Of a stretch of 64,000 bases of DNA, positions 1 to 64,000 are shown piece after piece; positions within the stretch are counted from its first letter, which is position 1, and every line of letters starts with the position of its first letter. Source of the stretch: an uncultured delta proteobacterium (GTDB taxonomy: Bacteria; Desulfobacterota; Binatia; UBA9968); contig CAVYTU010000015.1 of the NCBI GenBank assembly GCA_963771465.1, positions 512,001 to 576,000 of the forward strand. The letters are read 5' to 3'. The notes under the pieces are model-generated. The model was not told where the DNA came from and searched no databases. It was given only the letters and a program-made list of their open reading frames with translations. The position numbers were made by a program, and so were the translations under genes.

Positions 1-1863
1 AATGACAGGCTGGTTGTGGATTCGGCGCTGAAGTCACGGGGCAGCAAACTGCCCTTGCCGCGCCAGGTTTGGTCGGCGGAATCAACGACGTTGCGCCAAT
101 GACCGCGCGGAATCGACACTGCCACCGAGGCTTGTGCCGCACTCAGATTGGCAATGAATAATGCACAGGCCTCTTCCCGCCAGCGCTGCACGATAATCAC
201 TCGCTCGGTTTCGCAGTCTGCCACATTTATGTCGCCGTCAGCCAGCGGAATTTGGACGCCGATCTTTTTCCTCAAACTGATCAGCTCACGGTAGAATTTC
301 ATCATCACAAGATGTTCGTCCGCGGTACGAATTTCATGTTTGAGCTCGGCGCGCAGAAAACGTCTTAGCGTCCTGGGGATCGGGTGGGTCGCCTTGCCAA
401 CCAAAAGCGGCCAACTCGGCGCGTCGTCCACGCCGGACCGCTTCAATAAGATCGGGATCTGAATGGCTTATGAAATAAGGAAATGGCGCCCTCTCGGCAT
501 ATTCCTCACCCATGAAGAGCAAGGGAATAAAGGGCGAGAGAAGAACCAAACCGGCGGCGAGTTTTAACGCCTCAAAAGAAACCGCTTCACTTAGCCGGTC
601 ACCGAACAGGCGATTGCCCACCTGGTCGTGATTCTGCGCGAACACGACAAAGCGGCTCGGGCGGGAGATCGCGTGACACAGCTGCCGTGGCGGCGCCGGC
701 GAAAGCGGGAATGCTCGCCGCAATAGGCAAAGCCCTCGCGATAGGCTTTGACGAACTGCGAGAATTCGCCATAATCCTCGTAATAGCCGGTGCGCTCGCC
801 GGTCAGGAGCGTGCGCAAACAATGATGAAAATCGTCATTCCAGAGAGCGTCCAAGCCGTAACCGCCGGCGTCGCGCGGCCGGATGAGACGGGAGTTGTTG
901 TCGGCGCTTTCAGCGATGAGAAAAATTCCGCGGTCGAGACGCTCAGCCGCATGATGAACTTCTGTGGCAAGTTCCTCGATAAAGGTAATCGGCGAGTGAT
1001 CGAGTATCGCGTGCACGGCATCGAGGCGCAGCGCATCGACGTGAAATTCAGTGATCCAATACAGTGCGTTCTGAATGAAGAAGTGCCTTACCTCATCGCT
1101 GTATGGTCCGTCGAAGTTGAGCGCCGGCCCCCAGGCTGTCTTGTAGCGTTCGGTAAAGTAGGGGCCGAAGTCGGCGAGATAATTTCCTTCGGGTCCCAGA
1201 TGGTTATAGACCACGTCGAGGATCACCGCGAGACCGCGGCGGTGACACGCGTTGATCAATCGCTTCAAGCCGCGCGGTCCGCCGTAGGAATTTTGCACGG
1301 CGAACGGATACACGCCGTCGTAGCCCCAGTTGCGGCTGCCGGGAAATTGGGCGACGGGCATAAGCTCGATGGCGGTGACGCCTAGCTGGACCAAATACTC
1401 GATGATAGGCAATGATCGCGTCAAAAGTGCCGGTCGGCGGGAACCTGCCGACGTGCAGCTCGTAGATAATATAATCCTTGAGCGGTGGACCGACCCAGCC
1501 CTTTTCGTCCCAACGAAAATTGCCATCGACCACCTGGGACGGACCATGAACGCCGTCCGGTTGAAAACGCGAGGCGGGATCGGGTCGCTGCTTATCCGCT
1601 GCCAATTGGTAGAAATAAAGCGCGCCATCATCGACGTTCTTGACCGTCGCTTCATGATACCCGCGCGCAGCCTTTTGCGCAGCGCGACGATGCGCTCGCC
1701 ATCGAGCAGGCGCAGATTGACTCGCTCCAGCGACGGCGCCCAGACGCGAAATCGGCAAGTATGATTTCCTAAATAAACGGCGCCGATGGATTCGTCATGG
1801 ATCGGGGATTTCGGCCCTTTCAGCCGCCGGCTTAGGCGCGCTGAGATCTTCCGAATGTTTCAT
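1..1863 (-). CDS. treZ: Malto-oligosyltrehalose trehalohydrolase (GH13); frameshifted, runs off the window start
   Basis: Pieces in successive frames: [72 protein letters not shown] (ORFs 1204-1758, 591-1655, 334-822). Start approximate. Confidence 0.9.
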
Positions 1864-3852
1864 TTTCCGCCACTCCCGAGTTGGCGCTGAGGGTCTTCGG
1901 TAGCCAACGAATCCCGGTTGTGAAGAAACAAGATCGACAGCGGCGGCAAAGTCAGAAAAAGCGAATGGCGTCTACTCAAGGAACGGAATCGGCGCGGCTT
2001 CCACCTCGCCCATATTGCCAACGCCGCTGCCGCCATATTCCTTGGCGTCGCTGTTTAAAAGTTCACGCCAAATCCCGCCACGCGGCGCGCCGACACGATA
2101 ATTGCTGCGCACCACCGGCGTGAAATTACACACCACTAACAACGTATCGTTGTCGCCACGCCCATGGCGCAGTAGGCTCACGACACTGGCGTCGGCGTCA
2201 TTACAATCGATCCATTCAAATCCTGCCGGATCGAAATCCACTTCATGGAGCGCCCGCGTTGCCGCGATAGAAGCGGTTGAGATCGGCGGCCCAGCGTTGC
2301 ATTCCGGCGTGGAGCGGCTGTTCCAACAGTTCCCATTCCAGACCTTGATCATGCTGTCCACTCTCGCCGTTGGCCGAACTCGCCGCCCATGAACAGCAGT
2401 TTTTTTCCCGGCTGCGCGTACATATAACCGAGCAGCAGTCGGAGATTGGCGAATTTTTGCCATTCATCGCCCGGCATTTTGTTTAACAGCGAGCGTTTGC
2501 CGTAAACCACTTCGTCGTGGGAAAGCGGCAGCACAAAGTTCTCGTGAAAAGCATAGACCATTCTGAATGTGAGTTGGTGATGATGAAACTTGCGATAGAT
2601 CGGGTCCTGGGAAAAATAGTCCAGCGTATCGTGCATCCAACCCATGTCCCATTTGAGACCGAAGCCCAGTCCGCCGCTGATAAATCGGCCGCGAAACCAG
2701 CGGCCAGGCAGTGGATTCCTCGGCGATCGTCTGCACGTCGGGATAGTTCTCGTAGACGGTCTTGTTGAACTGCTTGAGAAAATCGATCGCCTCGAGATTT
2801 TCTCGGCCGCCGTGACGGTTCGGCACCCATTCGCCGCTCCGGCGCGCATAGTCGAGGTAGAGCATCGATGCCACGGCATCGACGCGCAATCCATCGGCGT
2901 GGTAACGGTCGAGCCAAAAGAGCGCATTGCTGATCAGAAAGCTGCGCACTTCATGACGGCCATAATTAAAAACATAACTGTTCCACTCGGGCTGCACTCC
3001 TTGGCGCGGGTCGGCATGCTCGAAAACATGGGTGCCGTCGAAATAAGCGAGACCGTGCGCGTCAGCGGGAAAATGGGACGGCACCCAATCGAGGATGACA
3101 CCGATGTCGTTTTGATGCAGCGTGTCGATGAGAAACATCAGGTCCTGCGGCGTGCCGTAGTTGGCCGATGGCGCGAAGTAGCCGGTAATTTGATAGCCCC
3201 AGGAACCGAAGAAAGGATGGTCCATCAGCGGCAAAAATTCCACGTGAGTGAATCCCATGCGGCGCACATATTCGGCGAGTAGCGGCGCCATCTCGCGGTA
3301 GGAAAGCGAGCGGTTGCCTTCTGCGCCAATGCGCCGCCACGAGCCCAAATGCATTTCGTAGATCGACATGGGCGCAGCCAGCGTTTGGCGCGCTTTGCGT
3401 TGCGCCATCCAAGTATTGTCATCCCAGGAATAGTCCAAATCCCAGACGATCGATGCCGTCTTCGGCGGAATCTCGTTGAAGATGGAAAACGGATCCGCTT
3501 TCTCCACCCGATGGCCCATGGCGCGGGAATGGATGAAATATTTGTAGAGCGCGCCTTTGTCGACACCGGCAACAAAACCTTCCCAGATCCCCGAATTTCC
3601 GCGCGGATGAAGCCCATCGCTTTGCTCGTCCCAATGGTTAAAAGTGCCGGCCACGAAAACCTGCTCGGCATTGGGCGCCCAGACGGCGAAATAGGTTCCC
3701 TCGACTCCTTCGCGGACGAACCGGTGCGCACCAAATTTTTCGTACGCGCGCGCATAACTCCCTTGGTTGAACAGATACAGCTCTTCGTCGGTGAGGACGC
3801 CACTGCCGCACGTCCAACCGGTTTGCCTGCCGGTCGGTGGCGATATTGTCAC
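1832..3852 (-). CDS. glgB: 1,4-alpha-glucan branching enzyme; frameshifted
   Basis: [81 protein letters not shown] spread over several frames. Ends approximate. Confidence 0.92.
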
Positions 3853-4114
3853 CGAGATTGTTTGGCAATCTTCTGGAGCTCACGGCACGCTCATAACTCC
3901 GCCGAATACCAGTGAGACGTTTCGCTTCGACGGTTTTCCATGATTTTGTTGTCTCGCGAGTAGCGCGAACTTCTCAACTTTGTTACCCCGCCGCGCGCGG
4001 CACAAACGCGTATAATCTGGATTTCTAACGATGCATTTCAGTCGTCCATCGAGTCCGACAGTCGCGGCGACCCTTTAGCATCGATAATTCAAATCGAAGT
4101 AAACCAAGGAAAAC

Positions 4115-4129
4115 GCAAAAAAGATACCA
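4115..4129 (-). promoter_or_regulatory. Sigma-54 -24/-12 promoter upstream of glgB-treZ
   Basis: TGGTATCTTTTTTGC (GG-N10-GC); UAS-like TGTAGGCAAATTCCTTGC at 4224-4241. Confidence 0.65.
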
Positions 4130-4349
4130 CCGCCGATCGTGGTGCAAGTGGTTTAAATTAAAGGAAGCGGTTTGTGCTGGGGAAGCCCATCACTATGTGC
4201 GCGTAGCGGGTTTTTTCTGTCTTGCAAGGAATTTGCCTACAAACCTAAGTCGCTCTCATGGGCCATGATTCCAGATGCATTGTGTTCGCTACGGAACTAT
4301 CAGCGTGCCATTCGCTGAGTCAAAAAAATTTCAATCGTGGAATTCGGGT

Positions 4350-7125
4350 TCACGGTGGGTCGCTGGCGCGCGTCATCGTCGCTGCTGGCTTCACAGGGAA
4401 ATGGATTTTGAAAATCGTTCCTCGACCCGGCTCACTCGACACTTCAATTCTGCCGTTGTGAGATTTGACGATACGATCGCAGATCGGCAGTCCGAGTCCC
4501 AAGCCGCGTCGCTTCTTCGAGGTAAAAAACGGTTGAAAAATTCTCGGCAAAATCTCAGCGTCGATGCCGATCCCGGTATCGGCCACGGTAACGATGATTT
4601 GATTGGCGCCATTGACCGTCGCCCCAAGGGTGAGAATGCCACCCTTTGGCATCGCATCCACAGCATTCAAGGAAAGATTCAACAACACCTGTTGCACCTG
4701 CTGCGGGTCCGCGTAAATTCGCGGCAATTGCCCATCGATATTGAGCGCCGTTTCGACGTGGTTTTTTGCCGCGTGCGTCTGCACCAAATCGACCGTCTTC
4801 TGAACAATCTGCTCGATATCGGTCGGCACAAAATCAGCGTCTTTCGGACGCCCGAATTCGAGAAGTTCTTGCACCAGTATTTCGCAGCGCTTGGCCTCTT
4901 CGGCAATGATCTGAACATGATGATAATCCGCGTCGGCGGGATCCATGTTGGCGAGCAACGCTTGGGCGAAACCCAAAATAATTCCCAAAGGATTGTTAAA
5001 CTCATGGGCCATGGACGCGGTCAGCTCGCCGACCGCCACGAGTCGGCCTGAGGCGAGCAGTTGTAGCTCTAGTTCCTGCGCCTGATTGCGCAGGTGCTCT
5101 TCGCTCTGACGCAGCGCCGCTTCCGCCCGCATACGCTCGACGAACTGGCCGATCTCGCCGCCGATCGCTTGTACCACCTTCAAGAGTTCCTCATCCGGTT
5201 CCCGAAACGCCGTGCTGAAAAACTCGATAACCCCGAGTACCTCGTTGCGCATGTGGATGGGAAAAGCGAAAGCACTTTGCAGGCTCTCAGTCACGGGAAA
5301 GGAAAGCTCTAAGCGTGTCGGCATCTTTCTTAACATCCGCGATCCAGATGGATTGCTCGCCGGCCCAAACGCGGCCGGGAAGCCCCACACCACGGGCCAG
5401 CGGGGGACATGCATTACAGCCGGCAAAATGTTTCGACGGACTTTGCCAAGTATCCATGCACTCGATCATCTGGCTACTTTTATTGACCATCCAGAGCGCG
5501 CCGAGCTCCCAATTGAGTCCCTCACCCATCACTTTCAGGATTCTGCTCCACGCCGCTTCCAGCGTTTCCGATTCGGCCAGCGCCAACGTCACCGCGTGTT
5601 CGGTCGACAGCCGCCGAGCAAATTGTTTCCGGCCAGTAACGTCGCGAATGCACTCCAACAAAATTCGCTCGCCGGCCCGGTCATAGATTAACTTGAATCG
5701 ACTCTCCACCTCGAGAACTTGACCGTGCCTGGTTCGCTGTTTCAATTCGCCGGTCCATTCTCCCCGCTCCAGCAACACCGCCTGTAAATTTGTCCAGCCA
5801 TCGGGAAATTCCGTGGCGAGCAGACCTTGGCTTGAACGACCGATAGCCTCCTCCTGCGAGTAACCGTAGAGTTCCTCCGCGCCGCGGTTCCAGTAAACAA
5901 TCCGGCCGTCGAGCTCTCTCGCAAAAATCGCTTCGTTTGCCAGATTCAAAAGATCGGCCTGGCGTTGTAAGAATGATTCTTGTTTGCGCAAAGCGGCTTC
6001 GACTCGGTCCCGTTCATTTCTACGATCGCTCAACAGTTTGCCGGCACGTTCCATCTCCTGCGCCAGTCCTTCCAGTTCCGCGATGTGCGAAGTCGCGGCA
6101 AGCGAGATCGGTTCGCCCCGCCCCAGATCATGGGCGGCGCGCGATAAGGCTTCGATGGAACGGGCAACCTGGCGCGCGAAGATCAACGCGACGCCGAGGC
6201 CGAAGATCAAAAGAAATAAACCGCCGCCGCCCACCATCGCCAGCGAACGGTATAAAATGGCGTTCACCTCCGAGCTCGGCACCGTCACGGCAACATACCA
6301 ACCCGACCGCTGCGAGCGGCTGACGGCGGCAAATGAGCGCCGACCGCCTTCGGCGACACCATCGATGAATTGTTCCGACGCCTGGAGATTGACCTGTTCG
6401 AGCAAACCCCCGATGGGTTTGCCAACCCGATTTGCCGCGTCGAGAGTTATGGCGACGATATTTTTTTTACTATCGAACAACGTGCCGAGCCACTCACGCG
6501 GCAATTTTTGTTTAGTCAAAATTTCCGTGAAAATCCCAGGCTCGATCGCCGCGGTGAGAACGTAAATGATGGTCTGTTCACGCACCACCGGAACATGAAT
6601 ATTAATGCCGCTCTCGCCTGAAGTCGAAACAGGAAAATCGCTGATCACGGGCTGACGCGTGCGCAACACTCCGTTCAGGCTCTCGCTATTTATGCCGCCC
6701 GAATCCTCGGAGAGGGGTTTGGCGATGTTCGTTAGCCGTCGGCCGCGCGGATCGAATAACGACACGCTTTTCCAACTGTTCTGGGTGCGGAGGAAGCGTC
6801 CTGCAACGACGCGGAATTCTTGCACGGCGCCAAAATCCAAGGGTTCGGAAGTAGCGAGCGCCGTAAGATTCGTTACAGAAGACTCGATTTCCTGGTCGAT
6901 GGCGAGCGCCAAAGCGCGGGCGGTATCTTTGAGTCCGCGCTGCCGGTCGGCTTGCTCCTGGCGCGCAAAGAGAACCATCATGAAGACTGAAAAGCAAAGC
7001 AGTGGAACTAGCCCTGCGATGATCAATCTAATCAGATATGAATTGAGCGTCGTGGGACGGCGGAAAAACCAGCCGATCAGGGAGGAGTCGGAACTACCGG
7101 CAACAGTCTCCATGCTTTCAGCCAT
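4350..7125 (-). CDS. Membrane sensor histidine kinase (Cache-like, HAMP, PAS, GAF, HisKA, HATPase; NtrB-like); one frameshift near 5300
   Basis: Two TM helices, PAS (YWNRGAEELYGY), GAF (GLPGRVW...AFAFPI), H-box AHEFNNPL, N-box LNLSLNAVDAM, G-boxes DTGIG and GLGLGL; ORFs 5287-7125 and 4350-5426. Confidence 0.88.
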
Positions 7126-7364
7126 TGCCTAAGACTCAGGTCGACTGGAATATCGTATCATACATAAGCTCGACATCACTGAAACAGTGCAATTAACGCG
7201 CGACTGGGTCACTTTCAAGACAGCCTTCGCTCTCAAAGAGAATTTGATGGCACGCCGAAACGATATTACTAAATTCTACGAGGCGCGGCGAGACCGTAGT
7301 CCCGATAAACACCGCGAGCGGATAGAAAATTCCATCGACGCGGCAAAAGCGAGATTCTTTGTTA

Positions 7365-8201
7365 TCAATAGTTTCGACCCGGAAGAACACTCAATTTTTC
7401 CTCCCCCGCAGCGGTCCACTGAGCGGCTTGCTCGGCGGTCAGTGGACCGCGCGGCAGTTGCCGGCCATCTTCGTATCCCCAACTCTCCACGTCGTCGCGA
7501 TACTGGGTGCGCGATAGCAGCGTGCCCCGGCAAACTCGATTTCGAGAGAGTGGCTCGTCTTTTTCCTTCTGTAGCTGGTCCAGCAGCGATTCCATTACCG
7601 GCGTAGGGACTAGGGATCGGTCTGACTGATATATGAAACCGAATAACACGAGGTGGCTGAGAAGCACCCGCCAGTGCGGTCCGAAACGTTCCAACAGCCG
7701 TGGCCAGTCGAGCCGGGTCGCGCAAGCATGGATGAGATGGGCGACATCGGCGCCGTCATAGCGCTCCCGCTCCATGACAAACGCCTTGGCCCAAATCATT
7801 TCTTCAGGTGGGCAAAACATTACCGGAATGTCGAACACTTGTCCCGTCACCGCATGTTCGAACCAACCATCGTCGACTGTGCAGACACCGTTTCCCGAAC
7901 TGAAAATAAGGTCGATAAAGTCTCGGTGGTAATAGATCTTGCCGAGCCAATGCGGATAGCATAGCTCCGTCTTGTAGTGCTTGTCGGCGAGTGTTTTTAG
8001 GGTAATCTCGACGTCCGCTGGCCGCACGAAGAGATCCATATCTTTCGTCTTGCGACTGCTTCCCGAGTACACCGCAAAGGCGTGGCCGCCGCCGACCAAG
8101 AAACTAATCTTCGCTGCATTGAGCGTCTCAAGTACATCACGATAGAATATTTTCTGGTTGAACGTTCTTATGGAAAATAATCCAGCAGCTTTACTGTTCA
8201 T
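7365..8201 (-). CDS. Pol-beta-superfamily nucleotidyltransferase
   Basis: FLVGGGHAF...RKTKDMDLFV (GG...DxD), third Asp in FIDLIF, ERERYDGADV. Confidence 0.85.
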   Translation of the reverse strand: MNSKAAGLFSIRTFNQKIFYRDVLETLNAAKISFLVGGGHAFAVYSGSSRKTKDMDLFVRPADVEITLKTLADKHYKTELCYPHWLGKIYYHRDFIDLIFSSGNGVCTVDDGWFEHAVTGQVFDIPVMFCPPEEMIWAKAFVMERERYDGADVAHLIHACATRLDWPRLLERFGPHWRVLLSHLVLFGFIYQSDRSLVPTPVMESLLDQLQKEKDEPLSRNRVCRGTLLSRTQYRDDVESWGYEDGRQLPRGPLTAEQAAQWTAAGEEKLSVLPGRNY

Positions 8202-8211
8202 TTCTCGGCTC

Positions 8212-8931
8212 CTAAGACTCCGGGATTTCCATAATTCGAAACGCTGGGCGATCCGGAAAGACCCGTTGTAAGAGTTTCATGGCGACATTGTAGACGGGCA
8301 CATCGGTTTTCGTGCGTCCCTCCGGAGCGCCGTGATGCGCGTGGCCGTGAAAGACGGCGGTTACCGGATAACGATTAAGCGGTTCCTCAAGTCGGCTCGA
8401 ACCCAGGAACGGAAAGATCTCCGCGGGTTCGCCGATGACCGTGGCCTCGATCGGCGAATAGTGAAGCAAAACAATCCGCTTATCCGAGCGCAGCCGTGCC
8501 AGGGCAGATTCGAGCTTTAGTGCCTCATCGATCGCTTCGTGGACAAAACGTTTGATCGTTTCCTCGCCCCAGGGACCGAGCGCCCGCTCGCCAAAGCCAC
8601 CGGCAAACCCTTTGACGCCGACAAAGCCGACCCCATCAACCTCACGCGCGTCACCGTCCAGAAGCATGGCACCGGCATCCGAAAAAATCCTTTTGACTTC
8701 GTCCTGTTTGCCGGACTCAAATTCATGATTCCCGAGCACCGCCAGGACGGGGATTTTCAGGCTGCTTATTTCCTTTGCCAGAACTATCGCTTCCTCGGGC
8801 AGACCGTAATCGATAAGATCGCCACATAGCAACAGCACGTCGGCGCTCTGAGCGATTTGCATAAATAGCGGACGCAACATGTCATGCGATGTTTTGTTGC
8901 AATGAATGTCCGCGAGCGCCGCGACACGCAT
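8212..8931 (-). CDS. Calcineurin-like (Icc-type) metallophosphoesterase
   Basis: DIH, CGDL, LGNHE, LLHYSP, HGHAH metal motifs. Confidence 0.9.
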   Translation of the reverse strand: MRVAALADIHCNKTSHDMLRPLFMQIAQSADVLLLCGDLIDYGLPEEAIVLAKEISSLKIPVLAVLGNHEFESGKQDEVKRIFSDAGAMLLDGDAREVDGVGFVGVKGFAGGFGERALGPWGEETIKRFVHEAIDEALKLESALARLRSDKRIVLLHYSPIEATVIGEPAEIFPFLGSSRLEEPLNRYPVTAVFHGHAHHGAPEGRTKTDVPVYNVAMKLLQRVFPDRPAFRIMEIPES

Positions 8932-9142
8932 GTTTTTCTCCCGGTATTTTCTTGTCGGACCTCGATAGATCTGGCATGGCGTAAGGCAGTCCCATGATAA
9001 TCAGTTTTCTCATGAGTTCTGCTTCATCTTAGGATATTGTGAAAGATAGGTCGCCGGGTTGGCTAAGGCATTGCGATGGGTTAAGACTTCTTTCTTTCGT
9101 CTTCGACTTTTTAAGAACTTTTTGGCGTAGATCCGGGTTATT

Positions 9143-9282
9143 ATTATCGCGGCGATTCTTGTCGCAGCCGTTCATTTTCTGCTGCTTGCCCCGAGGCCTA
9201 AGCCGAAGAGCCCGCCAGTGCAGGCTCAACTAGCCAGGACCACAAACACCAGTACCAAACCGAATATATGTTTTTTATTCAT
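9143..9282 (-). pseudogene. Degraded glycine-zipper lipoprotein remnant
   Basis: Reads MNKKHIFGLVLVFVVLAS*ACTGGLFGLGLGAS, then AAENERLRQE in a shifted frame; resembles 18250-18606. Confidence 0.45.
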
Positions 9283-9406
9283 TTCATCTTCTCCTGACTA
9301 ACGCGCTCTAGCTCCGGCAACGCCGATTTTTCCAATCTCAACGGTGCGCAATCGTTGAATCAATCTGCCAGCCCGTTGAAGCTATGCGTCGCAATTCGTG
9401 GCTACC

Positions 9407-9421
9407 GCAAGGCGTATGCCA
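9407..9421 (-). promoter_or_regulatory. Sigma-54 promoter
   Basis: TGGCATACGCCTTGC; UAS-like TGTCTGTAAAAATCCTCCA at 9492-9510. Confidence 0.8.
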
Positions 9422-9585
9422 GTAGTCTTCGCTGATCGGCTGGTTGGTAATGGTAGGAATTCACATTATCGGCTCATTAGACTTGAGCCGTTGGAGGATT
9501 TTTACAGACAACTAGAAAGTGATTTCCCTCTCTTTGGAACGATTTGAGCCGCCAACCGCTTCAATCGTCTCGCAGTTCCCGGCGC

Positions 9586-9975
9586 TCACGTTGTGCTGTG
9601 TAGTGGGCCGTGAGCATGGGCCGCAATCAGGTCCAGCAAGTTGTTTTCGGAAAACGGTTTGCGCAGGACGCGGGTATGGTGAACTGTATTTTCCACTTCC
9701 AGCTCTGAGCGGTAACGGTCCGGGTCGCCGGTCATATAAATCGTTGCAATCTCAGGCTCGTGAATTCGTATGCGCTCGACTAACTCGATGCCGGTTTCCT
9801 CGCCCATGGAAATATCCGTGAGCACGAGATCCGGTCGAAACCGGAGATAAGTCAGATATCCTGCGGCGACGCTTTCGGCGCTGCGGACTTCGTAACCTTC
9901 ATTGCCCAGCCTTTCCCCAATCAGAAAACTCAGATTGTCATCGTCATCTACGACTAAGACTTTGAACAGTTTCAT
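9586..9975 (-). CDS. Stand-alone response regulator receiver
   Basis: KVLVVDDD, DLVLTD, IYMTG, LRKPF. Confidence 0.85.
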   Translation of the reverse strand: MKLFKVLVVDDDDNLSFLIGERLGNEGYEVRSAESVAAGYLTYLRFRPDLVLTDISMGEETGIELVERIRIHEPEIATIYMTGDPDRYRSELEVENTVHHTRVLRKPFSENNLLDLIAAHAHGPLHSTT

Positions 9976-10033
9976 AATCGTTACTCCTTCAATGACGGAC
10001 AGACCTGTCTGAATATTCACGCTATTTATTCAA

Positions 10034-10318
10034 TCAGATTTCTTGGAAACAGTACCTTGGCACGCTTGATCGCTTCCTCCGCTTCATAATGGGGCTCCAT
10101 TCCAAGATCCTTAACGCTCGCCAATGGGCCTTGTCGACGCAAAGTTTTGCGCCGTGGCCGACCAAGGCCGAAACCTTCGATCGGTCGGTCAGCAACGGCG
10201 TGCGTTTGTGAAAAGTAATTTCATCAATGCCGAACGCTTCGCGGAAATTTGCTAACAGACCGATCAACGGTTCGCCGATGGTGCCGGTACCTACAACGTG
10301 CACAATGTTTTTATGCAT
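10034..10318 (-). pseudogene. N-terminal Rossmann fragment of a GAPDH-like oxidoreductase; truncated and frameshifted
   Basis: VHVVGTGTIGEPLIG (GxGxxG); only about 95 codons, no catalytic domain follows. Confidence 0.6.
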
Positions 10319-10432
10319 AAGTATCCTTTGGTGTCGTTGTTTGCATAGTTCGCATCGACGCGCTTTGCTTGACCTGCGCGCAGGGCATGAATAAATCGTG
10401 GTCGAGACCCAACCGGCGGCCGGCGCCAACGT

Positions 10433-10831
10433 TTACGATTTCGCCTTTTCATCTTCGATTAGTTTAAGAACCTTTTCACGTAATCGATCATTGCCATTGA
10501 CGGTTTTATAGAGCGCGGCATAACGTTCCATGGTCAAACCTTCCCGTTCGAGCACCGAACCGAACTTTGCCACCGCCTCTTGCTGTATCCTGGTCTTTTC
10601 CTCCGGCGTCTTTGCGACGCTCACCTGGGGCTCGTAAATCGTCCTCATTTTAAGAAACTCCACGTAGGATTTCGCAAAGGCCTGCAATTCTTGGTCGCTA
10701 ACTTCTGACGACGCGCCGGGAGACTGTTGAGCCGGCGCTTGGGTCTGAGCACAAACGGCCCCAACCGATAGCGGGAGCGAAACCCCAAGCGTCAAGCCAA
10801 GCACCAGAGAATTTGTAAACTGTTTTTTCAT
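10433..10831 (-). CDS. Secreted DUF4168-like helical protein
   Basis: Signal peptide; SDQELQAFAKSY...IQQEA...EGLTMERY pattern. Confidence 0.75.
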   Translation of the reverse strand: MKKQFTNSLVLGLTLGVSLPLSVGAVCAQTQAPAQQSPGASSEVSDQELQAFAKSYVEFLKMRTIYEPQVSVAKTPEEKTRIQQEAVAKFGSVLEREGLTMERYAALYKTVNGNDRLREKVLKLIEDEKAKS

Positions 10832-10911
10832 CGCACCTCCACTTGATTAAAAAGTAAACCGAACCATCTCGATTCCACACAAGACGGTTCGGTTCCCGTT
10901 TGAGAATTCGA

Positions 10912-10926
10912 GCAACGGCTATGCCA
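10912..10926 (-). promoter_or_regulatory. Sigma-54 promoter
   Basis: TGGCATAGCCGTTGC, about 80 bp upstream of the start at 10831. Confidence 0.8.
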
Positions 10927-11145
10927 ACCGGGCACGCGCGTCGGTTTCTTGATTTGAAGGTATTTTGAGCAAAAACTGCGCGGCAAATTAGCTGGACTTA
11001 CAGGTGCAATTCATACACCCCAAGAAGAGTTTCCCTTCAGCCCGAACACCGAGTGGGAAGTGATGGCGTGGGTCGAATGAGACGTGAGCCTGGAGTAGTG
11101 AAGAAAGCAACACGGCGGTTGGAGAATCAGGTTATCTGCCGATTA

Positions 11146-11645
11146 CATAATCGTGATGCCTCCTGTTGGTAGCGCCGATGCAAACGCTTTATAATTCGTG
11201 TTTGAGCAAGAAACTGTCCGCTAATCCTCGGCGCTTAATGTCACGGCGAAATCAACCCCGAAAGAATTGAGAATTAGAAACGTGTAAACACGTATCGCGG
11301 TGCGAGTCGCGATTGCACTGGCTTTGCGAACTTCTCGCGCCACGGCGGAGGTTACCTGCTCGACTTTTTCCAGGTCGTTGTTGTAGTGCACCCACAATTG
11401 AACGAGAATCGTCGAGTCAGTATCCCCCGTGTGAAAATTGACAATGTTGTTCTGCACAAGCTTGCTGTTTCTGCGTGTTACGCCAGCCGATGCGCTCCAC
11501 GTAACCTTCTTCCTGTCGAAAGTTTTACGAAATGGCCGACCTGCAGCGGGCGGTCGGCTTTAATGTATAACCCGGCAAAGAGATTGCCCAGCGTGTCTTG
11601 AAGCGCGATCGCGACCGCTAAACTGCCGATCTCTAGCGTAGTCAC
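11146..11645 (-). pseudogene. MscS mechanosensitive channel remnant
   Basis: GSLAVAIALQDTLGNLFAG, DRPLQVGHFVKL, VHYNNDLEKVE, KRLHRRYQQE in broken frames; N-terminus and internal parts missing. Confidence 0.7.
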
Positions 11646-12069
11646 CGCCGAGATTTAAGGACGATATTGATTCAAATAAACCCGGATTCAGCCGCTGAAA
11701 TCGCCACTCAGAAGCACAGACCCACCGTCTTCTTCACGACGAAAGGAGCGCGCCCCACTCGCCGATTCAATTTCAACTGCGCAGTCCTCCGGGATGAATA
11801 GTAATTGGCCGATTTCCACCGCGGTAACATTCCATGGGGGAGCGCGTACATGCGCTCGGCATCTTTGAGTGAATTAGCCTTTTGCGATACTGACAGCGCC
11901 GCCAGACCATCATGCATGAGTCACCTTTGCGGTTCGGTCGTGAGCGATTCCAACCCGCTTGGAATGTTATGAACCCATAGGGAAATCCCCTACAGGTTCA
12001 AATGTAGAATACTATCGCTCTGAATACCGGACAGCGTGAAATTTCAATGATTTACACCGGCGAACTGAT

Positions 12070-12084
12070 TGGCACTTCACTTGC
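12070..12084 (+). promoter_or_regulatory. Sigma-54 promoter
   Basis: TGGCACTTCACTTGC; palindrome-like ATAGGGAAATCCCCTACA at 11977-11994. Confidence 0.8.
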
Positions 12085-12131
12085 TCTAATCAAATGGATG
12101 TCTGGTTTGAAAAGAGGCATCACCACTACCC

Positions 12132-13772
12132 ATGAGCTACAGTCAATTTGAATCACGGCGGGATTCGCCTTTCACCGGTGTTGTCGGTGCGCGTTCGTTT
12201 TTCAAAAGTTCCCATTACCGCGAGGCGCTGGCGACGCTTTACCATGGTGTTGAGACGCGGAAAAAATTAATCCTTTGCACCGGCGAAGCCGGCACGGGTA
12301 AGTCCACGTTGCTGCAACAATTTGCGCTCGAACAAGGTGCCAACGTTAACTGCGTGCTGATCTCCGATCCGCATCTCGGTTTCACCGAGATAATCCGCTC
12401 GATCCTGGGTCAATTACAGGTCGAATCGGCATCGACGGCGGAACCGGCATTGCTCCGACAATGGCTGAAGGTGATGCGTTTAGAGTGTGAATCAGGCCGG
12501 ATCATTTGCCTGGCTTTCGATGATGCGCATCATTTGCACGACCGAGTGCTCGAAAAGATATTGCACGAGTTTATCGGAGTGAACCCGGTAGACTCGCAGA
12601 AACATTTCGCGCAGGTCATCTTGGCGGGACGGCCAAAACTGAAAGACAGATTATTTCGACCGCCGCTCGGATCGCTCGGTTCGTTGCTGCTGGGTAGCGA
12701 GTGTCGATTGGCGGTACTGAACGACAAAGAAATAGGCGAGTATATTGAACATCAGCTGCGCGCCGCCGATCTACCGGTGGACCTCTTCGGCCACGAGGCG
12801 ATCCAACGCATCGCCGTTTATTCGGGCGGCAACCTGCACCATGTCAATGTCTTATGCGACCGCCTTTTCCAGGCAACCGGCGCTTCGTTAAAACGGCAGA
12901 TTTCAGTTGCCGCGATTGAAACAGCAGCGCAAGATCTCAACCTTTGGCAGCCTCGCTGGACTAGCATGGAAAAGCCGACAAAGGATTTTACCTTACCGAA
13001 GGAACGAGACGAACCTTTTGGTTTCACGCTCGACGACAACGACACGACGGAAGCCGTGGGCCAAACATTCATGAATTATAGCGACGACAGCAGTCCGACC
13101 CAATCACTTTTGTCGCGGAACGGACATGGTCGGCGAATTTCGATATGGGTGATTCTCATCGCGCTTGTGGGAGCGGGCGCATGGTGGCAAGGCAATCAGG
13201 TGGAAGACCGTCGTGATAGCTCTGACAACAATAAAAAGTATGAAGCTGTGCGCTCGGATTATTTGCCATTCTCGGCTCCGACAAATGCCGACCGAAAAAC
13301 CGATTCCGTAGCCCAGGAGTTGGAACCCAACACGCTGCCCCCGGATAGCAAACTTTCTCCTCCTCCACCAGCGGGTGAGGCGGAGGACAAAAACCAAGTA
13401 GCTTCCCTACCGGAGACCGGCAAACAGAGCGAGCCGCCAACCGCCGCCGCGCCACGACAAAACCCGCCGATTGCGAAGCCCGATCCCGCGCCAAAAAAAG
13501 TTACTCCAGCGGTGAAACAGAAAGGGCCCGAGAGTCATCCGCCAGCTCCTATCGAAAACGCCGAAATCCGCAGAAAGCGTCTAGAAATAGAAGTTGCCAA
13601 GGCGATCGAAAACCGGGCCATTGCCGGCGTCGCTGTCGCGGTGATCGACGAAATCATTTTTCTCGACGGGCGAGTCGCCACCGAGAGACAGCGAGCCGCC
13701 GCGGAACTAGCCGCGCGCAGCGTCGCCGGCGTCGAAAAAGTGCGCAATCGCATCGGCGTCAATGTCAGCTAA
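12132..13772 (+). CDS. ExeA/GspA-like AAA ATPase with TM helix, Pro-rich linker and C-terminal BON domain
   Basis: Walker A GEAGTGKS, Walker B FDDAH, ILAGRP, SGG...NVLCD; BON motif LDGRV...VAGVEKVRNRI. Confidence 0.8.
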   Translation: MSYSQFESRRDSPFTGVVGARSFFKSSHYREALATLYHGVETRKKLILCTGEAGTGKSTLLQQFALEQGANVNCVLISDPHLGFTEIIRSILGQLQVESASTAEPALLRQWLKVMRLECESGRIICLAFDDAHHLHDRVLEKILHEFIGVNPVDSQKHFAQVILAGRPKLKDRLFRPPLGSLGSLLLGSECRLAVLNDKEIGEYIEHQLRAADLPVDLFGHEAIQRIAVYSGGNLHHVNVLCDRLFQATGASLKRQISVAAIETAAQDLNLWQPRWTSMEKPTKDFTLPKERDEPFGFTLDDNDTTEAVGQTFMNYSDDSSPTQSLLSRNGHGRRISIWVILIALVGAGAWWQGNQVEDRRDSSDNNKKYEAVRSDYLPFSAPTNADRKTDSVAQELEPNTLPPDSKLSPPPPAGEAEDKNQVASLPETGKQSEPPTAAAPRQNPPIAKPDPAPKKVTPAVKQKGPESHPPAPIENAEIRRKRLEIEVAKAIENRAIAGVAVAVIDEIIFLDGRVATERQRAAAELAARSVAGVEKVRNRIGVNVS

Positions 13773-13775
13773 AAC

Positions 13776-15758
13776 TTAAACCCGGATTCTAGCCGGTGAC
13801 CCGTAGGAGCCGGGTCTTGGCTTCGTCAGATCTGGGAACCATGGACTGACCCCCTGATCGATGAAAAGCCGGTGCCAGATTTCGAACGTTAGCAGTGCCC
13901 ATAAACGATGACCATGGTCGCGTTTGCCGCTCATGTGCTCACCGACGAGCGTTCGAACCACGGGCTCTCGGAAGTAACCGCGTTGCAACGCCTCCGGCGA
14001 CAGAATCGTGTCGCAGAGAAAATCTTTTAAGCCAGCGCGAAACCAGCGTCCCACGGGTACGCCAAAGCCATGCTTTTTGCGCCGGACAATTTCGCGCGGC
14101 AAGATCCCTTCGAAGGCACGCTTTAGAATGTAATTCGTCGTCATGCCTTTAAGCTTGAGTTGTGACGGAATTTTACTGGCGCGCGCGAGCAGTTGATCGT
14201 CGAGAAAAGGACAGCGCGCTTCGAGCGAGTTAGCCATCGTCATGCGATCCATCTTGACCAGTGAATCGCTCGCCATGTTTAACGTTAGCAGTTGAGCGAT
14301 TGGATTGGCGGCTTGGCGCGCATCGAAATAGCCACGAAGGTGACCGGCTGTATCGATCTCAGTGGAGTCGAGCAAAAGCTCGTGTAAAAAGTCGGGCTTG
14401 AAAATGCCGACCCATTCCAGATAGCGCTCGGGCAAAGGCAGCGACGCCCTCTCGACAAATTGGCGCGCGCGGCGCACAAGCCCAAAGTACGACGTGGATT
14501 CCGGCAACGCGTGAACGAGCCGGCTGACCGCGCCGCGCAAAATCGGCGGCGTGCGCCGATGAAACTCCGCCATACGCGCGGCGGCAAATCGCTCATAGCC
14601 CACGAAAAGCTCATCGCCGCCGTCGCCGGTGAGTGCAACCTTGACATGCTCACGCGCGAGTTGCGCGACGTAATAGATCGGCAGCGCCGAAGAGTCGGCG
14701 AAGGGTTGGTCGTAGTGCCAAACGAGCTTCGGCAAAAGTTCAATGACGTCGGGTTTGACTATGAACTCGTGATGATCGGCGCCGAACTGCTGCGCCACCA
14801 GCCGCGCGTATTTCAATTCGTTGAACGAAGGTTCGTCGGCAAAGCCGATGGCAAACGTGCTGACGGAGTGACCGAGCAATCGCGTCATGACTGCGACGAC
14901 TGCCGCCGAATCGATTTCGCCGCTGAGAAAAGCACCCAGCGGCACATCGCTCACCAGACGAGACCTGACCGCATCTTCGAAATGGGCGCGCACTTCGTGG
15001 AAATACTCCGCCTCGGAGTGCACCGGCTCGATGACAGGATCGCGCGGTAGCTCCCAATACCGGCTGACGCTCACACTGCCATCTTCGACAATCGCCGTGT
15101 GGCCCGGCGCCAGCTCGTAAATATCCTCGAAAAAAGTCGCAGGGGACGGCACGTAGCCGTAGGTGAAATAAAGCGGCACGACGGCGCGATTGACCCGCGG
15201 GCGCACGCCAGGATGCGCCAAGATGGCCTTGATCTCAGAGCCAAAAATGAGCTGTTCCTCGTCGAGGAAATAAAAGAGCGGCTTCTCGCCGACTCGATCT
15301 CGCGCCAAAAATAAACGAGCGGATGGCGCCGTAGCCTTGCCTTGATGGCCATTCGCCCTTCGACGATCGCAGATGGCGAACGCGAACATGCCGCGCAACC
15401 GGCGCACACAATCGAAGCCCCATTCTTCGTAAGCGCGTAGAATCACCTCCGCGTCGGATCGGGTGCGAAAATGGCAGCCGCGGCCTTTGAGTGCGTCGCG
15501 CAGCTCCTTGACGTTGTAAATTTCGCCGTTGAAAACGATCCAACAATCTTCCGCTTCGTTGGCGATCGGTTGCTGGCCGCCTTCGATGTCGATGATGCTG
15601 AGCCGAGTCATGCCTAGCACCGCGTCATCGAAAACCACTGCGCCGCGGTCGTCGGGGCCGCGATGCGTCAGCGAGGCGTTCATCGGCTCGAACCAAGCTG
15701 TCGAGGTTTGAATGTCGATTTTGCCGTTGAGTTGAATCCAGCCGCAGATACCAGACAT
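13776..15758 (-). CDS. asnB: Asparagine synthetase B-like amidotransferase with altered catalytic motifs
   Basis: HRGPD, RLSIID, FNGEIYN, LTGDGGDELF, SLEARCPFLD, RKKHGF; starts MSGICG and has LSGEIDS. Confidence 0.85.
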   Translation of the reverse strand: MSGICGWIQLNGKIDIQTSTAWFEPMNASLTHRGPDDRGAVVFDDAVLGMTRLSIIDIEGGQQPIANEAEDCWIVFNGEIYNVKELRDALKGRGCHFRTRSDAEVILRAYEEWGFDCVRRLRGMFAFAICDRRRANGHQGKATAPSARLFLARDRVGEKPLFYFLDEEQLIFGSEIKAILAHPGVRPRVNRAVVPLYFTYGYVPSPATFFEDIYELAPGHTAIVEDGSVSVSRYWELPRDPVIEPVHSEAEYFHEVRAHFEDAVRSRLVSDVPLGAFLSGEIDSAAVVAVMTRLLGHSVSTFAIGFADEPSFNELKYARLVAQQFGADHHEFIVKPDVIELLPKLVWHYDQPFADSSALPIYYVAQLAREHVKVALTGDGGDELFVGYERFAAARMAEFHRRTPPILRGAVSRLVHALPESTSYFGLVRRARQFVERASLPLPERYLEWVGIFKPDFLHELLLDSTEIDTAGHLRGYFDARQAANPIAQLLTLNMASDSLVKMDRMTMANSLEARCPFLDDQLLARASKIPSQLKLKGMTTNYILKRAFEGILPREIVRRKKHGFGVPVGRWFRAGLKDFLCDTILSPEALQRGYFREPVVRTLVGEHMSGKRDHGHRLWALLTFEIWHRLFIDQGVSPWFPDLTKPRPGSYGSPARIRV

Positions 15759-16478
15759 GATTTTCCGATCCTCCGTGGGCTCCGTCAATTACGCCAACCA
15801 GCGGAGAACTGAGATTTTGCCGCAGGCTTTGCAGTAACAGCGACGTAGTCGCGCCACATTCATACGAGCTTGCTATTCTCTTGATATTTCGGATTTGTTT
15901 TTTCTTACTAATTTGTTCCGCGACATTGCCATCACCTACGCGCAGTTCGGCGCGGCATTTCCTCCCCGTGAAGCGAAAAAACTCATCTGAGATCGACGGC
16001 AGAGAATTGGAATTGGTCGAACATTGAGTTGATCAAAAAACTGAAGTGATTTGAGCCCGTGTTGGTGGACTCGGCGAGACTACGCGAAATACCCCCGGTG
16101 GGCTTCATACGCCACCGAGCCAAGGCGCGTTGCCGCCTTTTTGATCGGGCATTGCCGGCAATTCTGAGAATTGCGACAGCGGATCAATGCCAACTTTTAG
16201 AAATCGGCTCGGTATTATGAAAAAGGTCCGATAGGATATAGGCGACTAGAATATTTGCCGCCTTTTCATCATGCACATGCCGGGAGGTTTCTTCAGTCAA
16301 TGCTACGATCAGCTCTCCCAAAGTAGTCTCGCCATTCTCTCGTTCCATGTCCGGCCTCCTGGTAGATTTGCGTGCCTTATTTACGCCGCGTCACTGCCAA
16401 CAAGAACTGTGAAGATGGCTGCGACTCCTGGTATTTTTTGCGATTCATCGAGCTACTTTCTCACTTTCGCGCCATGAC

Positions 16479-16835
16479 TCATGAAATTTGAAATCCAAGT
16501 ATGATAGATTCCAGTTTCATACCTGGTTCAGCGTGAAGCTTGACGATACGACCCGGAGAGTCCACGGCTATGAAGGCGGTGGGACTACCCACGATACAAT
16601 CGCCAGCGGTGCACACACTGGGATAAATCACCACGGCAAACAATCCCTTCGCGGGATTTTGAAGCACGGTCGCGATGTAGCCATCTTGGACCGCGCTTAC
16701 CGCGCCCTCGACAAATTCAAAGTCGCTCAGAAATCTCCAAGGGTTTTCCTCTTGAGCATGCAATGGCGATCGATCTAATAATAGGATGGCAACAACGATA
16801 AGCGCGGAACCAATTTTTATTAAACGAGAGTGCAT
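16479..16835 (-). CDS. Secreted hypothetical protein
   Basis: Signal peptide from MHSRLIK; the promoter position supports this ATG over the longer ORF. Confidence 0.6.
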   Translation of the reverse strand: MHSRLIKIGSALIVVAILLLDRSPLHAQEENPWRFLSDFEFVEGAVSAVQDGYIATVLQNPAKGLFAVVIYPSVCTAGDCIVGSPTAFIAVDSPGRIVKLHAEPGMKLESIILGFQIS

Positions 16836-16966
16836 GACAAAAGCTCCATCCGTTCTCCAAGAGCGAAAAATCCAAAAAATCTGACGTCCTCGGCTTTGTC
16901 TCACATGCTGCGAAACTTGGTCTTCCGCGTTCGTGCTCGCAAAGAATTTTTCGGATTCTATTGAGC

Positions 16967-16981
16967 GCAAAGCTCGTGCCA
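16967..16981 (-). promoter_or_regulatory. Sigma-54 promoter
   Basis: TGGCACGAGCTTTGC; tandem TGGAGGAATT elements at 17055 and 17086. Confidence 0.82.
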
Positions 16982-17209
16982 AATAATCCCTCGTTGCATA
17001 ACTGTTGATTCCAGTGCGAATTTTGGCATTACTCGATGATGCAGCCAAAGCTCTTGGAGGAATTCTCCCTAAAAAAATAGGAAACTGGAGGAATTTTGAA
17101 TTTTGATAATTTTTAACCTGGATTCCGCGGTTGGAGTCGGTTGCTTATTGCGTCTTCACCACGGAAGCCGTGCGTCGCACTCACCAAGCTACTAACGCGA
17201 CCTACCAGA

Positions 17210-17467
17210 TCAGGAAGCCGCCGCGATGGGTTTGAGATTGTTAGACGGCGCTACGATCTCTGCGAAGTCGTGTTCATCAAGCCACAGCTTATCGCCATCG
17301 ATGCCGCCTCCCGGATAGCGTTCGTCAAATTGCACCAGCCATCTTCTTTTTTGTCCCTGGCTTTGCTCGTCTATTACCAATCCGGTTTGATTGGCGCGTA
17401 GGCCATGATTCGGTGAGATCGTCACACGAGCCCAGACACTGACAGTGCTTTTTTCCTTGGTGTTCAT
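17210..17467 (-). CDS. Small hypothetical protein (possible SH3-like beta-barrel)
   Basis: SD GGAGG; beta-rich RVTI...TGLVI...WLVQFD...LWL pattern. Confidence 0.6.
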   Translation of the reverse strand: MNTKEKSTVSVWARVTISPNHGLRANQTGLVIDEQSQGQKRRWLVQFDERYPGGGIDGDKLWLDEHDFAEIVAPSNNLKPIAAAS

Positions 17468-17524
17468 TTCAGGCCTCCTGACATGCCATCAGCGCTACTT
17501 CACAATGACTGAAGACATGAAAAG

Positions 17525-17539
17525 GCAAGCAGCGTGCCA
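17525..17539 (-). promoter_or_regulatory. Sigma-54 promoter
   Basis: TGGCACGCTGCTTGC; UAS-like TGTACGGACATTCCCTTCA at 17609-17627. Confidence 0.85.
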
Positions 17540-17714
17540 TGCTAACCAGGACAACGCTCGTGTATTTTTCAAGGAATTTATGTGGCTGAAGTTATGAAAA
17601 TCCCGTCTTGAAGGGAATGTCCGTACAATCCCGCCGCTCGAGTACCGGGAAGGTCATTGCTGGGGACCCGGGACCTTTGCAGTTTTACCTCCCGCAGTCC
17701 CTCTGAATCCTACC

Positions 17715-18122
17715 TTACTGAAATGGAATGATTTCAGTAAACCCGGCCACTGACACCACTGTCTCGTATTGACCGTCCGTCCGAACCGTCGATGTCGTAC
17801 CTTGTCGATAAGTGAAAGGTATGGCCGCGCCAGCAGGTATCGTTTTTTCTACCGTGTAATACGAAGCCGTTCCCAACTCGTCGCTTCCCGGGTGGAACTC
17901 GTTCTTCCAATGCCAGATGTGTCGGACAAGCAACTCCACGTTTCGAACGTCACGGCGCGAACGATTCACAATCTCGCCGGATACAACGCTATCGCGGAAC
18001 GCCAGGTTGCGAACCTCGATACTTTCAGCGGACTGTTTCACCGATACGAGCGGCTGCGCGGCGCTGGCCGATGCCGACGCTAATACCAACGTCAAGCCGA
18101 TTAGTAGAGTGCGACATTTCAT
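17715..18122 (-). CDS. Secreted beta-sandwich (FxLYD-like) protein
   Basis: Signal peptide; VSGEIVNRS...VRNVEL...IPAG...PF. Confidence 0.6.
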   Translation of the reverse strand: MKCRTLLIGLTLVLASASASAAQPLVSVKQSAESIEVRNLAFRDSVVSGEIVNRSRRDVRNVELLVRHIWHWKNEFHPGSDELGTASYYTVEKTIPAGAAIPFTYRQGTTSTVRTDGQYETVVSVAGFTEIIPFQ

Positions 18123-18249
18123 AAAAGACTCTCTCGCTTCGCTTTCCTGGTTGCCGTGGCGCCGCAGCAGCGCGTTTACTATTACCCCGCTGCGGCGCCA
18201 CCACCCTCATCTAATGCGCCTAATGCGCCATGATAATTGCCCTAATTTA

Positions 18250-18606
18250 TCAATATTCCCCGCGCTCGCGTCTTAAGCGCTCAGTCTCACGACGCTGCCG
18301 ATCGATCTCAGCCTGATTGCGGTTGATCTGTTCCTGTTGCCGGTAGTTTGTATTCTCCTGTCCCTGGAGTTGGTCGCCAACCAACGCGCCCGCGCCGAGT
18401 CCTAGGCCGCCACCGATCGCGGCGCCCGCTCCAGGGTGGCCAACGGCACTGCCGACGATGCCTCCCACCGCGGCTCCGCCAAGGGCACCTATCCCTGCGC
18501 CTTTCTCTCTCGTCGTCAACGACCCACCGGCACAACCGGCACCGATTAGAGTCACGCCAAGAATTGACGCTGTAATGAAGTTTCTACCGATGTTCTTGTT
18601 GTTCAT
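18250..18606 (-). CDS. Glycine-zipper lipoprotein
   Basis: Lipobox GAGC; TTREKGAGIGALGGAAVGG...GAAIGGGLGLGAGALVGDQLQ; coiled-coil tail. Confidence 0.85.
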   Translation of the reverse strand: MNNKNIGRNFITASILGVTLIGAGCAGGSLTTREKGAGIGALGGAAVGGIVGSAVGHPGAGAAIGGGLGLGAGALVGDQLQGQENTNYRQQEQINRNQAEIDRQRRETERLRRERGEY

Positions 18607-18835
18607 AAATCTCCCTTCGTTACTGTAATGTAGTTTTCGCGCTCAACCCTATTCCCGACTTCCTGATTCGGGAAATCTCCTGTTCGCCTATGGAAGAAAT
18701 GCGTTGCAATTTTGCGTTTTCAAATTTCCCCTCCTTCTGACTGACTAACTGAAATAGGTAGTTGGCCAACCTCCAGACCAACTCCTAATTCTAGTCGCCC
18801 CGTAAATATTCCGGAAGCGGCTAACACTAAGTAGC

Positions 18836-18850
18836 GCAAGCTGCATGCCA
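18836..18850 (-). promoter_or_regulatory. Sigma-54 promoter
   Basis: TGGCATGCAGCTTGC; two UAS-like boxes at 18892-18908 and 18910-18928. Confidence 0.85.
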
Positions 18851-19064
18851 ATCGTTAATGGTTGTTTCTAAAGAAGTTTTCGCCAGGCCGATGTTGGGAA
18901 TTTCCTCCGGGAAAGGAATTTCCGTACGTGGGTTAGAAAATTTTCATGGCGCTGCTGCGAAAACTCTCTGAATGATCGATGTCCAGCCTCACTCTGACGG
19001 GAACGCGCGCGATACCGTGATACTAAAAACAATTAATCGCTAGTAATTCCGAAATAGCCAAGGT

Positions 19065-19694
19065 TCATGTTTTCTGTTTTTTCACAGGCGCGTCGAACTG
19101 CTTTTCCTTCATCTTGCTCAAAAGATCTTCGTAGGAAGACTTTGCGATAACGCGGTTGAATTGAGAACGGTAGTTATTAATCACGCTGACGTTCTCAAGC
19201 ACCACGTCGTAAACTTTCCATCCGCCGTCGGCCTGATGAAGTTTGTATTCGACGGCGAACTCCTCACCTTTTTTCGTCATGACTTTGCTGGTGACATCCG
19301 CAAAGGTTTTGTCCTGGGTGTCTTTAACGATGACCACTTTCTCACCGTTATAGGACTCGATCGAGTCCAGATAAGCCCCTTCAACAAGTTCAGTGAACAG
19401 CTCGACAAATTTTTTCTGTTCCTCAGGGCTTCTGCGCTGCCAGTGCGAGCCGAGTGAACGCTTGGCCATCTCGGCGAAGTCGAATTTAGGGTTAATGACG
19501 GCCCTAAGCTTACTGCGGCGATCTTTTTGCTTATCCGGGCCCTTCAAATTAGGATCCTGAATTATTGCCAACACACTCTCGACCGTGGCGCGCATCTCAT
19601 CGCCCGGAACTCCGGCTGTAACAGGCACCGCCACCGCCAGGTAAATGATTCCAAGCACCGGCACCCACCATTTGCGCGTAAGAATTCGCTTCAT
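19065..19694 (-). CDS. MlaC/Ttg2D-family periplasmic lipid-binding protein
   Basis: FDFAEMAKRSLGSHW, WKVYDVVLENVSVINNYRSQF. Confidence 0.9.
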   Translation of the reverse strand: MKRILTRKWWVPVLGIIYLAVAVPVTAGVPGDEMRATVESVLAIIQDPNLKGPDKQKDRRSKLRAVINPKFDFAEMAKRSLGSHWQRRSPEEQKKFVELFTELVEGAYLDSIESYNGEKVVIVKDTQDKTFADVTSKVMTKKGEEFAVEYKLHQADGGWKVYDVVLENVSVINNYRSQFNRVIAKSSYEDLLSKMKEKQFDAPVKKQKT

Positions 19695-19794
19695 TTTTAA
19701 ACCTCTTATCGTTCCGGCCGCATGTCCGACTGTGCGGTTCATGAGAATTCGCCGTTTGCCGAAAAACCAATTCGTTTCCCAACGGGTCGGATGA

Positions 19795-19809
19795 GCAAGC
19801 GAGGTGCCA
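19795..19809 (-). promoter_or_regulatory. Sigma-54 promoter
   Basis: TGGCACCTCGCTTGC. Confidence 0.8.
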
Positions 19810-19956
19810 GGGATAATAAAGCGCTACGTCCCTGAATTTGAAGATATTTCGAAAAAGCCCAGCTCATGCAGGGATCTCGAACAAGAGTTTTTCATACAAA
19901 TAGAAGGAATTTCTCATTCATTGGATTTCGTGATTTTCTCGGTTATTTGCAGCCAT

Positions 19957-20430
19957 TTATTCTTTAACGGATTCATGGAAGCCATTAATTTTTCCGCGCC
20001 ATCCGCCGGTTTCTCCACCGCGCGTTTCAATAAACTCTTTGAAACGCTGCAGATCTTCCTGCACGCGATTTGATGCGATGCCCAATTTATCACCCGTTTC
20101 TTCGAGAAACGTTTCCGGCTCGTAATCAATACGCAAAACGACTCGAGTGACAGAGTCGTTCACCGGATTGAAGGAAACGATCCCGTTGCGCACTGGACCT
20201 CTAGCGCCGTACCAAGCTATTCTTTTATCTGGCACCTGTTCCGATATCTCAGCGTCCCACTCCACCTTAACCCCAGCGATTTTAGCCACCCAATGGAGGC
20301 CTGTTTCGTCGAGCTGTTGGACGCTTTCAATATTTTCCATGAATTTGGGAAATTCTTCGAACTGCGTCCATTGATTGTAGACAGCTCGTACAGGAACATT
20401 GACATCAATATATTTTTTTATCGATTTCAT
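19957..20430 (-). CDS. SRPBCC/polyketide cyclase family protein
   Basis: IDVNVPVRAVYNQWTQFEEFPKFM...DLQRFKEFIETRG.ETGGWRG. Confidence 0.9.
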   Translation of the reverse strand: MKSIKKYIDVNVPVRAVYNQWTQFEEFPKFMENIESVQQLDETGLHWVAKIAGVKVEWDAEISEQVPDKRIAWYGARGPVRNGIVSFNPVNDSVTRVVLRIDYEPETFLEETGDKLGIASNRVQEDLQRFKEFIETRGGETGGWRGKINGFHESVKE

Positions 20431-20473
20431 GCTGGATCTCCGCAACGACAGATCTGCTAATACAGAAAATCGA

Positions 20474-20488
20474 GCAAAGCCGATGCCA
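20474..20488 (-). promoter_or_regulatory. Sigma-54 promoter
   Basis: TGGCATCGGCTTTGC, about 45 bp upstream of the ATG at 20430. Confidence 0.8.
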
Positions 20489-20572
20489 GCCAGCAGCAAC
20501 GAAATGAACACGCTGATCGCCAGACAAGTTGTATATCTTGGCGCAGGAATGAAAGTTCAGAGATTGGGGCTT

Positions 20573-20878
20573 TTACCGAATCAACGTACTAAGGCCTTCG
20601 CGAGTGAGTACGTCGCTCAGGGTCAGACTCATCATGATCAGCAGCCAGAATAATCCGGCGCCGGCGAAGACCCATGTCAGGCGACTGCTGTAGCGAACGT
20701 GCATAAAAAATAGCAGCACCAACAAGGTCTTTACGAGCGCGATGGTTAGCGCGACGATGCTGTTCAGTTCTCCGCCGAGATCAACAAACGCGGCACCAGC
20801 TGTCGCCATGGTCAGCAGCAGTAAAGCGCCGAAGATCGTTGCGTAGAGTTTGATTGAAACAACGTGCGGCGAATTCAT
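20573..20878 (-). CDS. Cytochrome c oxidase subunit IV
   Basis: Three TM helices; IALVKTLLVLLFFMHVRYS. Confidence 0.88.
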   Translation of the reverse strand: MNSPHVVSIKLYATIFGALLLLTMATAGAAFVDLGGELNSIVALTIALVKTLLVLLFFMHVRYSSRLTWVFAGAGLFWLLIMMSLTLSDVLTREGLSTLIR

Positions 20879-21525
20879 CCCGCGTGCCTTCCCACTAGAT
20901 AAAGCAACGGAAACAGGAAAATCCAAATAATGTCGACAAAATGCCAGTACAAGCCGATCATCTCTACTGGCGTGTAATAGCTCCTGGAAAAGCGGCCGCG
21001 CGCTGACTTGACGATGAGGGTCGCGAGCAGGCCCAGTCCGATGATCATGTGCAACGCGTGCATGCCGGTCATGGCAAAATAAAGCGAAAAAAAGAGTTCC
21101 GCAGCGGCCGCGTGCGGTCCCGCAAAAGCAAATGCGCGGCCTGGCACCAGGTGTTCGGCGAATTTGACGTGATACTCGGTAAACTTTATGCCGAGAAAAG
21201 CCGAACCAAGAACAACCGTCAGAGCCAGAAAGATAATCACGATCTTGCCCTGCCCGAGCTGCGCAGCGCGCACTGCAAGAGCCATGGTGAAACTACTGCA
21301 AATCAACACCGCCGTGTTGATGGTGCCGAGCCACACGTCGAGATGATTGCTCGCGCTGGCAAACGCTTGCGGATTGACGCTGCGATAGATCGTGTATCCC
21401 AAGAACATGCCGCCAAAGAACATCACTTCGGTGGCCAAAAATATCCACATGCCGAGCCATGACGCTTCGTGTTGCTGGACGAGATCGTCGAACTGATGGG
21501 CATGAGCCGAAGCGGTTTCAGACAT
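20875..21525 (-). CDS. ctaE: Cytochrome c oxidase subunit III
   Basis: [37 protein letters not shown]. Confidence 0.92.
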
Positions 21526-23161
21526 CGGCCGGCCTCCCCGCAGGATAGGTAATTTCAGGCTCTACACTTTCATAGGCGTAGGCGTCGCACACAACCGTTG
21601 GCGTGACGGCAAAGTTATTTGTCGGTGGCGGCGATGGAGTTTGCCATTCCAACCCGCGCGCCTTCCAAGGATTCATTCCCGCGATCGCGCCGTAGCGCAA
21701 AGACCAAATCAGATAAGCCAGCGGCAGCACGTAGCCGACCCCGAGAATCGATGCACCGGCGGTGGACAACACATTGAGTACCTGAAACTCCGGTGGATAG
21801 ACGTGATAGCGACGCGGCATGCCGAGATAACCGAGTACGAACTGTGGGAAAAAGGTCAGGTTGAAGCCGAGAAAAATAATTACCGCCGCCAACCGCGCTA
21901 GCCGTTCAGGATATTTTCTCCCGGTCATCTTGGGCCACCAGAAATGGACTCCGCCTAGATACGCCATGACCGCGCTACCGACCATGATGTAATGAAAATG
22001 GGCGATCACGAAGTAGGTGTCATGCACATGAACGTCCACGCCCAACGTCGCTAGAAAAAGGCCCGTCAATCCGCCGATGGTAAACAGTCCGATGAATCCC
22101 AGCGCATAGAGCATCGGCGCGTCGAGCGAGATCGAGCCTTTGTATAGCGTCGCCGTCCAATTAAAAACTTTCACGGCCGAGGGGATCGCCACCAACATGC
22201 TGAGGAGAGAGAAAATCATACTGGCATAGACCGACTGCCCGCTGACGAACATATGATGCCCCCAGACCAGAAAGCCCAGCACCGCGATCGCCAGGCTGGA
22301 GAAGGCGACAAAGTCGTAGCCGAAAATTCGCTTGCGGGAAAAACAAGTAATCAACTCGCTGATAACCCCCATCCCCGGCAGGATCATAATGTAGACCGCC
22401 GGATGGGAGTAAAACCAAAAAAGATGTTGGAACAATAATGGATCGCCGCCCAGTTCGGGATTGAAAATCCCCAGGCCAAAAAGCCGCTCCAGAGCTACCA
22501 ACGCAAGCGTGATGGCGATGACCGGAGTGCCTAAGATAAAAATGATGCTGGTGGCATAATGCGCCCAAACGAACAATGGCATCCGGAACCAGGTCATGCC
22601 CGGCGCGCGCATGGTGTGAATCGTTACGATAAAGTTGAGGCCGGTAAGAATCGATGAAAATCCGGTGATGAAGATGCCAACGACGGTGAGCGCAACATGG
22701 GTATTGGAATAAATGCTGCTGTACGGTGTGTAAAAAGTCCAGCCGGTGTCGACGCCGCCCGCCGCCGCCGCGGTCAGCGTAAAGAGACCGCCGAGAACGT
22801 AAATATACCAGCTCGCCAGATTGAGGCGCGGAAACGCCAAGTCCCGCGCCCCAATCATGATCGGAATCAAAAAATTGCCCAACACCGCCGGAATCGACGG
22901 AATGAGAAAAAAGAAAATCATCGTGACGCCGTGCATGGTGAATAATTTGTTATAAGTTTCCGCCTGCACTAAGTCGCCCTGCGGCGTCAGCAATTCCAAA
23001 CGGATCAACATCGCAAACAGCCCACCGATGAAAAAGAAAAAAGTTACGGACAGCAAATACAGCCAGGCGATGCGTTTGTGGTCGGTCGTGAGCAGCCACG
23101 ACTTGAGACCGTAATTGACGTTCAAATAGTGCGGTCGCCGCTCCGCCGTTGCTTCACTCAT
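21518..23161 (-). CDS. ctaD: Cytochrome c oxidase subunit I (type A2)
   Basis: [22 protein letters not shown] (YS, A2 type), VWGHH, AHFHY, GMPRRY. Confidence 0.95.
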
Positions 23162-24114
23162 TGTGTTCCTTGCCTCCTTTCTTCCCGCTTGAGAGATTTG
23201 ACGTAGGCAAGGATCTGGGTGATGCCGTCCTCGCTGATTAGCCCCTTGAAGGTCGGCATGATCGGTGCAAAGCCGGCGACGATTTTGGCTTGCGGATTGA
23301 GGATCGATTCGCGGACGTAGTCTTCGTCCGCGGTCACCGACCGCCCGCCGTGCAGCGCCACCTGCTTGCCGATCAAGCCGACGAGAGACGGGCCGCGGCC
23401 GGAGTCGTTGGCCTGGTGACATGCGACGCAACCTAATCTTTGAAAAAGTTTTTCACCGGCGCCAGCCATCGACACGTTAGCGGCGCCACCACCGAGCCAA
23501 GTGGCAAACGCCGCCGGCGCCATGACGATAATCCGGCCGACCATGCCGGAGTGCTGCGTGCCGCAATACTGCGAGCAAAACAATTGAAAGGAACCCGGTT
23601 TGGTCGCTTCGAACCAGACCGTCGTGTAGCGTCCCGGCAGCACGTCCTTCTTGACTCGGAATGCCGGCACAAAAAAATCGTGAATGACATCTTGCGAAGT
23701 CATCACCAGTTTGATCGGCCGCCCTGCCGGGATATGCAATTCATCGATTTCAGACTGTCCTCCGGGATGCTGAACTTTCCACATCCACTGCTTGGCGATA
23801 ATGGTGATCTCCAGCGCATCGCTGGGCGGGTAATTCATCTCAAAAAACAGCCTGGCGCCCCAGACAAACATGACCATGGTCAGTGCCAGTGGAATCGTCG
23901 TCCACAAGATCTCCAGCCGCAAATCGCCCGGAATCGCTTGTGGCCTTTCATCGTCCTGGCGCCTTCGGTATTTGACCGCGAAGGCGACGATGAGGACACA
24001 GATCAAAGTCGCGAAGCACACGCTGACGGCGACGAGAAAAAAGAATAGCTCGTCGACGCGGCCCGCCATGGTTGACGCCTGCTCCGGAAATAGCGGGAAA
24101 CCCAACGTCGACAT
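23158..24114 (-). CDS. ctaC: Cytochrome c oxidase subunit II with fused cytochrome c (caa3)
   Basis: DVIHDF, CuA motif [12 protein letters not shown], heme motif CVACH. Confidence 0.93.
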
Positions 24115-24119
24115 GACCG

Positions 24120-24959
24120 CTACGTCGCTCCCCTGCCCACCGACGCGTGTATGCGCTCGCGCCGCAGCATCGCGAAGATGAATCCACCCAGAGCTAGAAC
24201 CGTGACACCACCGGCGAGCTTGATCACATTGGTGACCAGGAGCCCGTATTTTCCTGTGATGGGATCGTAGTGATAACAAAACAGCAGCAGTTGATCGATC
24301 GGCGAGCCGATCTTACCCGTGGCGGCTTCGATGAGTCCCAAACGCAAATCCCGCGGCGAAAACTCGATACCGTAAAAATAGCGTGCGGTCCTGCCGTCGG
24401 GCGTCAGCAGCACAATCCCGGTGGCGTGAGCGAACGCGCCGGTCTGAGGATCGTAATGGTGGCGAAAGCCGACGGCGCGGCTGAGTCTTTCGATGTTGGC
24501 TTCGTCGCCGGTAAGAAAATGCCAGCCGGATTTCGCCCCAGACCTGGCGTAGCGTTGGACAAAATCCTGCTTCTTAGCCGCCGCCGATGGAGTGTCGTCA
24601 CGAGGGTCGAAACTCACGGTTAAAACATCAAACTGGTTGCCGATCTCGAAAGCGAGGGCGCGCATCGTGCGGACCATGCCGTCCAAAAGCAACGGGCAAA
24701 GGTCGCGGCACTTGTAGTAAACAAAGTTTAGAATAACCGGCTTGCGGCCGAAGTAGCGGTTTATCCCGACAGCCGCACCCGTTTCATCGCGAAACTTGAG
24801 ATCGAGAGGAATTTGCTGGTCCAATTTTTGGTCAAAAGCCACGTCGCGCAACGCCGCCGGTCGGCTGGAATCGTGCGCACCGGAGACGCCGGCCAGTGTC
24901 ACCACGAAGGCCCACGTTAATCCCATGGCTCGCAACCATTTAGCAAATTTAGTCTGCAT
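24120..24959 (-). CDS. SCO-family copper chaperone
   Basis: YYKCRDLC (CxxxC), VSFDP, WHFLTG, FAHA. Confidence 0.88.
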   Translation of the reverse strand: MQTKFAKWLRAMGLTWAFVVTLAGVSGAHDSSRPAALRDVAFDQKLDQQIPLDLKFRDETGAAVGINRYFGRKPVILNFVYYKCRDLCPLLLDGMVRTMRALAFEIGNQFDVLTVSFDPRDDTPSAAAKKQDFVQRYARSGAKSGWHFLTGDEANIERLSRAVGFRHHYDPQTGAFAHATGIVLLTPDGRTARYFYGIEFSPRDLRLGLIEAATGKIGSPIDQLLLFCYHYDPITGKYGLLVTNVIKLAGGVTVLALGGFIFAMLRRERIHASVGRGAT

Positions 24960-25024
24960 CGAATTCCCAGTCTATGGGCGTTGAAGACAGCGGCAATGCG
25001 CCGACTCGTTCATGTCCAATGGCG

Positions 25025-25474
25025 TCAGCGTATCTTTGTCCCCGTTCGTCGTGGCGGCTGTTTCTCAGCAGCCGCCTTCTCACTCTTTTCCGTTCGCACC
25101 GGTAGTCCTCTGTCGGCGAGAATCTCGATGGCGCGCTCGATCGGAATCCGCACAACGCCATGGTCTCGATCGACCCAGTCGTAGCTAGATAGAATTTTGT
25201 TTTCCTCCGCCCGCATTGCGCTCAATTCGTCACCTGGCCTTTGGGACAATCGCGGCGCCGCCGTCGGCTCACGGCTATAGGACAGCGGGCTTGGCACCGG
25301 CCTTGTTTTGGTTATGCTGGTGTTGAAAAACCCGAATAACCCGTAGGCCGCGACCGCCACCGCGGCTATTATCGCGGCCAGCGCCGCGCCGAACAGCGCG
25401 ATGTTCTTGGGCTGTATATCGCTCAGCTCGTGGCCCGGTGCATCACCGCTGGCCGAAATGTTTTGCTCAGCCAT
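25025..25474 (-). CDS. Alternative complex III small membrane subunit (ActG-like)
   Basis: GHELSD, one TM helix, PRL...YDWVD...GVVRIPIERAI; position after actF. Confidence 0.65.
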   Translation of the reverse strand: MAEQNISASGDAPGHELSDIQPKNIALFGAALAAIIAAVAVAAYGLFGFFNTSITKTRPVPSPLSYSREPTAAPRLSQRPGDELSAMRAEENKILSSYDWVDRDHGVVRIPIERAIEILADRGLPVRTEKSEKAAAEKQPPRRTGTKIR

Positions 25475-26661
25475 TTTGCGCCAATCCATGTTCTTCGACG
25501 ATAGCGATGAAACGGGGATCGCGGAGCGGCAATAACGGCAGCGTTTTCATTTGCGCTAAGAACGCCGCCAACCAAATGCCGCCCACTCCTATGGGTGCCA
25601 AGAAACGTCAACCCATGAATCGCGAAGCCGTCAGGATGAAATGTCGGCGCGACGAACCAAAACAACTCGATCTGGTGCATGAGCGCAATGCTGAGCGCGA
25701 CGGCGCATAGCGTCGCCGCTTTACGCTTCACCGTTCGCGACAACAGCAAAATAAGCGGCAGGGCGAATTGTAGCGCAATCAGCAGCACTGCGATCACGCC
25801 CCAGCCGCCGTTCGCTCGATGGAGATACCAGGGAATTTCATGTTGGAGATTTTCAACCCAGATGATCAGAAACTGCGAGAAGGACAGGTAGGCCCACAAC
25901 ATTACGAAGGCCAACAGCAGGTTGCCCAAGTCGTTAAACACCCAGGGCGCCAGGATGCGCGAGAACGGCTCACGGCGCGAGAGAAAATAACTCACACTGA
26001 TAATGAAAGCCAAAGCGACCAAGCCGTGACCGACCATGAAGATCATGCCGAAAATCGTTGAATACCAGCGGGGCTCCAGCGACATTAACCAATCGATGGC
26101 GGAAAATGTCACAGTCAGCCCGTACAAGACTAGTCCGGGACCGCTCAGCGTCTGCAGCCGTTGTGTCAACGCCGGATCGCCCGTGCGGTCCTGTTCTTTC
26201 GACCAACGAGAGAGGAGAAAGCCGAGAACGATCCAGATCGCGAAATAAACTGCCGCGCGCGCGATAAAGGCCGGAATATTAAGGTACGCGGCTTTTTGCT
26301 GCAGGATCGGATCGCGCGCGACAACCTCCGGCTGCGCCCATAAAAATAACTCAGGGACGCCGAATAAAAGCGGCACGAAGAGCAATGCCATAACGGGAAA
26401 GGTCCTGATCGACGCCTCCAGCGAGCGCTGGATGACAAATCCCCAAGTTCCGCCGACCAGGTGATGAATCATCAAGATGGCCAAACAACCGAGCGGGATG
26501 CCGAGCCAAAACACATACGCAATCAGGTACGACCGAAAGAATTGTTGGCGGTCGAGAAAGGCCCCGACCAAACAAAGCAGCAGCGCGGCGCCGCCGATGG
26601 CGCCGGATTTTCGTACCGTCGGTTCCAGTTCACGGGTCAGTTGGGTAGCCAAGTCGCTCAT
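25467..26661 (-). CDS. actF: Alternative complex III subunit ActF; frameshift near 25600
   Basis: Polytopic; DWLMSLEPRWYSTIFG, DLGNLLLAF...WAYLSFSQFLIIW. Confidence 0.85.
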
Positions 26662-27257
26662 GGTTTTTTCTCGAGAATCGCGCGACGTTCCGGCTCCGGC
26701 ACATCGCCGACCGCTGCGTTCTGACTCAGCTGCAAGGCGCGGATGTACGCGACGATCATCCAACGGTCGCGCACCGAAATCTCCGCCGCATAGTCCGGCA
26801 TGACACCGAACCCATGTGACATGACATCGAAGAAATGGCCCGGCGGCGCAGCGCGCAAGCGATCGATGTGCAATGACGGCGGCAGCCGATAACCACGCCG
26901 CACGATCATGCCTTGTCCCATGCCGACTCGGTCGTGACACGGCGAGCAAAAAATATCGTAACGCTCCTGGCCGCGCCGCAGGACCTGGCGATCGATCGGA
27001 AATGGAAAGGCGGTGACCGGCTTGCCATCGCTCTTGCCAGTGCGGAACGGCTCGTCGCCTTCCAGTTGGCCGCGCGCGACTGTGCCTTCGACGAGCGGAC
27101 GCGAGGCGCGCTCATCGTCGAACAAACTGCTCTTCTGCAACGGTTCGTAGCGCGGTTGATCGGCCATTTTTTGCTGGCACGAGAGCAAGCAAAAGCAGGC
27201 AATCCACCTGCACCACCGCTGCCGAATATTTGTCACGTTTGGTTTCATCCTCGTCAC
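26658..27257 (-). CDS. actE: Alternative complex III monoheme cytochrome c lipoprotein ActE
   Basis: Lipobox LLSC, MADQPRY, CSPCH, GVMP, DRW.IVAYIRALQ. Confidence 0.88.
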   Translation of the reverse strand: MTRMKPNVTNIRQRWCRWIACFCLLSCQQKMADQPRYEPLQKSSLFDDERASRPLVEGTVARGQLEGDEPFRTGKSDGKPVTAFPFPIDRQVLRRGQERYDIFCSPCHDRVGMGQGMIVRRGYRLPPSLHIDRLRAAPPGHFFDVMSHGFGVMPDYAAEISVRDRWMIVAYIRALQLSQNAAVGDVPEPERRAILEKKP

Positions 27258-27814
27258 GGCTCGACTTCGTAGACGCCTTGGGCACCGACCGAGGCGAAGA
27301 AGCGGCTCACGCTTTCCGGCTCAAACTTGGGATCGCTCGCTTCGATGCAAAGAAAAAAGCGGCTGCTGCTCGCCAAGGCAAATCGTTCGACGTTAAAAAC
27401 CGGATGATAGGGCATCGGTAAGCCATTGAGCGCTAACACGCCGAAAACCGCCGCCAACGCCGCAACGAGAATGGTCATCTCGAATGTCACTGGAATGAAA
27501 GCGGGCCAACTATTCAAGGGCCGGCCGCCGATGTTGATCGGATAATCGATGACCGCCACCCAATATTGCAGGAAGAAGCCGCCGAGGCAGCCGAGGATAC
27601 CGCCCACCAGGACGATTAAGGGCACTCGCGAACCGTGAATCCCGAGGGCTTCAGCTAAACCTTCCACCGGGAAAGGCGAATAGCCATCCATGCGGCGGAA
27701 GCCTTGGGCAAATGCTCCGCGCGCCGCGGCGAGCAGCGCTTCCGGACTGTCGAACTCGCCCATCAGGCCGTAGAGAGAAGAATTATTCATCGAAGCGCTC
27801 GCGTTCGTGCTCAT
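27254..27814 (-). CDS. actD: Alternative complex III subunit ActD (DUF3341)
   Basis: YSPFPVEGL, YPINIGGRP, FIPVTFE. Confidence 0.88.
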   Translation of the reverse strand: MSTNASASMNNSSLYGLMGEFDSPEALLAAARGAFAQGFRRMDGYSPFPVEGLAEALGIHGSRVPLIVLVGGILGCLGGFFLQYWVAVIDYPINIGGRPLNSWPAFIPVTFEMTILVAALAAVFGVLALNGLPMPYHPVFNVERFALASSSRFFLCIEASDPKFEPESVSRFFASVGAQGVYEVEP

Positions 27815-27819
27815 CTTCT

Positions 27820-29205
27820 TTACTCGCTCCGGGTTTCTTCTTCGTGAACCAATTCGCGCATCTCAAAAATCGAAATCATCGGCAACACCCGTATGAAAAG
27901 AAACAAAAGAGCGACGAAGAGACCCAGGGTGCCCGCGAATACGCCGTAATCGAAGATCGTGCCCGAATACATTCCCCAAGCCGAAGGCATATGATCACGG
28001 TGCAAACTGACAACGACAATGACGTAGCGCTCCAGCCACATGCCGATGTTCACTGAGATGGCAATGACAAAGAGCGCCATCACGTTGGTCTGCAAGGAGC
28101 GAAACCACAGCGCCTGTGGAATCAAAATATTGAAAAGAATAAGCAGCCAGTACATCCAGCCGTAGGGACCGAACATGCGGTTCATCATCATATACTTTTC
28201 AAAAATATCGCCGCTGTACCAAGCCATGAAGGTTTCCATCAGATAGCCATAGGCGACGATCATGCCGGTGGCGAGCATGACCATGCCCATGTTTTTCAGA
28301 TGGCGCATGGTGATCAAGTCTTCGAGCTTGTAGAGTCGGCGCAGCGGAATCGCAATCGTCAGAACCATGGCAAAGCCGGAATAGATTGCCCCGGCGACGA
28401 AATAAGGTGGGAAAATAGTCGAGTGCCAGCCCGGCACCAGCGCCACGGCAAAATCGAAACTGACAACCGTGTGAACGGAAATCACCAGCGGCGTTGCCAG
28501 GCCTGCAAGAAGCAAATAAGCCATCTCGTAGCGGTGCCAGTGCAGCGCCGAACCGCGCCAACCCATCGCCAGCATGCCGTAAATGAAACGCGGGATCCGA
28601 CGGCGCGCCCGGTCGCGCAGCGTGGCGAGGTCGGGAATCAGACCGAGGAACCAAAACAACAACGAGACGGTAAAGTAGGTGGATACCGCAAAGACGTCCC
28701 AAACCAAGGGGCTGCGAAACTGCGGCTGTAGCGCCATGGTGTTCGGATAGGGCAGCAGCCAATAAAAAAACCACGGGCGTCCCAAGTGTATCAGCGGATA
28801 CAATCCAGCGCAGGCGACTGCGAACAGGGTCATCGCTTCGGCGAAACGGTTGATCGACTGGCGCCACTGTCTGCCGCAGCAACAACAGAATCGCGGAGAT
28901 CAGGGTTCCGGCGTGACCAATGCCGATCCACCACACGAAATTAACGATATCGAATCCCCATGCCACCGGGATCATGATGCCGAACAGACCGACGCCGACG
29001 GTAATCACCGCCGCGATGACAAAACAAAAGCACCAACACAAGCATGAAAGAGATCCCGAAACCGACGTACCAAAACTGCGGTGTACGGCCGGGTGAGAAC
29101 GATGGCACTGATCTTGTCGGTGATCGAACCGAAAGTATGCCCCGGCTCGATGACCGGCAAAGAGGCGCCCGTTTCGGCGGATTGATTCTGTGAGTTGGGC
29201 TCCAT
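27820..29205 (-). CDS. actC: Alternative complex III subunit ActC (NrfD family); frameshifted
   Basis: [67 protein letters not shown]. Confidence 0.9.
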
Positions 29206-29209
29206 TCGA

Positions 29210-32200
29210 TTAGCTCTCGTCGAGCTCCGGATTGGGATTTTTGAGCTTCGCCTGATAGGTGGTTCGCGGCTTGGTGTTCAATTCGGTCAGTAGTCCATAG
29301 TTGAGTGGCTGCGCTTTCAACTTGGCAACGCGACTTTCGCGGTTCATTGATATCGCCAAAGACGATCGCCTGGGTCGGACAGGCTTGCTGGCAAGCCGTG
29401 ACGATTTCGCCGTCGCGCAGCTCGCGGTTTTCTTTTTCGGCGCCGATCTTCGCCTGATTGATGCGCTGCACACAGTAGGTGCATTTTTCCATGACGCCGC
29501 GGGAGCGTACGGTGACGTCAGGATTGCGCGACAGCTTCACGCTCTCGGTCGTGAAATCGCTGTACAGGAAAAAATTGAAGCGGCGGACTTTGTAGGGACA
29601 ATTGTTAGAACAATAGCGGGTGCCGACACAGCGATTGTACACCATGTCGTTCAGCCCTTCCTCGCTATGAGCGGTCGCGCCGACGGGACAAACCAACTCG
29701 CAAGGCGCGTTCTCGCATTGCATGCAGGGCACCGGCTGATGATAGGTTTCCGGATTGTTTAGCTCGCCTTTGAAATAGCGATCGATCCGAATCCAGTGCA
29801 TCTCGCGACCCCGCAAGACTTCTTTCTTGCCCACCACCGGACCGTTGTTTTCGGCCTCACAGGCGACCACGCAGGCATTGCAACCGATGCAGGCGTTAAC
29901 ATCGATGGACATGCCCCACGCATGGTCGTCGTATTTGAAACCCGGATAGAGACTGCGCGGCGCTTCCCGTTCGCCGTCCATGGCGTGGATAAAATCAGGA
30001 TTCTTGCGGTATTCGCTCAATCGTGCCGGCGCGCACCAGCTGACGACCTTCCATCAAATGATGGAACTGTGTGCAGGCGAGCGGATAAGTATCGCCGGCT
30101 TTCCGGAGGCGCAACCCGGCGCCTTGCAAACCCGTCGATGACGTCAAGAGCGCAAACGCATTGAAGCCAACATGGCTCCCCACTTTGCCGGCCCGGGTGC
30201 GTCCATAGCCCAAATCGAGCGTAACGCAGTTGTCGGCATGACCCGGCAATATCCACGCGGGTCCGCGCAGTGTGCGTCCCTGAAAACTCATTTCAACGAC
30301 GTCCGCATGGATTGTGCCGTGCTCGCCGCCGGTGGTACCGACGCGATAGGAAATGCCGAACTTCGCCGCGGTTGCCGGACTCATCACGACGGCGTTATCC
30401 CAGGTCAGCTTGGTGAGTGGCTTGGGTAACTCTTGCAGCCATCCGTTGTTGGCAAATTGGCCGTCGAGAATAGTCGAATCGCAGCGAAAAACGATTTCCA
30501 GAGATCCTTCCGAGCCGGCCGCCGAGCTCTTGGCGCCGGCCGTGGAATTTGAAATCTTGGAGTCAAAGCTGCCAACCGCTTGGACTCGCACCGGCTTTGT
30601 CGCAAATGCCGTGCTGGCGACCACGCCGTCATGCAACCAGCGGCGCCACGAGGCGTCAAAATCGTTGCCACGGTGTTGGAGCCGCCAGTATTCGCGCACA
30701 AGGTCATAGCTTGAGCGTCCCGGATCGCCGGCGACGGCGCCGAGAACTTCATGGGCCGTGCGCCCTCCGTAGAGCGGCGCGATCAAAGGTTGCAGGATCG
30801 TCGCCGTACCATCGAAGGCGCGCACATCGCTCCAGGATTCCAGATAGTGCGCTTGCGGGATATGCCAATGGGACAATGCCGAAGTTTCATCATCGTATAA
30901 CGACAGATGGACGTTAAAGTTCGATTTCACCAAATGGCCCGCGAAATCGAGATCGGCAGGCGCGCTATACGCGGGATTGCCGCCCAACATGATCAGGACT
31001 TGGACCGCGTTGGCTTCCATATCGCGCACCAGATCGCGCAGTGAATCGACTTGCTGGATCGGATTGGCCGCCACCGGTTCTATATGGTTGACGGTCGCGC
31101 CATGGTTGCCCAAAACGTGATTGATCGCGTGAACCAAGGCGTGAACCATGGCCGGCTGCTGATCCCCAGCTACAACGATGACTGCGGCCGCGATGACTTT
31201 GCAGATCACGGATCAAAGCGCGCAGCCATTTTTCTTGCTGCTTAAAAGTTCCCGGATCTCCGCCGGCGACTTGCAAACCTAAACCGATCGCCAGCTGCTT
31301 CGTGAACGACTCGATGGCGCTCGGACTCAGGGCGAATCGGTGATCCGCCATCGCTCCGGTGACGCTCGGCGTGGTTTCCACAACGTAGAGTCGATTCATT
31401 TCGGCGCCGGGTCCGTTGACCCGACGCTTGCCGGCAAAATCATGGGCGTAACGCACACTGGCGGGACCGTAAAATAAGAAATCCGCGCCGATGGACAAGA
31501 CTACGTCTGCGGCATCGAATCGATAAACGGTATCCACCACCTCAGTGAATGCCAGACGCGAGCCTTGACGCACGTTGTCGCTCCCGGCTGGTTGATATTG
31601 ATGCCACTTGGCTTGGGGAAATTTGCCTAGGAGATTCTTGATTTGCTGTGCCAAAGTCGGCGACGTCACGGCTTCGGTTAGGATTCGCAAGCCTGCGCCT
31701 CGGCTCAGTCGTTGCGCTTCGAGTTCGACGTTCAAGGCGGCAAAGAAGGCGTTCCACGTGCTGATGCGACCGGCGTTGTTGATCGCGTGGGAGCGATCCG
31801 GATCGTAGAGGCCGAGCACGGAAGCCTGGGTGAACGCGTCCGTCGCGCCGAGACTCGCCGGATGCTCCGGATTCCCCTCGACCTTGGTCGGACGGCCCAT
31901 ATGACTCTCCGCCAAAACTCCACGGCCGTAACCCTGGAGCGGCATCGCCGTGGCAAAATACAGCGGTCGGCCGGGAATGATCTCTTCGGGTTGTCTGACG
32001 TAGGGAACAATTTTTTCGTCCGGCGGCGCCGGAGCCGAGCTCAAGCAACCGCTCACACCGGCAAGCGCCAACGACGCGCCCATCAACCGTAAAAAATCCC
32101 GCCGGTCCATGACTTCGGACCACGCCGCCGCATGGCGCGGCGCCTCGCGACTGACCAACGCTTTGAACTCCGCGCTGTCGGCGAGCTCTTCCAGACAGCG

Positions 32201-32260
32201 CCAATACTCCGGCCCGCGGGCGCCGGAAAGACGTTGGCGAATGGCATTCAGGTCGTCCAC
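29210..32260 (-). CDS. actB: Alternative complex III subunit ActB (molybdopterin-like plus Fe-S domains); frameshifted
   Basis: YWRCLEEL, Tat [70 protein letters not shown] (ORFs 30965-32260, 29995-31209, 28941-30020, 29210-29473). Confidence 0.92.
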
Positions 32261-32285
32261 TTTGTCACTCCCCTGTGTTGCCCAC

Positions 32286-32936
32286 TTAGCGATGGCAGGT
32301 CGAACAGCTCGTCAGTTTTCGGATTTGGTATTCCTTAACCAATTTCGCTCCCAGAGCGCTTTGATCTATCGGCGGCTGATACGCCATGTTGAAAACCTCG
32401 TGGCGCGGACGCACGAAGCGTTCCGGCGCACGATGACAGTCGAGACACCAATCCATGTAGAGAGTGTTTTCCCGCCACGTCAGCGGCATCCGGTCGACCC
32501 GACCGTGACAGGTCGAACATCCGACTCCCTTGTGAATGTGAATACTGTGATCGAAATAGACGAAACCGGGGAGATTATGCACGCGCGTCCATTGAATCGA
32601 CTGATCCGTGCGAAAACTTTCGCGCACCGGCTCAAGCACGGGACTGTCGGACCAGATCTGCGTATGGCAATTCATGCAGGTCTTGGTCGGCGGGATGCCC
32701 GCGAAAGAACTTTCTTCCACCGAAGTATGGCAGTAGCGGCAATCGATGCCGGCCTCGCCGACGTGATGTTTGTGGCTGAACGGGACAGGTTGACTGCGCG
32801 CGACGCCGACGTCGGTAATATAAGGCGACTCGTTGATCGTCGCGAGCGCCGCCACAAATGAGATGACGAGGATGGCGCCACCGAAGATGGTGACCCTAGA
32901 GATCGTGTTCGTGCTGCGATGAAAAATCTGAGCCAT
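32286..32936 (-). CDS. actA: Alternative complex III pentaheme cytochrome c ActA
   Basis: QPVPFSHKHH and five CxxCH motifs (CRYCH, CMNCH, CSTCH, CLDCH, CSTCH). Confidence 0.93.
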   Translation of the reverse strand: MAQIFHRSTNTISRVTIFGGAILVISFVAALATINESPYITDVGVARSQPVPFSHKHHVGEAGIDCRYCHTSVEESSFAGIPPTKTCMNCHTQIWSDSPVLEPVRESFRTDQSIQWTRVHNLPGFVYFDHSIHIHKGVGCSTCHGRVDRMPLTWRENTLYMDWCLDCHRAPERFVRPRHEVFNMAYQPPIDQSALGAKLVKEYQIRKLTSCSTCHR

Positions 32937-33070
32937 CAGACCTATGACCCAATGAAGCGGTGCGACCGCGCTATTCCGGATTACTTTTCGTCGAACCGAT
33001 GTAAGCCGACTCGATGACACACACCGGCGCAAAGATTTCGCTTAGCTGCTTACCACGTCGCGACTCAACC

Positions 33071-33085
33071 GCAAAAAATAGGCCA
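33071..33085 (-). promoter_or_regulatory. Sigma-54 promoter of the act-cta operon
   Basis: TGGCCTATTTTTTGC; UAS-like CGTACGGGAATTCCCTCCA at 33137-33155. Confidence 0.7.
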
Positions 33086-33437
33086 ATATTGCCATGCTAA
33101 AGGTACCTGGTTGCGAGCGAACTAATGAAGGTTACTTGGAGGGAATTCCCGTACGCGCTGGAAGAAATCGACTACCATCGCACAACCGTTACAATACGCA
33201 AATATCAAACATACGATCCCCGCCGGTCGCGCGTGCAGGCTCTATCGTGATTCTGCGAATGTTGATGCGCCGCCTGCGATCATCGCATCCTCAAGGGACA
33301 CGAGCCGGTCAACATCAGATTATTGAAACTCTAACGGAAGAATAATTTGTCCGGACTATGAGAATTTCTGCGCTCCCGCGACTAGTCATAATTTTTAATA
33401 TCGCGATTTTACACAAGTCCCTGGTCAAGTGGGTCAC

Positions 33438-33452
33438 TGGCATATCCGTTGC
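33438..33452 (+). promoter_or_regulatory. Sigma-54 promoter of CBS-ku-ligD
   Basis: TGGCATATCCGTTGC. Confidence 0.82.
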
Positions 33453-33557
33453 TTTATATTTTTTATTGATTGGCACATGCCAAAGGTTTACCGGACCCCT
33501 TGCAAGCGTGACTGGCGGAATTAATTTAACACACTATTTTTTTAAGGAGGGCCGAAC

Positions 33558-33989
33558 ATGGATCTGCGAGATGTGATGACCCGTAACGTTGAAGTTGTTA
33601 GCGGCAGCGCTTCGTTACAGGACGCCGCGATCAAGATGAAAAATCTGGATGTTGGTTTAATACCGGTATGCGACGGCGATCGGCTCAAAGGTCTCCTAAC
33701 GGACCGTGATATTACCATCAGAGCCACGGCTCATGGACGCAACCCGAAAGAAACTAAGGTCACTGAAGTGATGTCGACCGACATCGCCTATTGCTTGGAA
33801 GATCAAGAAGTCGAAGAAGCGGTTAGCCTCATGGAAGCGCGGCAAATTCGCCGACTGCCGATCCTGAACCACGACAAGCGATTAGTCGGCATTGTCAGTC
33901 TAGCCGATATCGCAATTCATGTCGGCGACCGCGATCTGTCAGGGGAAACTTTGGAGGAGATCTCGGCGCCGGCGGAGCCGAAGCGCTAG
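33558..33989 (+). CDS. CBS-pair protein (YhcV/Hrp1-like)
   Basis: DVMT, GLLTDRDITIR, QIRRLPI, LVGIVSLAD. Confidence 0.92.
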   Translation: MDLRDVMTRNVEVVSGSASLQDAAIKMKNLDVGLIPVCDGDRLKGLLTDRDITIRATAHGRNPKETKVTEVMSTDIAYCLEDQEVEEAVSLMEARQIRRLPILNHDKRLVGIVSLADIAIHVGDRDLSGETLEEISAPAEPKR

Positions 33990-34168
33990 GTCAACTTGAT
34001 ATGGCTCGACGACCACGGACTAGACGAAAACGGCAATCTCAGGGAGCGCCAGCAGACCGAGATTTGCGAGGGCAAGCGGTGAAAGTAAGACCTCGGCGGG
34101 ACTCCACTTGCACGACTAAAAACGCAAAACCCCGAACCGGAGGTCCGGACGGATTGGTGAGATTAAGT

Positions 34169-35059
34169 ATGGCGCGTAAAATGCGACGAAGGCGATCCTC
34201 GAAAGCGCGAAAAGAGCGCGTCACATCGCGAGCGATCTGGAAGGGTAGTATCGATTTTGGACTAGTCAATATTCCTGTTCGGCTATATTCTGCCGAGTCC
34301 CCTGGGCGAGTGAATTTCGATTTGCTCGATAAGCGAGACTTCGCTCGAATCCGTTATCAACGGGTCAATGAAAAAACTGGACGCGAAGTGCCCTGGGAGC
34401 AAGTCATTAAGGGGTATGAATACAATACGGATGAATATGTTGCCCTTTCCGACGAAGATTTCGCCCGGGCCAATGTCGAAGCAACGCAAACCATCGCGAT
34501 AACCGACTTTGTCGATGCTCATGATGTAAGCCCGGTTTATTACGATAAGCCTTATTTTTTGGAGTCTCCTAAGAGTGGTTTTCGGGCCTACGCCTTGTTG
34601 CGGGAGGTACTGAAAAAAACTGGCAAAGTCGGCATCGCCAAGGTTGTCATTCGGACGCGCCAGCACTTGGCGATGCTATTTGCAGACGGTCCAAGGTTGA
34701 TTTTAAATTTATTGCGATTTCCAAACGAACTGCGCGATGCCTCCGGTCTAGAGATACCTAAGAGCAGCGCGAAAAACGCCGCGGTCTCAACCCAGGAAAT
34801 GAAAATGGCTGAACGGTTGGTCGAGACTATGGTCAGCGAATGGAAACCGGAAAAATATCATGATGAGTATCATGATGACCTGATGAAAATCATCGCCAAG
34901 AAAATCAAAGCGGGCAAAACCAAAGTCATCGAAACAACCAACACCGCGGCAAAGGCGCCGGAGCGCGGTAAGGTCATCGACATCATGCACCTGTTGCGCC
35001 AGAGCATGAAGCAGGCTGACAAAAAATCCGAACGCTCGCACCAGCGTAAAGCGAGCTAG
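34169..35059 (+). CDS. ku: NHEJ DNA end-binding protein Ku
   Basis: RAIWKGSIDFGLVNIPV, IKGYE, YYDKPYFL, basic C-terminal tail; start uncertain. Confidence 0.95.
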   Translation: MARKMRRRRSSKARKERVTSRAIWKGSIDFGLVNIPVRLYSAESPGRVNFDLLDKRDFARIRYQRVNEKTGREVPWEQVIKGYEYNTDEYVALSDEDFARANVEATQTIAITDFVDAHDVSPVYYDKPYFLESPKSGFRAYALLREVLKKTGKVGIAKVVIRTRQHLAMLFADGPRLILNLLRFPNELRDASGLEIPKSSAKNAAVSTQEMKMAERLVETMVSEWKPEKYHDEYHDDLMKIIAKKIKAGKTKVIETTNTAAKAPERGKVIDIMHLLRQSMKQADKKSERSHQRKAS

Positions 35060-35082
35060 AAGCTTGCCCAACTGTCCCAATC

Positions 35083-37614
35083 ATGGAACTGGACACCTAT
35101 CGTCGAAAGCGGAATTTTCAGAAAACTCCCGAACCCTCCGGAAAAAAACGCTCGCGCGGCGCCAAACAATTGTCTTTCGTTGTGCAGAAACATGCGGCAA
35201 GTCAGCTGCACTATGATTTTCGCCTCGAGATCGACGGCGTTTTGGCAAGCTGGGCGATTCCCAAAGGACCCAGCCTCGATCCCGCCCAGCGCCGCCTCGC
35301 TGTTCATGTAGAGGATCACCCGCTCGAATATGGAAAATTCGAAGGGAAGATTCCGAAAGGTCACTACGGCGCTGGCGAGGTCAAAATTTGGGATCGCGGC
35401 GTGTGGATCCCGCAGGACAATCCGCGTACGGCCTTGCGCCAAGGGAAACTCAAATTTCACTTGCAAGGGACGAAACTTTCCGGAGGGTGGAACTTAATTC
35501 GCATGCATGGAAGGTCCGCGAAGGAGGATAAGGACAATTGGCTGTTGATCAAAGAACGCGATGAATCCGCCTCGGCGGCTTTGGTCAATATCGATAGCGC
35601 GGGAAAACAGAGTCAGCAAACTCACTATCGCCGCCGGCGCGTTTCACGCCGTGAAAATGGCGTGAAAACCGCTTCGCCGCGTCGGCTAAAGAAACCCGAG
35701 CTGCCGCCGTTTCTCCGGCCACAATTGGCTACCCTGGTGGACGCCGTTCCACAGGGGGATGAGTGGCTGCATGAGATTAAATTCGATGGGTATCGGGTGC
35801 TGTGCCGAATCCAAAACCGCCGCGCGGCTTTTCTGACGCGCGCAGGCAACGACTGGACCGATCGTTTTGATTTCTTGACCGAAGCCGCTCTAACGCTGCC
35901 CGTCCGCGAGGCGATATTGGACGGCGAGGTGGTGGCGTTGCGCGACGACGGGTCGACGGATTTTCAATTGCTGCAGAATTCTCTAAAAGGCGAGACCGGT
36001 GCAGATCTAGTTTATTTCGTTTTCGATTTGCTCCATCTCGACGGACGCAGCTTGCTGGATGAGCCGTTGGTTGCTCGTAAAGAGATGCTCGAAAAATTGC
36101 TCAAGGCAAATCAGGATAGTAAAAATCGCGATTTGATTCGCTACAGTGCGCACTCCGTCGGCGGCGGCGAGCGGTTATTTAAACAAGCTTGCGAACGGTC
36201 GCTGGAAGGAATCATTTCAAAAAGAGGAGACCAAGCGTATCGTTCAGGTCGAAGTCTCAGTTGGCTCAAAATCAAGTGCACTCAGTCACAGGAATTTGTG
36301 ATTATCGGGTTTACCGATCCCCGCGGGTCGAGAACCGCATTTGGCGCGCTGCTGCTGGGGGTCTACGACGAAGGCGAGACTTTGCGTTATGCCGGCCGGG
36401 TCGGCACTGGATTTACCGACCGAACTTTGGACGAACTGTATCCACGTTTGATGAAGCTATGCCAAGCGCGCTCGCCGCTAAACCAACCGCTGACCGGAAC
36501 GAGTTCCAAGGGCGTTCACTGGATCAAGCCGAAGCTAGTCGGAGAAGTTGCTTTCACCGGTTGGACCGAGGATGGGCTACTGCGCCATCCGTCTTTTCAG
36601 GGGTTGCGCGAAGACAAACCAGCGCGCCGAATCAGCCGCGAAAGGACCCAATCGGTCAAAGTCGCTGCGAGCGCGGCAGCTTCGTCCGCTGACAATTCAC
36701 GACCGAAGTCAGATGCCAAAGGCATCCAGATCGCCGGCATCACGCTGACTCATCCCGATCGTGTGCTTTATCCTGAACAGGGAATTACCAAGCGCGAGTT
36801 GGCCGAATATTATGCGCAGATCGCCGACCGGATCTTGCCGCACGTGAGCGGTCGGGCACTGACTCTAGTGCGTTGTCCGGAAGGACAACAAGGGCAATGC
36901 TTTTTTCAGAGAAATGCCGAAGGCGCCATTTCTCCCGCGATTCGGCGATTGCCTTTGCATGATGGAAAATCGGTGAAAAACGCGCTGATGATCGACTCCA
37001 TTGACGGGCTAATCGCTCTCGTGCAAATGGGTGTTCTGGAAATTCATACCTGGGGTTCGACGGCGAAAAAAATCGACCAGCCTGACCGGCTCACTTTCGA
37101 TCTCGACCCTGGGCCAAAGCTGTCATGGCAGGTCGTACGCCAAGCGGCCTACGAGTTCCGGGCGCATCTTGGAGAATTGGGCTTGCACGGTTTTGTCAAA
37201 ACCACCGGCGGCAAAGGACTGCATATCGTCGTACCGATCGCGCCGACACTCGACTGGGATCGCGCCAAAGCATTTTCCAAAGCGATCGCTGAGCGCATGG
37301 TTGCCGCGGCGCCGGAGCGTTACGTCGCGACGATGTCCAAAGCTAAACGCGTTGGCAAAATTTATATCGACTACCTGCGCAACGCACGCAGCGCCACGGC
37401 GATCTGCGCATACTCGACTCGAGCTCGCCCAGGTGCGCCGGTGGCGTTGCCGCTGCGCTGGGACGAGCTCAAGACTGATCCGCGCGACGACCATTTCAAT
37501 ATTCGCAATGTGGCGGCGCGACTGCGCCGGTCGCGCAGCGATCCGTGGGAGGATTTCGAATCCGCGCGCGAACCGATCAATGCGGCCAAGCTAAGACTCT
37601 TGGGGGTAAAATAA
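35083..37614 (+). CDS. ligD: DNA ligase D (phosphoesterase-ligase-polymerase)
   Basis: VQKHAASQLHYDFRLE, HEIKFDGYR, EGIISK, WLKIK, RCPEG, FDLDP, KTTGGKGLH, IDYLRN. Confidence 0.96.
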   Translation: MELDTYRRKRNFQKTPEPSGKKRSRGAKQLSFVVQKHAASQLHYDFRLEIDGVLASWAIPKGPSLDPAQRRLAVHVEDHPLEYGKFEGKIPKGHYGAGEVKIWDRGVWIPQDNPRTALRQGKLKFHLQGTKLSGGWNLIRMHGRSAKEDKDNWLLIKERDESASAALVNIDSAGKQSQQTHYRRRRVSRRENGVKTASPRRLKKPELPPFLRPQLATLVDAVPQGDEWLHEIKFDGYRVLCRIQNRRAAFLTRAGNDWTDRFDFLTEAALTLPVREAILDGEVVALRDDGSTDFQLLQNSLKGETGADLVYFVFDLLHLDGRSLLDEPLVARKEMLEKLLKANQDSKNRDLIRYSAHSVGGGERLFKQACERSLEGIISKRGDQAYRSGRSLSWLKIKCTQSQEFVIIGFTDPRGSRTAFGALLLGVYDEGETLRYAGRVGTGFTDRTLDELYPRLMKLCQARSPLNQPLTGTSSKGVHWIKPKLVGEVAFTGWTEDGLLRHPSFQGLREDKPARRISRERTQSVKVAASAAASSADNSRPKSDAKGIQIAGITLTHPDRVLYPEQGITKRELAEYYAQIADRILPHVSGRALTLVRCPEGQQGQCFFQRNAEGAISPAIRRLPLHDGKSVKNALMIDSIDGLIALVQMGVLEIHTWGSTAKKIDQPDRLTFDLDPGPKLSWQVVRQAAYEFRAHLGELGLHGFVKTTGGKGLHIVVPIAPTLDWDRAKAFSKAIAERMVAAAPERYVATMSKAKRVGKIYIDYLRNARSATAICAYSTRARPGAPVALPLRWDELKTDPRDDHFNIRNVAARLRRSRSDPWEDFESAREPINAAKLRLLGVK

Positions 37615-37775
37615 AATCTGCCTTGATTGTTTGGCCGCGGTGCCAATTTCGATCGTCTGAAAAAAGGCATTTCTCCTGAGTCCTTTCCCGCCGCTTGTCG
37701 CAAAAATTCCTACGGCTTGAATGACTTCATCTTTCGGCGCTGGGATTACTGTCCGAAATTATTGAGTTTTAGTAG

Positions 37776-37790
37776 TGGCATAGGGTTTGC
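37776..37790 (+). promoter_or_regulatory. Sigma-54 promoter
   Basis: TGGCATAGGGTTTGC; UAS-like TGTCGCAAAAATTCCTACG at 37696-37714. Confidence 0.85.
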
Positions 37791-37866
37791 GTTTTTTGCA
37801 ATCAATCATTCATCAACTACCCAGTGATGAACGGTTTTTTTCACCTAACGTAGCGAGGAAATCATT

Positions 37867-38661
37867 ATGCAAACTGTCACCGGCATTTTTACTTCCTTCG
37901 AGCAGGCCCGGCGTAGCGCGCAGGAGCTTAGTGCGCAGGGATTTTCCGATGATCAAATCAATTTACTTGCCCCGGGTTCATCAGTCGCAGATATCGAGAC
38001 GATTCCATCTACCGAAGGCGAGCAGCCGGGAATGGGCAAGGCTGTTGGAGGTGTCGTCGGTGCCGCGGTTGGGACCGCCGCCGGCGTGCCGCTTGGCATG
38101 TCGATCGCGGCCGCGGTCGTTCCTGGAGTTGGACCCGCCGTTGCGATCGGTTTGGCGGCAGCGACTCTATTGGGTATCGGCGGGGCCATCGGCGGCGGCG
38201 CCGCCGGCGGCAGCTTGGAAAGCGCGCTTACCGACGGATTGCCGAAGGATGAGATCTTCGTTTATGAAGATGCTTTACGTCAGGGACGGACCGTCATGCT
38301 CGCGTTGGCCAATGATGACGATCAAACCGAAAGCGCTCGGCGAATCTTGCAGCGCAACGGCGCGGAAAGTATCGATGCCGCACGGGAGCAGTGGTGGATC
38401 GGCATGCGCGACGCAGAGAAAGAGCATTACACCAGCCAGGGACAAGACTTCGCGCAGGATGAAAACGAATATCGTCTCGGATTCGAGTCCGCGCTTCGCT
38501 CCCAAACGCGCGGTATTTCCTATGACGAAGCTAAAAGCTATCTGAAAAATAGCTATCCAAATATTTATCAGAAAGAGGCATTTCGTTGCGGTTACGAACG
38601 TGGACAAGTCTATCGCCGCAGTCTGACTGTCGAGCCCGTCGACCATCCAAGAAATAATTAG
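37867..38661 (+). CDS. General stress protein-like membrane protein with Gly-rich hairpin
   Basis: VTGIF...A...L...GF, VPGVGP, GLPKDEIFVYEDALRQG. Confidence 0.75.
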   Translation: MQTVTGIFTSFEQARRSAQELSAQGFSDDQINLLAPGSSVADIETIPSTEGEQPGMGKAVGGVVGAAVGTAAGVPLGMSIAAAVVPGVGPAVAIGLAAATLLGIGGAIGGGAAGGSLESALTDGLPKDEIFVYEDALRQGRTVMLALANDDDQTESARRILQRNGAESIDAAREQWWIGMRDAEKEHYTSQGQDFAQDENEYRLGFESALRSQTRGISYDEAKSYLKNSYPNIYQKEAFRCGYERGQVYRRSLTVEPVDHPRNN

Positions 38662-38664
38662 ACC

Positions 38665-40413
38665 ATGGCCAATACAGCTGCGGATATTCTTCTTGATACC
38701 ATTCACGACTGGGGTGTGGAGGTCATCTTCGGCCTCCCGGGTGACGGTATCAATGGCATCATCGAAGGATTGCGCCAGCGCGAAAAACAGATTCGTTTCA
38801 TCCAGGTACGCCACGAAGAGTCAGCGGCCTTTATGGCCTGTGCCTATGCCAAATACACCGGCAAACTCGGCGTTTGTCTAGCCACGTCCGGACCCGGCGG
38901 TATTCATCTCTTGAACGGTCTGTACGATGCCAAGCTTGATGGCCAGCCCGTACTAGCGATCACCGGACATCATTTCCATGATTTGATCGATACCCATGCC
39001 CAACAGGACGTGAATCTCGACCGACTTTTTGCCGACGTTGCGGTTTATAACACCCGGATTATGGGTGCGAGCCACGTCGAAAACGTCGCCGACCTTGCCT
39101 GTCGGACCGCCCTGAGCTACCGCGGTGTAGCGCACATTAACTTTCCGGTGGATTTACAAGAACAGACCGGTGGCGAACGTTCCAAAAGAAACATCCCGGC
39201 ACATACGTCGCATGCTCAAGGCAGGCGCGCGCGCATTCCGCTAGAAGCGGACGTGCGTCGCGCCGCAGAAATCTTAAATGCTGGAAAGCGCGTCGCAATC
39301 CTGTGCGGCCAAGGCGCCTTGCAAGCCACCGCACAACTGGAGGAGGTTGCGTCGCTACTCGGCGCGCCCATAATCAAAGCGTTGCTTGGCAAAGCAGCTG
39401 TGCCGGACGATAGTCCATATACCACCGGGGCCATCGGCTTGCTGGGCACCAAACCTTCGCAGGAGGCTTTGGAGGACTGCGACACGATTCTCATGGTTGG
39501 CACATCGTTCCCCTATATCGAGTTCTTACCCAAACCGGGCCAAGCGCGCGGGGTGCAGATCGATCTCGATCCGGCGCGGATCGGTTTGCGTTATCCGGTC
39601 GAAGTCGGTCTCGTCGGTGATAGCAGCGATACGCTCGCGGCGCTGTTACCGTCTCTCGAACGTAAAGAGGATCGCAGTTTTCTCGATCGAGCCCAGGCAG
39701 GAATGAAAAAATGGTGGAGTCTGATGGAAGAAGTGGGCACCCGAAAAGACAAACCCATGAAACCGCAGGTGGTCGCGTGGGAACTCGGCCGTCGCATCGC
39801 CGACGATGCCATCGTCTCCTGCGATTCCGGTACGATCGCCACTTGGTTCGCGCGCCAAATACCAGTCCGGCGCGGCCAGATGTATTCTCTATCCGGTACG
39901 CTGGCATCAATGGCCAATGGGCTCCCCTATGCGATCGCGGCCCAAGTCGCTTATCCCGAGCGTCAGTGCATCGCCTTTGTCGGCGACGGCGGTTTCTCGA
40001 TGCTGATGGCAGAGTTCGTCACGGCGGTCAAATACCAACTGCCGATCAAAGTGATCATCATCAAAAATAATAGTTTGGGGATGATCAAGTGGGAACAAAT
40101 GGTTTTCCTCGGCAATCCGGAGTTTGGTTGTGAGCTACAGCCGATTAACTTCGCCGCTTTCGCCCAAGCCTGTGGCGGCATCGGCATGACCATCGAGGAT
40201 CCGGAACAGTGCGGTTCTGTGATCGATCAAGCGCTTGCGGCCGAGGGACCGGTCATCGTCGAAGCGATAGTCGACCCATTTACGCCGCCCGCACCGGCGA
40301 AAATCACGATGGAACAAGCCGCTCATTTCGCTCAGTCCCTCGCGCGCGGCGAGCCTAATCGGAGCAAAATTGCCTGGACCGTTTTGTCCGACAAAGTGCG
40401 TGAGATTGTCTAA
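38665..40413 (+). CDS. Pyruvate oxidase/PoxB-like TPP-dependent enzyme
   Basis: FGLPGDGING, RHEESAAF, SGPGGIHLLNGLYDA, TPP motif GDGGF...NN. Confidence 0.9.
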   Translation: MANTAADILLDTIHDWGVEVIFGLPGDGINGIIEGLRQREKQIRFIQVRHEESAAFMACAYAKYTGKLGVCLATSGPGGIHLLNGLYDAKLDGQPVLAITGHHFHDLIDTHAQQDVNLDRLFADVAVYNTRIMGASHVENVADLACRTALSYRGVAHINFPVDLQEQTGGERSKRNIPAHTSHAQGRRARIPLEADVRRAAEILNAGKRVAILCGQGALQATAQLEEVASLLGAPIIKALLGKAAVPDDSPYTTGAIGLLGTKPSQEALEDCDTILMVGTSFPYIEFLPKPGQARGVQIDLDPARIGLRYPVEVGLVGDSSDTLAALLPSLERKEDRSFLDRAQAGMKKWWSLMEEVGTRKDKPMKPQVVAWELGRRIADDAIVSCDSGTIATWFARQIPVRRGQMYSLSGTLASMANGLPYAIAAQVAYPERQCIAFVGDGGFSMLMAEFVTAVKYQLPIKVIIIKNNSLGMIKWEQMVFLGNPEFGCELQPINFAAFAQACGGIGMTIEDPEQCGSVIDQALAAEGPVIVEAIVDPFTPPAPAKITMEQAAHFAQSLARGEPNRSKIAWTVLSDKVREIV

Positions 40414-40640
40414 GCGGTCGAGCAATTCGTACTTCAACCCTGTGAATAGTCGGTAAACCATCAAGTCATCCACACTGCACGGGATAGGTCTGCGAAACTA
40501 TGAGCCAGCGATTGGCTTATCGGCCTTTTACCTTACGGCAATGATGAATGTTAGGAAAATTCTGCCGATAATTTCCTATAAATCCCATCTATTTTTCTTC
40601 ACAACAAACCTTTCAATAGAGTTTTTTTGCGATTTGCCAT

Positions 40641-40655
40641 TGGCACGTTCTTTGA
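40641..40655 (+). promoter_or_regulatory. Sigma-54-like promoter (variant -12 GA)
   Basis: TGGCACGTTCTTTGA; UAS-like GTTAGGAAAATTC and ATAATTTCCTA at about 40550-40578. Confidence 0.55.
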
Positions 40656-40686
40656 GAACGGTCCTAGTAGAAGGAGAATTACACTT

Positions 40687-41388
40687 ATGAAGCCGTTGAA
40701 ATCATGTTGGCGTTGGCATGCTCGGTCATTATCTTCAATCGCCCTAATCGCAGGTTTATTCGCATTGGCCAGCTGCGTAGCAATAGAAACAGAAACCGTA
40801 AGACCAACGTTGGATGAAGTGCGAATGGGCAATGTTCGAGGACCGGCAATTGAAGACACTGCTTTGCGACCGGGCGAGATCGCGGCCGATATAACCGAAG
40901 TGAACCGCTCGCGGCAGGAACTCTATCTGGTTACCGACAACGGCCAACGGCAAGTAGTGCCTTTTGATTACAAAATATCCAGAGTAATTTACCATGGCCG
41001 CGAGTATAACGTGGACCACCTTGAGGCGGGCGATCGCGTCGCGTATCTACCGACATCGCGTGGGCGTAGCTTCATCGACGTCATTCGAATTCAGGAACCG
41101 GTCCAAGCTCGTTCCGGCGCGCGCTTTGCGCGCTCGAATCCGCCGCCCCAGCCCAGAACCGACATCGTGGAAGGGACTGTGGATAGAGTTGACGCAAATC
41201 TTGGAGTCTTCGATGTGACGCCTCGAACCGGTCGAAGAGTTACCGTATCGGTTCCATACAATGCCCGTCAATCCGACGTCGAAAGTTTTCGAAGGCTGCG
41301 ACGGGGTGACGTGGTGCGAATCGAGGGTGAGTTTGTCAGTTCGGAAAATTTACAATTACTGGCGTTTCTATCGTCGCGTGATCGATAA
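40687..41388 (+). CDS. Lipoprotein with two OB-fold-like (DUF5666-like) repeats
   Basis: Lipobox LASC; repeated LEAGDRV and LRRGDVVRIEG. Confidence 0.7.
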   Translation: MKPLKSCWRWHARSLSSIALIAGLFALASCVAIETETVRPTLDEVRMGNVRGPAIEDTALRPGEIAADITEVNRSRQELYLVTDNGQRQVVPFDYKISRVIYHGREYNVDHLEAGDRVAYLPTSRGRSFIDVIRIQEPVQARSGARFARSNPPPQPRTDIVEGTVDRVDANLGVFDVTPRTGRRVTVSVPYNARQSDVESFRRLRRGDVVRIEGEFVSSENLQLLAFLSSRDR

Positions 41389-41518
41389 AGTATTTAATCA
41401 ACGAATTCTTTCGAAAAGGCGTTCCTTTGGGAAAACCTTTTTCTAGATTGTCACGGCATGGATTTTCGGTTCTCTATTTTCTGCTAACTTGCTAACACTC
41501 GAAGTTGAGGAGGGCATT

Positions 41519-41809
41519 ATGAACACGGTTCGACTGATTTTCGTCAAGGTGGATCCAGCACAGGCTAAAGAAGCGGAAAAGATTTGGAAGCAGCACTGCG
41601 CGCCGTTGATGATCAAGGAACCGGGATGCGTCACGGAAAAGCTCTTACGCTGCACGGACGATCCAGGCGAATTCATCTCCTATTCGGAATGGCAGGACCA
41701 GCAAAGTATCGATAAATATCGCGCCGGCAAAGCCCACGAAGAGATTAAACGTCACTCGGACTCTCTCAAAAGCGGACGGCCAGTGGTTAAACGCTATGAC
41801 GTGGTTTGA
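41519..41809 (+). CDS. Antibiotic biosynthesis monooxygenase (ABM) family protein
   Basis: EPGC...PGEFISYSEW...Y...H ferredoxin-like pattern. Confidence 0.85.
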   Translation: MNTVRLIFVKVDPAQAKEAEKIWKQHCAPLMIKEPGCVTEKLLRCTDDPGEFISYSEWQDQQSIDKYRAGKAHEEIKRHSDSLKSGRPVVKRYDVV

Positions 41810-41860
41810 TTGAGTGAGCCGACCAGCGGTCTTTCTTCGGGTGGTGGTTACGCTTTTTAC

Positions 41861-42115
41861 ATGAAAGTCTTGATCGAAATGTCGCCAGAGCAATATGAAT
41901 TGTTCGTGGCAGAATGTGATATAAAGTCTCCCGAGTATTCAATTTTGAAAAACGCGATCGTGCCCCGGGAGGGCGATCCGGCTTACGACGGCCGTGCGAT
42001 TAGCCTCCTATGCGACAAAGACGAGGCGACCCAGCTGCTTCAAGCCGCCAGACGGTTGTATCCCGACGCCGCGGCCTCTATCGCCAAGGCTATAGATCAA
42101 GCGGGGGAGTCATGA
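41861..42115 (+). CDS. Small hypothetical protein (paralog of 45451-45693)
   Basis: Shared pattern MK..IE...C...A..LL..AR...P.A...I..AI. Confidence 0.6.
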   Translation: MKVLIEMSPEQYELFVAECDIKSPEYSILKNAIVPREGDPAYDGRAISLLCDKDEATQLLQAARRLYPDAAASIAKAIDQAGES

Positions 42116-42176
42116 CCATCGAATGCAGATGTCCAAAATTTCCTTGGGCATTCTGCCGCGGTCTCTCTTCACTGTA

Positions 42177-42572
42177 TTAATTGTCCTCGCGCTTCAAATC
42201 GACACCAAGCTTCGCGGCGGTCTTGTCGTCCAAAACTCCGGTTGCTGGCAAGTTGTTCTGTTTTTGGAACTTCGCCAACGCTTCCTGAGTGCTTTCATCC
42301 AATTTGCCATCATTTCCTGGGTTTAACCCTCGGGCCCGAAGCGCTTCCTGTGCGAGCTTAATATGGGTCGGCTTAATGACCATTTTTTCTTCGATGATCT
42401 CAGCCGGACGACTGGTCGGCGGAAGCGGCATTTCTTCCGGAAGACCGGGGTGCGGACGGGGAGTCATCGGTCCAGGAATGTCGCGCCCAATGTCGGGTTT
42501 GCTCTGTGCGCCCACTGGAACACTTGCGCCTAAAACCATAAAGATCAGAAATACTTGATCGCGCGTTTTCAT
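42177..42572 (-). CDS. Secreted peptidoglycan-binding-domain protein
   Basis: Signal peptide; AQEALRARGLNPG.DG...TQEALAKFQ..NNLPATG.LD..T. Confidence 0.85.
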   Translation of the reverse strand: MKTRDQVFLIFMVLGASVPVGAQSKPDIGRDIPGPMTPRPHPGLPEEMPLPPTSRPAEIIEEKMVIKPTHIKLAQEALRARGLNPGNDGKLDESTQEALAKFQKQNNLPATGVLDDKTAAKLGVDLKREDN

Positions 42573-42656
42573 ACTGTCTCCTTTCTTCCCCGCACTAATC
42601 GTCTGATTGATGCGGGGCCCTTCGATTGCTGAAGTACAATCCAGAATCACAACGGA

Positions 42657-43445
42657 TCATAAATACTTTCGCCCTGCGATCGGATCTGGAACGTCCAAGC
42701 CCATCTGTTGAATGAGTGGGTCCACTTCTTTTTTAAATTCCCAACGTGCCTGAGTATTGTTCCGGCGTTTTAAGCCCCAGTGACAATATCGATTCGACCG
42801 ATCTGAATCAGAGCGGCCGAACATGTCGAGCGCTTTGACGTACCAAAAGTCAATGCTCTTTTGAATGTTTTCTTTTTGTTCGCCTCCCTTGAGGGCCAAC
42901 TCTGCAACTTGGTTCGTACCAAAACCGATATGACCCACTTCCTCTTTGAGGATTTCTGGCAAAATTCTCTGCAGCGGCAAGTAACTACAGTCGAGAAATT
43001 CTTCCAGTTGAAAACGGCCGACGCGATCGATCAAAAATCCGAACGCCGCGAAATCCTCCCATGATTGAATCCACCCGCGAAATGCTTCTAAATAGCGCTT
43101 TTGATTTGGGATACTGAGCAAATAAGAAGTGTCTACACCGATCTCTCCCGCGAGCAATGCGATTTTTCGGTAATGGTCCATTTCTTCGGCCGCGGTACGA
43201 GCAACAATTAACTGATCAACCTTAGTCGGCGCGGTCAGAAGTATATCTTTTACATACAAATGGGGCCCGCCGATTTCGCAATCCGCTTGAATCGTCAATA
43301 CTCGAGCGAGAAGTTGTTGGTATTCGTCGGGCATCGTATTTAGAGTATTACGATCGATTTTGTCTTCAAACATTTTCTGCTCCAAATCGTCCTTACTCCC
43401 AAGAGAAGCAAAGGGCATACCAAAGGGACGTCGCGCAAGTGCCAA
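42657..43445 (-). CDS. PaaA/PaaC-like ferritin-superfamily diiron protein
   Basis: QADCEIGG, APT, EEMDH, SWEDF, SYLPL, EEVGH, WY.KALDMFG; start uncertain. Confidence 0.75.
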   Translation of the reverse strand: MALARRPFGMPFASLGSKDDLEQKMFEDKIDRNTLNTMPDEYQQLLARVLTIQADCEIGGPHLYVKDILLTAPTKVDQLIVARTAAEEMDHYRKIALLAGEIGVDTSYLLSIPNQKRYLEAFRGWIQSWEDFAAFGFLIDRVGRFQLEEFLDCSYLPLQRILPEILKEEVGHIGFGTNQVAELALKGGEQKENIQKSIDFWYVKALDMFGRSDSDRSNRYCHWGLKRRNNTQARWEFKKEVDPLIQQMGLDVPDPIAGRKYL

Positions 43446-43596
43446 AAGGGCTACTTTTTAGTGCTGCATAAGAGCCAGATTGCCCTCACCTTGAACAAAA
43501 GTTACGCGAGAAAAAGGCCGGACGAAATGGTAAAAAAAGGCCGACGAGAAAGAGGCTCCTAGAGAGGAGAGTGCGGACGATTCAGCTAACACCGCT

Positions 43597-44244
43597 TTAA
43601 CGGCCGCTGTCGAGTAGATAATTAGCGACTAATTTCATGTCAGCCAGAAAGTGCCGATACTCTTTTTCTTGCTCGCTCTTATCGCGCTGTCGCAAAATAG
43701 CTGAAGGATGGATGGTGACTAGGACAATCCCATCCTTCTCGTCGTCGAGAAATTTGCCTCGCTCCTTAGCAATCCCTATCACTTTCCCCAACATCGCTTG
43801 AGCAGCGGTGACGCCCAGGCACACTACCAGTCGAGGCTGAACGACTGCTAATTCTGCGCGTAGCCATGGCTTGCACGCTATCACCTGCCGTAGCACCGGT
43901 CGTTGATGCATGCGTCGCTTGCCTCGCTGAATCCATCTGAAATGTTTTACCGCGTTGGTGACGTATACATCTTCGCGCCGGATATCGGCTTCGGCTAGTG
44001 CTTTGTCTAGTATCCTTCCGGCTGGGCCGACAAATGGGCGGCCTTGTCGATCTTCCATGTCGCCTGGCTGTTCACCAACTAAAGCCACTCGCGCTTCTTT
44101 TGGCCCATCACCGAATACCGTTTGTGTAGCGTTTCTGTAAAGGTCGCACCCTTCACACGAACGAGCTGCCTCGCGCAATGATTTGAGTGAACGCCTAGTC
44201 GGTAGGAACTCTTCAGCTGAAGTTTGTCGATGTGTCGTCAGCAT
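43597..44244 (-). CDS. UdgX-type family-4 uracil-DNA glycosylase
   Basis: CEGCDL Fe-S ligands, [13 protein letters not shown]-loop KHFRW..RGKRRMH, TIHPSA. Confidence 0.9.
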
Positions 44245-44296
44245 GTCTTCCCGCCATGATGCCGAGTAACGGATATGGCAGCACATTTTTAAGTGA

Positions 44297-44311
44297 GCAA
44301 GTAGGAAGCCA
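44297..44311 (-). promoter_or_regulatory. Sigma-54 promoter of the UdgX gene
   Basis: TGGCTTCCTACTTGC, about 50 bp upstream of the ATG at 44244. Confidence 0.6.
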
Positions 44312-44669
44312 AACCTCGCCGCGACATCATGGCCGAGAAAGAGTGTTCGGCGACGCTCCGCAGAACGCACATCAAATTGATGATCGCTTATCGCTTTCAA
44401 TTTAAACAAACTCATATGACAGCCGCTAAAACCAAAGACGTGCACACCGAAAGTTAACTGTTGTATGCCCCATGGTTTGATCCATAGAAGGATGACCCGT
44501 TCACGTTCGTTCACGCCGTAGCGATAATTAGAGTGCTAATGACACGCTGTCTGTCATTCACCTACTTCCTTGCTTTTTTTGTATGTAAAAATCCTCGGCT
44601 TTTTTTCGGCGCTCGACTGAGTTTTAGAAAAGCTAAACAAAGCACGGTAGTACTCGGGGGCGAATTTTT

Positions 44670-44684
44670 TGGCATGTTGGTTGC
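44670..44684 (+). promoter_or_regulatory. Sigma-54 promoter
   Basis: TGGCATGTTGGTTGC; UAS-like TGTATGTAAAAATCCTCGG at 44580-44598. Confidence 0.85.
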
Positions 44685-44757
44685 GTTACTTTGTAGTAGG
44701 GCTTGAATGAAAACAGTCGCGGATACACGCGGCGTTAACCAAGGAAAGGAGATAATT

Positions 44758-45324
44758 ATGGCAGGTAAGAACACCGCTGCATTTGGAATTTTTCCAGATG
44801 AAGTGAGTTTAAGAAATGGTGTGGAAACTTTGCAGAGAGAGGGATTTCGGACAGAGGATATTTCGGTGCTTTTCCCTCAAAACCAAGGCACCAAGGATTT
44901 TGCTCATGAGAAGGGAACAAAAGCGCCGGAAGGCGCGGCCACAGGCGCTGGCTCTGGCGCGGTCGTAGGCGGCGTGCTGGGTTGGCTTGCGGGAGTCGGC
45001 AGCATTGCTATTCCCGGTGTAGGGCCATTTATCGCCGCTGGACCGATCATGGCAGCCTTAGCGGGTGCCGGGGTTGGTGGAGCGGTGGGGGGATTGACCG
45101 GCGCCGTTATCGGCGCGGGGATACCCGAGTATGAAGCAAAAAGATACGAGGGGCTTGTTCGCAATGGCGGCATCCTCATATCGGTACATTGCGACAACTC
45201 GAAGTGGACGTCGAAAGCTAAGGATATTCTGGAAAGGACCGGAGCCGACGACGTTTCTTCTACAGGGGAGGCGAGGGCGGACTTTGCAGAGAGCGATAAA
45301 CCGCGACCTCGTGCTAACTTTTAA
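44758..45324 (+). CDS. General stress protein-like membrane protein
   Basis: TKAPEGAATG, IPGVGPFIAAGP, GIPEYEAKRYE, GGILISVH. Confidence 0.82.
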   Translation: MAGKNTAAFGIFPDEVSLRNGVETLQREGFRTEDISVLFPQNQGTKDFAHEKGTKAPEGAATGAGSGAVVGGVLGWLAGVGSIAIPGVGPFIAAGPIMAALAGAGVGGAVGGLTGAVIGAGIPEYEAKRYEGLVRNGGILISVHCDNSKWTSKAKDILERTGADDVSSTGEARADFAESDKPRPRANF

Positions 45325-45347
45325 GGCAGCTAGATAAAAGCAAGTGC

Positions 45348-45382
45348 AAAGAGGGGTTCGCCGCTACGGCGAACCCCTCTTT
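45348..45382 (+). terminator. Intrinsic terminator-like hairpin
   Basis: Perfect 16-bp inverted repeat AAAGAGGGGTTCGCCG-cta-CGGCGAACCCCTCTTT just after the stop at 45324. Confidence 0.8.
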
Positions 45383-45450
45383 ATTGAACGTGCCTCTCTC
45401 ACCGCGTTGCTTCGCCTTATTGCTTTTCTCGCTGTGGCGCTAGGGTTTTT

Positions 45451-45693
45451 ATGAAGATACCAATTGAACTAACCGAGGAATCCCGAAACCTGCTGGCGAA
45501 CCATTTTAAAGAAAACACGGACCTTCACCGAATTCTTGCCCACGCCAACCGCGATGAAGTGGCCGGCGTCGCAGTCTATGGATTTGAGTGCGAGCCAGCG
45601 CAGGCAGAGGCATTACTTGATATGGCGCGCGACCATTGCCCTCCTGCGGTGAAAGATATTGAGCATGCAATCTTTGCGGCTACTGCGGGGTGA
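45451..45693 (+). CDS. Small hypothetical protein (paralog of 41861-42115)
   Basis: Similarity to 41861-42115. Confidence 0.6.
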   Translation: MKIPIELTEESRNLLANHFKENTDLHRILAHANRDEVAGVAVYGFECEPAQAEALLDMARDHCPPAVKDIEHAIFAATAG

Positions 45694-45761
45694 GCCGTTT
45701 GAATGATCGTTGTGCCAAGTGAGGCCAGAGCCGGGAGAAACACTTCGCCTTGGAGTAAAAT

Positions 45762-46433
45762 ATGAAAAGCCCTTTTGCCACGCGCAGGAAAGCGGGCGAG
45801 GCGCTCGCGACCAAACTGGCAGCTTACGCGAATCGAGCGGACGTGCTTGTGCTTGGATTGCCGCGAGGCGGTGTGCCAGTTGCGTACGAAGTCGCACGAG
45901 CCTTGTGTGCGCCTTTGGATATTTTCCTCGTGCGCAAGCTTGGCGTGCCTGGACATGAAGAATTGGCCATGGGTGCTATTGCCACCGGTGGGGTGCGCGT
46001 TTTGAACGATGAAACCATCGCATTACTTCACATTCCCGTGTCTGTAATCGAAGCCGTCGCGCACCGGGAACAACAAGAGCTGGAAAGACGTGAACAGCTG
46101 TACCGTGGAGACCAGGCTAAACCGGACGTGCAAGGGCGCACAGTCATCCTGGTCGATGATGGACTAGCCACGGGCTCGACCATGCGTGCAGCGGCAATTG
46201 CGCTCCGCGGAATGGGGCCATCCAGAATAGTCGTGGCAGTGCCGGTTGGCGCCCAGGAAAGTTGTGACGAATTTTGCGAGGAGGTCGATGAAGTGGTATG
46301 CGCGGTCACGCCCGAACCGTTCAGGTCAGTCGGCGCATCATACGTGGACTTTTCCCAAACGAGCGACGAAGAGGTGCGCCGCTTGCTGCAAAAAACCGTA
46401 GGTGATGAGCGGCGGGTTTTTCACCTCGCGTGA
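45762..46433 (+). CDS. Phosphoribosyltransferase (type I) family protein
   Basis: LGLPRGGVPVA, VRKLGVPGHEELAMGA, VILVDDGLATG. Confidence 0.92.
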   Translation: MKSPFATRRKAGEALATKLAAYANRADVLVLGLPRGGVPVAYEVARALCAPLDIFLVRKLGVPGHEELAMGAIATGGVRVLNDETIALLHIPVSVIEAVAHREQQELERREQLYRGDQAKPDVQGRTVILVDDGLATGSTMRAAAIALRGMGPSRIVVAVPVGAQESCDEFCEEVDEVVCAVTPEPFRSVGASYVDFSQTSDEEVRRLLQKTVGDERRVFHLA

Positions 46434-46445
46434 TCCGAGAGCAAT

Positions 46446-46931
46446 TTAATTACGGCGCGTAATTGTATGGATAGGGTTTGAAATGCTATTTCGCCGCTTG
46501 TACATAGCCACAGCGGTTTCACGAATTGAACTCATATCTAGGGTTTCCGATTGCACGTCTCCAGCCCTGGTCTGATATTCCAGCTCGACGTCCCCAGCCT
46601 TGGAGGGGCAGCAGTTGCTAAGACGCCGCAGCTCTCCTCGTTTACTATCAACGTATTTACCGGTGGCCCGAAGGATTTCAGGCAAGCTGTCGAAACGAAG
46701 TTCGGACTTGGTTTGACGACGCCGGGCCTGACCTTCACGATCGATAATTTGGATGCTATCGCTTGAAAACTGAAGCTTGAGCATACCCGTGTACGGTGGA
46801 TTGGGATCGCCGCATTCCACGATAAATTCGTCGGCCTCAGTGGTAATCAATTCGAAAAGATCGATGTTGTGGTTTTCCAACGCTTGACCGATGCACCTAA
46901 GGGCGCTGGCATAGGGAGGACGATAAAGCAT
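46446..46931 (-). CDS. Hypothetical protein with internal repeat (paralog of 60527-61027)
   Basis: ALRCIGQALE and ILRATGKYVD repeats. Confidence 0.7.
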   Translation of the reverse strand: MLYRPPYASALRCIGQALENHNIDLFELITTEADEFIVECGDPNPPYTGMLKLQFSSDSIQIIDREGQARRRQTKSELRFDSLPEILRATGKYVDSKRGELRRLSNCCPSKAGDVELEYQTRAGDVQSETLDMSSIRETAVAMYKRRNSISNPIHTITRRN

Positions 46932-47028
46932 ATCATGTAAGAAAGTTTCCGGTTGCCTATGCCGCCGGATAGTGCGCCTCGATTCAGTTGACGATTTTAA
47001 AAAAGCTCGCGCTTAGATGAGTGATCCA

Positions 47029-47043
47029 GCAAAGGAGTTGCCT
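47029..47043 (-). promoter_or_regulatory. Possible sigma-54 promoter
   Basis: AGGCAACTCCTTTGC (GG-N10-GC, two mismatches). Confidence 0.45.
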
Positions 47044-47126
47044 CCTGTACCCATTCTTTAAACTCCTTCTTCTCTGTAACTGTCTTAATCTGCTGTAACT
47101 CCTCGATCCAAAGTGTGTGAACCGTT

Positions 47127-47588
47127 TTACTTCTCGCGATGCAAATCAACGCTAAGCTTCTCTAAGGTTTTATCGTCCAACAATCCCGTCGCCGGCAAGC
47201 TGTTCTGTTTTTGAAATTTCGCCAAGGCTTCCTGAGTCTCTTCGTCCAATTTACCATCATCACCGGGGTTCAACCCCTTTGCCCGAAGCGCTTGCTGTGC
47301 ACGCCTAACATCTGTGGGGCTAATTACCATTTTTTCTTCGATGATCTCAGCCGGACGACTGGTCCGCGGAAGCGGAACTTCCTGCGGAAGACCGGGGTTT
47401 AGACGCGGAGTATTTGGCCCCGGAATTCCAGGATCTGATTGAGGCGGCCGTGGAAATATAGGATTGGGCTGCGGTACTTTTGAGGCAGGTGTCTGCTCGT
47501 TGCCCACCTGCGCCATCAGATCCGTCCTGAATCCGAGGCCTAGCAAAGATGAAACGATCAAAATAAGAGTTCCCTCGCGCGTTTTCAT
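47127..47588 (-). CDS. Secreted peptidoglycan-binding-domain protein (paralog of 42177-42572)
   Basis: Near-identical C-terminal half; 39-bp exact DNA identity 47326-47364 vs 42379-42417. Confidence 0.85.
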   Translation of the reverse strand: MKTREGTLILIVSSLLGLGFRTDLMAQVGNEQTPASKVPQPNPIFPRPPQSDPGIPGPNTPRLNPGLPQEVPLPRTSRPAEIIEEKMVISPTDVRRAQQALRAKGLNPGDDGKLDEETQEALAKFQKQNSLPATGLLDDKTLEKLSVDLHREK

Positions 47589-47650
47589 ATTTCTATCCCC
47601 CTATTGTCTAGAATGAAAACTCACTTCGACCTATCACTACAGGTTAAGGG

Positions 47651-47665
47651 GCAAACTATATGCCA
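47651..47665 (-). promoter_or_regulatory. Sigma-54 promoter
   Basis: TGGCATATAGTTTGC; palindrome TGTCGGTGTTTTTCCGAC at 47715-47732. Confidence 0.85.
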
Positions 47666-47960
47666 AACCAAATCCTTAGATTTGCAGCGGATTTTGATCA
47701 GACTAACCGATATCTGTCGGTGTTTTTCCGACTTGGGTGTAGGGATGAACTAGCACTCCGTCACCGGCGATAAAACCGCTGCACATCGCTTTAACTGGCA
47801 ATACGAGGCGGGCGCTCGCAGATGGGGGCGGAGGAGAACAGGTAATGTTCGTTAAGCCCTTGGCCTGAAATCCCCCAGCCCCTTCCGAAGCCCATCCACG
47901 ATTGGGCAGGTAACATGTCGCGTGGAAACTCGATCGATTACTTCCACTTCGTGCAGGCGT

Positions 47961-48566
47961 TTAGTGTTTATTTCCCAGCATTTCGGAGCGGCTTTGCTTA
48001 GCACGAGCAGCTCCTATGGCAGTTTTGACATCCTTTTTTTCTTCAGGGGGTGGGATCACAGCGGGAAAGCCCATCGATTGCATCCACAATTCCCGACTCC
48101 ATCCTTTGGTATGATATAGGTGCTCGTCTTCCTCGTCCTCAACCTCTTTGTGGGCCTCTTTCAACGCTTTACCATTTTCACCCTTGACCTTCTTGGCGGC
48201 TAGACCAATCAATTCCCAGTTCAAATGATCCTTGGTCTCCGCTTCTGCCACACACTCGGCCGCAACAATTTCAGCGGCTTCCGGCTTCCCCGATTGCTGG
48301 GCCATTTCCATAGCCTTCACAAGCGACTGCCCGATATGACGCACCACTTGGCGGCCGGGTGTTTCCGTTTCAGGGTCGAGCCCGAGTTTTTCGAACATGT
48401 CGCGCACGATCTTTACGTGGTTGGTGGTTTGCTCTAAATACTCTTCCCACTCCGTCTTCAAATCTTCATTCACGGCGCACTGAATCGCCTGTTCATAAAC
48501 TTTCACACCGCCGAGTTCCGTCTCCAAAGCCTCATAGAGAAGCTGGTTCAGCTCTTCGTTTTCCAT
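47961..48566 (-). CDS. Ferritin-like (DUF892/YciF-like) stress protein
   Basis: LYEALETELGG, EQTTNH, AETKDHLNW, EEDEH. Confidence 0.85.
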   Translation of the reverse strand: MENEELNQLLYEALETELGGVKVYEQAIQCAVNEDLKTEWEEYLEQTTNHVKIVRDMFEKLGLDPETETPGRQVVRHIGQSLVKAMEMAQQSGKPEAAEIVAAECVAEAETKDHLNWELIGLAAKKVKGENGKALKEAHKEVEDEEDEHLYHTKGWSRELWMQSMGFPAVIPPPEEKKDVKTAIGAARAKQSRSEMLGNKH

Positions 48567-48605
48567 TTGTAGCCCCCTTAAAAATTTCTTCTATGATCGT
48601 TGGCA

Positions 48606-48620
48606 GCAACGGTCGTGCCA
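48606..48620 (-). promoter_or_regulatory. Sigma-54 promoter
   Basis: TGGCACGACCGTTGC, 40 bp upstream of the ATG. Confidence 0.85.
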
Positions 48621-48949
48621 CATGGCCGGCACTATTGGAGCTCAGCTAGTACTGTGCAAGTGAAATTTATTTTTGGGGCCCGTGTCTGACATTTGGGAAT
48701 AAGGCGCAAAAATACATCCAAAAAATGAGACACGTTCGACGCCATCCGGCATAAAATTCACCCAGCTGATTGCGATATACACGTGTGCAGGAAAGACCCG
48801 ATAGATTTCACGGGCTACCTCGAATCATGGAACTAGAGGCGGTCGGTGAACTTGAATGTCGACGATGGTTAAATATATCCATCAACTCGAGTGTTTTTCT
48901 CTTGGCAAATTCCTTCAAGACAATTGGCAAATTTCCATTTGCATACCAC

Positions 48950-48983
48950 TAACCGGTAGAAACGAGTAACCGGTAGAAACGAG
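48950..48983. repeat. 17-bp tandem duplication
   Basis: TAACCGGTAGAAACGAG x2. Confidence 0.9.
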
Positions 48984-48985
48984 CT

Positions 48986-49000
48986 TGGCACAATCCTTGG
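48986..49000 (+). promoter_or_regulatory. Sigma-54-like promoter (variant -12 GG)
   Basis: TGGCACAATCCTTGG; tandem TTGGCAAATT boxes at about 48902 and 48924. Confidence 0.45.
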
Positions 49001-49115
49001 GTAATTATTCGAACAATCGAGTCGATCCACACGCTAAATCGGTGTGGCATCTAGATCAGATGCAGACGCTCTAGAGGCTCTGCCGTAGCCGTATTTGAAA
49101 AGAAGAGGAATAAGG

Positions 49116-50165
49116 ATGAAGCCTTCGATGGACAAGTTATCCCGCTCTCCCCTGGCTCTTGCCGGCTTGATAACTGCCTCAGCCGTTTATGCAGGGCGTC
49201 AAGTCGCACGGCGGCGGCGCCGGATCGATTTCGCCGGCAAGACCGTGGTTATTTCCGGCGGCTCGCGCGGCTTAGGATTGGAACTCGCTCGCGCGTTTGC
49301 CTCCGAGGGAGCTAATATCGCGCTGTTAGCGCGAGATGAAAACAATTTACAACGCGGCGCGAGTCAACTGCAGCAATTCGGTTCGCGCGTGACTCCTTTG
49401 GTATGCGATGTTGGCGACCACGATCAAGTGAAACAGACAATCGCCTTCATTCTTGGCCAACATCAACAGATCGAAGTATTGGTCAATAATGCAGGAATCA
49501 TTCAAGTCGGACCGCTAGAAAACATGGCTCGTGAGGATTACGAACGGAGCATGAGAACGCATTTCTGGGGTCCGCTTAATTTAATGAACGAGGTCATTCC
49601 CGCTATGCAGGCGGCCTCCTCTGGGCGAATTGTAAATATCGCTTCGATTGGCGGACGAGTTGCAGTGCCTCACTTGCTACCCTATGTCGCAAGCAAGTTT
49701 GCTTTAGTTGGGCTGTCGGAGGGTATGCGGGCTGAGTTGCTGAAAGATGGTATTTTCGTAACGACGGTCTCTCCCGGTTTAATGCGAACCGGATCTCATT
49801 TGAATGCTTTTTTCAAAGGACAACACAAGAAGGAGTATGCGTTATTTGCTCTTGCCAACGCGTCGCCGTTGCTTTCGACGGCTTCGCTCACCGCGGCACG
49901 CAAAATTCTCGAAGCCTGCCGTTATGGTGCAGCCGAGATCACAATCACGCCCCAAGCTAAGTTGCTGCGGGTTGCGCACGGTCTTTTCCCTTCGCTAGTC
50001 ACCAACGCACTCGGCTGGGTCGGGCGTTTGCTTCCGGAGGCTGCTAGTCAAGGAATGAATGTTTCGAAACCAGGGTGGAAAAGCAAATCATCAATGGCGC
50101 CGGCATTCCTAACGCGATCCGCCGACCGTGCGGCACACCGCAACAACGAGATTGCGGGGGAATAG
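49116..50165 (+). CDS. Short-chain dehydrogenase/reductase
   Basis: SGGSRGLG, VNNAG, YVASK. Confidence 0.92.
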   Translation: MKPSMDKLSRSPLALAGLITASAVYAGRQVARRRRRIDFAGKTVVISGGSRGLGLELARAFASEGANIALLARDENNLQRGASQLQQFGSRVTPLVCDVGDHDQVKQTIAFILGQHQQIEVLVNNAGIIQVGPLENMAREDYERSMRTHFWGPLNLMNEVIPAMQAASSGRIVNIASIGGRVAVPHLLPYVASKFALVGLSEGMRAELLKDGIFVTTVSPGLMRTGSHLNAFFKGQHKKEYALFALANASPLLSTASLTAARKILEACRYGAAEITITPQAKLLRVAHGLFPSLVTNALGWVGRLLPEAASQGMNVSKPGWKSKSSMAPAFLTRSADRAAHRNNEIAGE

Positions 50166-50356
50166 CCGTCATTTCAGCCACCTTCGGCCAGCGTTAATAA
50201 TCTGTTCACCATGTGTTGCTTTCCAGCCACGATGTTAAATGTCACTCCGTCGAACCGTTCTCAGCGACGGCAACCTTTTTGCCCTCGATTAAAGTCTCTG
50301 GCGGCAGCTTGCGCAAGTTGTAGCGATATACGGCGAAAGCATGCGGTACATCGTCG

Positions 50357-52511
50357 CTAAGCTGAAGACGTCTCTCGCTTCCAATAACGCAATTCACCGC
50401 ACGCTTTGATAAAGTTACCAGCATCGGCAGGGACCGTTAACACCAAGCACGCTTCGTCGAGGTTACCGGCGATGCCGGCCTTTTCCAGCAATGGCTGGGC
50501 TTCCTTTGAGTACCCAATGAATTTCAAATGAGCGAATGCGTCAGCGACAAAATCGCGAGCGCTGGGTTCTTTTGCCAATAGGTCGGACGCCGTCTTGGAA
50601 GCAAGTAACGCTACTGCGTCGAATAGTACAGAGGGTCCCCCTGCGAGCTTGTGCTGAGCTTCAACCCATGTGTCGTCGCTCATTTTGACGCCGCCGATCA
50701 TCGGCGCGATTATTTCTACGACCGCCCCTTGCTTGGCCGCCGCTTGTTGGAGCGCAGTCAAAACCCTGGCATCTGCGCCATCGGTCAGCAGCACGCCCAA
50801 CTTTCGTCCTTTAAAGCTCTTCGGGCCGTTCAGTAGAATACTGAGAGCCGGCGACTTCGTCAGATCACTACGTGTCGCTCGCGCCGCCTCAGCTGGAGGC
50901 GGCATCGTTTTTAGGCGTAACCCGTCGGCAACCTTTTTCGCCAGCTCTTTGTCTATGTTCAGCAAATGTCCAACAACGCGCTGGCGAATTACTGGACGCT
51001 CGACCTTGCTCAGTTCGAAAACCAACGCCGCCGCAATATGGTTTTGCTCATTGGGAGTTTGACTGATATAAAATTGCCGCGCTTGGGAATAATGGTCAGC
51101 GAAGCTTTCCGATCGGATCCGCAATTTCGGTGCCGGATTCCTGCGCTTGATAACTGCCGAAGCCTTGCGGCGTTTCCCGGGGACCCACATCAGCGTTAAT
51201 AGAATTAGGTTCATAATTTATCTGCCCCATGGGGTTATGCATCGCCATGTGGCCGTCCTGCTGAAAGTGGGCGAACGGGCATTTCGGCGCATTAACTGGA
51301 ATATGGGTAAAGTTCGGACCACCTAAACGTTTCAACTGGGTATCGAGATAAGAGAAATTGCGCCCTTGCAGTAGCGGGTCATTGGAGAAATCGATGCCAG
51401 GAACAATATTCTGAGTGCAGAATGCTACCTGCTCGGTTTCAGCAAAAAAGTTACTGACAACCTTGTCGAGAACCAACCGCCCGACAATGCGAACCGGAAC
51501 TTCTTCTTCCGGGATCAATTTCGTCGCGTCGAGGACATCGAAATCGAAACGCTCGGCAAAATCCTCATTGAAAAGTTGCAGACCCAATTGCCATTCGGGA
51601 AAATCGCCCTTTTGAATAGCATTCCATAAATCACGGCGATGAAAATCGGGATCAGCGCCATTGATCTTTACCGCTTCATTCCAGACTACTGATTGCAAGC
51701 CAAGTTTTGGTTTCCAATGAAATTTAACGAAGGTCGATTTTCCTTGGGCGTTTACCAACCGAAACGTATGCACGCCGAAACCCTCCATGAAACGAAACGA
51801 ACGTGGAATGGCTCGATCCGACATAACCCACATGATCATATGCATACTCTCGGGCATGAGTGATATGAAATCCCAGAAATTGTCGTGCGCGGAAGCTGCC
51901 TGAGGAAAACCGCGGTCTGGTTCTTCTTTAACCGAATGAACCAGATCGGGAAACTTCATCGCATCCTGGATGAAAAAGACCGGTATATTATTGCCAACAA
52001 TGTCCCAGTTACCTTGCTTAGTATAAAGTTTTACCGCGAAACCACGAACGTCGCGCGCCAGATCGGGAGAACCTTTGTTACCCGCGACAGTGGAAAAACG
52101 CACGAAAGCTGGAGTCTTTTCCCCGGCGCGCTGGAAAATATCGGCTGAGGTTATATCCGAGAGCGACTCGTAGGTTTCAAAATAGCCGTGGGCGCCAAAA
52201 CCGCGGGCATGTACGACTCGCTCAGGTATCCGCTCGTGGTCGAAATGAAAGATTTTGTCGCGCAGAACTTGATCTTCCAACAGTGTCGGGCCGCGGGCGC
52301 CGATTCTAAGTGAATTTTGATCGTCTGAAACCGGCGCCCCTTGCTGAGTAGTCAACAACGCTGCTTTTGCGCTCGCTAGTTGATGAGTCTCGCCTCCGAC
52401 CCCCTGCTTAGTGTTTTGATTACCAGACCGGGCGTCTGTCAGTTTTCTTGCGGACGAACTATTTTTGCTCTCGCTCGCTGTCTTGTTCCGGGATTTTGTC
52501 GCTTTCGCCAT
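50357..52511 (-). CDS. katE: Large-subunit catalase (HPII/KatE) with DJ-1-like C-domain; frameshift near 51130
   Basis: [59 protein letters not shown]. Confidence 0.94.
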
Positions 52512-52560
52512 CGACGACTCCTTATAAGTAAAATGAGGAATGCTTTTTACCAGCGACGGC

Positions 52561-52575
52561 GCAATTAGCATGCCT
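52561..52575 (-). promoter_or_regulatory. Sigma-54 promoter of katE
   Basis: AGGCATGCTAATTGC, 50 bp upstream of the ATG at 52511. Confidence 0.7.
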
Positions 52576-52701
52576 GTGATTGAATGGGTGTTTGTCGAAT
52601 CGAACACTGCAACTAAGCGAGTCTATGTCTTGAATATGGGATTATGATTCAAGCGATGTCTCTATTTTGGCACGAACATGGAGGAAGGATCGTAGAATCG
52701 C

Positions 52702-52716
52702 TGGCATGTCAGTTGC
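52702..52716 (+). promoter_or_regulatory. Sigma-54 promoter (divergent from katE)
   Basis: TGGCATGTCAGTTGC. Confidence 0.82.
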
Positions 52717-52835
52717 TCATTCGTTCACTAGCAATCTTAACACTGAGGAATGCATACAAGCGTCAAGCGAAACCCCAAACCGCATTTTGACTTGGTAGTG
52801 AAAAATAAAATTTTAAAACTCGGGAGGGAAAATCA

Positions 52836-53366
52836 ATGAAATCTAAAGCACTGTCCATTACGGGATCCGTTTTGGTGGCGGTCTGGATGACTAGCAATAC
52901 GGTCCACGCACAGTCAAAGGAAACCAAAAGCGAAACAATCCATCCGCCGCTATCTGGACCTGGAGCATCGGTTGGAGGATCCCGATCGGAACGAACTGGT
53001 CCAGGAGTGCCGTTGCCAGAAGGAAGTCGTGAATCCGGTACAGTCGAAAAGGGTCCAAGTGGTAACTCCAATAGGGCAACGAATGATAGTAGCGAGAATC
53101 TTAAAGCAGTCCAGCAAGCGCTTAAAGATAAGGGTTATGATCCCGGTCCGATAAATGGCGTAATGACGCCACAAACGACCGCCGCGATCAGGTCATTTCA
53201 GAGCGCGAGTAAAATATCACCGACCGGCACTCTCACCGCGGAAACTTCAGCAAAGCTCGGAGCACAATCTAATAGCTCAGGGAGTGGGTCCAGTGGCACG
53301 CGTAATACGAAGTCAAGTGATACGACGGTAGGAAAAGATACTGACCAACCTAACAAGAATCCCTAA
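52836..53366 (+). CDS. Secreted low-complexity protein with peptidoglycan-binding domain
   Basis: VQQALKDKGYDPGPING.MTPQT.AAIRSFQ...TG.L. Confidence 0.85.
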   Translation: MKSKALSITGSVLVAVWMTSNTVHAQSKETKSETIHPPLSGPGASVGGSRSERTGPGVPLPEGSRESGTVEKGPSGNSNRATNDSSENLKAVQQALKDKGYDPGPINGVMTPQTTAAIRSFQSASKISPTGTLTAETSAKLGAQSNSSGSGSSGTRNTKSSDTTVGKDTDQPNKNP

Positions 53367-53536
53367 ATATAGAATGACGATAAAGCCTGTTATTTGGGCG
53401 GCCACCGCGGCAGCCGAACGCTGCGCGGTGGTCCGTCACAGAGTGCAATGTGGCATAGTTCCTACCAATCCGGTACAGAGCCGCACCTGCCCAAACTCAG
53501 ACCGACGACGAGCCCGGTCTACGATAACTACGAGAC

Positions 53537-55657
53537 ATGCGCATGTTGTTAAGCAATGACCAGAATATATTGCTTAATCGCGACCTGGCATGGCTCGAAT
53601 TCAATCGGCGTGTTTTACACGAAGCTAAAGATTCCGCCGTTCCAATCCTGGAACGCGTTAAGTTCCTCGCCATTTTCAGCTCAAATCTTGATGAATTTTT
53701 CATGGTTCGAGTTGCCGGCTTGAAACGCCAGGTCTACACGCAACAACTGAGTCCCGCTGCTAATAGCACCGACGTCGCTTCAATACTAAACGCGATTTCC
53801 CGAAGAGTTCATGAACTAACGGACGAGCAACATCTCTGTTTTCTCGACACTATCCTCCCAGAGCTCACACGAGAAGGCATCCATTTCGTGCGCCCAGATG
53901 AAATGACTGGTGATCAGGAACAATGTCTAGAAGAGTTCTTTCACAAGAAACTTTATCCGATTGTAACTCCTTTGGCGGTGGATCCCGGCCATCCGTTTCC
54001 ATATCTGACCAACAGATCCCTTTCATTGATCGTTTCACTCCGATCGAAAGGTTCTTCACCCTTGCCCTACACTGAGCTTTCCATCGTCAATATTCCGGCT
54101 CAAGTCGTCCCGCGCTTTCTCCAGCTTCCGACCAAGGAAGGACAGTATGCGTTCATGCTGCTCGAACATGTCTTACGTCATTATTTACCGCGCCTCTATC
54201 AGGGTTTCGATATCCTTTCGGCGCACGCCATTCGAGTTACCCGTGACGCCGAGTTCGGTCTTGTGCGGCGGCGTGACGAGGACTTGCTGATAAGCATTGA
54301 AAATGGAATCAGAGAACGACGCAAGGGTGATGCGGTACGGTTACAGTACGATCCAGATCTACCCAAAGAATTGTTGACCGAATTAGTCGAGGAACTGGAA
54401 CTTAGCGTGGAGGATCTCTATCCCGGAAAAGGTTTTACCGCTTTTACCGATCTCTTTCAGCTTTACGGCGCCGTGCATACGCCTCGATTGCGAGATCGAA
54501 TTCAAACTCCGATAAAGACGTCTTTGTTCGAGCGAGGACTCGATATCTGGAATACTATTCGGAGCGGCGACTTAATGTTCTTTCATCCATACCATTCGTT
54601 CGACGTCGTCACACACTTCGTAGAGGCGGCTGCCAAGGATCCCAAGGTCCTAGCGATTAAAATGACTCTATATCGTGTAAGCCCCCATTCACCCATTGTG
54701 CACGCCCTAGCGTATGCGGCTGAGGCGGGCAAAGAGGTATCGGTCTTGGTCGAGCTCCAGGCACGTTTTGATGAAGAGGCGAACATTATCTGGGCTAGAG
54801 CACTCGAAGAAGTAGGAGCTCATGTGGTCTATGGATTGGTCGGCTACAAAACCCACTGCAAAATATGCCTCGTAGTCCGTCAGGAAACAGACGGAATTCG
54901 GCGTTATTGCCATCTCTCAACGGGCAACTACAACGCCCGCACTGCGGAAATCTATAGCGATCTCGGAATCTTCACTTGTCGAGAAACCTTTGGCGAAGAC
55001 TTAACCGAGCTTTTTAACCTCCTGACGGGATACACAAGACCCCAAAAGTTTCATCATCTAGCTCTGGCACCTATCGGCTTACGGAATCATTTTATCGCTC
55101 TGATTAACAAAGAAACTGAGAACGCCCGCGCCGGTAAGGAAGCGCGGATCATTGCGAAGGTTAATAGTCTCGTCGACGAGGCCGTCATTGAACAGATCTA
55201 TCTGGCGAGCAAAGCCGGTGTGAAAATCGATCTTATCGTGCGCGGCATGTGCACTCTCCGTCCGGGCATACCGGCGATGTCGGAAAATATTCGCGTGCTT
55301 TCGATTATCGACCGGTATCTTGAACACGCGCGAGCGTTCTATTTTCATAACGGCGGAGATCCGACCTTCTGGCTCGCGTCGGCAGATTGGATGCCGCGAA
55401 ACTTCGAAAGGCGCATCGAAATCGCTTTTCCCGTCGTGGAACCCGCGCTGCAACTCAGATTAAAGGAAATCCTGGAACTGCAACTCGCTGACAACGTAAA
55501 AGGCTGGTGGATGCAAGCAGATGGCAGCTACATCCGCGGGCCCAACGAAAAAAGAACCATAAGATTTCAAGAGCGGCATTACGAGAAGTTACAGGCCGAA
55601 GTCGGCTCATCAAGCTTCAAAAGCACAACGCCATTGAGCACTGCTTTAATGTCATAG
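53537..55657 (+). CDS. ppk1: Polyphosphate kinase 1
   Basis: NRDLAWLEFNRRV, NLDEFFMVRVAGL, HPYHSF, ELQARFDE, KTHCK, STGNYN, RYLEH, SADWM.RN. Confidence 0.96.
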   Translation: MRMLLSNDQNILLNRDLAWLEFNRRVLHEAKDSAVPILERVKFLAIFSSNLDEFFMVRVAGLKRQVYTQQLSPAANSTDVASILNAISRRVHELTDEQHLCFLDTILPELTREGIHFVRPDEMTGDQEQCLEEFFHKKLYPIVTPLAVDPGHPFPYLTNRSLSLIVSLRSKGSSPLPYTELSIVNIPAQVVPRFLQLPTKEGQYAFMLLEHVLRHYLPRLYQGFDILSAHAIRVTRDAEFGLVRRRDEDLLISIENGIRERRKGDAVRLQYDPDLPKELLTELVEELELSVEDLYPGKGFTAFTDLFQLYGAVHTPRLRDRIQTPIKTSLFERGLDIWNTIRSGDLMFFHPYHSFDVVTHFVEAAAKDPKVLAIKMTLYRVSPHSPIVHALAYAAEAGKEVSVLVELQARFDEEANIIWARALEEVGAHVVYGLVGYKTHCKICLVVRQETDGIRRYCHLSTGNYNARTAEIYSDLGIFTCRETFGEDLTELFNLLTGYTRPQKFHHLALAPIGLRNHFIALINKETENARAGKEARIIAKVNSLVDEAVIEQIYLASKAGVKIDLIVRGMCTLRPGIPAMSENIRVLSIIDRYLEHARAFYFHNGGDPTFWLASADWMPRNFERRIEIAFPVVEPALQLRLKEILELQLADNVKGWWMQADGSYIRGPNEKRTIRFQERHYEKLQAEVGSSSFKSTTPLSTALMS

Positions 55658-55716
55658 CAAGTAGTCGCATTAAAATCATAATTACCATCCATCCGCGCGA
55701 AGGTGAGAAGACGCCC

Positions 55717-56682
55717 ATTAAAATCACATTGATCCATAACCCCGCCGCCGGCGATGGTTCACACCCATCGGGTGACCGAATTGTCGAAATGATTGAGTCC
55801 GCCGGGCACAAGATTAAATATCACTCTATAAAAGAGAAGGATTGGAAAAAAGCGCTTAAGAAATCTTGCGATATCATCGCCATCGCGGGCGGTGATGGTA
55901 CCGTCGGTAAGGTCGCCCGCCGGCTCGTCGGCAGCACCACCCCTGTCGCAATCTTACCTATGGGCACGGCCAATAATATCGGCCACGCCTTAGGGCTGAC
56001 AGGCAGAGCGCTAGAATCTTTGATCACGGAATGGGAAACGGCGCGTCGTTTAAACTTCGACATTGGCGAAGCTGAGGGTCCGTGGGGATCGCAGTACTTT
56101 GTCGAGGGGGTCGGAATCGGTTTATTTGCTGCGACGATTTTGAGCATTGAAGAACGAAACGATCCAGCACTTGCGGCTGCGGTCGGTCGCGAAGATGAAA
56201 TCACGCGGGTCCTCGAGATATTTAAAGAGCAGGTACGAAAACATCGACCCAAAAAGATAAACGTCCTTTTAGATGACGAAGACCTTTCGGACGATTACGT
56301 TCTAATACAGGCATTGAATATTCGATATGCTGGGCCCAACCTTGATCTAGCGCCTGGCGCGGATACGAACGACGGACTGCTCGACGTAGTTTTGCTTCGC
56401 CGCGGCGAGGAAGACAAGTTGAGCAGATATCTCAGCCATTGCATAAACCGCAAACGCGTAAAAGCAAATCTAACTGTCCATCGTGGTCGACATTTACAAA
56501 TTGAGTCGAACGGATGTCCCATTCACATCGATGATAAAGCGTGGCCCGTAGAGAATGACAGACACCAAACTCGGCCGAAGCCAATTAATATCAAGGTCGC
56601 GCCTCATTCCGTCTTATTTATCTGCCCTCAGAGGACAAGGCGGCGCCCGCAACGTCCGCGAGTCGTTACGCGGGAAAAATAA
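55717..56682 (+). CDS. Diacylglycerol kinase (DAGK/YegS) family protein
   Basis: IHNPAAG, GGDGTV, LPMGTANN, DGLLDV; start uncertain (in-frame ATT at 55717). Confidence 0.85.
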   Translation: MKITLIHNPAAGDGSHPSGDRIVEMIESAGHKIKYHSIKEKDWKKALKKSCDIIAIAGGDGTVGKVARRLVGSTTPVAILPMGTANNIGHALGLTGRALESLITEWETARRLNFDIGEAEGPWGSQYFVEGVGIGLFAATILSIEERNDPALAAAVGREDEITRVLEIFKEQVRKHRPKKINVLLDDEDLSDDYVLIQALNIRYAGPNLDLAPGADTNDGLLDVVLLRRGEEDKLSRYLSHCINRKRVKANLTVHRGRHLQIESNGCPIHIDDKAWPVENDRHQTRPKPINIKVAPHSVLFICPQRTRRRPQRPRVVTREK

Positions 56683-56795
56683 GCGTTGGACGCGTTACAC
56701 GTGAAAAGATTTACCCGCAGGCACGCTTAGAAAATCACTGGAGAGCTTAATAAATTCTGGCGTAATATCTCCCAACAGTGTGCGTTCGTGATTCT

Positions 56796-57791
56796 ATGAA
56801 GCAACGGTGGTCTTGGCAATTCGTGAAAGATGTAGTTTCTCAGTGGATTGAAGACCAGCCATTCCAGCTCGCGGCTGCCTTATCGTATTACACGCTATTT
56901 TCGCTCGCGCCTCTATTGATCATCGCGATATCGGTCGCCGCCCTCGCCTTTGGCCGGGAAGCCGCACAAAACCAGATTGTTGAAACCATCCAAGGAATGA
57001 TCGGCAAAGAGAGTGCGCAAGCGATTCAGGAAATGATTCAACATGCCGGCAATAAAACGACAACCGGAATTATCTCGACGGTCGTGGGTATCATTGCTCT
57101 GCTCTTCGGCGCGGGAGGTGTGGTGGGACAGCTACAGACTTCTCTTAACACGATCTGGGGAGTCGTGGCCAAATCCGGCCAAGGAGTCTGGGGGTTCATT
57201 CGGCAGCGTTTTGTCTCTTTCGCCATGGTTCTGGCGATCGGGTTTCTTCTGTTAGTATCTCTCGTAATCACTGCTTTAGTGACTGGGTTAACAAAGTACG
57301 CGGGCAATTTGATCGGCGGAGCTGCCTTGGTCGCTCATGCAGTCGATATCCTGCTGTCGTTCACATTTGTAACGATTCTGTTTGCGCTGATTTATAAATT
57401 TCTTCCCGATGTACGGATTCAATGGAAAGACGTTGCGGTTGGGGCGGCGCTGACTTCGTTTCTCTTCACGATAGGAAAATTTTTCATAGGGCTTTACTTA
57501 GGAAGTAGCGGGGTTACTTCTGCTTACGGCGCTGCTGGATCGCTGATTACGGTGCTCTTGTGGGTCTATTACTCGGCGCTAATATTTTTCCTCGGCGCTG
57601 AGTTCACTCAAGTCTATGCGAGCCAATATGGATCGGGAGTTGTTCCCGCGAAGAATGCGGAAAGTATCGCCAATGCTAGACCGGAGGAAAAACGAGCATC
57701 GCCTCCGCCTGCGAGTCGAAGCGGAAGCCAAGCCCAACCCCGTCCTATCAGGGATCAAAGCCAAGAGAAATTCCGCAGAGGCGGCCGATAA
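56796..57791 (+). CDS. YihY/BrkB-family membrane protein
   Basis: AAALSYYTLFSLAP, LNTIW, YKFLPD, YGAAGSL..LLWVYY...GAE. Confidence 0.92.
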   Translation: MKQRWSWQFVKDVVSQWIEDQPFQLAAALSYYTLFSLAPLLIIAISVAALAFGREAAQNQIVETIQGMIGKESAQAIQEMIQHAGNKTTTGIISTVVGIIALLFGAGGVVGQLQTSLNTIWGVVAKSGQGVWGFIRQRFVSFAMVLAIGFLLLVSLVITALVTGLTKYAGNLIGGAALVAHAVDILLSFTFVTILFALIYKFLPDVRIQWKDVAVGAALTSFLFTIGKFFIGLYLGSSGVTSAYGAAGSLITVLLWVYYSALIFFLGAEFTQVYASQYGSGVVPAKNAESIANARPEEKRASPPPASRSGSQAQPRPIRDQSQEKFRRGGR

Positions 57792-57795
57792 CCCA

Positions 57796-58254
57796 CTATG
57801 GACGATTGATGGATTGAGCGCTATTGCCCTCGACTTGTCGCTTCGGTTCCAGCAAGTGTTTGGTCATCGCCCACAGCGTGCTGGCAACCGCCCTAAAAAA
57901 AGCCTGTCCCTTGATCGTGGCAAGTTCGTTCTTGACCTGACTTTTTACTGCGCTCCCAATAGTTTGCTGGGGCAGTGCACACGTGGACGGAGCGCCTGGC
58001 GGATCAGCGGTTATGTCTGGCACATTTCCTTGGCGTCCGAGTACATAACCCACCAGGAGTGCCCCGCCCATGATTACCCACGGCCGCTGCTTCACTTGAG
58101 AACGAAGATCGAAAGTGTCTTTTACCCCCTCGACGGCCTCCTCGACGCGGTGATCCAACATCGCCAGCTTCTTTGCCATTGCCGATCGTGTGTTCGCGAT
58201 ATCTTGACGGCCTTTTTTTATCTCTTGTCGGATGTCGTCGGATTCGTCAGCCAT
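57796..58254 (-). CDS. DUF3618/ElaB-like membrane-anchored protein
   Basis: DIANTRSAM..KL..L, then RPW..MGGALLVGYVLG. Confidence 0.7.
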   Translation of the reverse strand: MADESDDIRQEIKKGRQDIANTRSAMAKKLAMLDHRVEEAVEGVKDTFDLRSQVKQRPWVIMGGALLVGYVLGRQGNVPDITADPPGAPSTCALPQQTIGSAVKSQVKNELATIKGQAFFRAVASTLWAMTKHLLEPKRQVEGNSAQSINRP

Positions 58255-58637
58255 TGCGCAGTCTCCTTCATCCTCGCCACGGTCGGCTCAGGTACCACAT
58301 CGACTGCCTCAGCCTTTGTTTTGCCCTTAGCGAATAGTCCCCCGCCCAGGACGACAAGCAGTCCCCCAACGATACCGTAACAGCCCCAGAGCGGAACCGT
58401 TGTGAAGGCGTCCAGTGCGTGGACCAGCATGAGCATCAGCAATATTCCACCCATAGCCATAGTCCCGATGCCAATGCCTAGGGCGATCGCCGCGCTCTTT
58501 GCTTTGTATAGCTCGTACTTCACCTCGAGCTTTGTCAGCGTCATTTCCTGGCGCAGTAACTCTGTGGCGTCGTTGGCGATACCGCCCAACAACGATACGA
58601 AGCTCGGTTCTGCGGCCGGTGGCGATCCGGTGTCCAT
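58218..58637 (-). CDS. YqjE-like (holin superfamily III) membrane protein
   Basis: LLRQEMTLTKLE, two TM helices, PEPTVARMKE...W. Confidence 0.8.
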   Translation of the reverse strand: MDTGSPPAAEPSFVSLLGGIANDATELLRQEMTLTKLEVKYELYKAKSAAIALGIGIGTMAMGGILLMLMLVHALDAFTTVPLWGCYGIVGGLLVVLGGGLFAKGKTKAEAVDVVPEPTVARMKETAQWLTNPTTSDKR

Positions 58638-58640
58638 GCT

Positions 58641-59171
58641 TTACCTCGCACGCCGGGCGAGCAAATAGCCAAGACCAACACCAATCAGTATAAATTGGAT
58701 CGGGTAAGTGCGGACTAGGGCGGTGACGTCTTTTGCCAGATGTTCAAATTTTTTCTCGCGTAGGTAAAAGCTTGTCGATTCCAACCCATCAACTACCGCT
58801 GTTGCCGCTGTAGCCACCGTGCCTTCGCGCGGCGCCTTTTCCCTGATAACGTTTGCCAGCGAGCCGATCTTCTCACCAACGACTGTGGCCGCTTCGTTCG
58901 CCTTGTTCGCGGCCGTTGCACCCAGCTCTTGCGCCTTGGCCGTAAGATTGCCGATGGCCCCGCCCGTTTTATCGTTAAATTCTTTTAAGCGCTGCTCCAC
59001 CTCATACACGGCATGATCGCGAGCATATCCGTATCTCTCCTGCACTAATCCAATCAGCTTGTCTTTATGACCGCCGATTAAGTCCAGCTCATCATCGGTG
59101 AGTCTGCCCCACCACGATTTCAGGTCGCCGCGCATTTGCTTCCACTGCCCTGCAGAAATTTCTTCGTTCAT
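58641..59171 (-). CDS. CsbD domain fused to DUF883/ElaB-like C-terminus
   Basis: GQWKQMRG..K.WWGRLTDDEL...G.VQERYG; VRTYP...IGVGLGYLLAR. Confidence 0.88.
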   Translation of the reverse strand: MNEEISAGQWKQMRGDLKSWWGRLTDDELDLIGGHKDKLIGLVQERYGYARDHAVYEVEQRLKEFNDKTGGAIGNLTAKAQELGATAANKANEAATVVGEKIGSLANVIREKAPREGTVATAATAVVDGLESTSFYLREKKFEHLAKDVTALVRTYPIQFILIGVGLGYLLARRAR

Positions 59172-59241
59172 GAGCTTGTCTCCTTATTATTTCGTTGATT
59201 AGTTGCGATTTCTTGAACAAAACCAATTACGGATACGTAAC

Positions 59242-59256
59242 GCAAAACTAGCGCCA
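59242..59256 (-). promoter_or_regulatory. Sigma-54 promoter of the csbD operon
   Basis: TGGCGCTAGTTTTGC. Confidence 0.7.
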
Positions 59257-59354
59257 TTAACTAGCTATGAGAAATCGTAGGGATTAAGACGCTGCAACAG
59301 AACTAATGTCCCGAAATCAAGAAACCATTTTCTGAAGCGTCCCGAGAAAGAGAT

Positions 59355-59678
59355 GTCGCCAAACGCGGTTTTACAGCTTAAGAGCCTGGACGACGCAGCG
59401 GCGCTTGGATGAGAGACAAACCGCTGCCAGGAGTTCGTCATCGGCGGCTATACCCTGGCAATCCGTTCGATGCACTGATCGTAGGTAAGGTCCTACTTGA
59501 AAAGCGACGAACGACGCGGGCGCCGACTGCGGATGAGATGAAAGAGTGGCGGTGGCTGAAGCCGGAGCTTGTCGCTCAGATCGAGTTCACGAAATCGACG
59601 CCGGACACGCATTTGAGGTACGCTAGTTTTGCTGCGTTGCGAAAGGATAAAGAGGCGCGGGAAATCGTTCGGGAATAA
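59355..59678 (+). pseudogene. C-terminal remnant of an ATP-dependent (LigC/LigD-type) DNA ligase
   Basis: EPGRRSGAW, QEFVIGGY, FDALIVG, WLKPELVAQIEF, HLR.ASF..LR.DK in broken frames. Confidence 0.8.
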
Positions 59679-60038
59679 TTAATTTGATTTGCATATGAGC
59701 CCGTCAACTGCCGCTAGAAACGCCGGTGCATCAATAGGCTTAGGAATAAATTTCACTCCACTCCATCCGGAAATGACTTCGGCTATCTCCTCTGAAAGGT
59801 ATGCCGATATTAAGAGTATTGGCATATCTGGCCACTTTTGCCGAATGTGCGCAATAAGCTGAAAGCCGCTCACATTGGGCATGACAAAATCGGTGATCAC
59901 AAGCTCCAAATGAACGCTATCGAGAATTTTTAGTGCTTCGTTGGCGTCGGCCGCTTCCATGACTTCGTGTCCATGAAGTCGAATGATCTTGGCGAAGGCT
60001 TGTCGGCTTCCTGCGTTATCATCGACGAATAGAATCAT
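59679..60038 (-). CDS. Stand-alone response regulator receiver
   Basis: ILFVDD, LVITDFVMP..SG, LISA, FIPKP. Confidence 0.88.
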   Translation of the reverse strand: MILFVDDNAGSRQAFAKIIRLHGHEVMEAADANEALKILDSVHLELVITDFVMPNVSGFQLIAHIRQKWPDMPILLISAYLSEEIAEVISGWSGVKFIPKPIDAPAFLAAVDGLICKSN

Positions 60039-60444
60039 TAGTTAACCTCGTGGACTTGTGCATGCTCTTCGCATCGCAAGTAGTCTAATGGATACATGCT
60101 TGATGCCAAAAACCTTCCCTCCAAACTAACGATAGCATTGCGTCTGCCAGGAGAGGGCGGTGTGAATACGACCCCGACGCTCCAGTTCGTTCGATGTGGA
60201 AGCAGCTGGGCAATGGACAACACGGGCGGAGTATCGGCCATCGGCCATCAACAATGACAAAATGGTTGACACATTGTCACATCACTCGTTGCCAAAGCTG
60301 GCGTCCACAATAACCCAATTGACCGTTAGTTCTTCTCGCCACATGCCGACGTTCGGTAATTTGGCGGAATTTTTAAGACAATTCAAACTCGGATTGCGAC
60401 ATTTCTACCCCGAGCCAGTCCAGACGACGATATAGGTTCCGAGC

Positions 60445-60459
60445 TGGCACCTCTTGTGC
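60445..60459 (+). promoter_or_regulatory. Sigma-54 promoter
   Basis: TGGCACCTCTTGTGC, about 70 bp upstream of 60527. Confidence 0.6.
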
Positions 60460-60526
60460 TTCTGCTTTTGGTCGGGCGCACGAATAAGAACGAGTAATCG
60501 TACTATTCGTAAAGGAATTTTTATTA

Positions 60527-61027
60527 ATGTCCACGAGTTTTTGCTCAGAAGCCTTACGCATCATCGGCCATGATCTAGACCTACGGGGTATCAAAACCTT
60601 TTTTCTACGTTGTGACGCTGACTTCTTTGTTGTCGAGGGTGGTTATCAATCACCCCCGGCAGTCACCCCTGTAAGTTTGCACTATGCCTCAGTCGATCTC
60701 GAGCATCTCGAGCGCAAGGAACGAGAGAGAAACGATCATCTTTCGGCGCTTAAGGATTTTTTAAGCTTGTCACAAATACTGTGGACGATCGGGACTTACG
60801 TGACTGTTAAAGGGTCTCGCTTATTTAGCGTTTGCAACAATTTATCGACCGAGACGATGCCTATCATCAAGATGGACTACGAGACGGATCAGGGCGACCG
60901 AGTCGTTGAGAATCTCACGGGCTCTGCCATTTACGAGCTAAGTGTTAGCCTTTATAAGCTGAGACGAACATCAGATATTAATAACATACGCTATCGTCGT
61001 TTCAGCGGCCTGCTGGAGAGTAATTAG
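60527..61027 (+). CDS. Hypothetical protein with internal repeat (paralog of 46446-46931)
   Basis: ALRIIGHDLD and ILWTIGTYVT repeats; Y.T..GD motif. Confidence 0.7.
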   Translation: MSTSFCSEALRIIGHDLDLRGIKTFFLRCDADFFVVEGGYQSPPAVTPVSLHYASVDLEHLERKERERNDHLSALKDFLSLSQILWTIGTYVTVKGSRLFSVCNNLSTETMPIIKMDYETDQGDRVVENLTGSAIYELSVSLYKLRRTSDINNIRYRRFSGLLESN

Positions 61028-61117
61028 GCCGGCACACCCTTTTGGTAAATGAGATTTCTTTTCGTGCTGACAGTTCTGGCAAATTCTCCATCCAGACGCT
61101 CCGACCACTCCCGAGGA

Positions 61118-61417
61118 TTAGCGACGCGACGGCCTACAGCCATCTGCGATTGAGTCAGTAGCACTCCCGTAACATTTCTCCGGTTTTGTTTTCTCATAGA
61201 ACTCGCCGCCCGGTGAATGGAATATACAACGATCGCCGCTAGATGCAGTGAAGTTGCCTTTAATCGGGTGACTCGTCGGGCATTGATCTGCGCTCAGCGG
61301 AGCAGCGATTCCGAATTCTTGTTCGATCTGTCGGGAAGATGCTGCCTCACTCGTCCAGTGTCTGCTTAACCCCGCCGCAGCCGAAAATAATAAGAAACTA
61401 GCTAAGAACCATTTCAT
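61118..61417 (-). CDS. Small secreted Cys-containing protein (nuclease-associated IKGN...H.PG domain)
   Basis: Signal peptide; CP..HPIKGN...CIFHSPGG.FY.KT.PE.C...GCR. Confidence 0.65.
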   Translation of the reverse strand: MKWFLASFLLFSAAAGLSRHWTSEAASSRQIEQEFGIAAPLSADQCPTSHPIKGNFTASSGDRCIFHSPGGEFYEKTKPEKCYGSATDSIADGCRPSRR

Positions 61418-61446
61418 ACGACATCTACCTTTCGCTCCTGTAGTTA

Positions 61447-61461
61447 GCGAAAGGCATGCCG
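61447..61461 (-). promoter_or_regulatory. Possible sigma-54 promoter
   Basis: CGGCATGCCTTTCGC, 30 bp upstream of the ATG at 61417. Confidence 0.5.
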
Positions 61462-61648
61462 CGTGGGAGCATTACTCTGACTTCTCGAAAGTCTTAAGGA
61501 TTCAAATTCTGATGCGTTTTTGCTGCCAGAATCTGGCATCTTGTCACGACATGGCGGCACCCTCTTGCACAACTATTTGATTTCACTACGACCGTAGGCG
61601 CGGGCGTTGCTCTATGAGAACGTGACGAAAATGATCGAAGAGGTAAAA

Positions 61649-61870
61649 ATGCAGACCGTTTCGTTCTTAGGAATCGCACTATTCTCCAGTTGGCTTTCTT
61701 TAGCACAAGCCCAGGTCTCGATTGATCCTGCTGCAAGTCGGGTTGCAACGGATGATATCCAGGAGCCAAGCTGGCACAACTCTAACGGCAGTTTCTATAA
61801 CAGATTGAATCCGGCGGACATCGTCCGTTCCGTTGAAAGACAAGCAACCCGTAATCCGATCCCTACCTAG
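61649..61870 (+). CDS. Small secreted hypothetical protein
   Basis: SD GAGG, then signal peptide MQTVSFLGIALF...AQA. Confidence 0.5.
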   Translation: MQTVSFLGIALFSSWLSLAQAQVSIDPAASRVATDDIQEPSWHNSNGSFYNRLNPADIVRSVERQATRNPIPT

Positions 61871-62130
61871 ATATTCATAAGCGACCGGGCGGCAAGATCG
61901 GAAACGGTATCGTCGATGTCGCTACAGTACTGGTCCCGTTTATAACCCTATTACGATCCATTGGAAGTGAAGGAAGTAGTTTCGCATAATGCGGGCGCAG
62001 TCGGGTTGAGTGTGATTGCTGGAAAGCCAGCCACGTAGACATTCCGCATAGCGTCCTGCTTCCGGCTGTTAAGAAGAATACAAGGTACGATGTGCCAACG
62101 TCGAGCGCCGTTACTCCTCGCAATACTCGG

Positions 62131-63660
<1,530 letters not shown>

Positions 63661-63896
63661 CTACTGGAAAGGTAATTAGTGGAGGCGGGGCAATTTAACT
63701 ATAGTCCTAAGTATTTGACTTTACTTATGATTTTAAGTTCAGATAACCTCTGCTGCCCCCACTGTTGCCCCTACAATTCGCTTGCTACGGTATGATTAAT
63801 TTTCGAGCGTCATTCGTTGTCAGCGGAGAATTTGTCTGATTGAAAGTCCAGTGTTCCGCAGTCAGACACTTAAACAACTCGCACTTCAATTTTTAT

Positions 63897-63930
63897 GATC
63901 AGTCGGTAGAGCAACTGACTACCATTCAGT
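63897..63930 (+). other. tRNA-like fragment (D-arm and anticodon arm only)
   Basis: GATCAGTCGGTAGAGCA-ACTGA-CTACCAT-TCAGT; no T-arm or acceptor stem visible. Confidence 0.45.
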
Positions 63931-64000
63931 CTTTCAAAGGCCAATTATAATTGATCACCGGCGCGCGTCGGCAGATGCTATGCACGAATAGGCGCTTTTC

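Follow-up and report, generated by a model that had tools for sequence, protein, structure and literature searches.

Genes and promoters of the island

Throughout the window, the 64-kb stretch of DNA analysed here, genes of stress-protection type lie behind sites of the sigma-54 -24/-12 form: 14 exact TGGCAY-N5-TTGC sites, all found at the coordinates and on the strands given in a first-pass annotation of this DNA, and ten near-matches that it had also put forward. A palindromic upstream site, TGnAGG-N7-CCTnCA, which we treat as a putative enhancer, is common to 12 window promoters (nine exact and three near-matches). By Pfam, the stress-type genes comprise Ku, LigD, long catalase, CsbD, YflT-like, DUF892, BON, SRPBCC, PoxB-like, Ppk1 and trehalose/alpha-glucan genes, in agreement with the identities proposed earlier for the glycogen-branching/amylase, Ku, LigD, long catalase, CsbD, PoxB-like, CBS and SRPBCC genes and, through a weak DUF892 match, for the YciF-like one.

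On the minus strand, a near-match promoter, TGGTAT-N5-TTGC (4115-4129; upstream site 4223-4241, 14.8 bits, 103 nt away), faces glycogen-branching and amylase genes; these alpha-glucan genes (591-3852) are split into several ORFs, with CBM_48 and alpha-amylase at 2464-3852, Alpha-amylase_C at 1972-2463 and alpha-amylase at 591-1655 (Pfam). A sensor histidine kinase follows at 4350-7125 (minus) as two ORFs overlapping in different frames, one with dCache, PAS and GAF domains (5287-7125) and one with GAF, HisKA and HATPase_c (4350-5426; Pfam). Still on the minus strand, the exact promoter 9407-9421 (upstream site 9492-9510) has a long leader and, downstream, nucleotidyltransferase-like (7365-8201) and Metallophos phosphoesterase (8212-8931) genes (Pfam), and the exact promoter 10912-10926, with no clear shared upstream site and a start codon 80 nt downstream, faces a DUF4168 gene (10433-10831), a 131-aa ORF and a receiver-domain protein (9586-10020). 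On the plus strand, an exact promoter (12070-12084; upstream site 11976-11994, 18.0 bits) precedes a 546-aa AAA_22 ATPase with a C-terminal BON domain (12132-13772; Pfam). Five exact minus-strand promoters come next: 16967-16981 (upstream site 17055-17073, 18.5 bits), facing an ORF of ~118 aa without a Pfam family (frame 16479-17048); 17525-17539 (17609-17627, 17.6 bits), facing an 85-aa ORF (17210-17467); 18836-18850, with two GGAAATTCC-type upstream copies (18910-18928 and nearer), facing a 53-aa ORF, a Gly-zipper protein (18250-18606) and a 135-aa ORF (17715-18122); 19795-19809 (19902-19920, 16.9 bits), facing an MlaC-family gene (19065-19742); and 20474-20488, with no clear shared upstream site and a start codon 43 nt downstream, facing an SRPBCC gene (19957 to about 20430).

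A respiratory block (20573-33032, minus; Pfam) lies behind the near-match TGGCCT-N5-TTGC (33071-33085), whose upstream site (33137-33155, minus; GGGAATTCCC core) scores 17.5 bits and lies 61 nt away. The block encodes a multi-haem cytochrome (ActA-like), Fe-S and NrfD proteins (ActB/C-like), ActD, SCO1, COX2, COX1, COX3 and COX4, and holds the sole Alternative Complex III genes that our queries detected in the genome; tblastn returned no second genomic copies of ActA, ActC or ActD, and one further copy of COX1 (43% identical, contig C12). The exact plus-strand promoter 33438-33452 of the CBS-Ku-LigD operon (CBS-pair 33558-33989, Ku 34001-35059, LigD 35083-37614; Pfam) lacks its own copy of the shared upstream site, the closest copy lying 283 nt upstream and being shared with the divergent promoter 33071; this LigD carries phosphoesterase, ligase and primase-polymerase domains.

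Two further exact plus-strand promoters bear upstream sites: 37776-37790 (37696-37714, 18.4 bits), before a 264-aa protein with a weak YflT match (37867-38661) and a PoxB-like thiamine-pyrophosphate enzyme (38665-40413; Pfam), and 44670-44684 (44580-44598, 12.8 bits), before a YflT/ActD-like protein (44707-45324), an 80-aa ORF and a phosphoribosyltransferase (45762-46433). On the minus strand, the exact promoter 47651-47665 (47715-47733, 14.0 bits; left out of matrix building) faces a PG_binding_1 protein (47127-47588), and the exact promoter 48606-48620, with two GGCAAATTCC-like copies ~290-300 nt upstream, faces the weakly matching DUF892 protein (47961-48566). The long, KatE-type catalase (50357-52607, minus; overlapping ORFs 51096-52607 and 50357-51214; Pfam) has the near-match AGGCAT-N5-TTGC (52561-52575, minus). 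Back to back with it, the exact promoter 52702-52716 (plus) faces PG_binding_1, polyphosphate kinase 1, DAGK/YegS-like kinase and BrkB/YihY genes (52836-57791). Finally, the near-match TGGCGC-N5-TTGC (59242-59256, minus) faces a CsbD-domain protein (58641-59171), a Holin-X-family protein and a 152-aa ORF (57796-58637; Pfam), and the near-match TGGCAC-N5-TGTGC (60445-60459, plus; upstream site 60362-60380, 14.8 bits) faces a 166-aa ORF without a Pfam family (60527-61027). In this assembly, frame changes interrupt the kinase, catalase, ActB and glgB genes, which may mean broken components or assembly indel errors; in KatE orthologs the frame is intact, at 684-738 aa.

Abundance, geometry and conservation of the promoters

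All 14 exact sites are oriented towards a same-strand gene, as the first-pass annotation had said. Its description of them as lying just upstream of a start applies to 13, where a start codon follows 39-134 nt downstream and, in 12 of these, has a ribosome-binding site before it (none of canonical type at the ATG downstream of 12070); it does not apply to 9407, which has no convincing start for 475 nt, a 66-aa ORF beginning after 178 nt, and no Rfam family found in its leader.

One reading, that the motifs are chance matches or the sites of another type of sigma factor, is extremely improbable. The earlier estimate of ~0.25 chance matches was of the right order: 100 dinucleotide-preserving shuffles of the window gave a mean of 0.51 exact sites (sd 0.81, maximum 3), and none reached 14. 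Across the 6,908,018-base genome the exact motif occurs 119 times (1.10 per 64 kb), and the window's bin, with 14, ranks highest of 117 such bins, 59 of which hold none; the second and third densest (10 and 9 sites) adjoin each other on contig C13. While 29 exact sites fall inside coding sequence and are probably chance matches, the other 90 lie outside trimmed coding sequence, which makes up 78.6% of the genome, an 11.2-fold enrichment per base, and among these 90 an A never follows TTGC. Also speaking against chance are the position and orientation of the motifs, kept in orthologous loci, the enhancer at the classic distance, and rpoN, which the genome holds in a single copy (449.5 bits against a cut-off of 277.35) together with about 22 full-length enhancer-binding proteins (22 full-length Sigma54_activat matches). 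Given rpoN, these activators and promoter conservation before orthologs, we regard the window sites, on sequence grounds, as genuine sigma-54-type promoters.

The promoters are also kept before orthologs. Before the AAA_22-BON gene, the promoter is kept in 7 of 7 orthologous loci with upstream DNA (a count that takes in L007, from the unpublished genome G005) and the enhancer is visible in six of them, yet the orthologs are merely 30-43% identical. A sigma-54 motif stands directly upstream of MlaC orthologs in 3/3 cases (G014, G019, G003). An exact motif occupies the matching relative position in 3/3 close KatE orthologs (83-86% identical) with enough upstream DNA and in 7/19 CsbD orthologs, and 7/13 orthologs of the window-type Ku have a sigma-54 motif upstream, against 0/16 for a second Ku paralogue.

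The ten near-matches, earlier taken together as promoters, divide evenly into supported and unsupported. For 4115 support comes from the shared upstream site and from the identical TGGTAT variant in G014, where it lies with an 18.8-bit upstream site beside the glgB region; for 33071 (TGGCCT) from a strong upstream site; for 60445 (TTGTGC) likewise from its upstream site; and for 52561 (AGGCAT) and 59242 (TGGCGC) from an exact motif at the matching position in close KatE orthologs and in some CsbD orthologs, respectively. Of the unsupported five, two (40641 and 48986) are altered in the invariant GC of the -12 element, two (47029 and 61447) deviate from the motif at two positions each, and 44297 has one mismatch and no further backing. 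Genome-wide, one-mismatch sites are merely 0.7-2.5-fold enriched outside coding sequence.

A shared enhancer and its candidate activator

The enhancer, first found de novo by Gibbs sampling of 14 upstream regions, is centred ~60-105 nt upstream of the -24 TGG and has a GGAAA(W)TTCC core. An eight-site window matrix recovered it upstream of eight further sigma-54 sites, with scores beyond the 99th percentile seen in random intergenic windows; about 1.1 of 111 would be expected by chance. The matrix alone is weak (522 genome matches versus 300 in shuffled sequence); across the genome, 48 matches have a sigma-54 site 40-160 nt downstream, 46 such sites in all, compared with an average of 7.0 and at most 16 in 300 position-shifted runs; with exact sites alone the count is 22, and the shifted runs averaged 1.4 and reached 5 at most. 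In stretches fetched around relatives' activator genes, mostly within 20 kb, 9 of 32 sigma-54 sites carry the enhancer, versus 1.65% of random windows; half-site spacing differs by one base between genomes.

The first-pass annotation had read the window as one regulon wired to sigma-54. Sigma-54-type promoters do stand before the stress genes; the single regulon could not be upheld. No enhancer of at least 11 bits is present at the exact promoters 10912, 20474, 33438, 48606 and 52702 or at the supported near-matches 52561 and 59242, and none was found at Ku, KatE and CsbD promoters in relatives (0/14). With these three promoters lacking the shared enhancer, there is probably at least one further activator, and the signature stress genes cannot be assigned to the activator described below. 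Taken further, the island could be a patchwork of several unrelated activator regulons answering different signals, in which clustered stress genes mimic a general regulon. We consider this unlikely: the seven credible promoters without the enhancer fit it, as do the genome's many activators and a second sigma-54 island on C13, where paralogues of window genes lie behind sigma-54 sites with a different common upstream motif and an adjoining activator gene of their own, but one enhancer recurs at 12 window and about 46 genome-wide promoters, far above controls, and window promoters with and without it are interleaved and face one functional class of genes.

A candidate activator is encoded 13 kb left of the window (C15:498005-499462). 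This NtrC-type protein has a REC domain and an AAA+ domain with GAFTGA at residue 234 and aligns full-length to GlrR, AtoC and NtrC models; Pfam reported no HTH_8 domain at E <= 0.001. Its orthologs are 71-83% identical, and 29 of 30 genomes of the genus, including the unpublished G005, have a match at E <= 1e-100. In G015, G020 and G003, an ortholog of the window kinase (62-65% identical) is the adjacent upstream gene of the activator ortholog, and for this reason we consider the window dCache-PAS-GAF kinase and the C15 activator a likely control pair; in G000, G019 and G014 a common block of CdaA, TreS-Mak, GlgE, amylase and GlgB genes lies between the kinase and activator orthologs.

Gene linkage alone leads us to infer that this activator binds the enhancer. 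A paralogue on contig C19 (77989-79413; 63% identical) might do so instead, or both might, which we judge unlikely. Both paralogues and 12 orthologs have one and the same recognition-helix stretch; the C19 gene has its own kinase upstream, with an 11.0-bit enhancer-like site and a one-mismatch sigma-54 motif (TGGAAC) before a downstream receiver gene; and in G012 a 63%-type copy lies 5 kb from the AAA_22-BON ortholog. Against this, it is the C15 type that is linked to the island's kinase and genes in G000, G014, G015, G019, G020 and G003.

A proposed sigma-54 route to stress protection

We think it reasonably probable that the window forms the principal island of a stress-protection regulon that depends on sigma-54 and is run through a kinase-activator-enhancer circuit. 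Sigma-54 RNA polymerase would bind the -24/-12 elements and stay closed until the C15 activator, a response regulator of the NtrC family (REC, AAA+ with GAFTGA, C-terminal helix-turn-helix), bound the palindromic enhancer and opened the promoters using ATP. Its phosphorylation would most likely be set by the window dCache-PAS-GAF kinase (4350-7125); positive feedback would result, the kinase gene lying behind one of these promoters. The circuit would serve about 12 window promoters and about 46 genome-wide, and the set without enhancers (Ku-LigD, catalase, CsbD, polyphosphate kinase, SRPBCC, DUF892) would probably answer to another activator or activators.

The promoters are predicted to depend on sigma-54 in vivo, with the window kinase as the proposed sensor. 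Outside the window, Usp and a cyclopropane-fatty-acid synthase homolog (Pfam) also fit stress protection; many targets are small and of unassigned function, and the label therefore rests on the annotated subset. A response to something specific, such as low oxygen, drying or osmotic stress, in place of a general stress or dormancy programme, is a possibility that we hold to be somewhat unlikely. The enhancer-bearing promoter 33071 faces the sole Alternative Complex III genes found and a caa3-type oxidase, the presence of just one sensor kinase, with a dCache ligand-binding domain, points to a single defined signal, and the regulon of Myxococcus xanthus NmpR is an NtrC-type one for oxygen utilisation (PMC11841059). 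The site given there, GCGCA-N5-TGCGC, is however unlike the window enhancer, and the island's genes are broad in kind: envelope, DNA repair neighbours, storage polymers and many small stress proteins.

Contigs of four soil or rhizosphere RNA libraries (three studies) cover regulon genes, which places them in RNA libraries only; transcription starts are not visible in assembled contigs. One of these stops at 17517, close to the ~17513 start expected for promoter 17525, a weak hint only; another, X6 (19658-20479), crosses promoter 19795 and enters the 20474 motif, and may contain DNA, because it covers every bin.

The statement in the first-pass annotation that no sigma-54 general stress regulon had been characterised was too strong. 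Small precedents have been published: Desulfovibrio vulgaris DVU3305, a proposed modulator of general stress responses (PMC3333781), M. xanthus Nla28, which drives a starvation response ending in dormant spores (PMC9765219), and NmpR. What is new here is the shared enhancer, conservation before orthologs of low identity, the kinase-activator link, the sorting of near-matches and the indication of at least one further activator.

As to a stress sigma factor, the earlier question of rpoS or sigB has a divided answer: none of the six larger sigma-70-family proteins scanned reaches an NCBIfam cut-off for RpoS or SigB/F/G, but a 509-aa RpoD-like paralogue (C17:914918-916447) exists and may be a stationary-phase sigma factor. 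Model bacteria place such genes under RpoS, SigB or EcfG. In this widespread uncultured soil bacterium, many classic survival genes (for DNA end-joining, catalase, trehalose and glycogen, and small stress proteins) lie behind sigma-54 promoters, the majority of which have one activator-binding site in common, and an ATP-driven sensor-activator pair appears to take on work done in other bacteria by a stress sigma factor.

Sigma-54 promoters and the genes they precede

The sigma-54 pattern TGGCAYNNNNNTTGC matches the window 14 times, and the 14 exact sites listed in the first-pass annotation were reproduced in every coordinate and strand; in 100 dinucleotide-preserving shuffles of the window such sites numbered 0.51 on average and never more than 3. 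All 14 carry the -24 GG and -12 GC elements at fixed spacing (TGGCAC-N5-TTGC type). Across the source genome (6,908,018 bases in 19 contigs, the window being C15:512001-576000) exact sites number 119 (1.10 per 64 kb), and in this genome-wide scan the window bin, with its 14 sites, is the densest of 117 bins. The next-densest bins (10 and 9 sites) are neighbours on contig C13, and 59 of the 117 are empty. On a greedy ORF map, 69 of the 119 sites lie directly before an ORF on their own strand and another 21 between genes, while 23 fall inside ORFs in antisense and 6 in sense orientation. After trimming of ORF 5' ends, 90 sites are found in the non-coding 21.4% of the genome and 29 in coding sequence, an 11.2-fold per-base enrichment, where one-mismatch sites reach just 0.7-2.5-fold. 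The base after the -12 TTGC, which is outside the search pattern, is also biased at the 90 non-coding sites (T 0.54, G 0.37, C 0.09, A never); the textbook consensus at this element is TTGCW.

Each site had been described as lying just upstream of a start and pointing into it. The orientation stands for all 14, and 13 lie 39-134 nt before a start codon, with a ribosome-binding site at 12 of those 13 starts (the ATG behind 12070 lacks a canonical one). The exception in distance is 9407, whose leader of at least 178 nt (9230-9406, minus strand) contains no convincing ORF. An Rfam search of the whole window, this leader included, returned no family at gathering score; the stretch is possibly a long leader or a small RNA, and RNA contigs cover 8480-9133.

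The gene identities proposed in the first-pass annotation proved correct by Pfam. Promoter 9407 precedes Metallophos and nucleotidyltransferase genes and then a dCache-PAS-GAF-HisKA-HATPase sensor kinase (7125 to 4350), 10912 precedes DUF4168, an unknown ORF and a receiver protein, and 12070 precedes an AAA_22-BON protein. Small unknown proteins follow 16967 and 17525, as they do 18836, there together with a Gly-zipper protein; MlaC lies behind 19795 and an SRPBCC protein behind 20474. Further right, 33438 leads into CBS, Ku and LigD, 37776 into a YflT-like protein and a PoxB-like TPP enzyme, and 44670 into a YflT/ActD-like protein and a phosphoribosyltransferase. The remaining exact sites precede a PG_binding_1 protein (47651), a weakly matching DUF892 (YciF-like) protein (48606), and a run of PG_binding_1, Ppk1, a DAGK/YegS-like kinase and BrkB (52702). 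Gene content of the general-stress type is thereby present in the form of Catalase, CsbD, YflT (weak), DUF892 (weak), BON, TPP enzyme, Ku, LigD, Ppk1 and alpha-glucan genes in the window, with Usp and CMAS outside it. Directly left of the window lie GlgE, TreS-Mak, the diadenylate cyclase CdaA and an NtrC-type activator.

About ten near-matches had also been put forward, and half of them stood. The five that are supported precede a CBM_48/alpha-amylase (glgB-like) gene with further amylase ORFs (4115), a 12-kb block of Alternative Complex III, SCO1 and caa3-type oxidase genes (33071), a long catalase (52561), CsbD with a Holin-X-family protein (59242) and an unknown 166-aa protein (60445). We rejected 40641 and 48986, in which the -12 GC is broken, 47029 and 61447, with two mismatches each, and 44297, which is unsupported; none of these five has a paired enhancer, as described below, at 11 bits or more. 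At 48986 two GGCAAATTCC-like copies lie upstream, but GG replaces the -12 GC.

Several features of the region deserve mention in their own right. The AAA_22-BON family is expanded, with eight matches in the genome, including the regions C1:56900-61765 and C15:613722-615335; two paralogues follow immediately on a divergent activator gene (C1:60239-61765), and C1:62350 has an exact sigma-54 site. Three small PG_binding_1 paralogues occur in the window (42177-42650, 47127-47588 and 52836-53366), two of them 79% identical; of the three, two come first after an exact sigma-54 promoter. An 89-aa ORF (59409-59678, plus strand), located between a receiver gene and the CsbD operon, has matches to ATP-dependent DNA ligases that are confined to their C-terminal region, and it looks like a ligase remnant. 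Some long genes are broken up into ORFs that overlap or abut, namely the glgB-like gene (1972-3852), the sensor kinase (4350-7125), an ActB-like gene in three pieces (28941-32260) and the long catalase (50357-52607). Catalase orthologs in relatives have intact frames, and the splits reflect either indel errors of the assembly or genuine decay; RNA contigs elsewhere in the region show scattered differences of 1-2 bases.

A shared palindromic enhancer and its candidate activators

Gibbs sampling of the 14 upstream regions recovered from most of them a common 19-bp palindrome, TGnAGGnAnnnTnCCTnCA, whose core resembles GGAAA(W)TTCC and which lies about 80-110 nt before the -24 element; we propose it as an activator-binding enhancer. 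When a matrix built from 8 window sites was run over the upstream regions of all 119 exact sites, 8 further sites scored above the 99th percentile (12.7 bits, from 3000 random intergenic windows; about 1.1 of 111 expected), and their spacing from the promoter is that seen in the window. A symmetrised matrix gave 522 matches of at least 11 bits in the genome against 300 in shuffled sequence, so the matrix is weak on its own. Pairing with promoters is far more selective: 48 matches, representing 46 distinct promoters, have a sigma-54 site with at most one mismatch 40-160 nt downstream, compared with a mean of 7.0 (sd 2.8, maximum 16) in 300 position-shifted controls. With exact sigma-54 sites only, the count is 22 against a shifted mean of 1.4 and a maximum of 5.

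Twelve of the paired promoters are in the window. Nine are exact sites (9407, 12070, 16967, 17525, 18836, 19795, 37776, 44670 and 47651) and three are near-matches (4115, 33071 and 60445); eight of the twelve trained the matrix, and 4115, 33071, 47651 and 60445 are independent of it. An upstream site of the kind expected for sigma-54 promoters (an activator sequence about 70-150 nt upstream) is present at these 12, and no clear site was seen at 7 other credible promoters, where nothing reached 11 bits (exact sites 10912, 20474, 33438, 48606 and 52702, near-matches 52561 and 59242). For 20 paired promoters elsewhere in the genome, the first downstream ORFs encode, among others, two HAD hydrolases, a YCII/GyrI-like protein, an SH3 protein, a NusG paralogue, a LapA-domain protein, a universal stress protein, a cyclopropane-fatty-acid-synthase homolog, DUF4398, DUF2541, a receiver protein and DPBB_1; 8 of these 20 first ORFs have no Pfam family.

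The machinery that such promoters need is encoded in the genome. Sigma-54 itself, whose absence would have undermined the first-pass annotation, is present as a single rpoN (C14:367875-368351; PF04552 214 bits, TIGR02395 449.5 against a cut-off of 277.35), and the sigma-54 interaction domain PF00158 has 22 full-length matches, plus fragments. The activator gene nearest to the window (C15:498005-499462) encodes a REC-AAA+ protein that has GAFTGA at residue 234 and ends in a conserved helix-turn-helix. Pfam reports Response_reg, Sigma54_activat and AAA_lid_14 but not HTH_8 in this protein, and the helix-turn-helix is deduced from full-length model alignments and from conservation. Its best NCBIfam alignments, over the full length, are to the models of GlrR, AtoC and NtrC, and it scores below every equivalog cut-off (GlrR 460.8/763, AtoC 438/714, NtrC 433.1/558.6, ZraR 401.3/760); it belongs to the NtrC family but is none of these named orthologs. 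Its orthologs are 71-83% identical, and a match at E <= 1e-100 occurs in 29 of 30 genomes of the genus.

To examine synteny we used 40-60-kb stretches around eight activator orthologs. In three relatives (G015, G020 and G003) an ortholog of the window's sensor kinase (62-65% identical) adjoins the activator upstream on the same strand, and in the source genome, G019 and G014 a common block of CdaA, TreS-Mak, GlgE, amylase and GlgB stands between the two genes. Genes for MlaC, DUF4168, receiver, Gly-zipper and AAA_22-BON proteins, with sigma-54 sites, lie near the activator in G014, G015, G019 and G003. Within these stretches the enhancer reaches at least 11 bits at 9 of 32 sigma-54 sites, compared with 1.65% of random windows, and one of the nine is directly before the activator gene in G003. 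Given this gene adjacency and the enhancer-bearing sites nearby, we read the kinase and the C15 activator as a putative cognate pair controlling the enhancer-bearing promoters. With the kinase gene itself downstream of promoter 9407, the loop would feed back positively: the sensor kinase would act on the activator, the activator would switch on the enhancer-bearing promoters including 9407, and more kinase would be made. The cdaA gene (C15:500250-501377) lies between the activator and TreS-Mak/GlgE, in the same place in G014 and G019, and this position hints at a link of c-di-AMP signalling to the circuit.

The weak point of this assignment is a second candidate. A group of activator paralogues, 61-64% identical, includes a gene of the source genome on contig C19 (C19:78013-79443) whose recognition-helix stretch is identical, and which has its own kinase and an enhancer-like site alongside; sequence alone cannot separate the C15 and C19 proteins as binders of the enhancer. 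For the full mechanistic statement, which joins the island, the enhancer, the activator and the kinase, we would say that it is probably right, and we hold the promoters in the window to be real sigma-54 promoters with much greater confidence than that.

Conservation in relatives and a second island

The genus is deep, with AAA_22-BON orthologs just 30-43% identical within it; a related-locus search of the contig collection with this protein gave no relative, and the orthologs came from a genome search. A sigma-54 motif is kept upstream of the AAA_22-BON and MlaC orthologs and of part of the Ku, catalase and CsbD orthologs. For AAA_22-BON it lies 120-150 nt before the start in all seven loci with upstream DNA (one as the variant TGGCAT-N5-CTGC; one locus, L007, from the unpublished genome G005), three further loci being cut by contig ends. 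In six of the seven the palindrome stands 85-95 nt upstream, for example GAAGGGAATTCCCTTC. The spacing of its half-sites is off by one base in some genomes, so that a fixed enhancer matrix underestimates sites in relatives. MlaC orthologs have the motif immediately upstream in all three genomes examined.

The 13 orthologs of the window-type Ku, 50-68% identical and drawn from several genera of the family, comprise 4 with an exact motif, 3 with TGGTAY and 6 with none. In a second Ku paralogue group (28-40% identical), which takes in all members of another family of the order as well as L184 from the unpublished genome G092, no sigma-54 motif was found upstream in 16 loci. The source genome itself has two Ku-LigD sets, the island set with a sigma-54 promoter (34001-37614) and another at C9:166269-170568, whose Ku is of the second, motif-less type. 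Close orthologs of the catalase (83-86%) carry an exact TGGCAT-N5-TTGC in 3 of 3 cases with enough upstream DNA, where the window has AGGCAT, and the motif is absent from lower-identity catalases, with 0 of 8 in a 63-74% group that includes the source genome's own second copy and 0 of 4 in a 46% group that includes L224 of the unpublished G092. Of 19 CsbD orthologs, 7 show the exact motif between -64 and -81, compared with TGGCGC at -85 in the window. These exact motifs at orthologous positions raise the near-matches 52561 and 59242 to the rank of real promoters.

The Ku, catalase and CsbD promoters are also among those at which the palindrome is missing: no enhancer of at least 11 bits is found at them in the window, nor in any of 14 cases in relatives. 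On contig C13, between 150 and 240 kb (loci L025 and L026), we found paralogues of the catalase (64%), DUF892 (92%), the YflT-like protein (60%), CBS (50%) and BrkB (55%), together with an activator gene (153626-154981) and at least 15 exact sigma-54 sites. These sites share a different upstream motif, roughly GTCTCG-N4-TTGGGAC, mostly 90-120 nt upstream, and this part of C13 forms a second sigma-54 stress island. The first-pass view that the stress programme is wired to sigma-54 and depends on an activator was right at its core but needs amending, as there would be at least two activator circuits, a group-2 sigma factor may take part and small precedents exist. A more ambitious statement, that this soil family has moved its whole general stress response from a stress sigma factor to sigma-54, splitting it between two or more parallel sensor-activator circuits that each use an enhancer of their own and control paralogous sets of protection genes on C15 and C13, is one that we put forward tentatively, as we consider it somewhat less probable than its opposite.

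Soil libraries, known systems and implications

Sequence near-identical to 10800-20600 was found in 20 public runs from 14 studies, all of soil or rhizosphere and including six RNA libraries, which indicates that the organism or close strains are widespread. Among the matches listed, the C-terminal 699 aa of RpoB come closest to a complete MAG labelled Thermodesulfobacteriota (78% identity), followed by Myxococcota and 'delta proteobacterium' MAGs at 67-69%, and the placement goes no further than a 'delta'-type soil lineage. Many regulon genes are covered by RNA contigs, which come from four libraries of three studies. Some end near the starts predicted 11-13 nt after the -12 GC (17517 against ~17513; 12112 and 12122, in two studies, against ~12097; 19762 against ~19783), a weak hint at most, as contigs cannot show starts. 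Other RNA contigs cross promoters (X6 at 19658-20479, X16 at 19733-19948); X6 may contain DNA, as it covers every bin. RNA contigs carry no starts, strands or levels, and no meaning is attached to gaps in their cover.

In mechanism the predicted circuit would be a classical NtrC-type two-component sigma-54 system, with a different cargo and size. It shares with NtrBC at glnAp2, GlrKR, ZraSR and AtoSC the combination of a sensor kinase and a REC-AAA+-HTH activator with GAFTGA, as well as a palindromic enhancer about 100 nt upstream of a -24/-12 promoter. On the other hand, the classical systems control nitrogen, zinc and acetoacetate genes, whereas here about 46 promoters and stress-protection genes are concerned, and the enhancer has a sequence that we take to differ from the NtrC site.

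In gene content the circuit overlaps with the RpoS, SigB, SigF and EcfG regulons, through katE, poxB-like, csbD, yflT-like, yciF-like, BON/OsmY-like, trehalose and glycogen, ku/ligD, cfa and usp genes. Those regulons are run by sigma-70-family factors from -35/-10 promoters, whereas the promoters here are of the -24/-12 type. The question whether the genome also has rpoS, sigB or ecfG can be answered in part. Of 16 Sigma70_r2 matches, six of the larger proteins were scanned against NCBIfam; the other ten are a 669-aa primary-size factor on C5 and nine ECF-size proteins. The six comprise RpoH (284 bits against 241), FliA (210 against 189.6), three ECF-type proteins and a 509-aa RpoD-like paralogue, which scores 416 against 555 on the RpoD model and 261 against 378.7 on the RpoS model. 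The cut-offs for RpoS and SigB/F/G were passed by none of the six, so that a factor of RpoS or SigB type is not seen among the scanned proteins; the 509-aa paralogue is a possible stationary-phase (group-2) sigma factor.

The first-pass annotation knew of no characterised sigma-54 general stress regulon. That goes too far, since small precedents have been published. For DVU3305 of Desulfovibrio vulgaris, a sigma-54-dependent response regulator, a role in modulating general stress responses has been proposed; its few target operons include UspA-domain and membrane proteins, which are induced by high pH, heat shock and stationary phase (PMC3333781; Kazakov et al. 2015, PMC4641369). The likeness, going by the published description, is that of a sigma-54-dependent response regulator in a 'delta'-type bacterium; Ku/LigD, catalase, CsbD and trehalose genes go unmentioned in the accessible text, and DVU3305 is tied there to a Lon-protease response regulator, which was not seen here. 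In Myxococcus xanthus the enhancer-binding protein Nla28 acts on sigma-54 promoters early in starvation, in a response whose end point is dormant, resistant spores (Ma et al. 2022, PMC9765219). Twelve of its promoters are reported as confirmed and 58 as predicted, and its targets have roles in defence and metabolism (PMC9765219). Its sites are tandem 8-bp direct repeats and its target promoters mostly intragenic (PMC9765219), whereas the site here is palindromic, the promoters are intergenic and there is no fruiting-body context, so that the circuit lacks the features by which the Nla28 regulon is described.

The third precedent, NmpR of M. xanthus (NmpRSTU), controls an oxygen-utilisation regulon of 7 promoters and 23 genes through GCGCA-N5-TGCGC and a two-kinase phosphorelay (McAllister et al. 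2025, PMC11841059). By that description it resembles the present case in being NtrC-like, in its soil host, in combining a palindrome with sigma-54 sites, in its respiratory targets and in a multi-operon regulon first defined in silico. It differs in its site, which is not the TGnAGG-N7-CCTnCA found here, in a far smaller gene set and in its second kinase, as only one is linked here. None of the three, as described, has this enhancer or gene set. A 2025 cross-phylum survey of sigma-54 regulons (PMC12316311) mentions neither general stress, trehalose, catalase and dormancy nor CsbD and LigD. Full-text searches on sigma-54/RpoN with general stress, desiccation, dormancy, CsbD, LigD, katE or trehalose returned no description of this wiring. 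What is new, then, is the enhancer, the size of the regulon and the kinase-activator pair.

General stress responses are the textbook case of sigma-factor switching, as with RpoS, SigB and EcfG. Here, stress gene families stand behind promoters that stay shut without an ATP-hydrolysing activator, and both an enhancer of defined sequence and a candidate sensor kinase can be named. This provides a concrete and testable circuit (kinase, activator, palindrome and about 46 promoters) for the control of survival genes in an abundant uncultured soil lineage, and the signature of promoter and enhancer could be used for reading stress states in soil metatranscriptomes. It also suggests that the wiring of stress regulons is more plastic across phyla than model organisms imply. 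If the whole stress response does run on sigma-54, survival genes would stay completely off as long as no ATP-dependent activator is phosphorylated, and entry into a protected or dormant state would follow a different logic.
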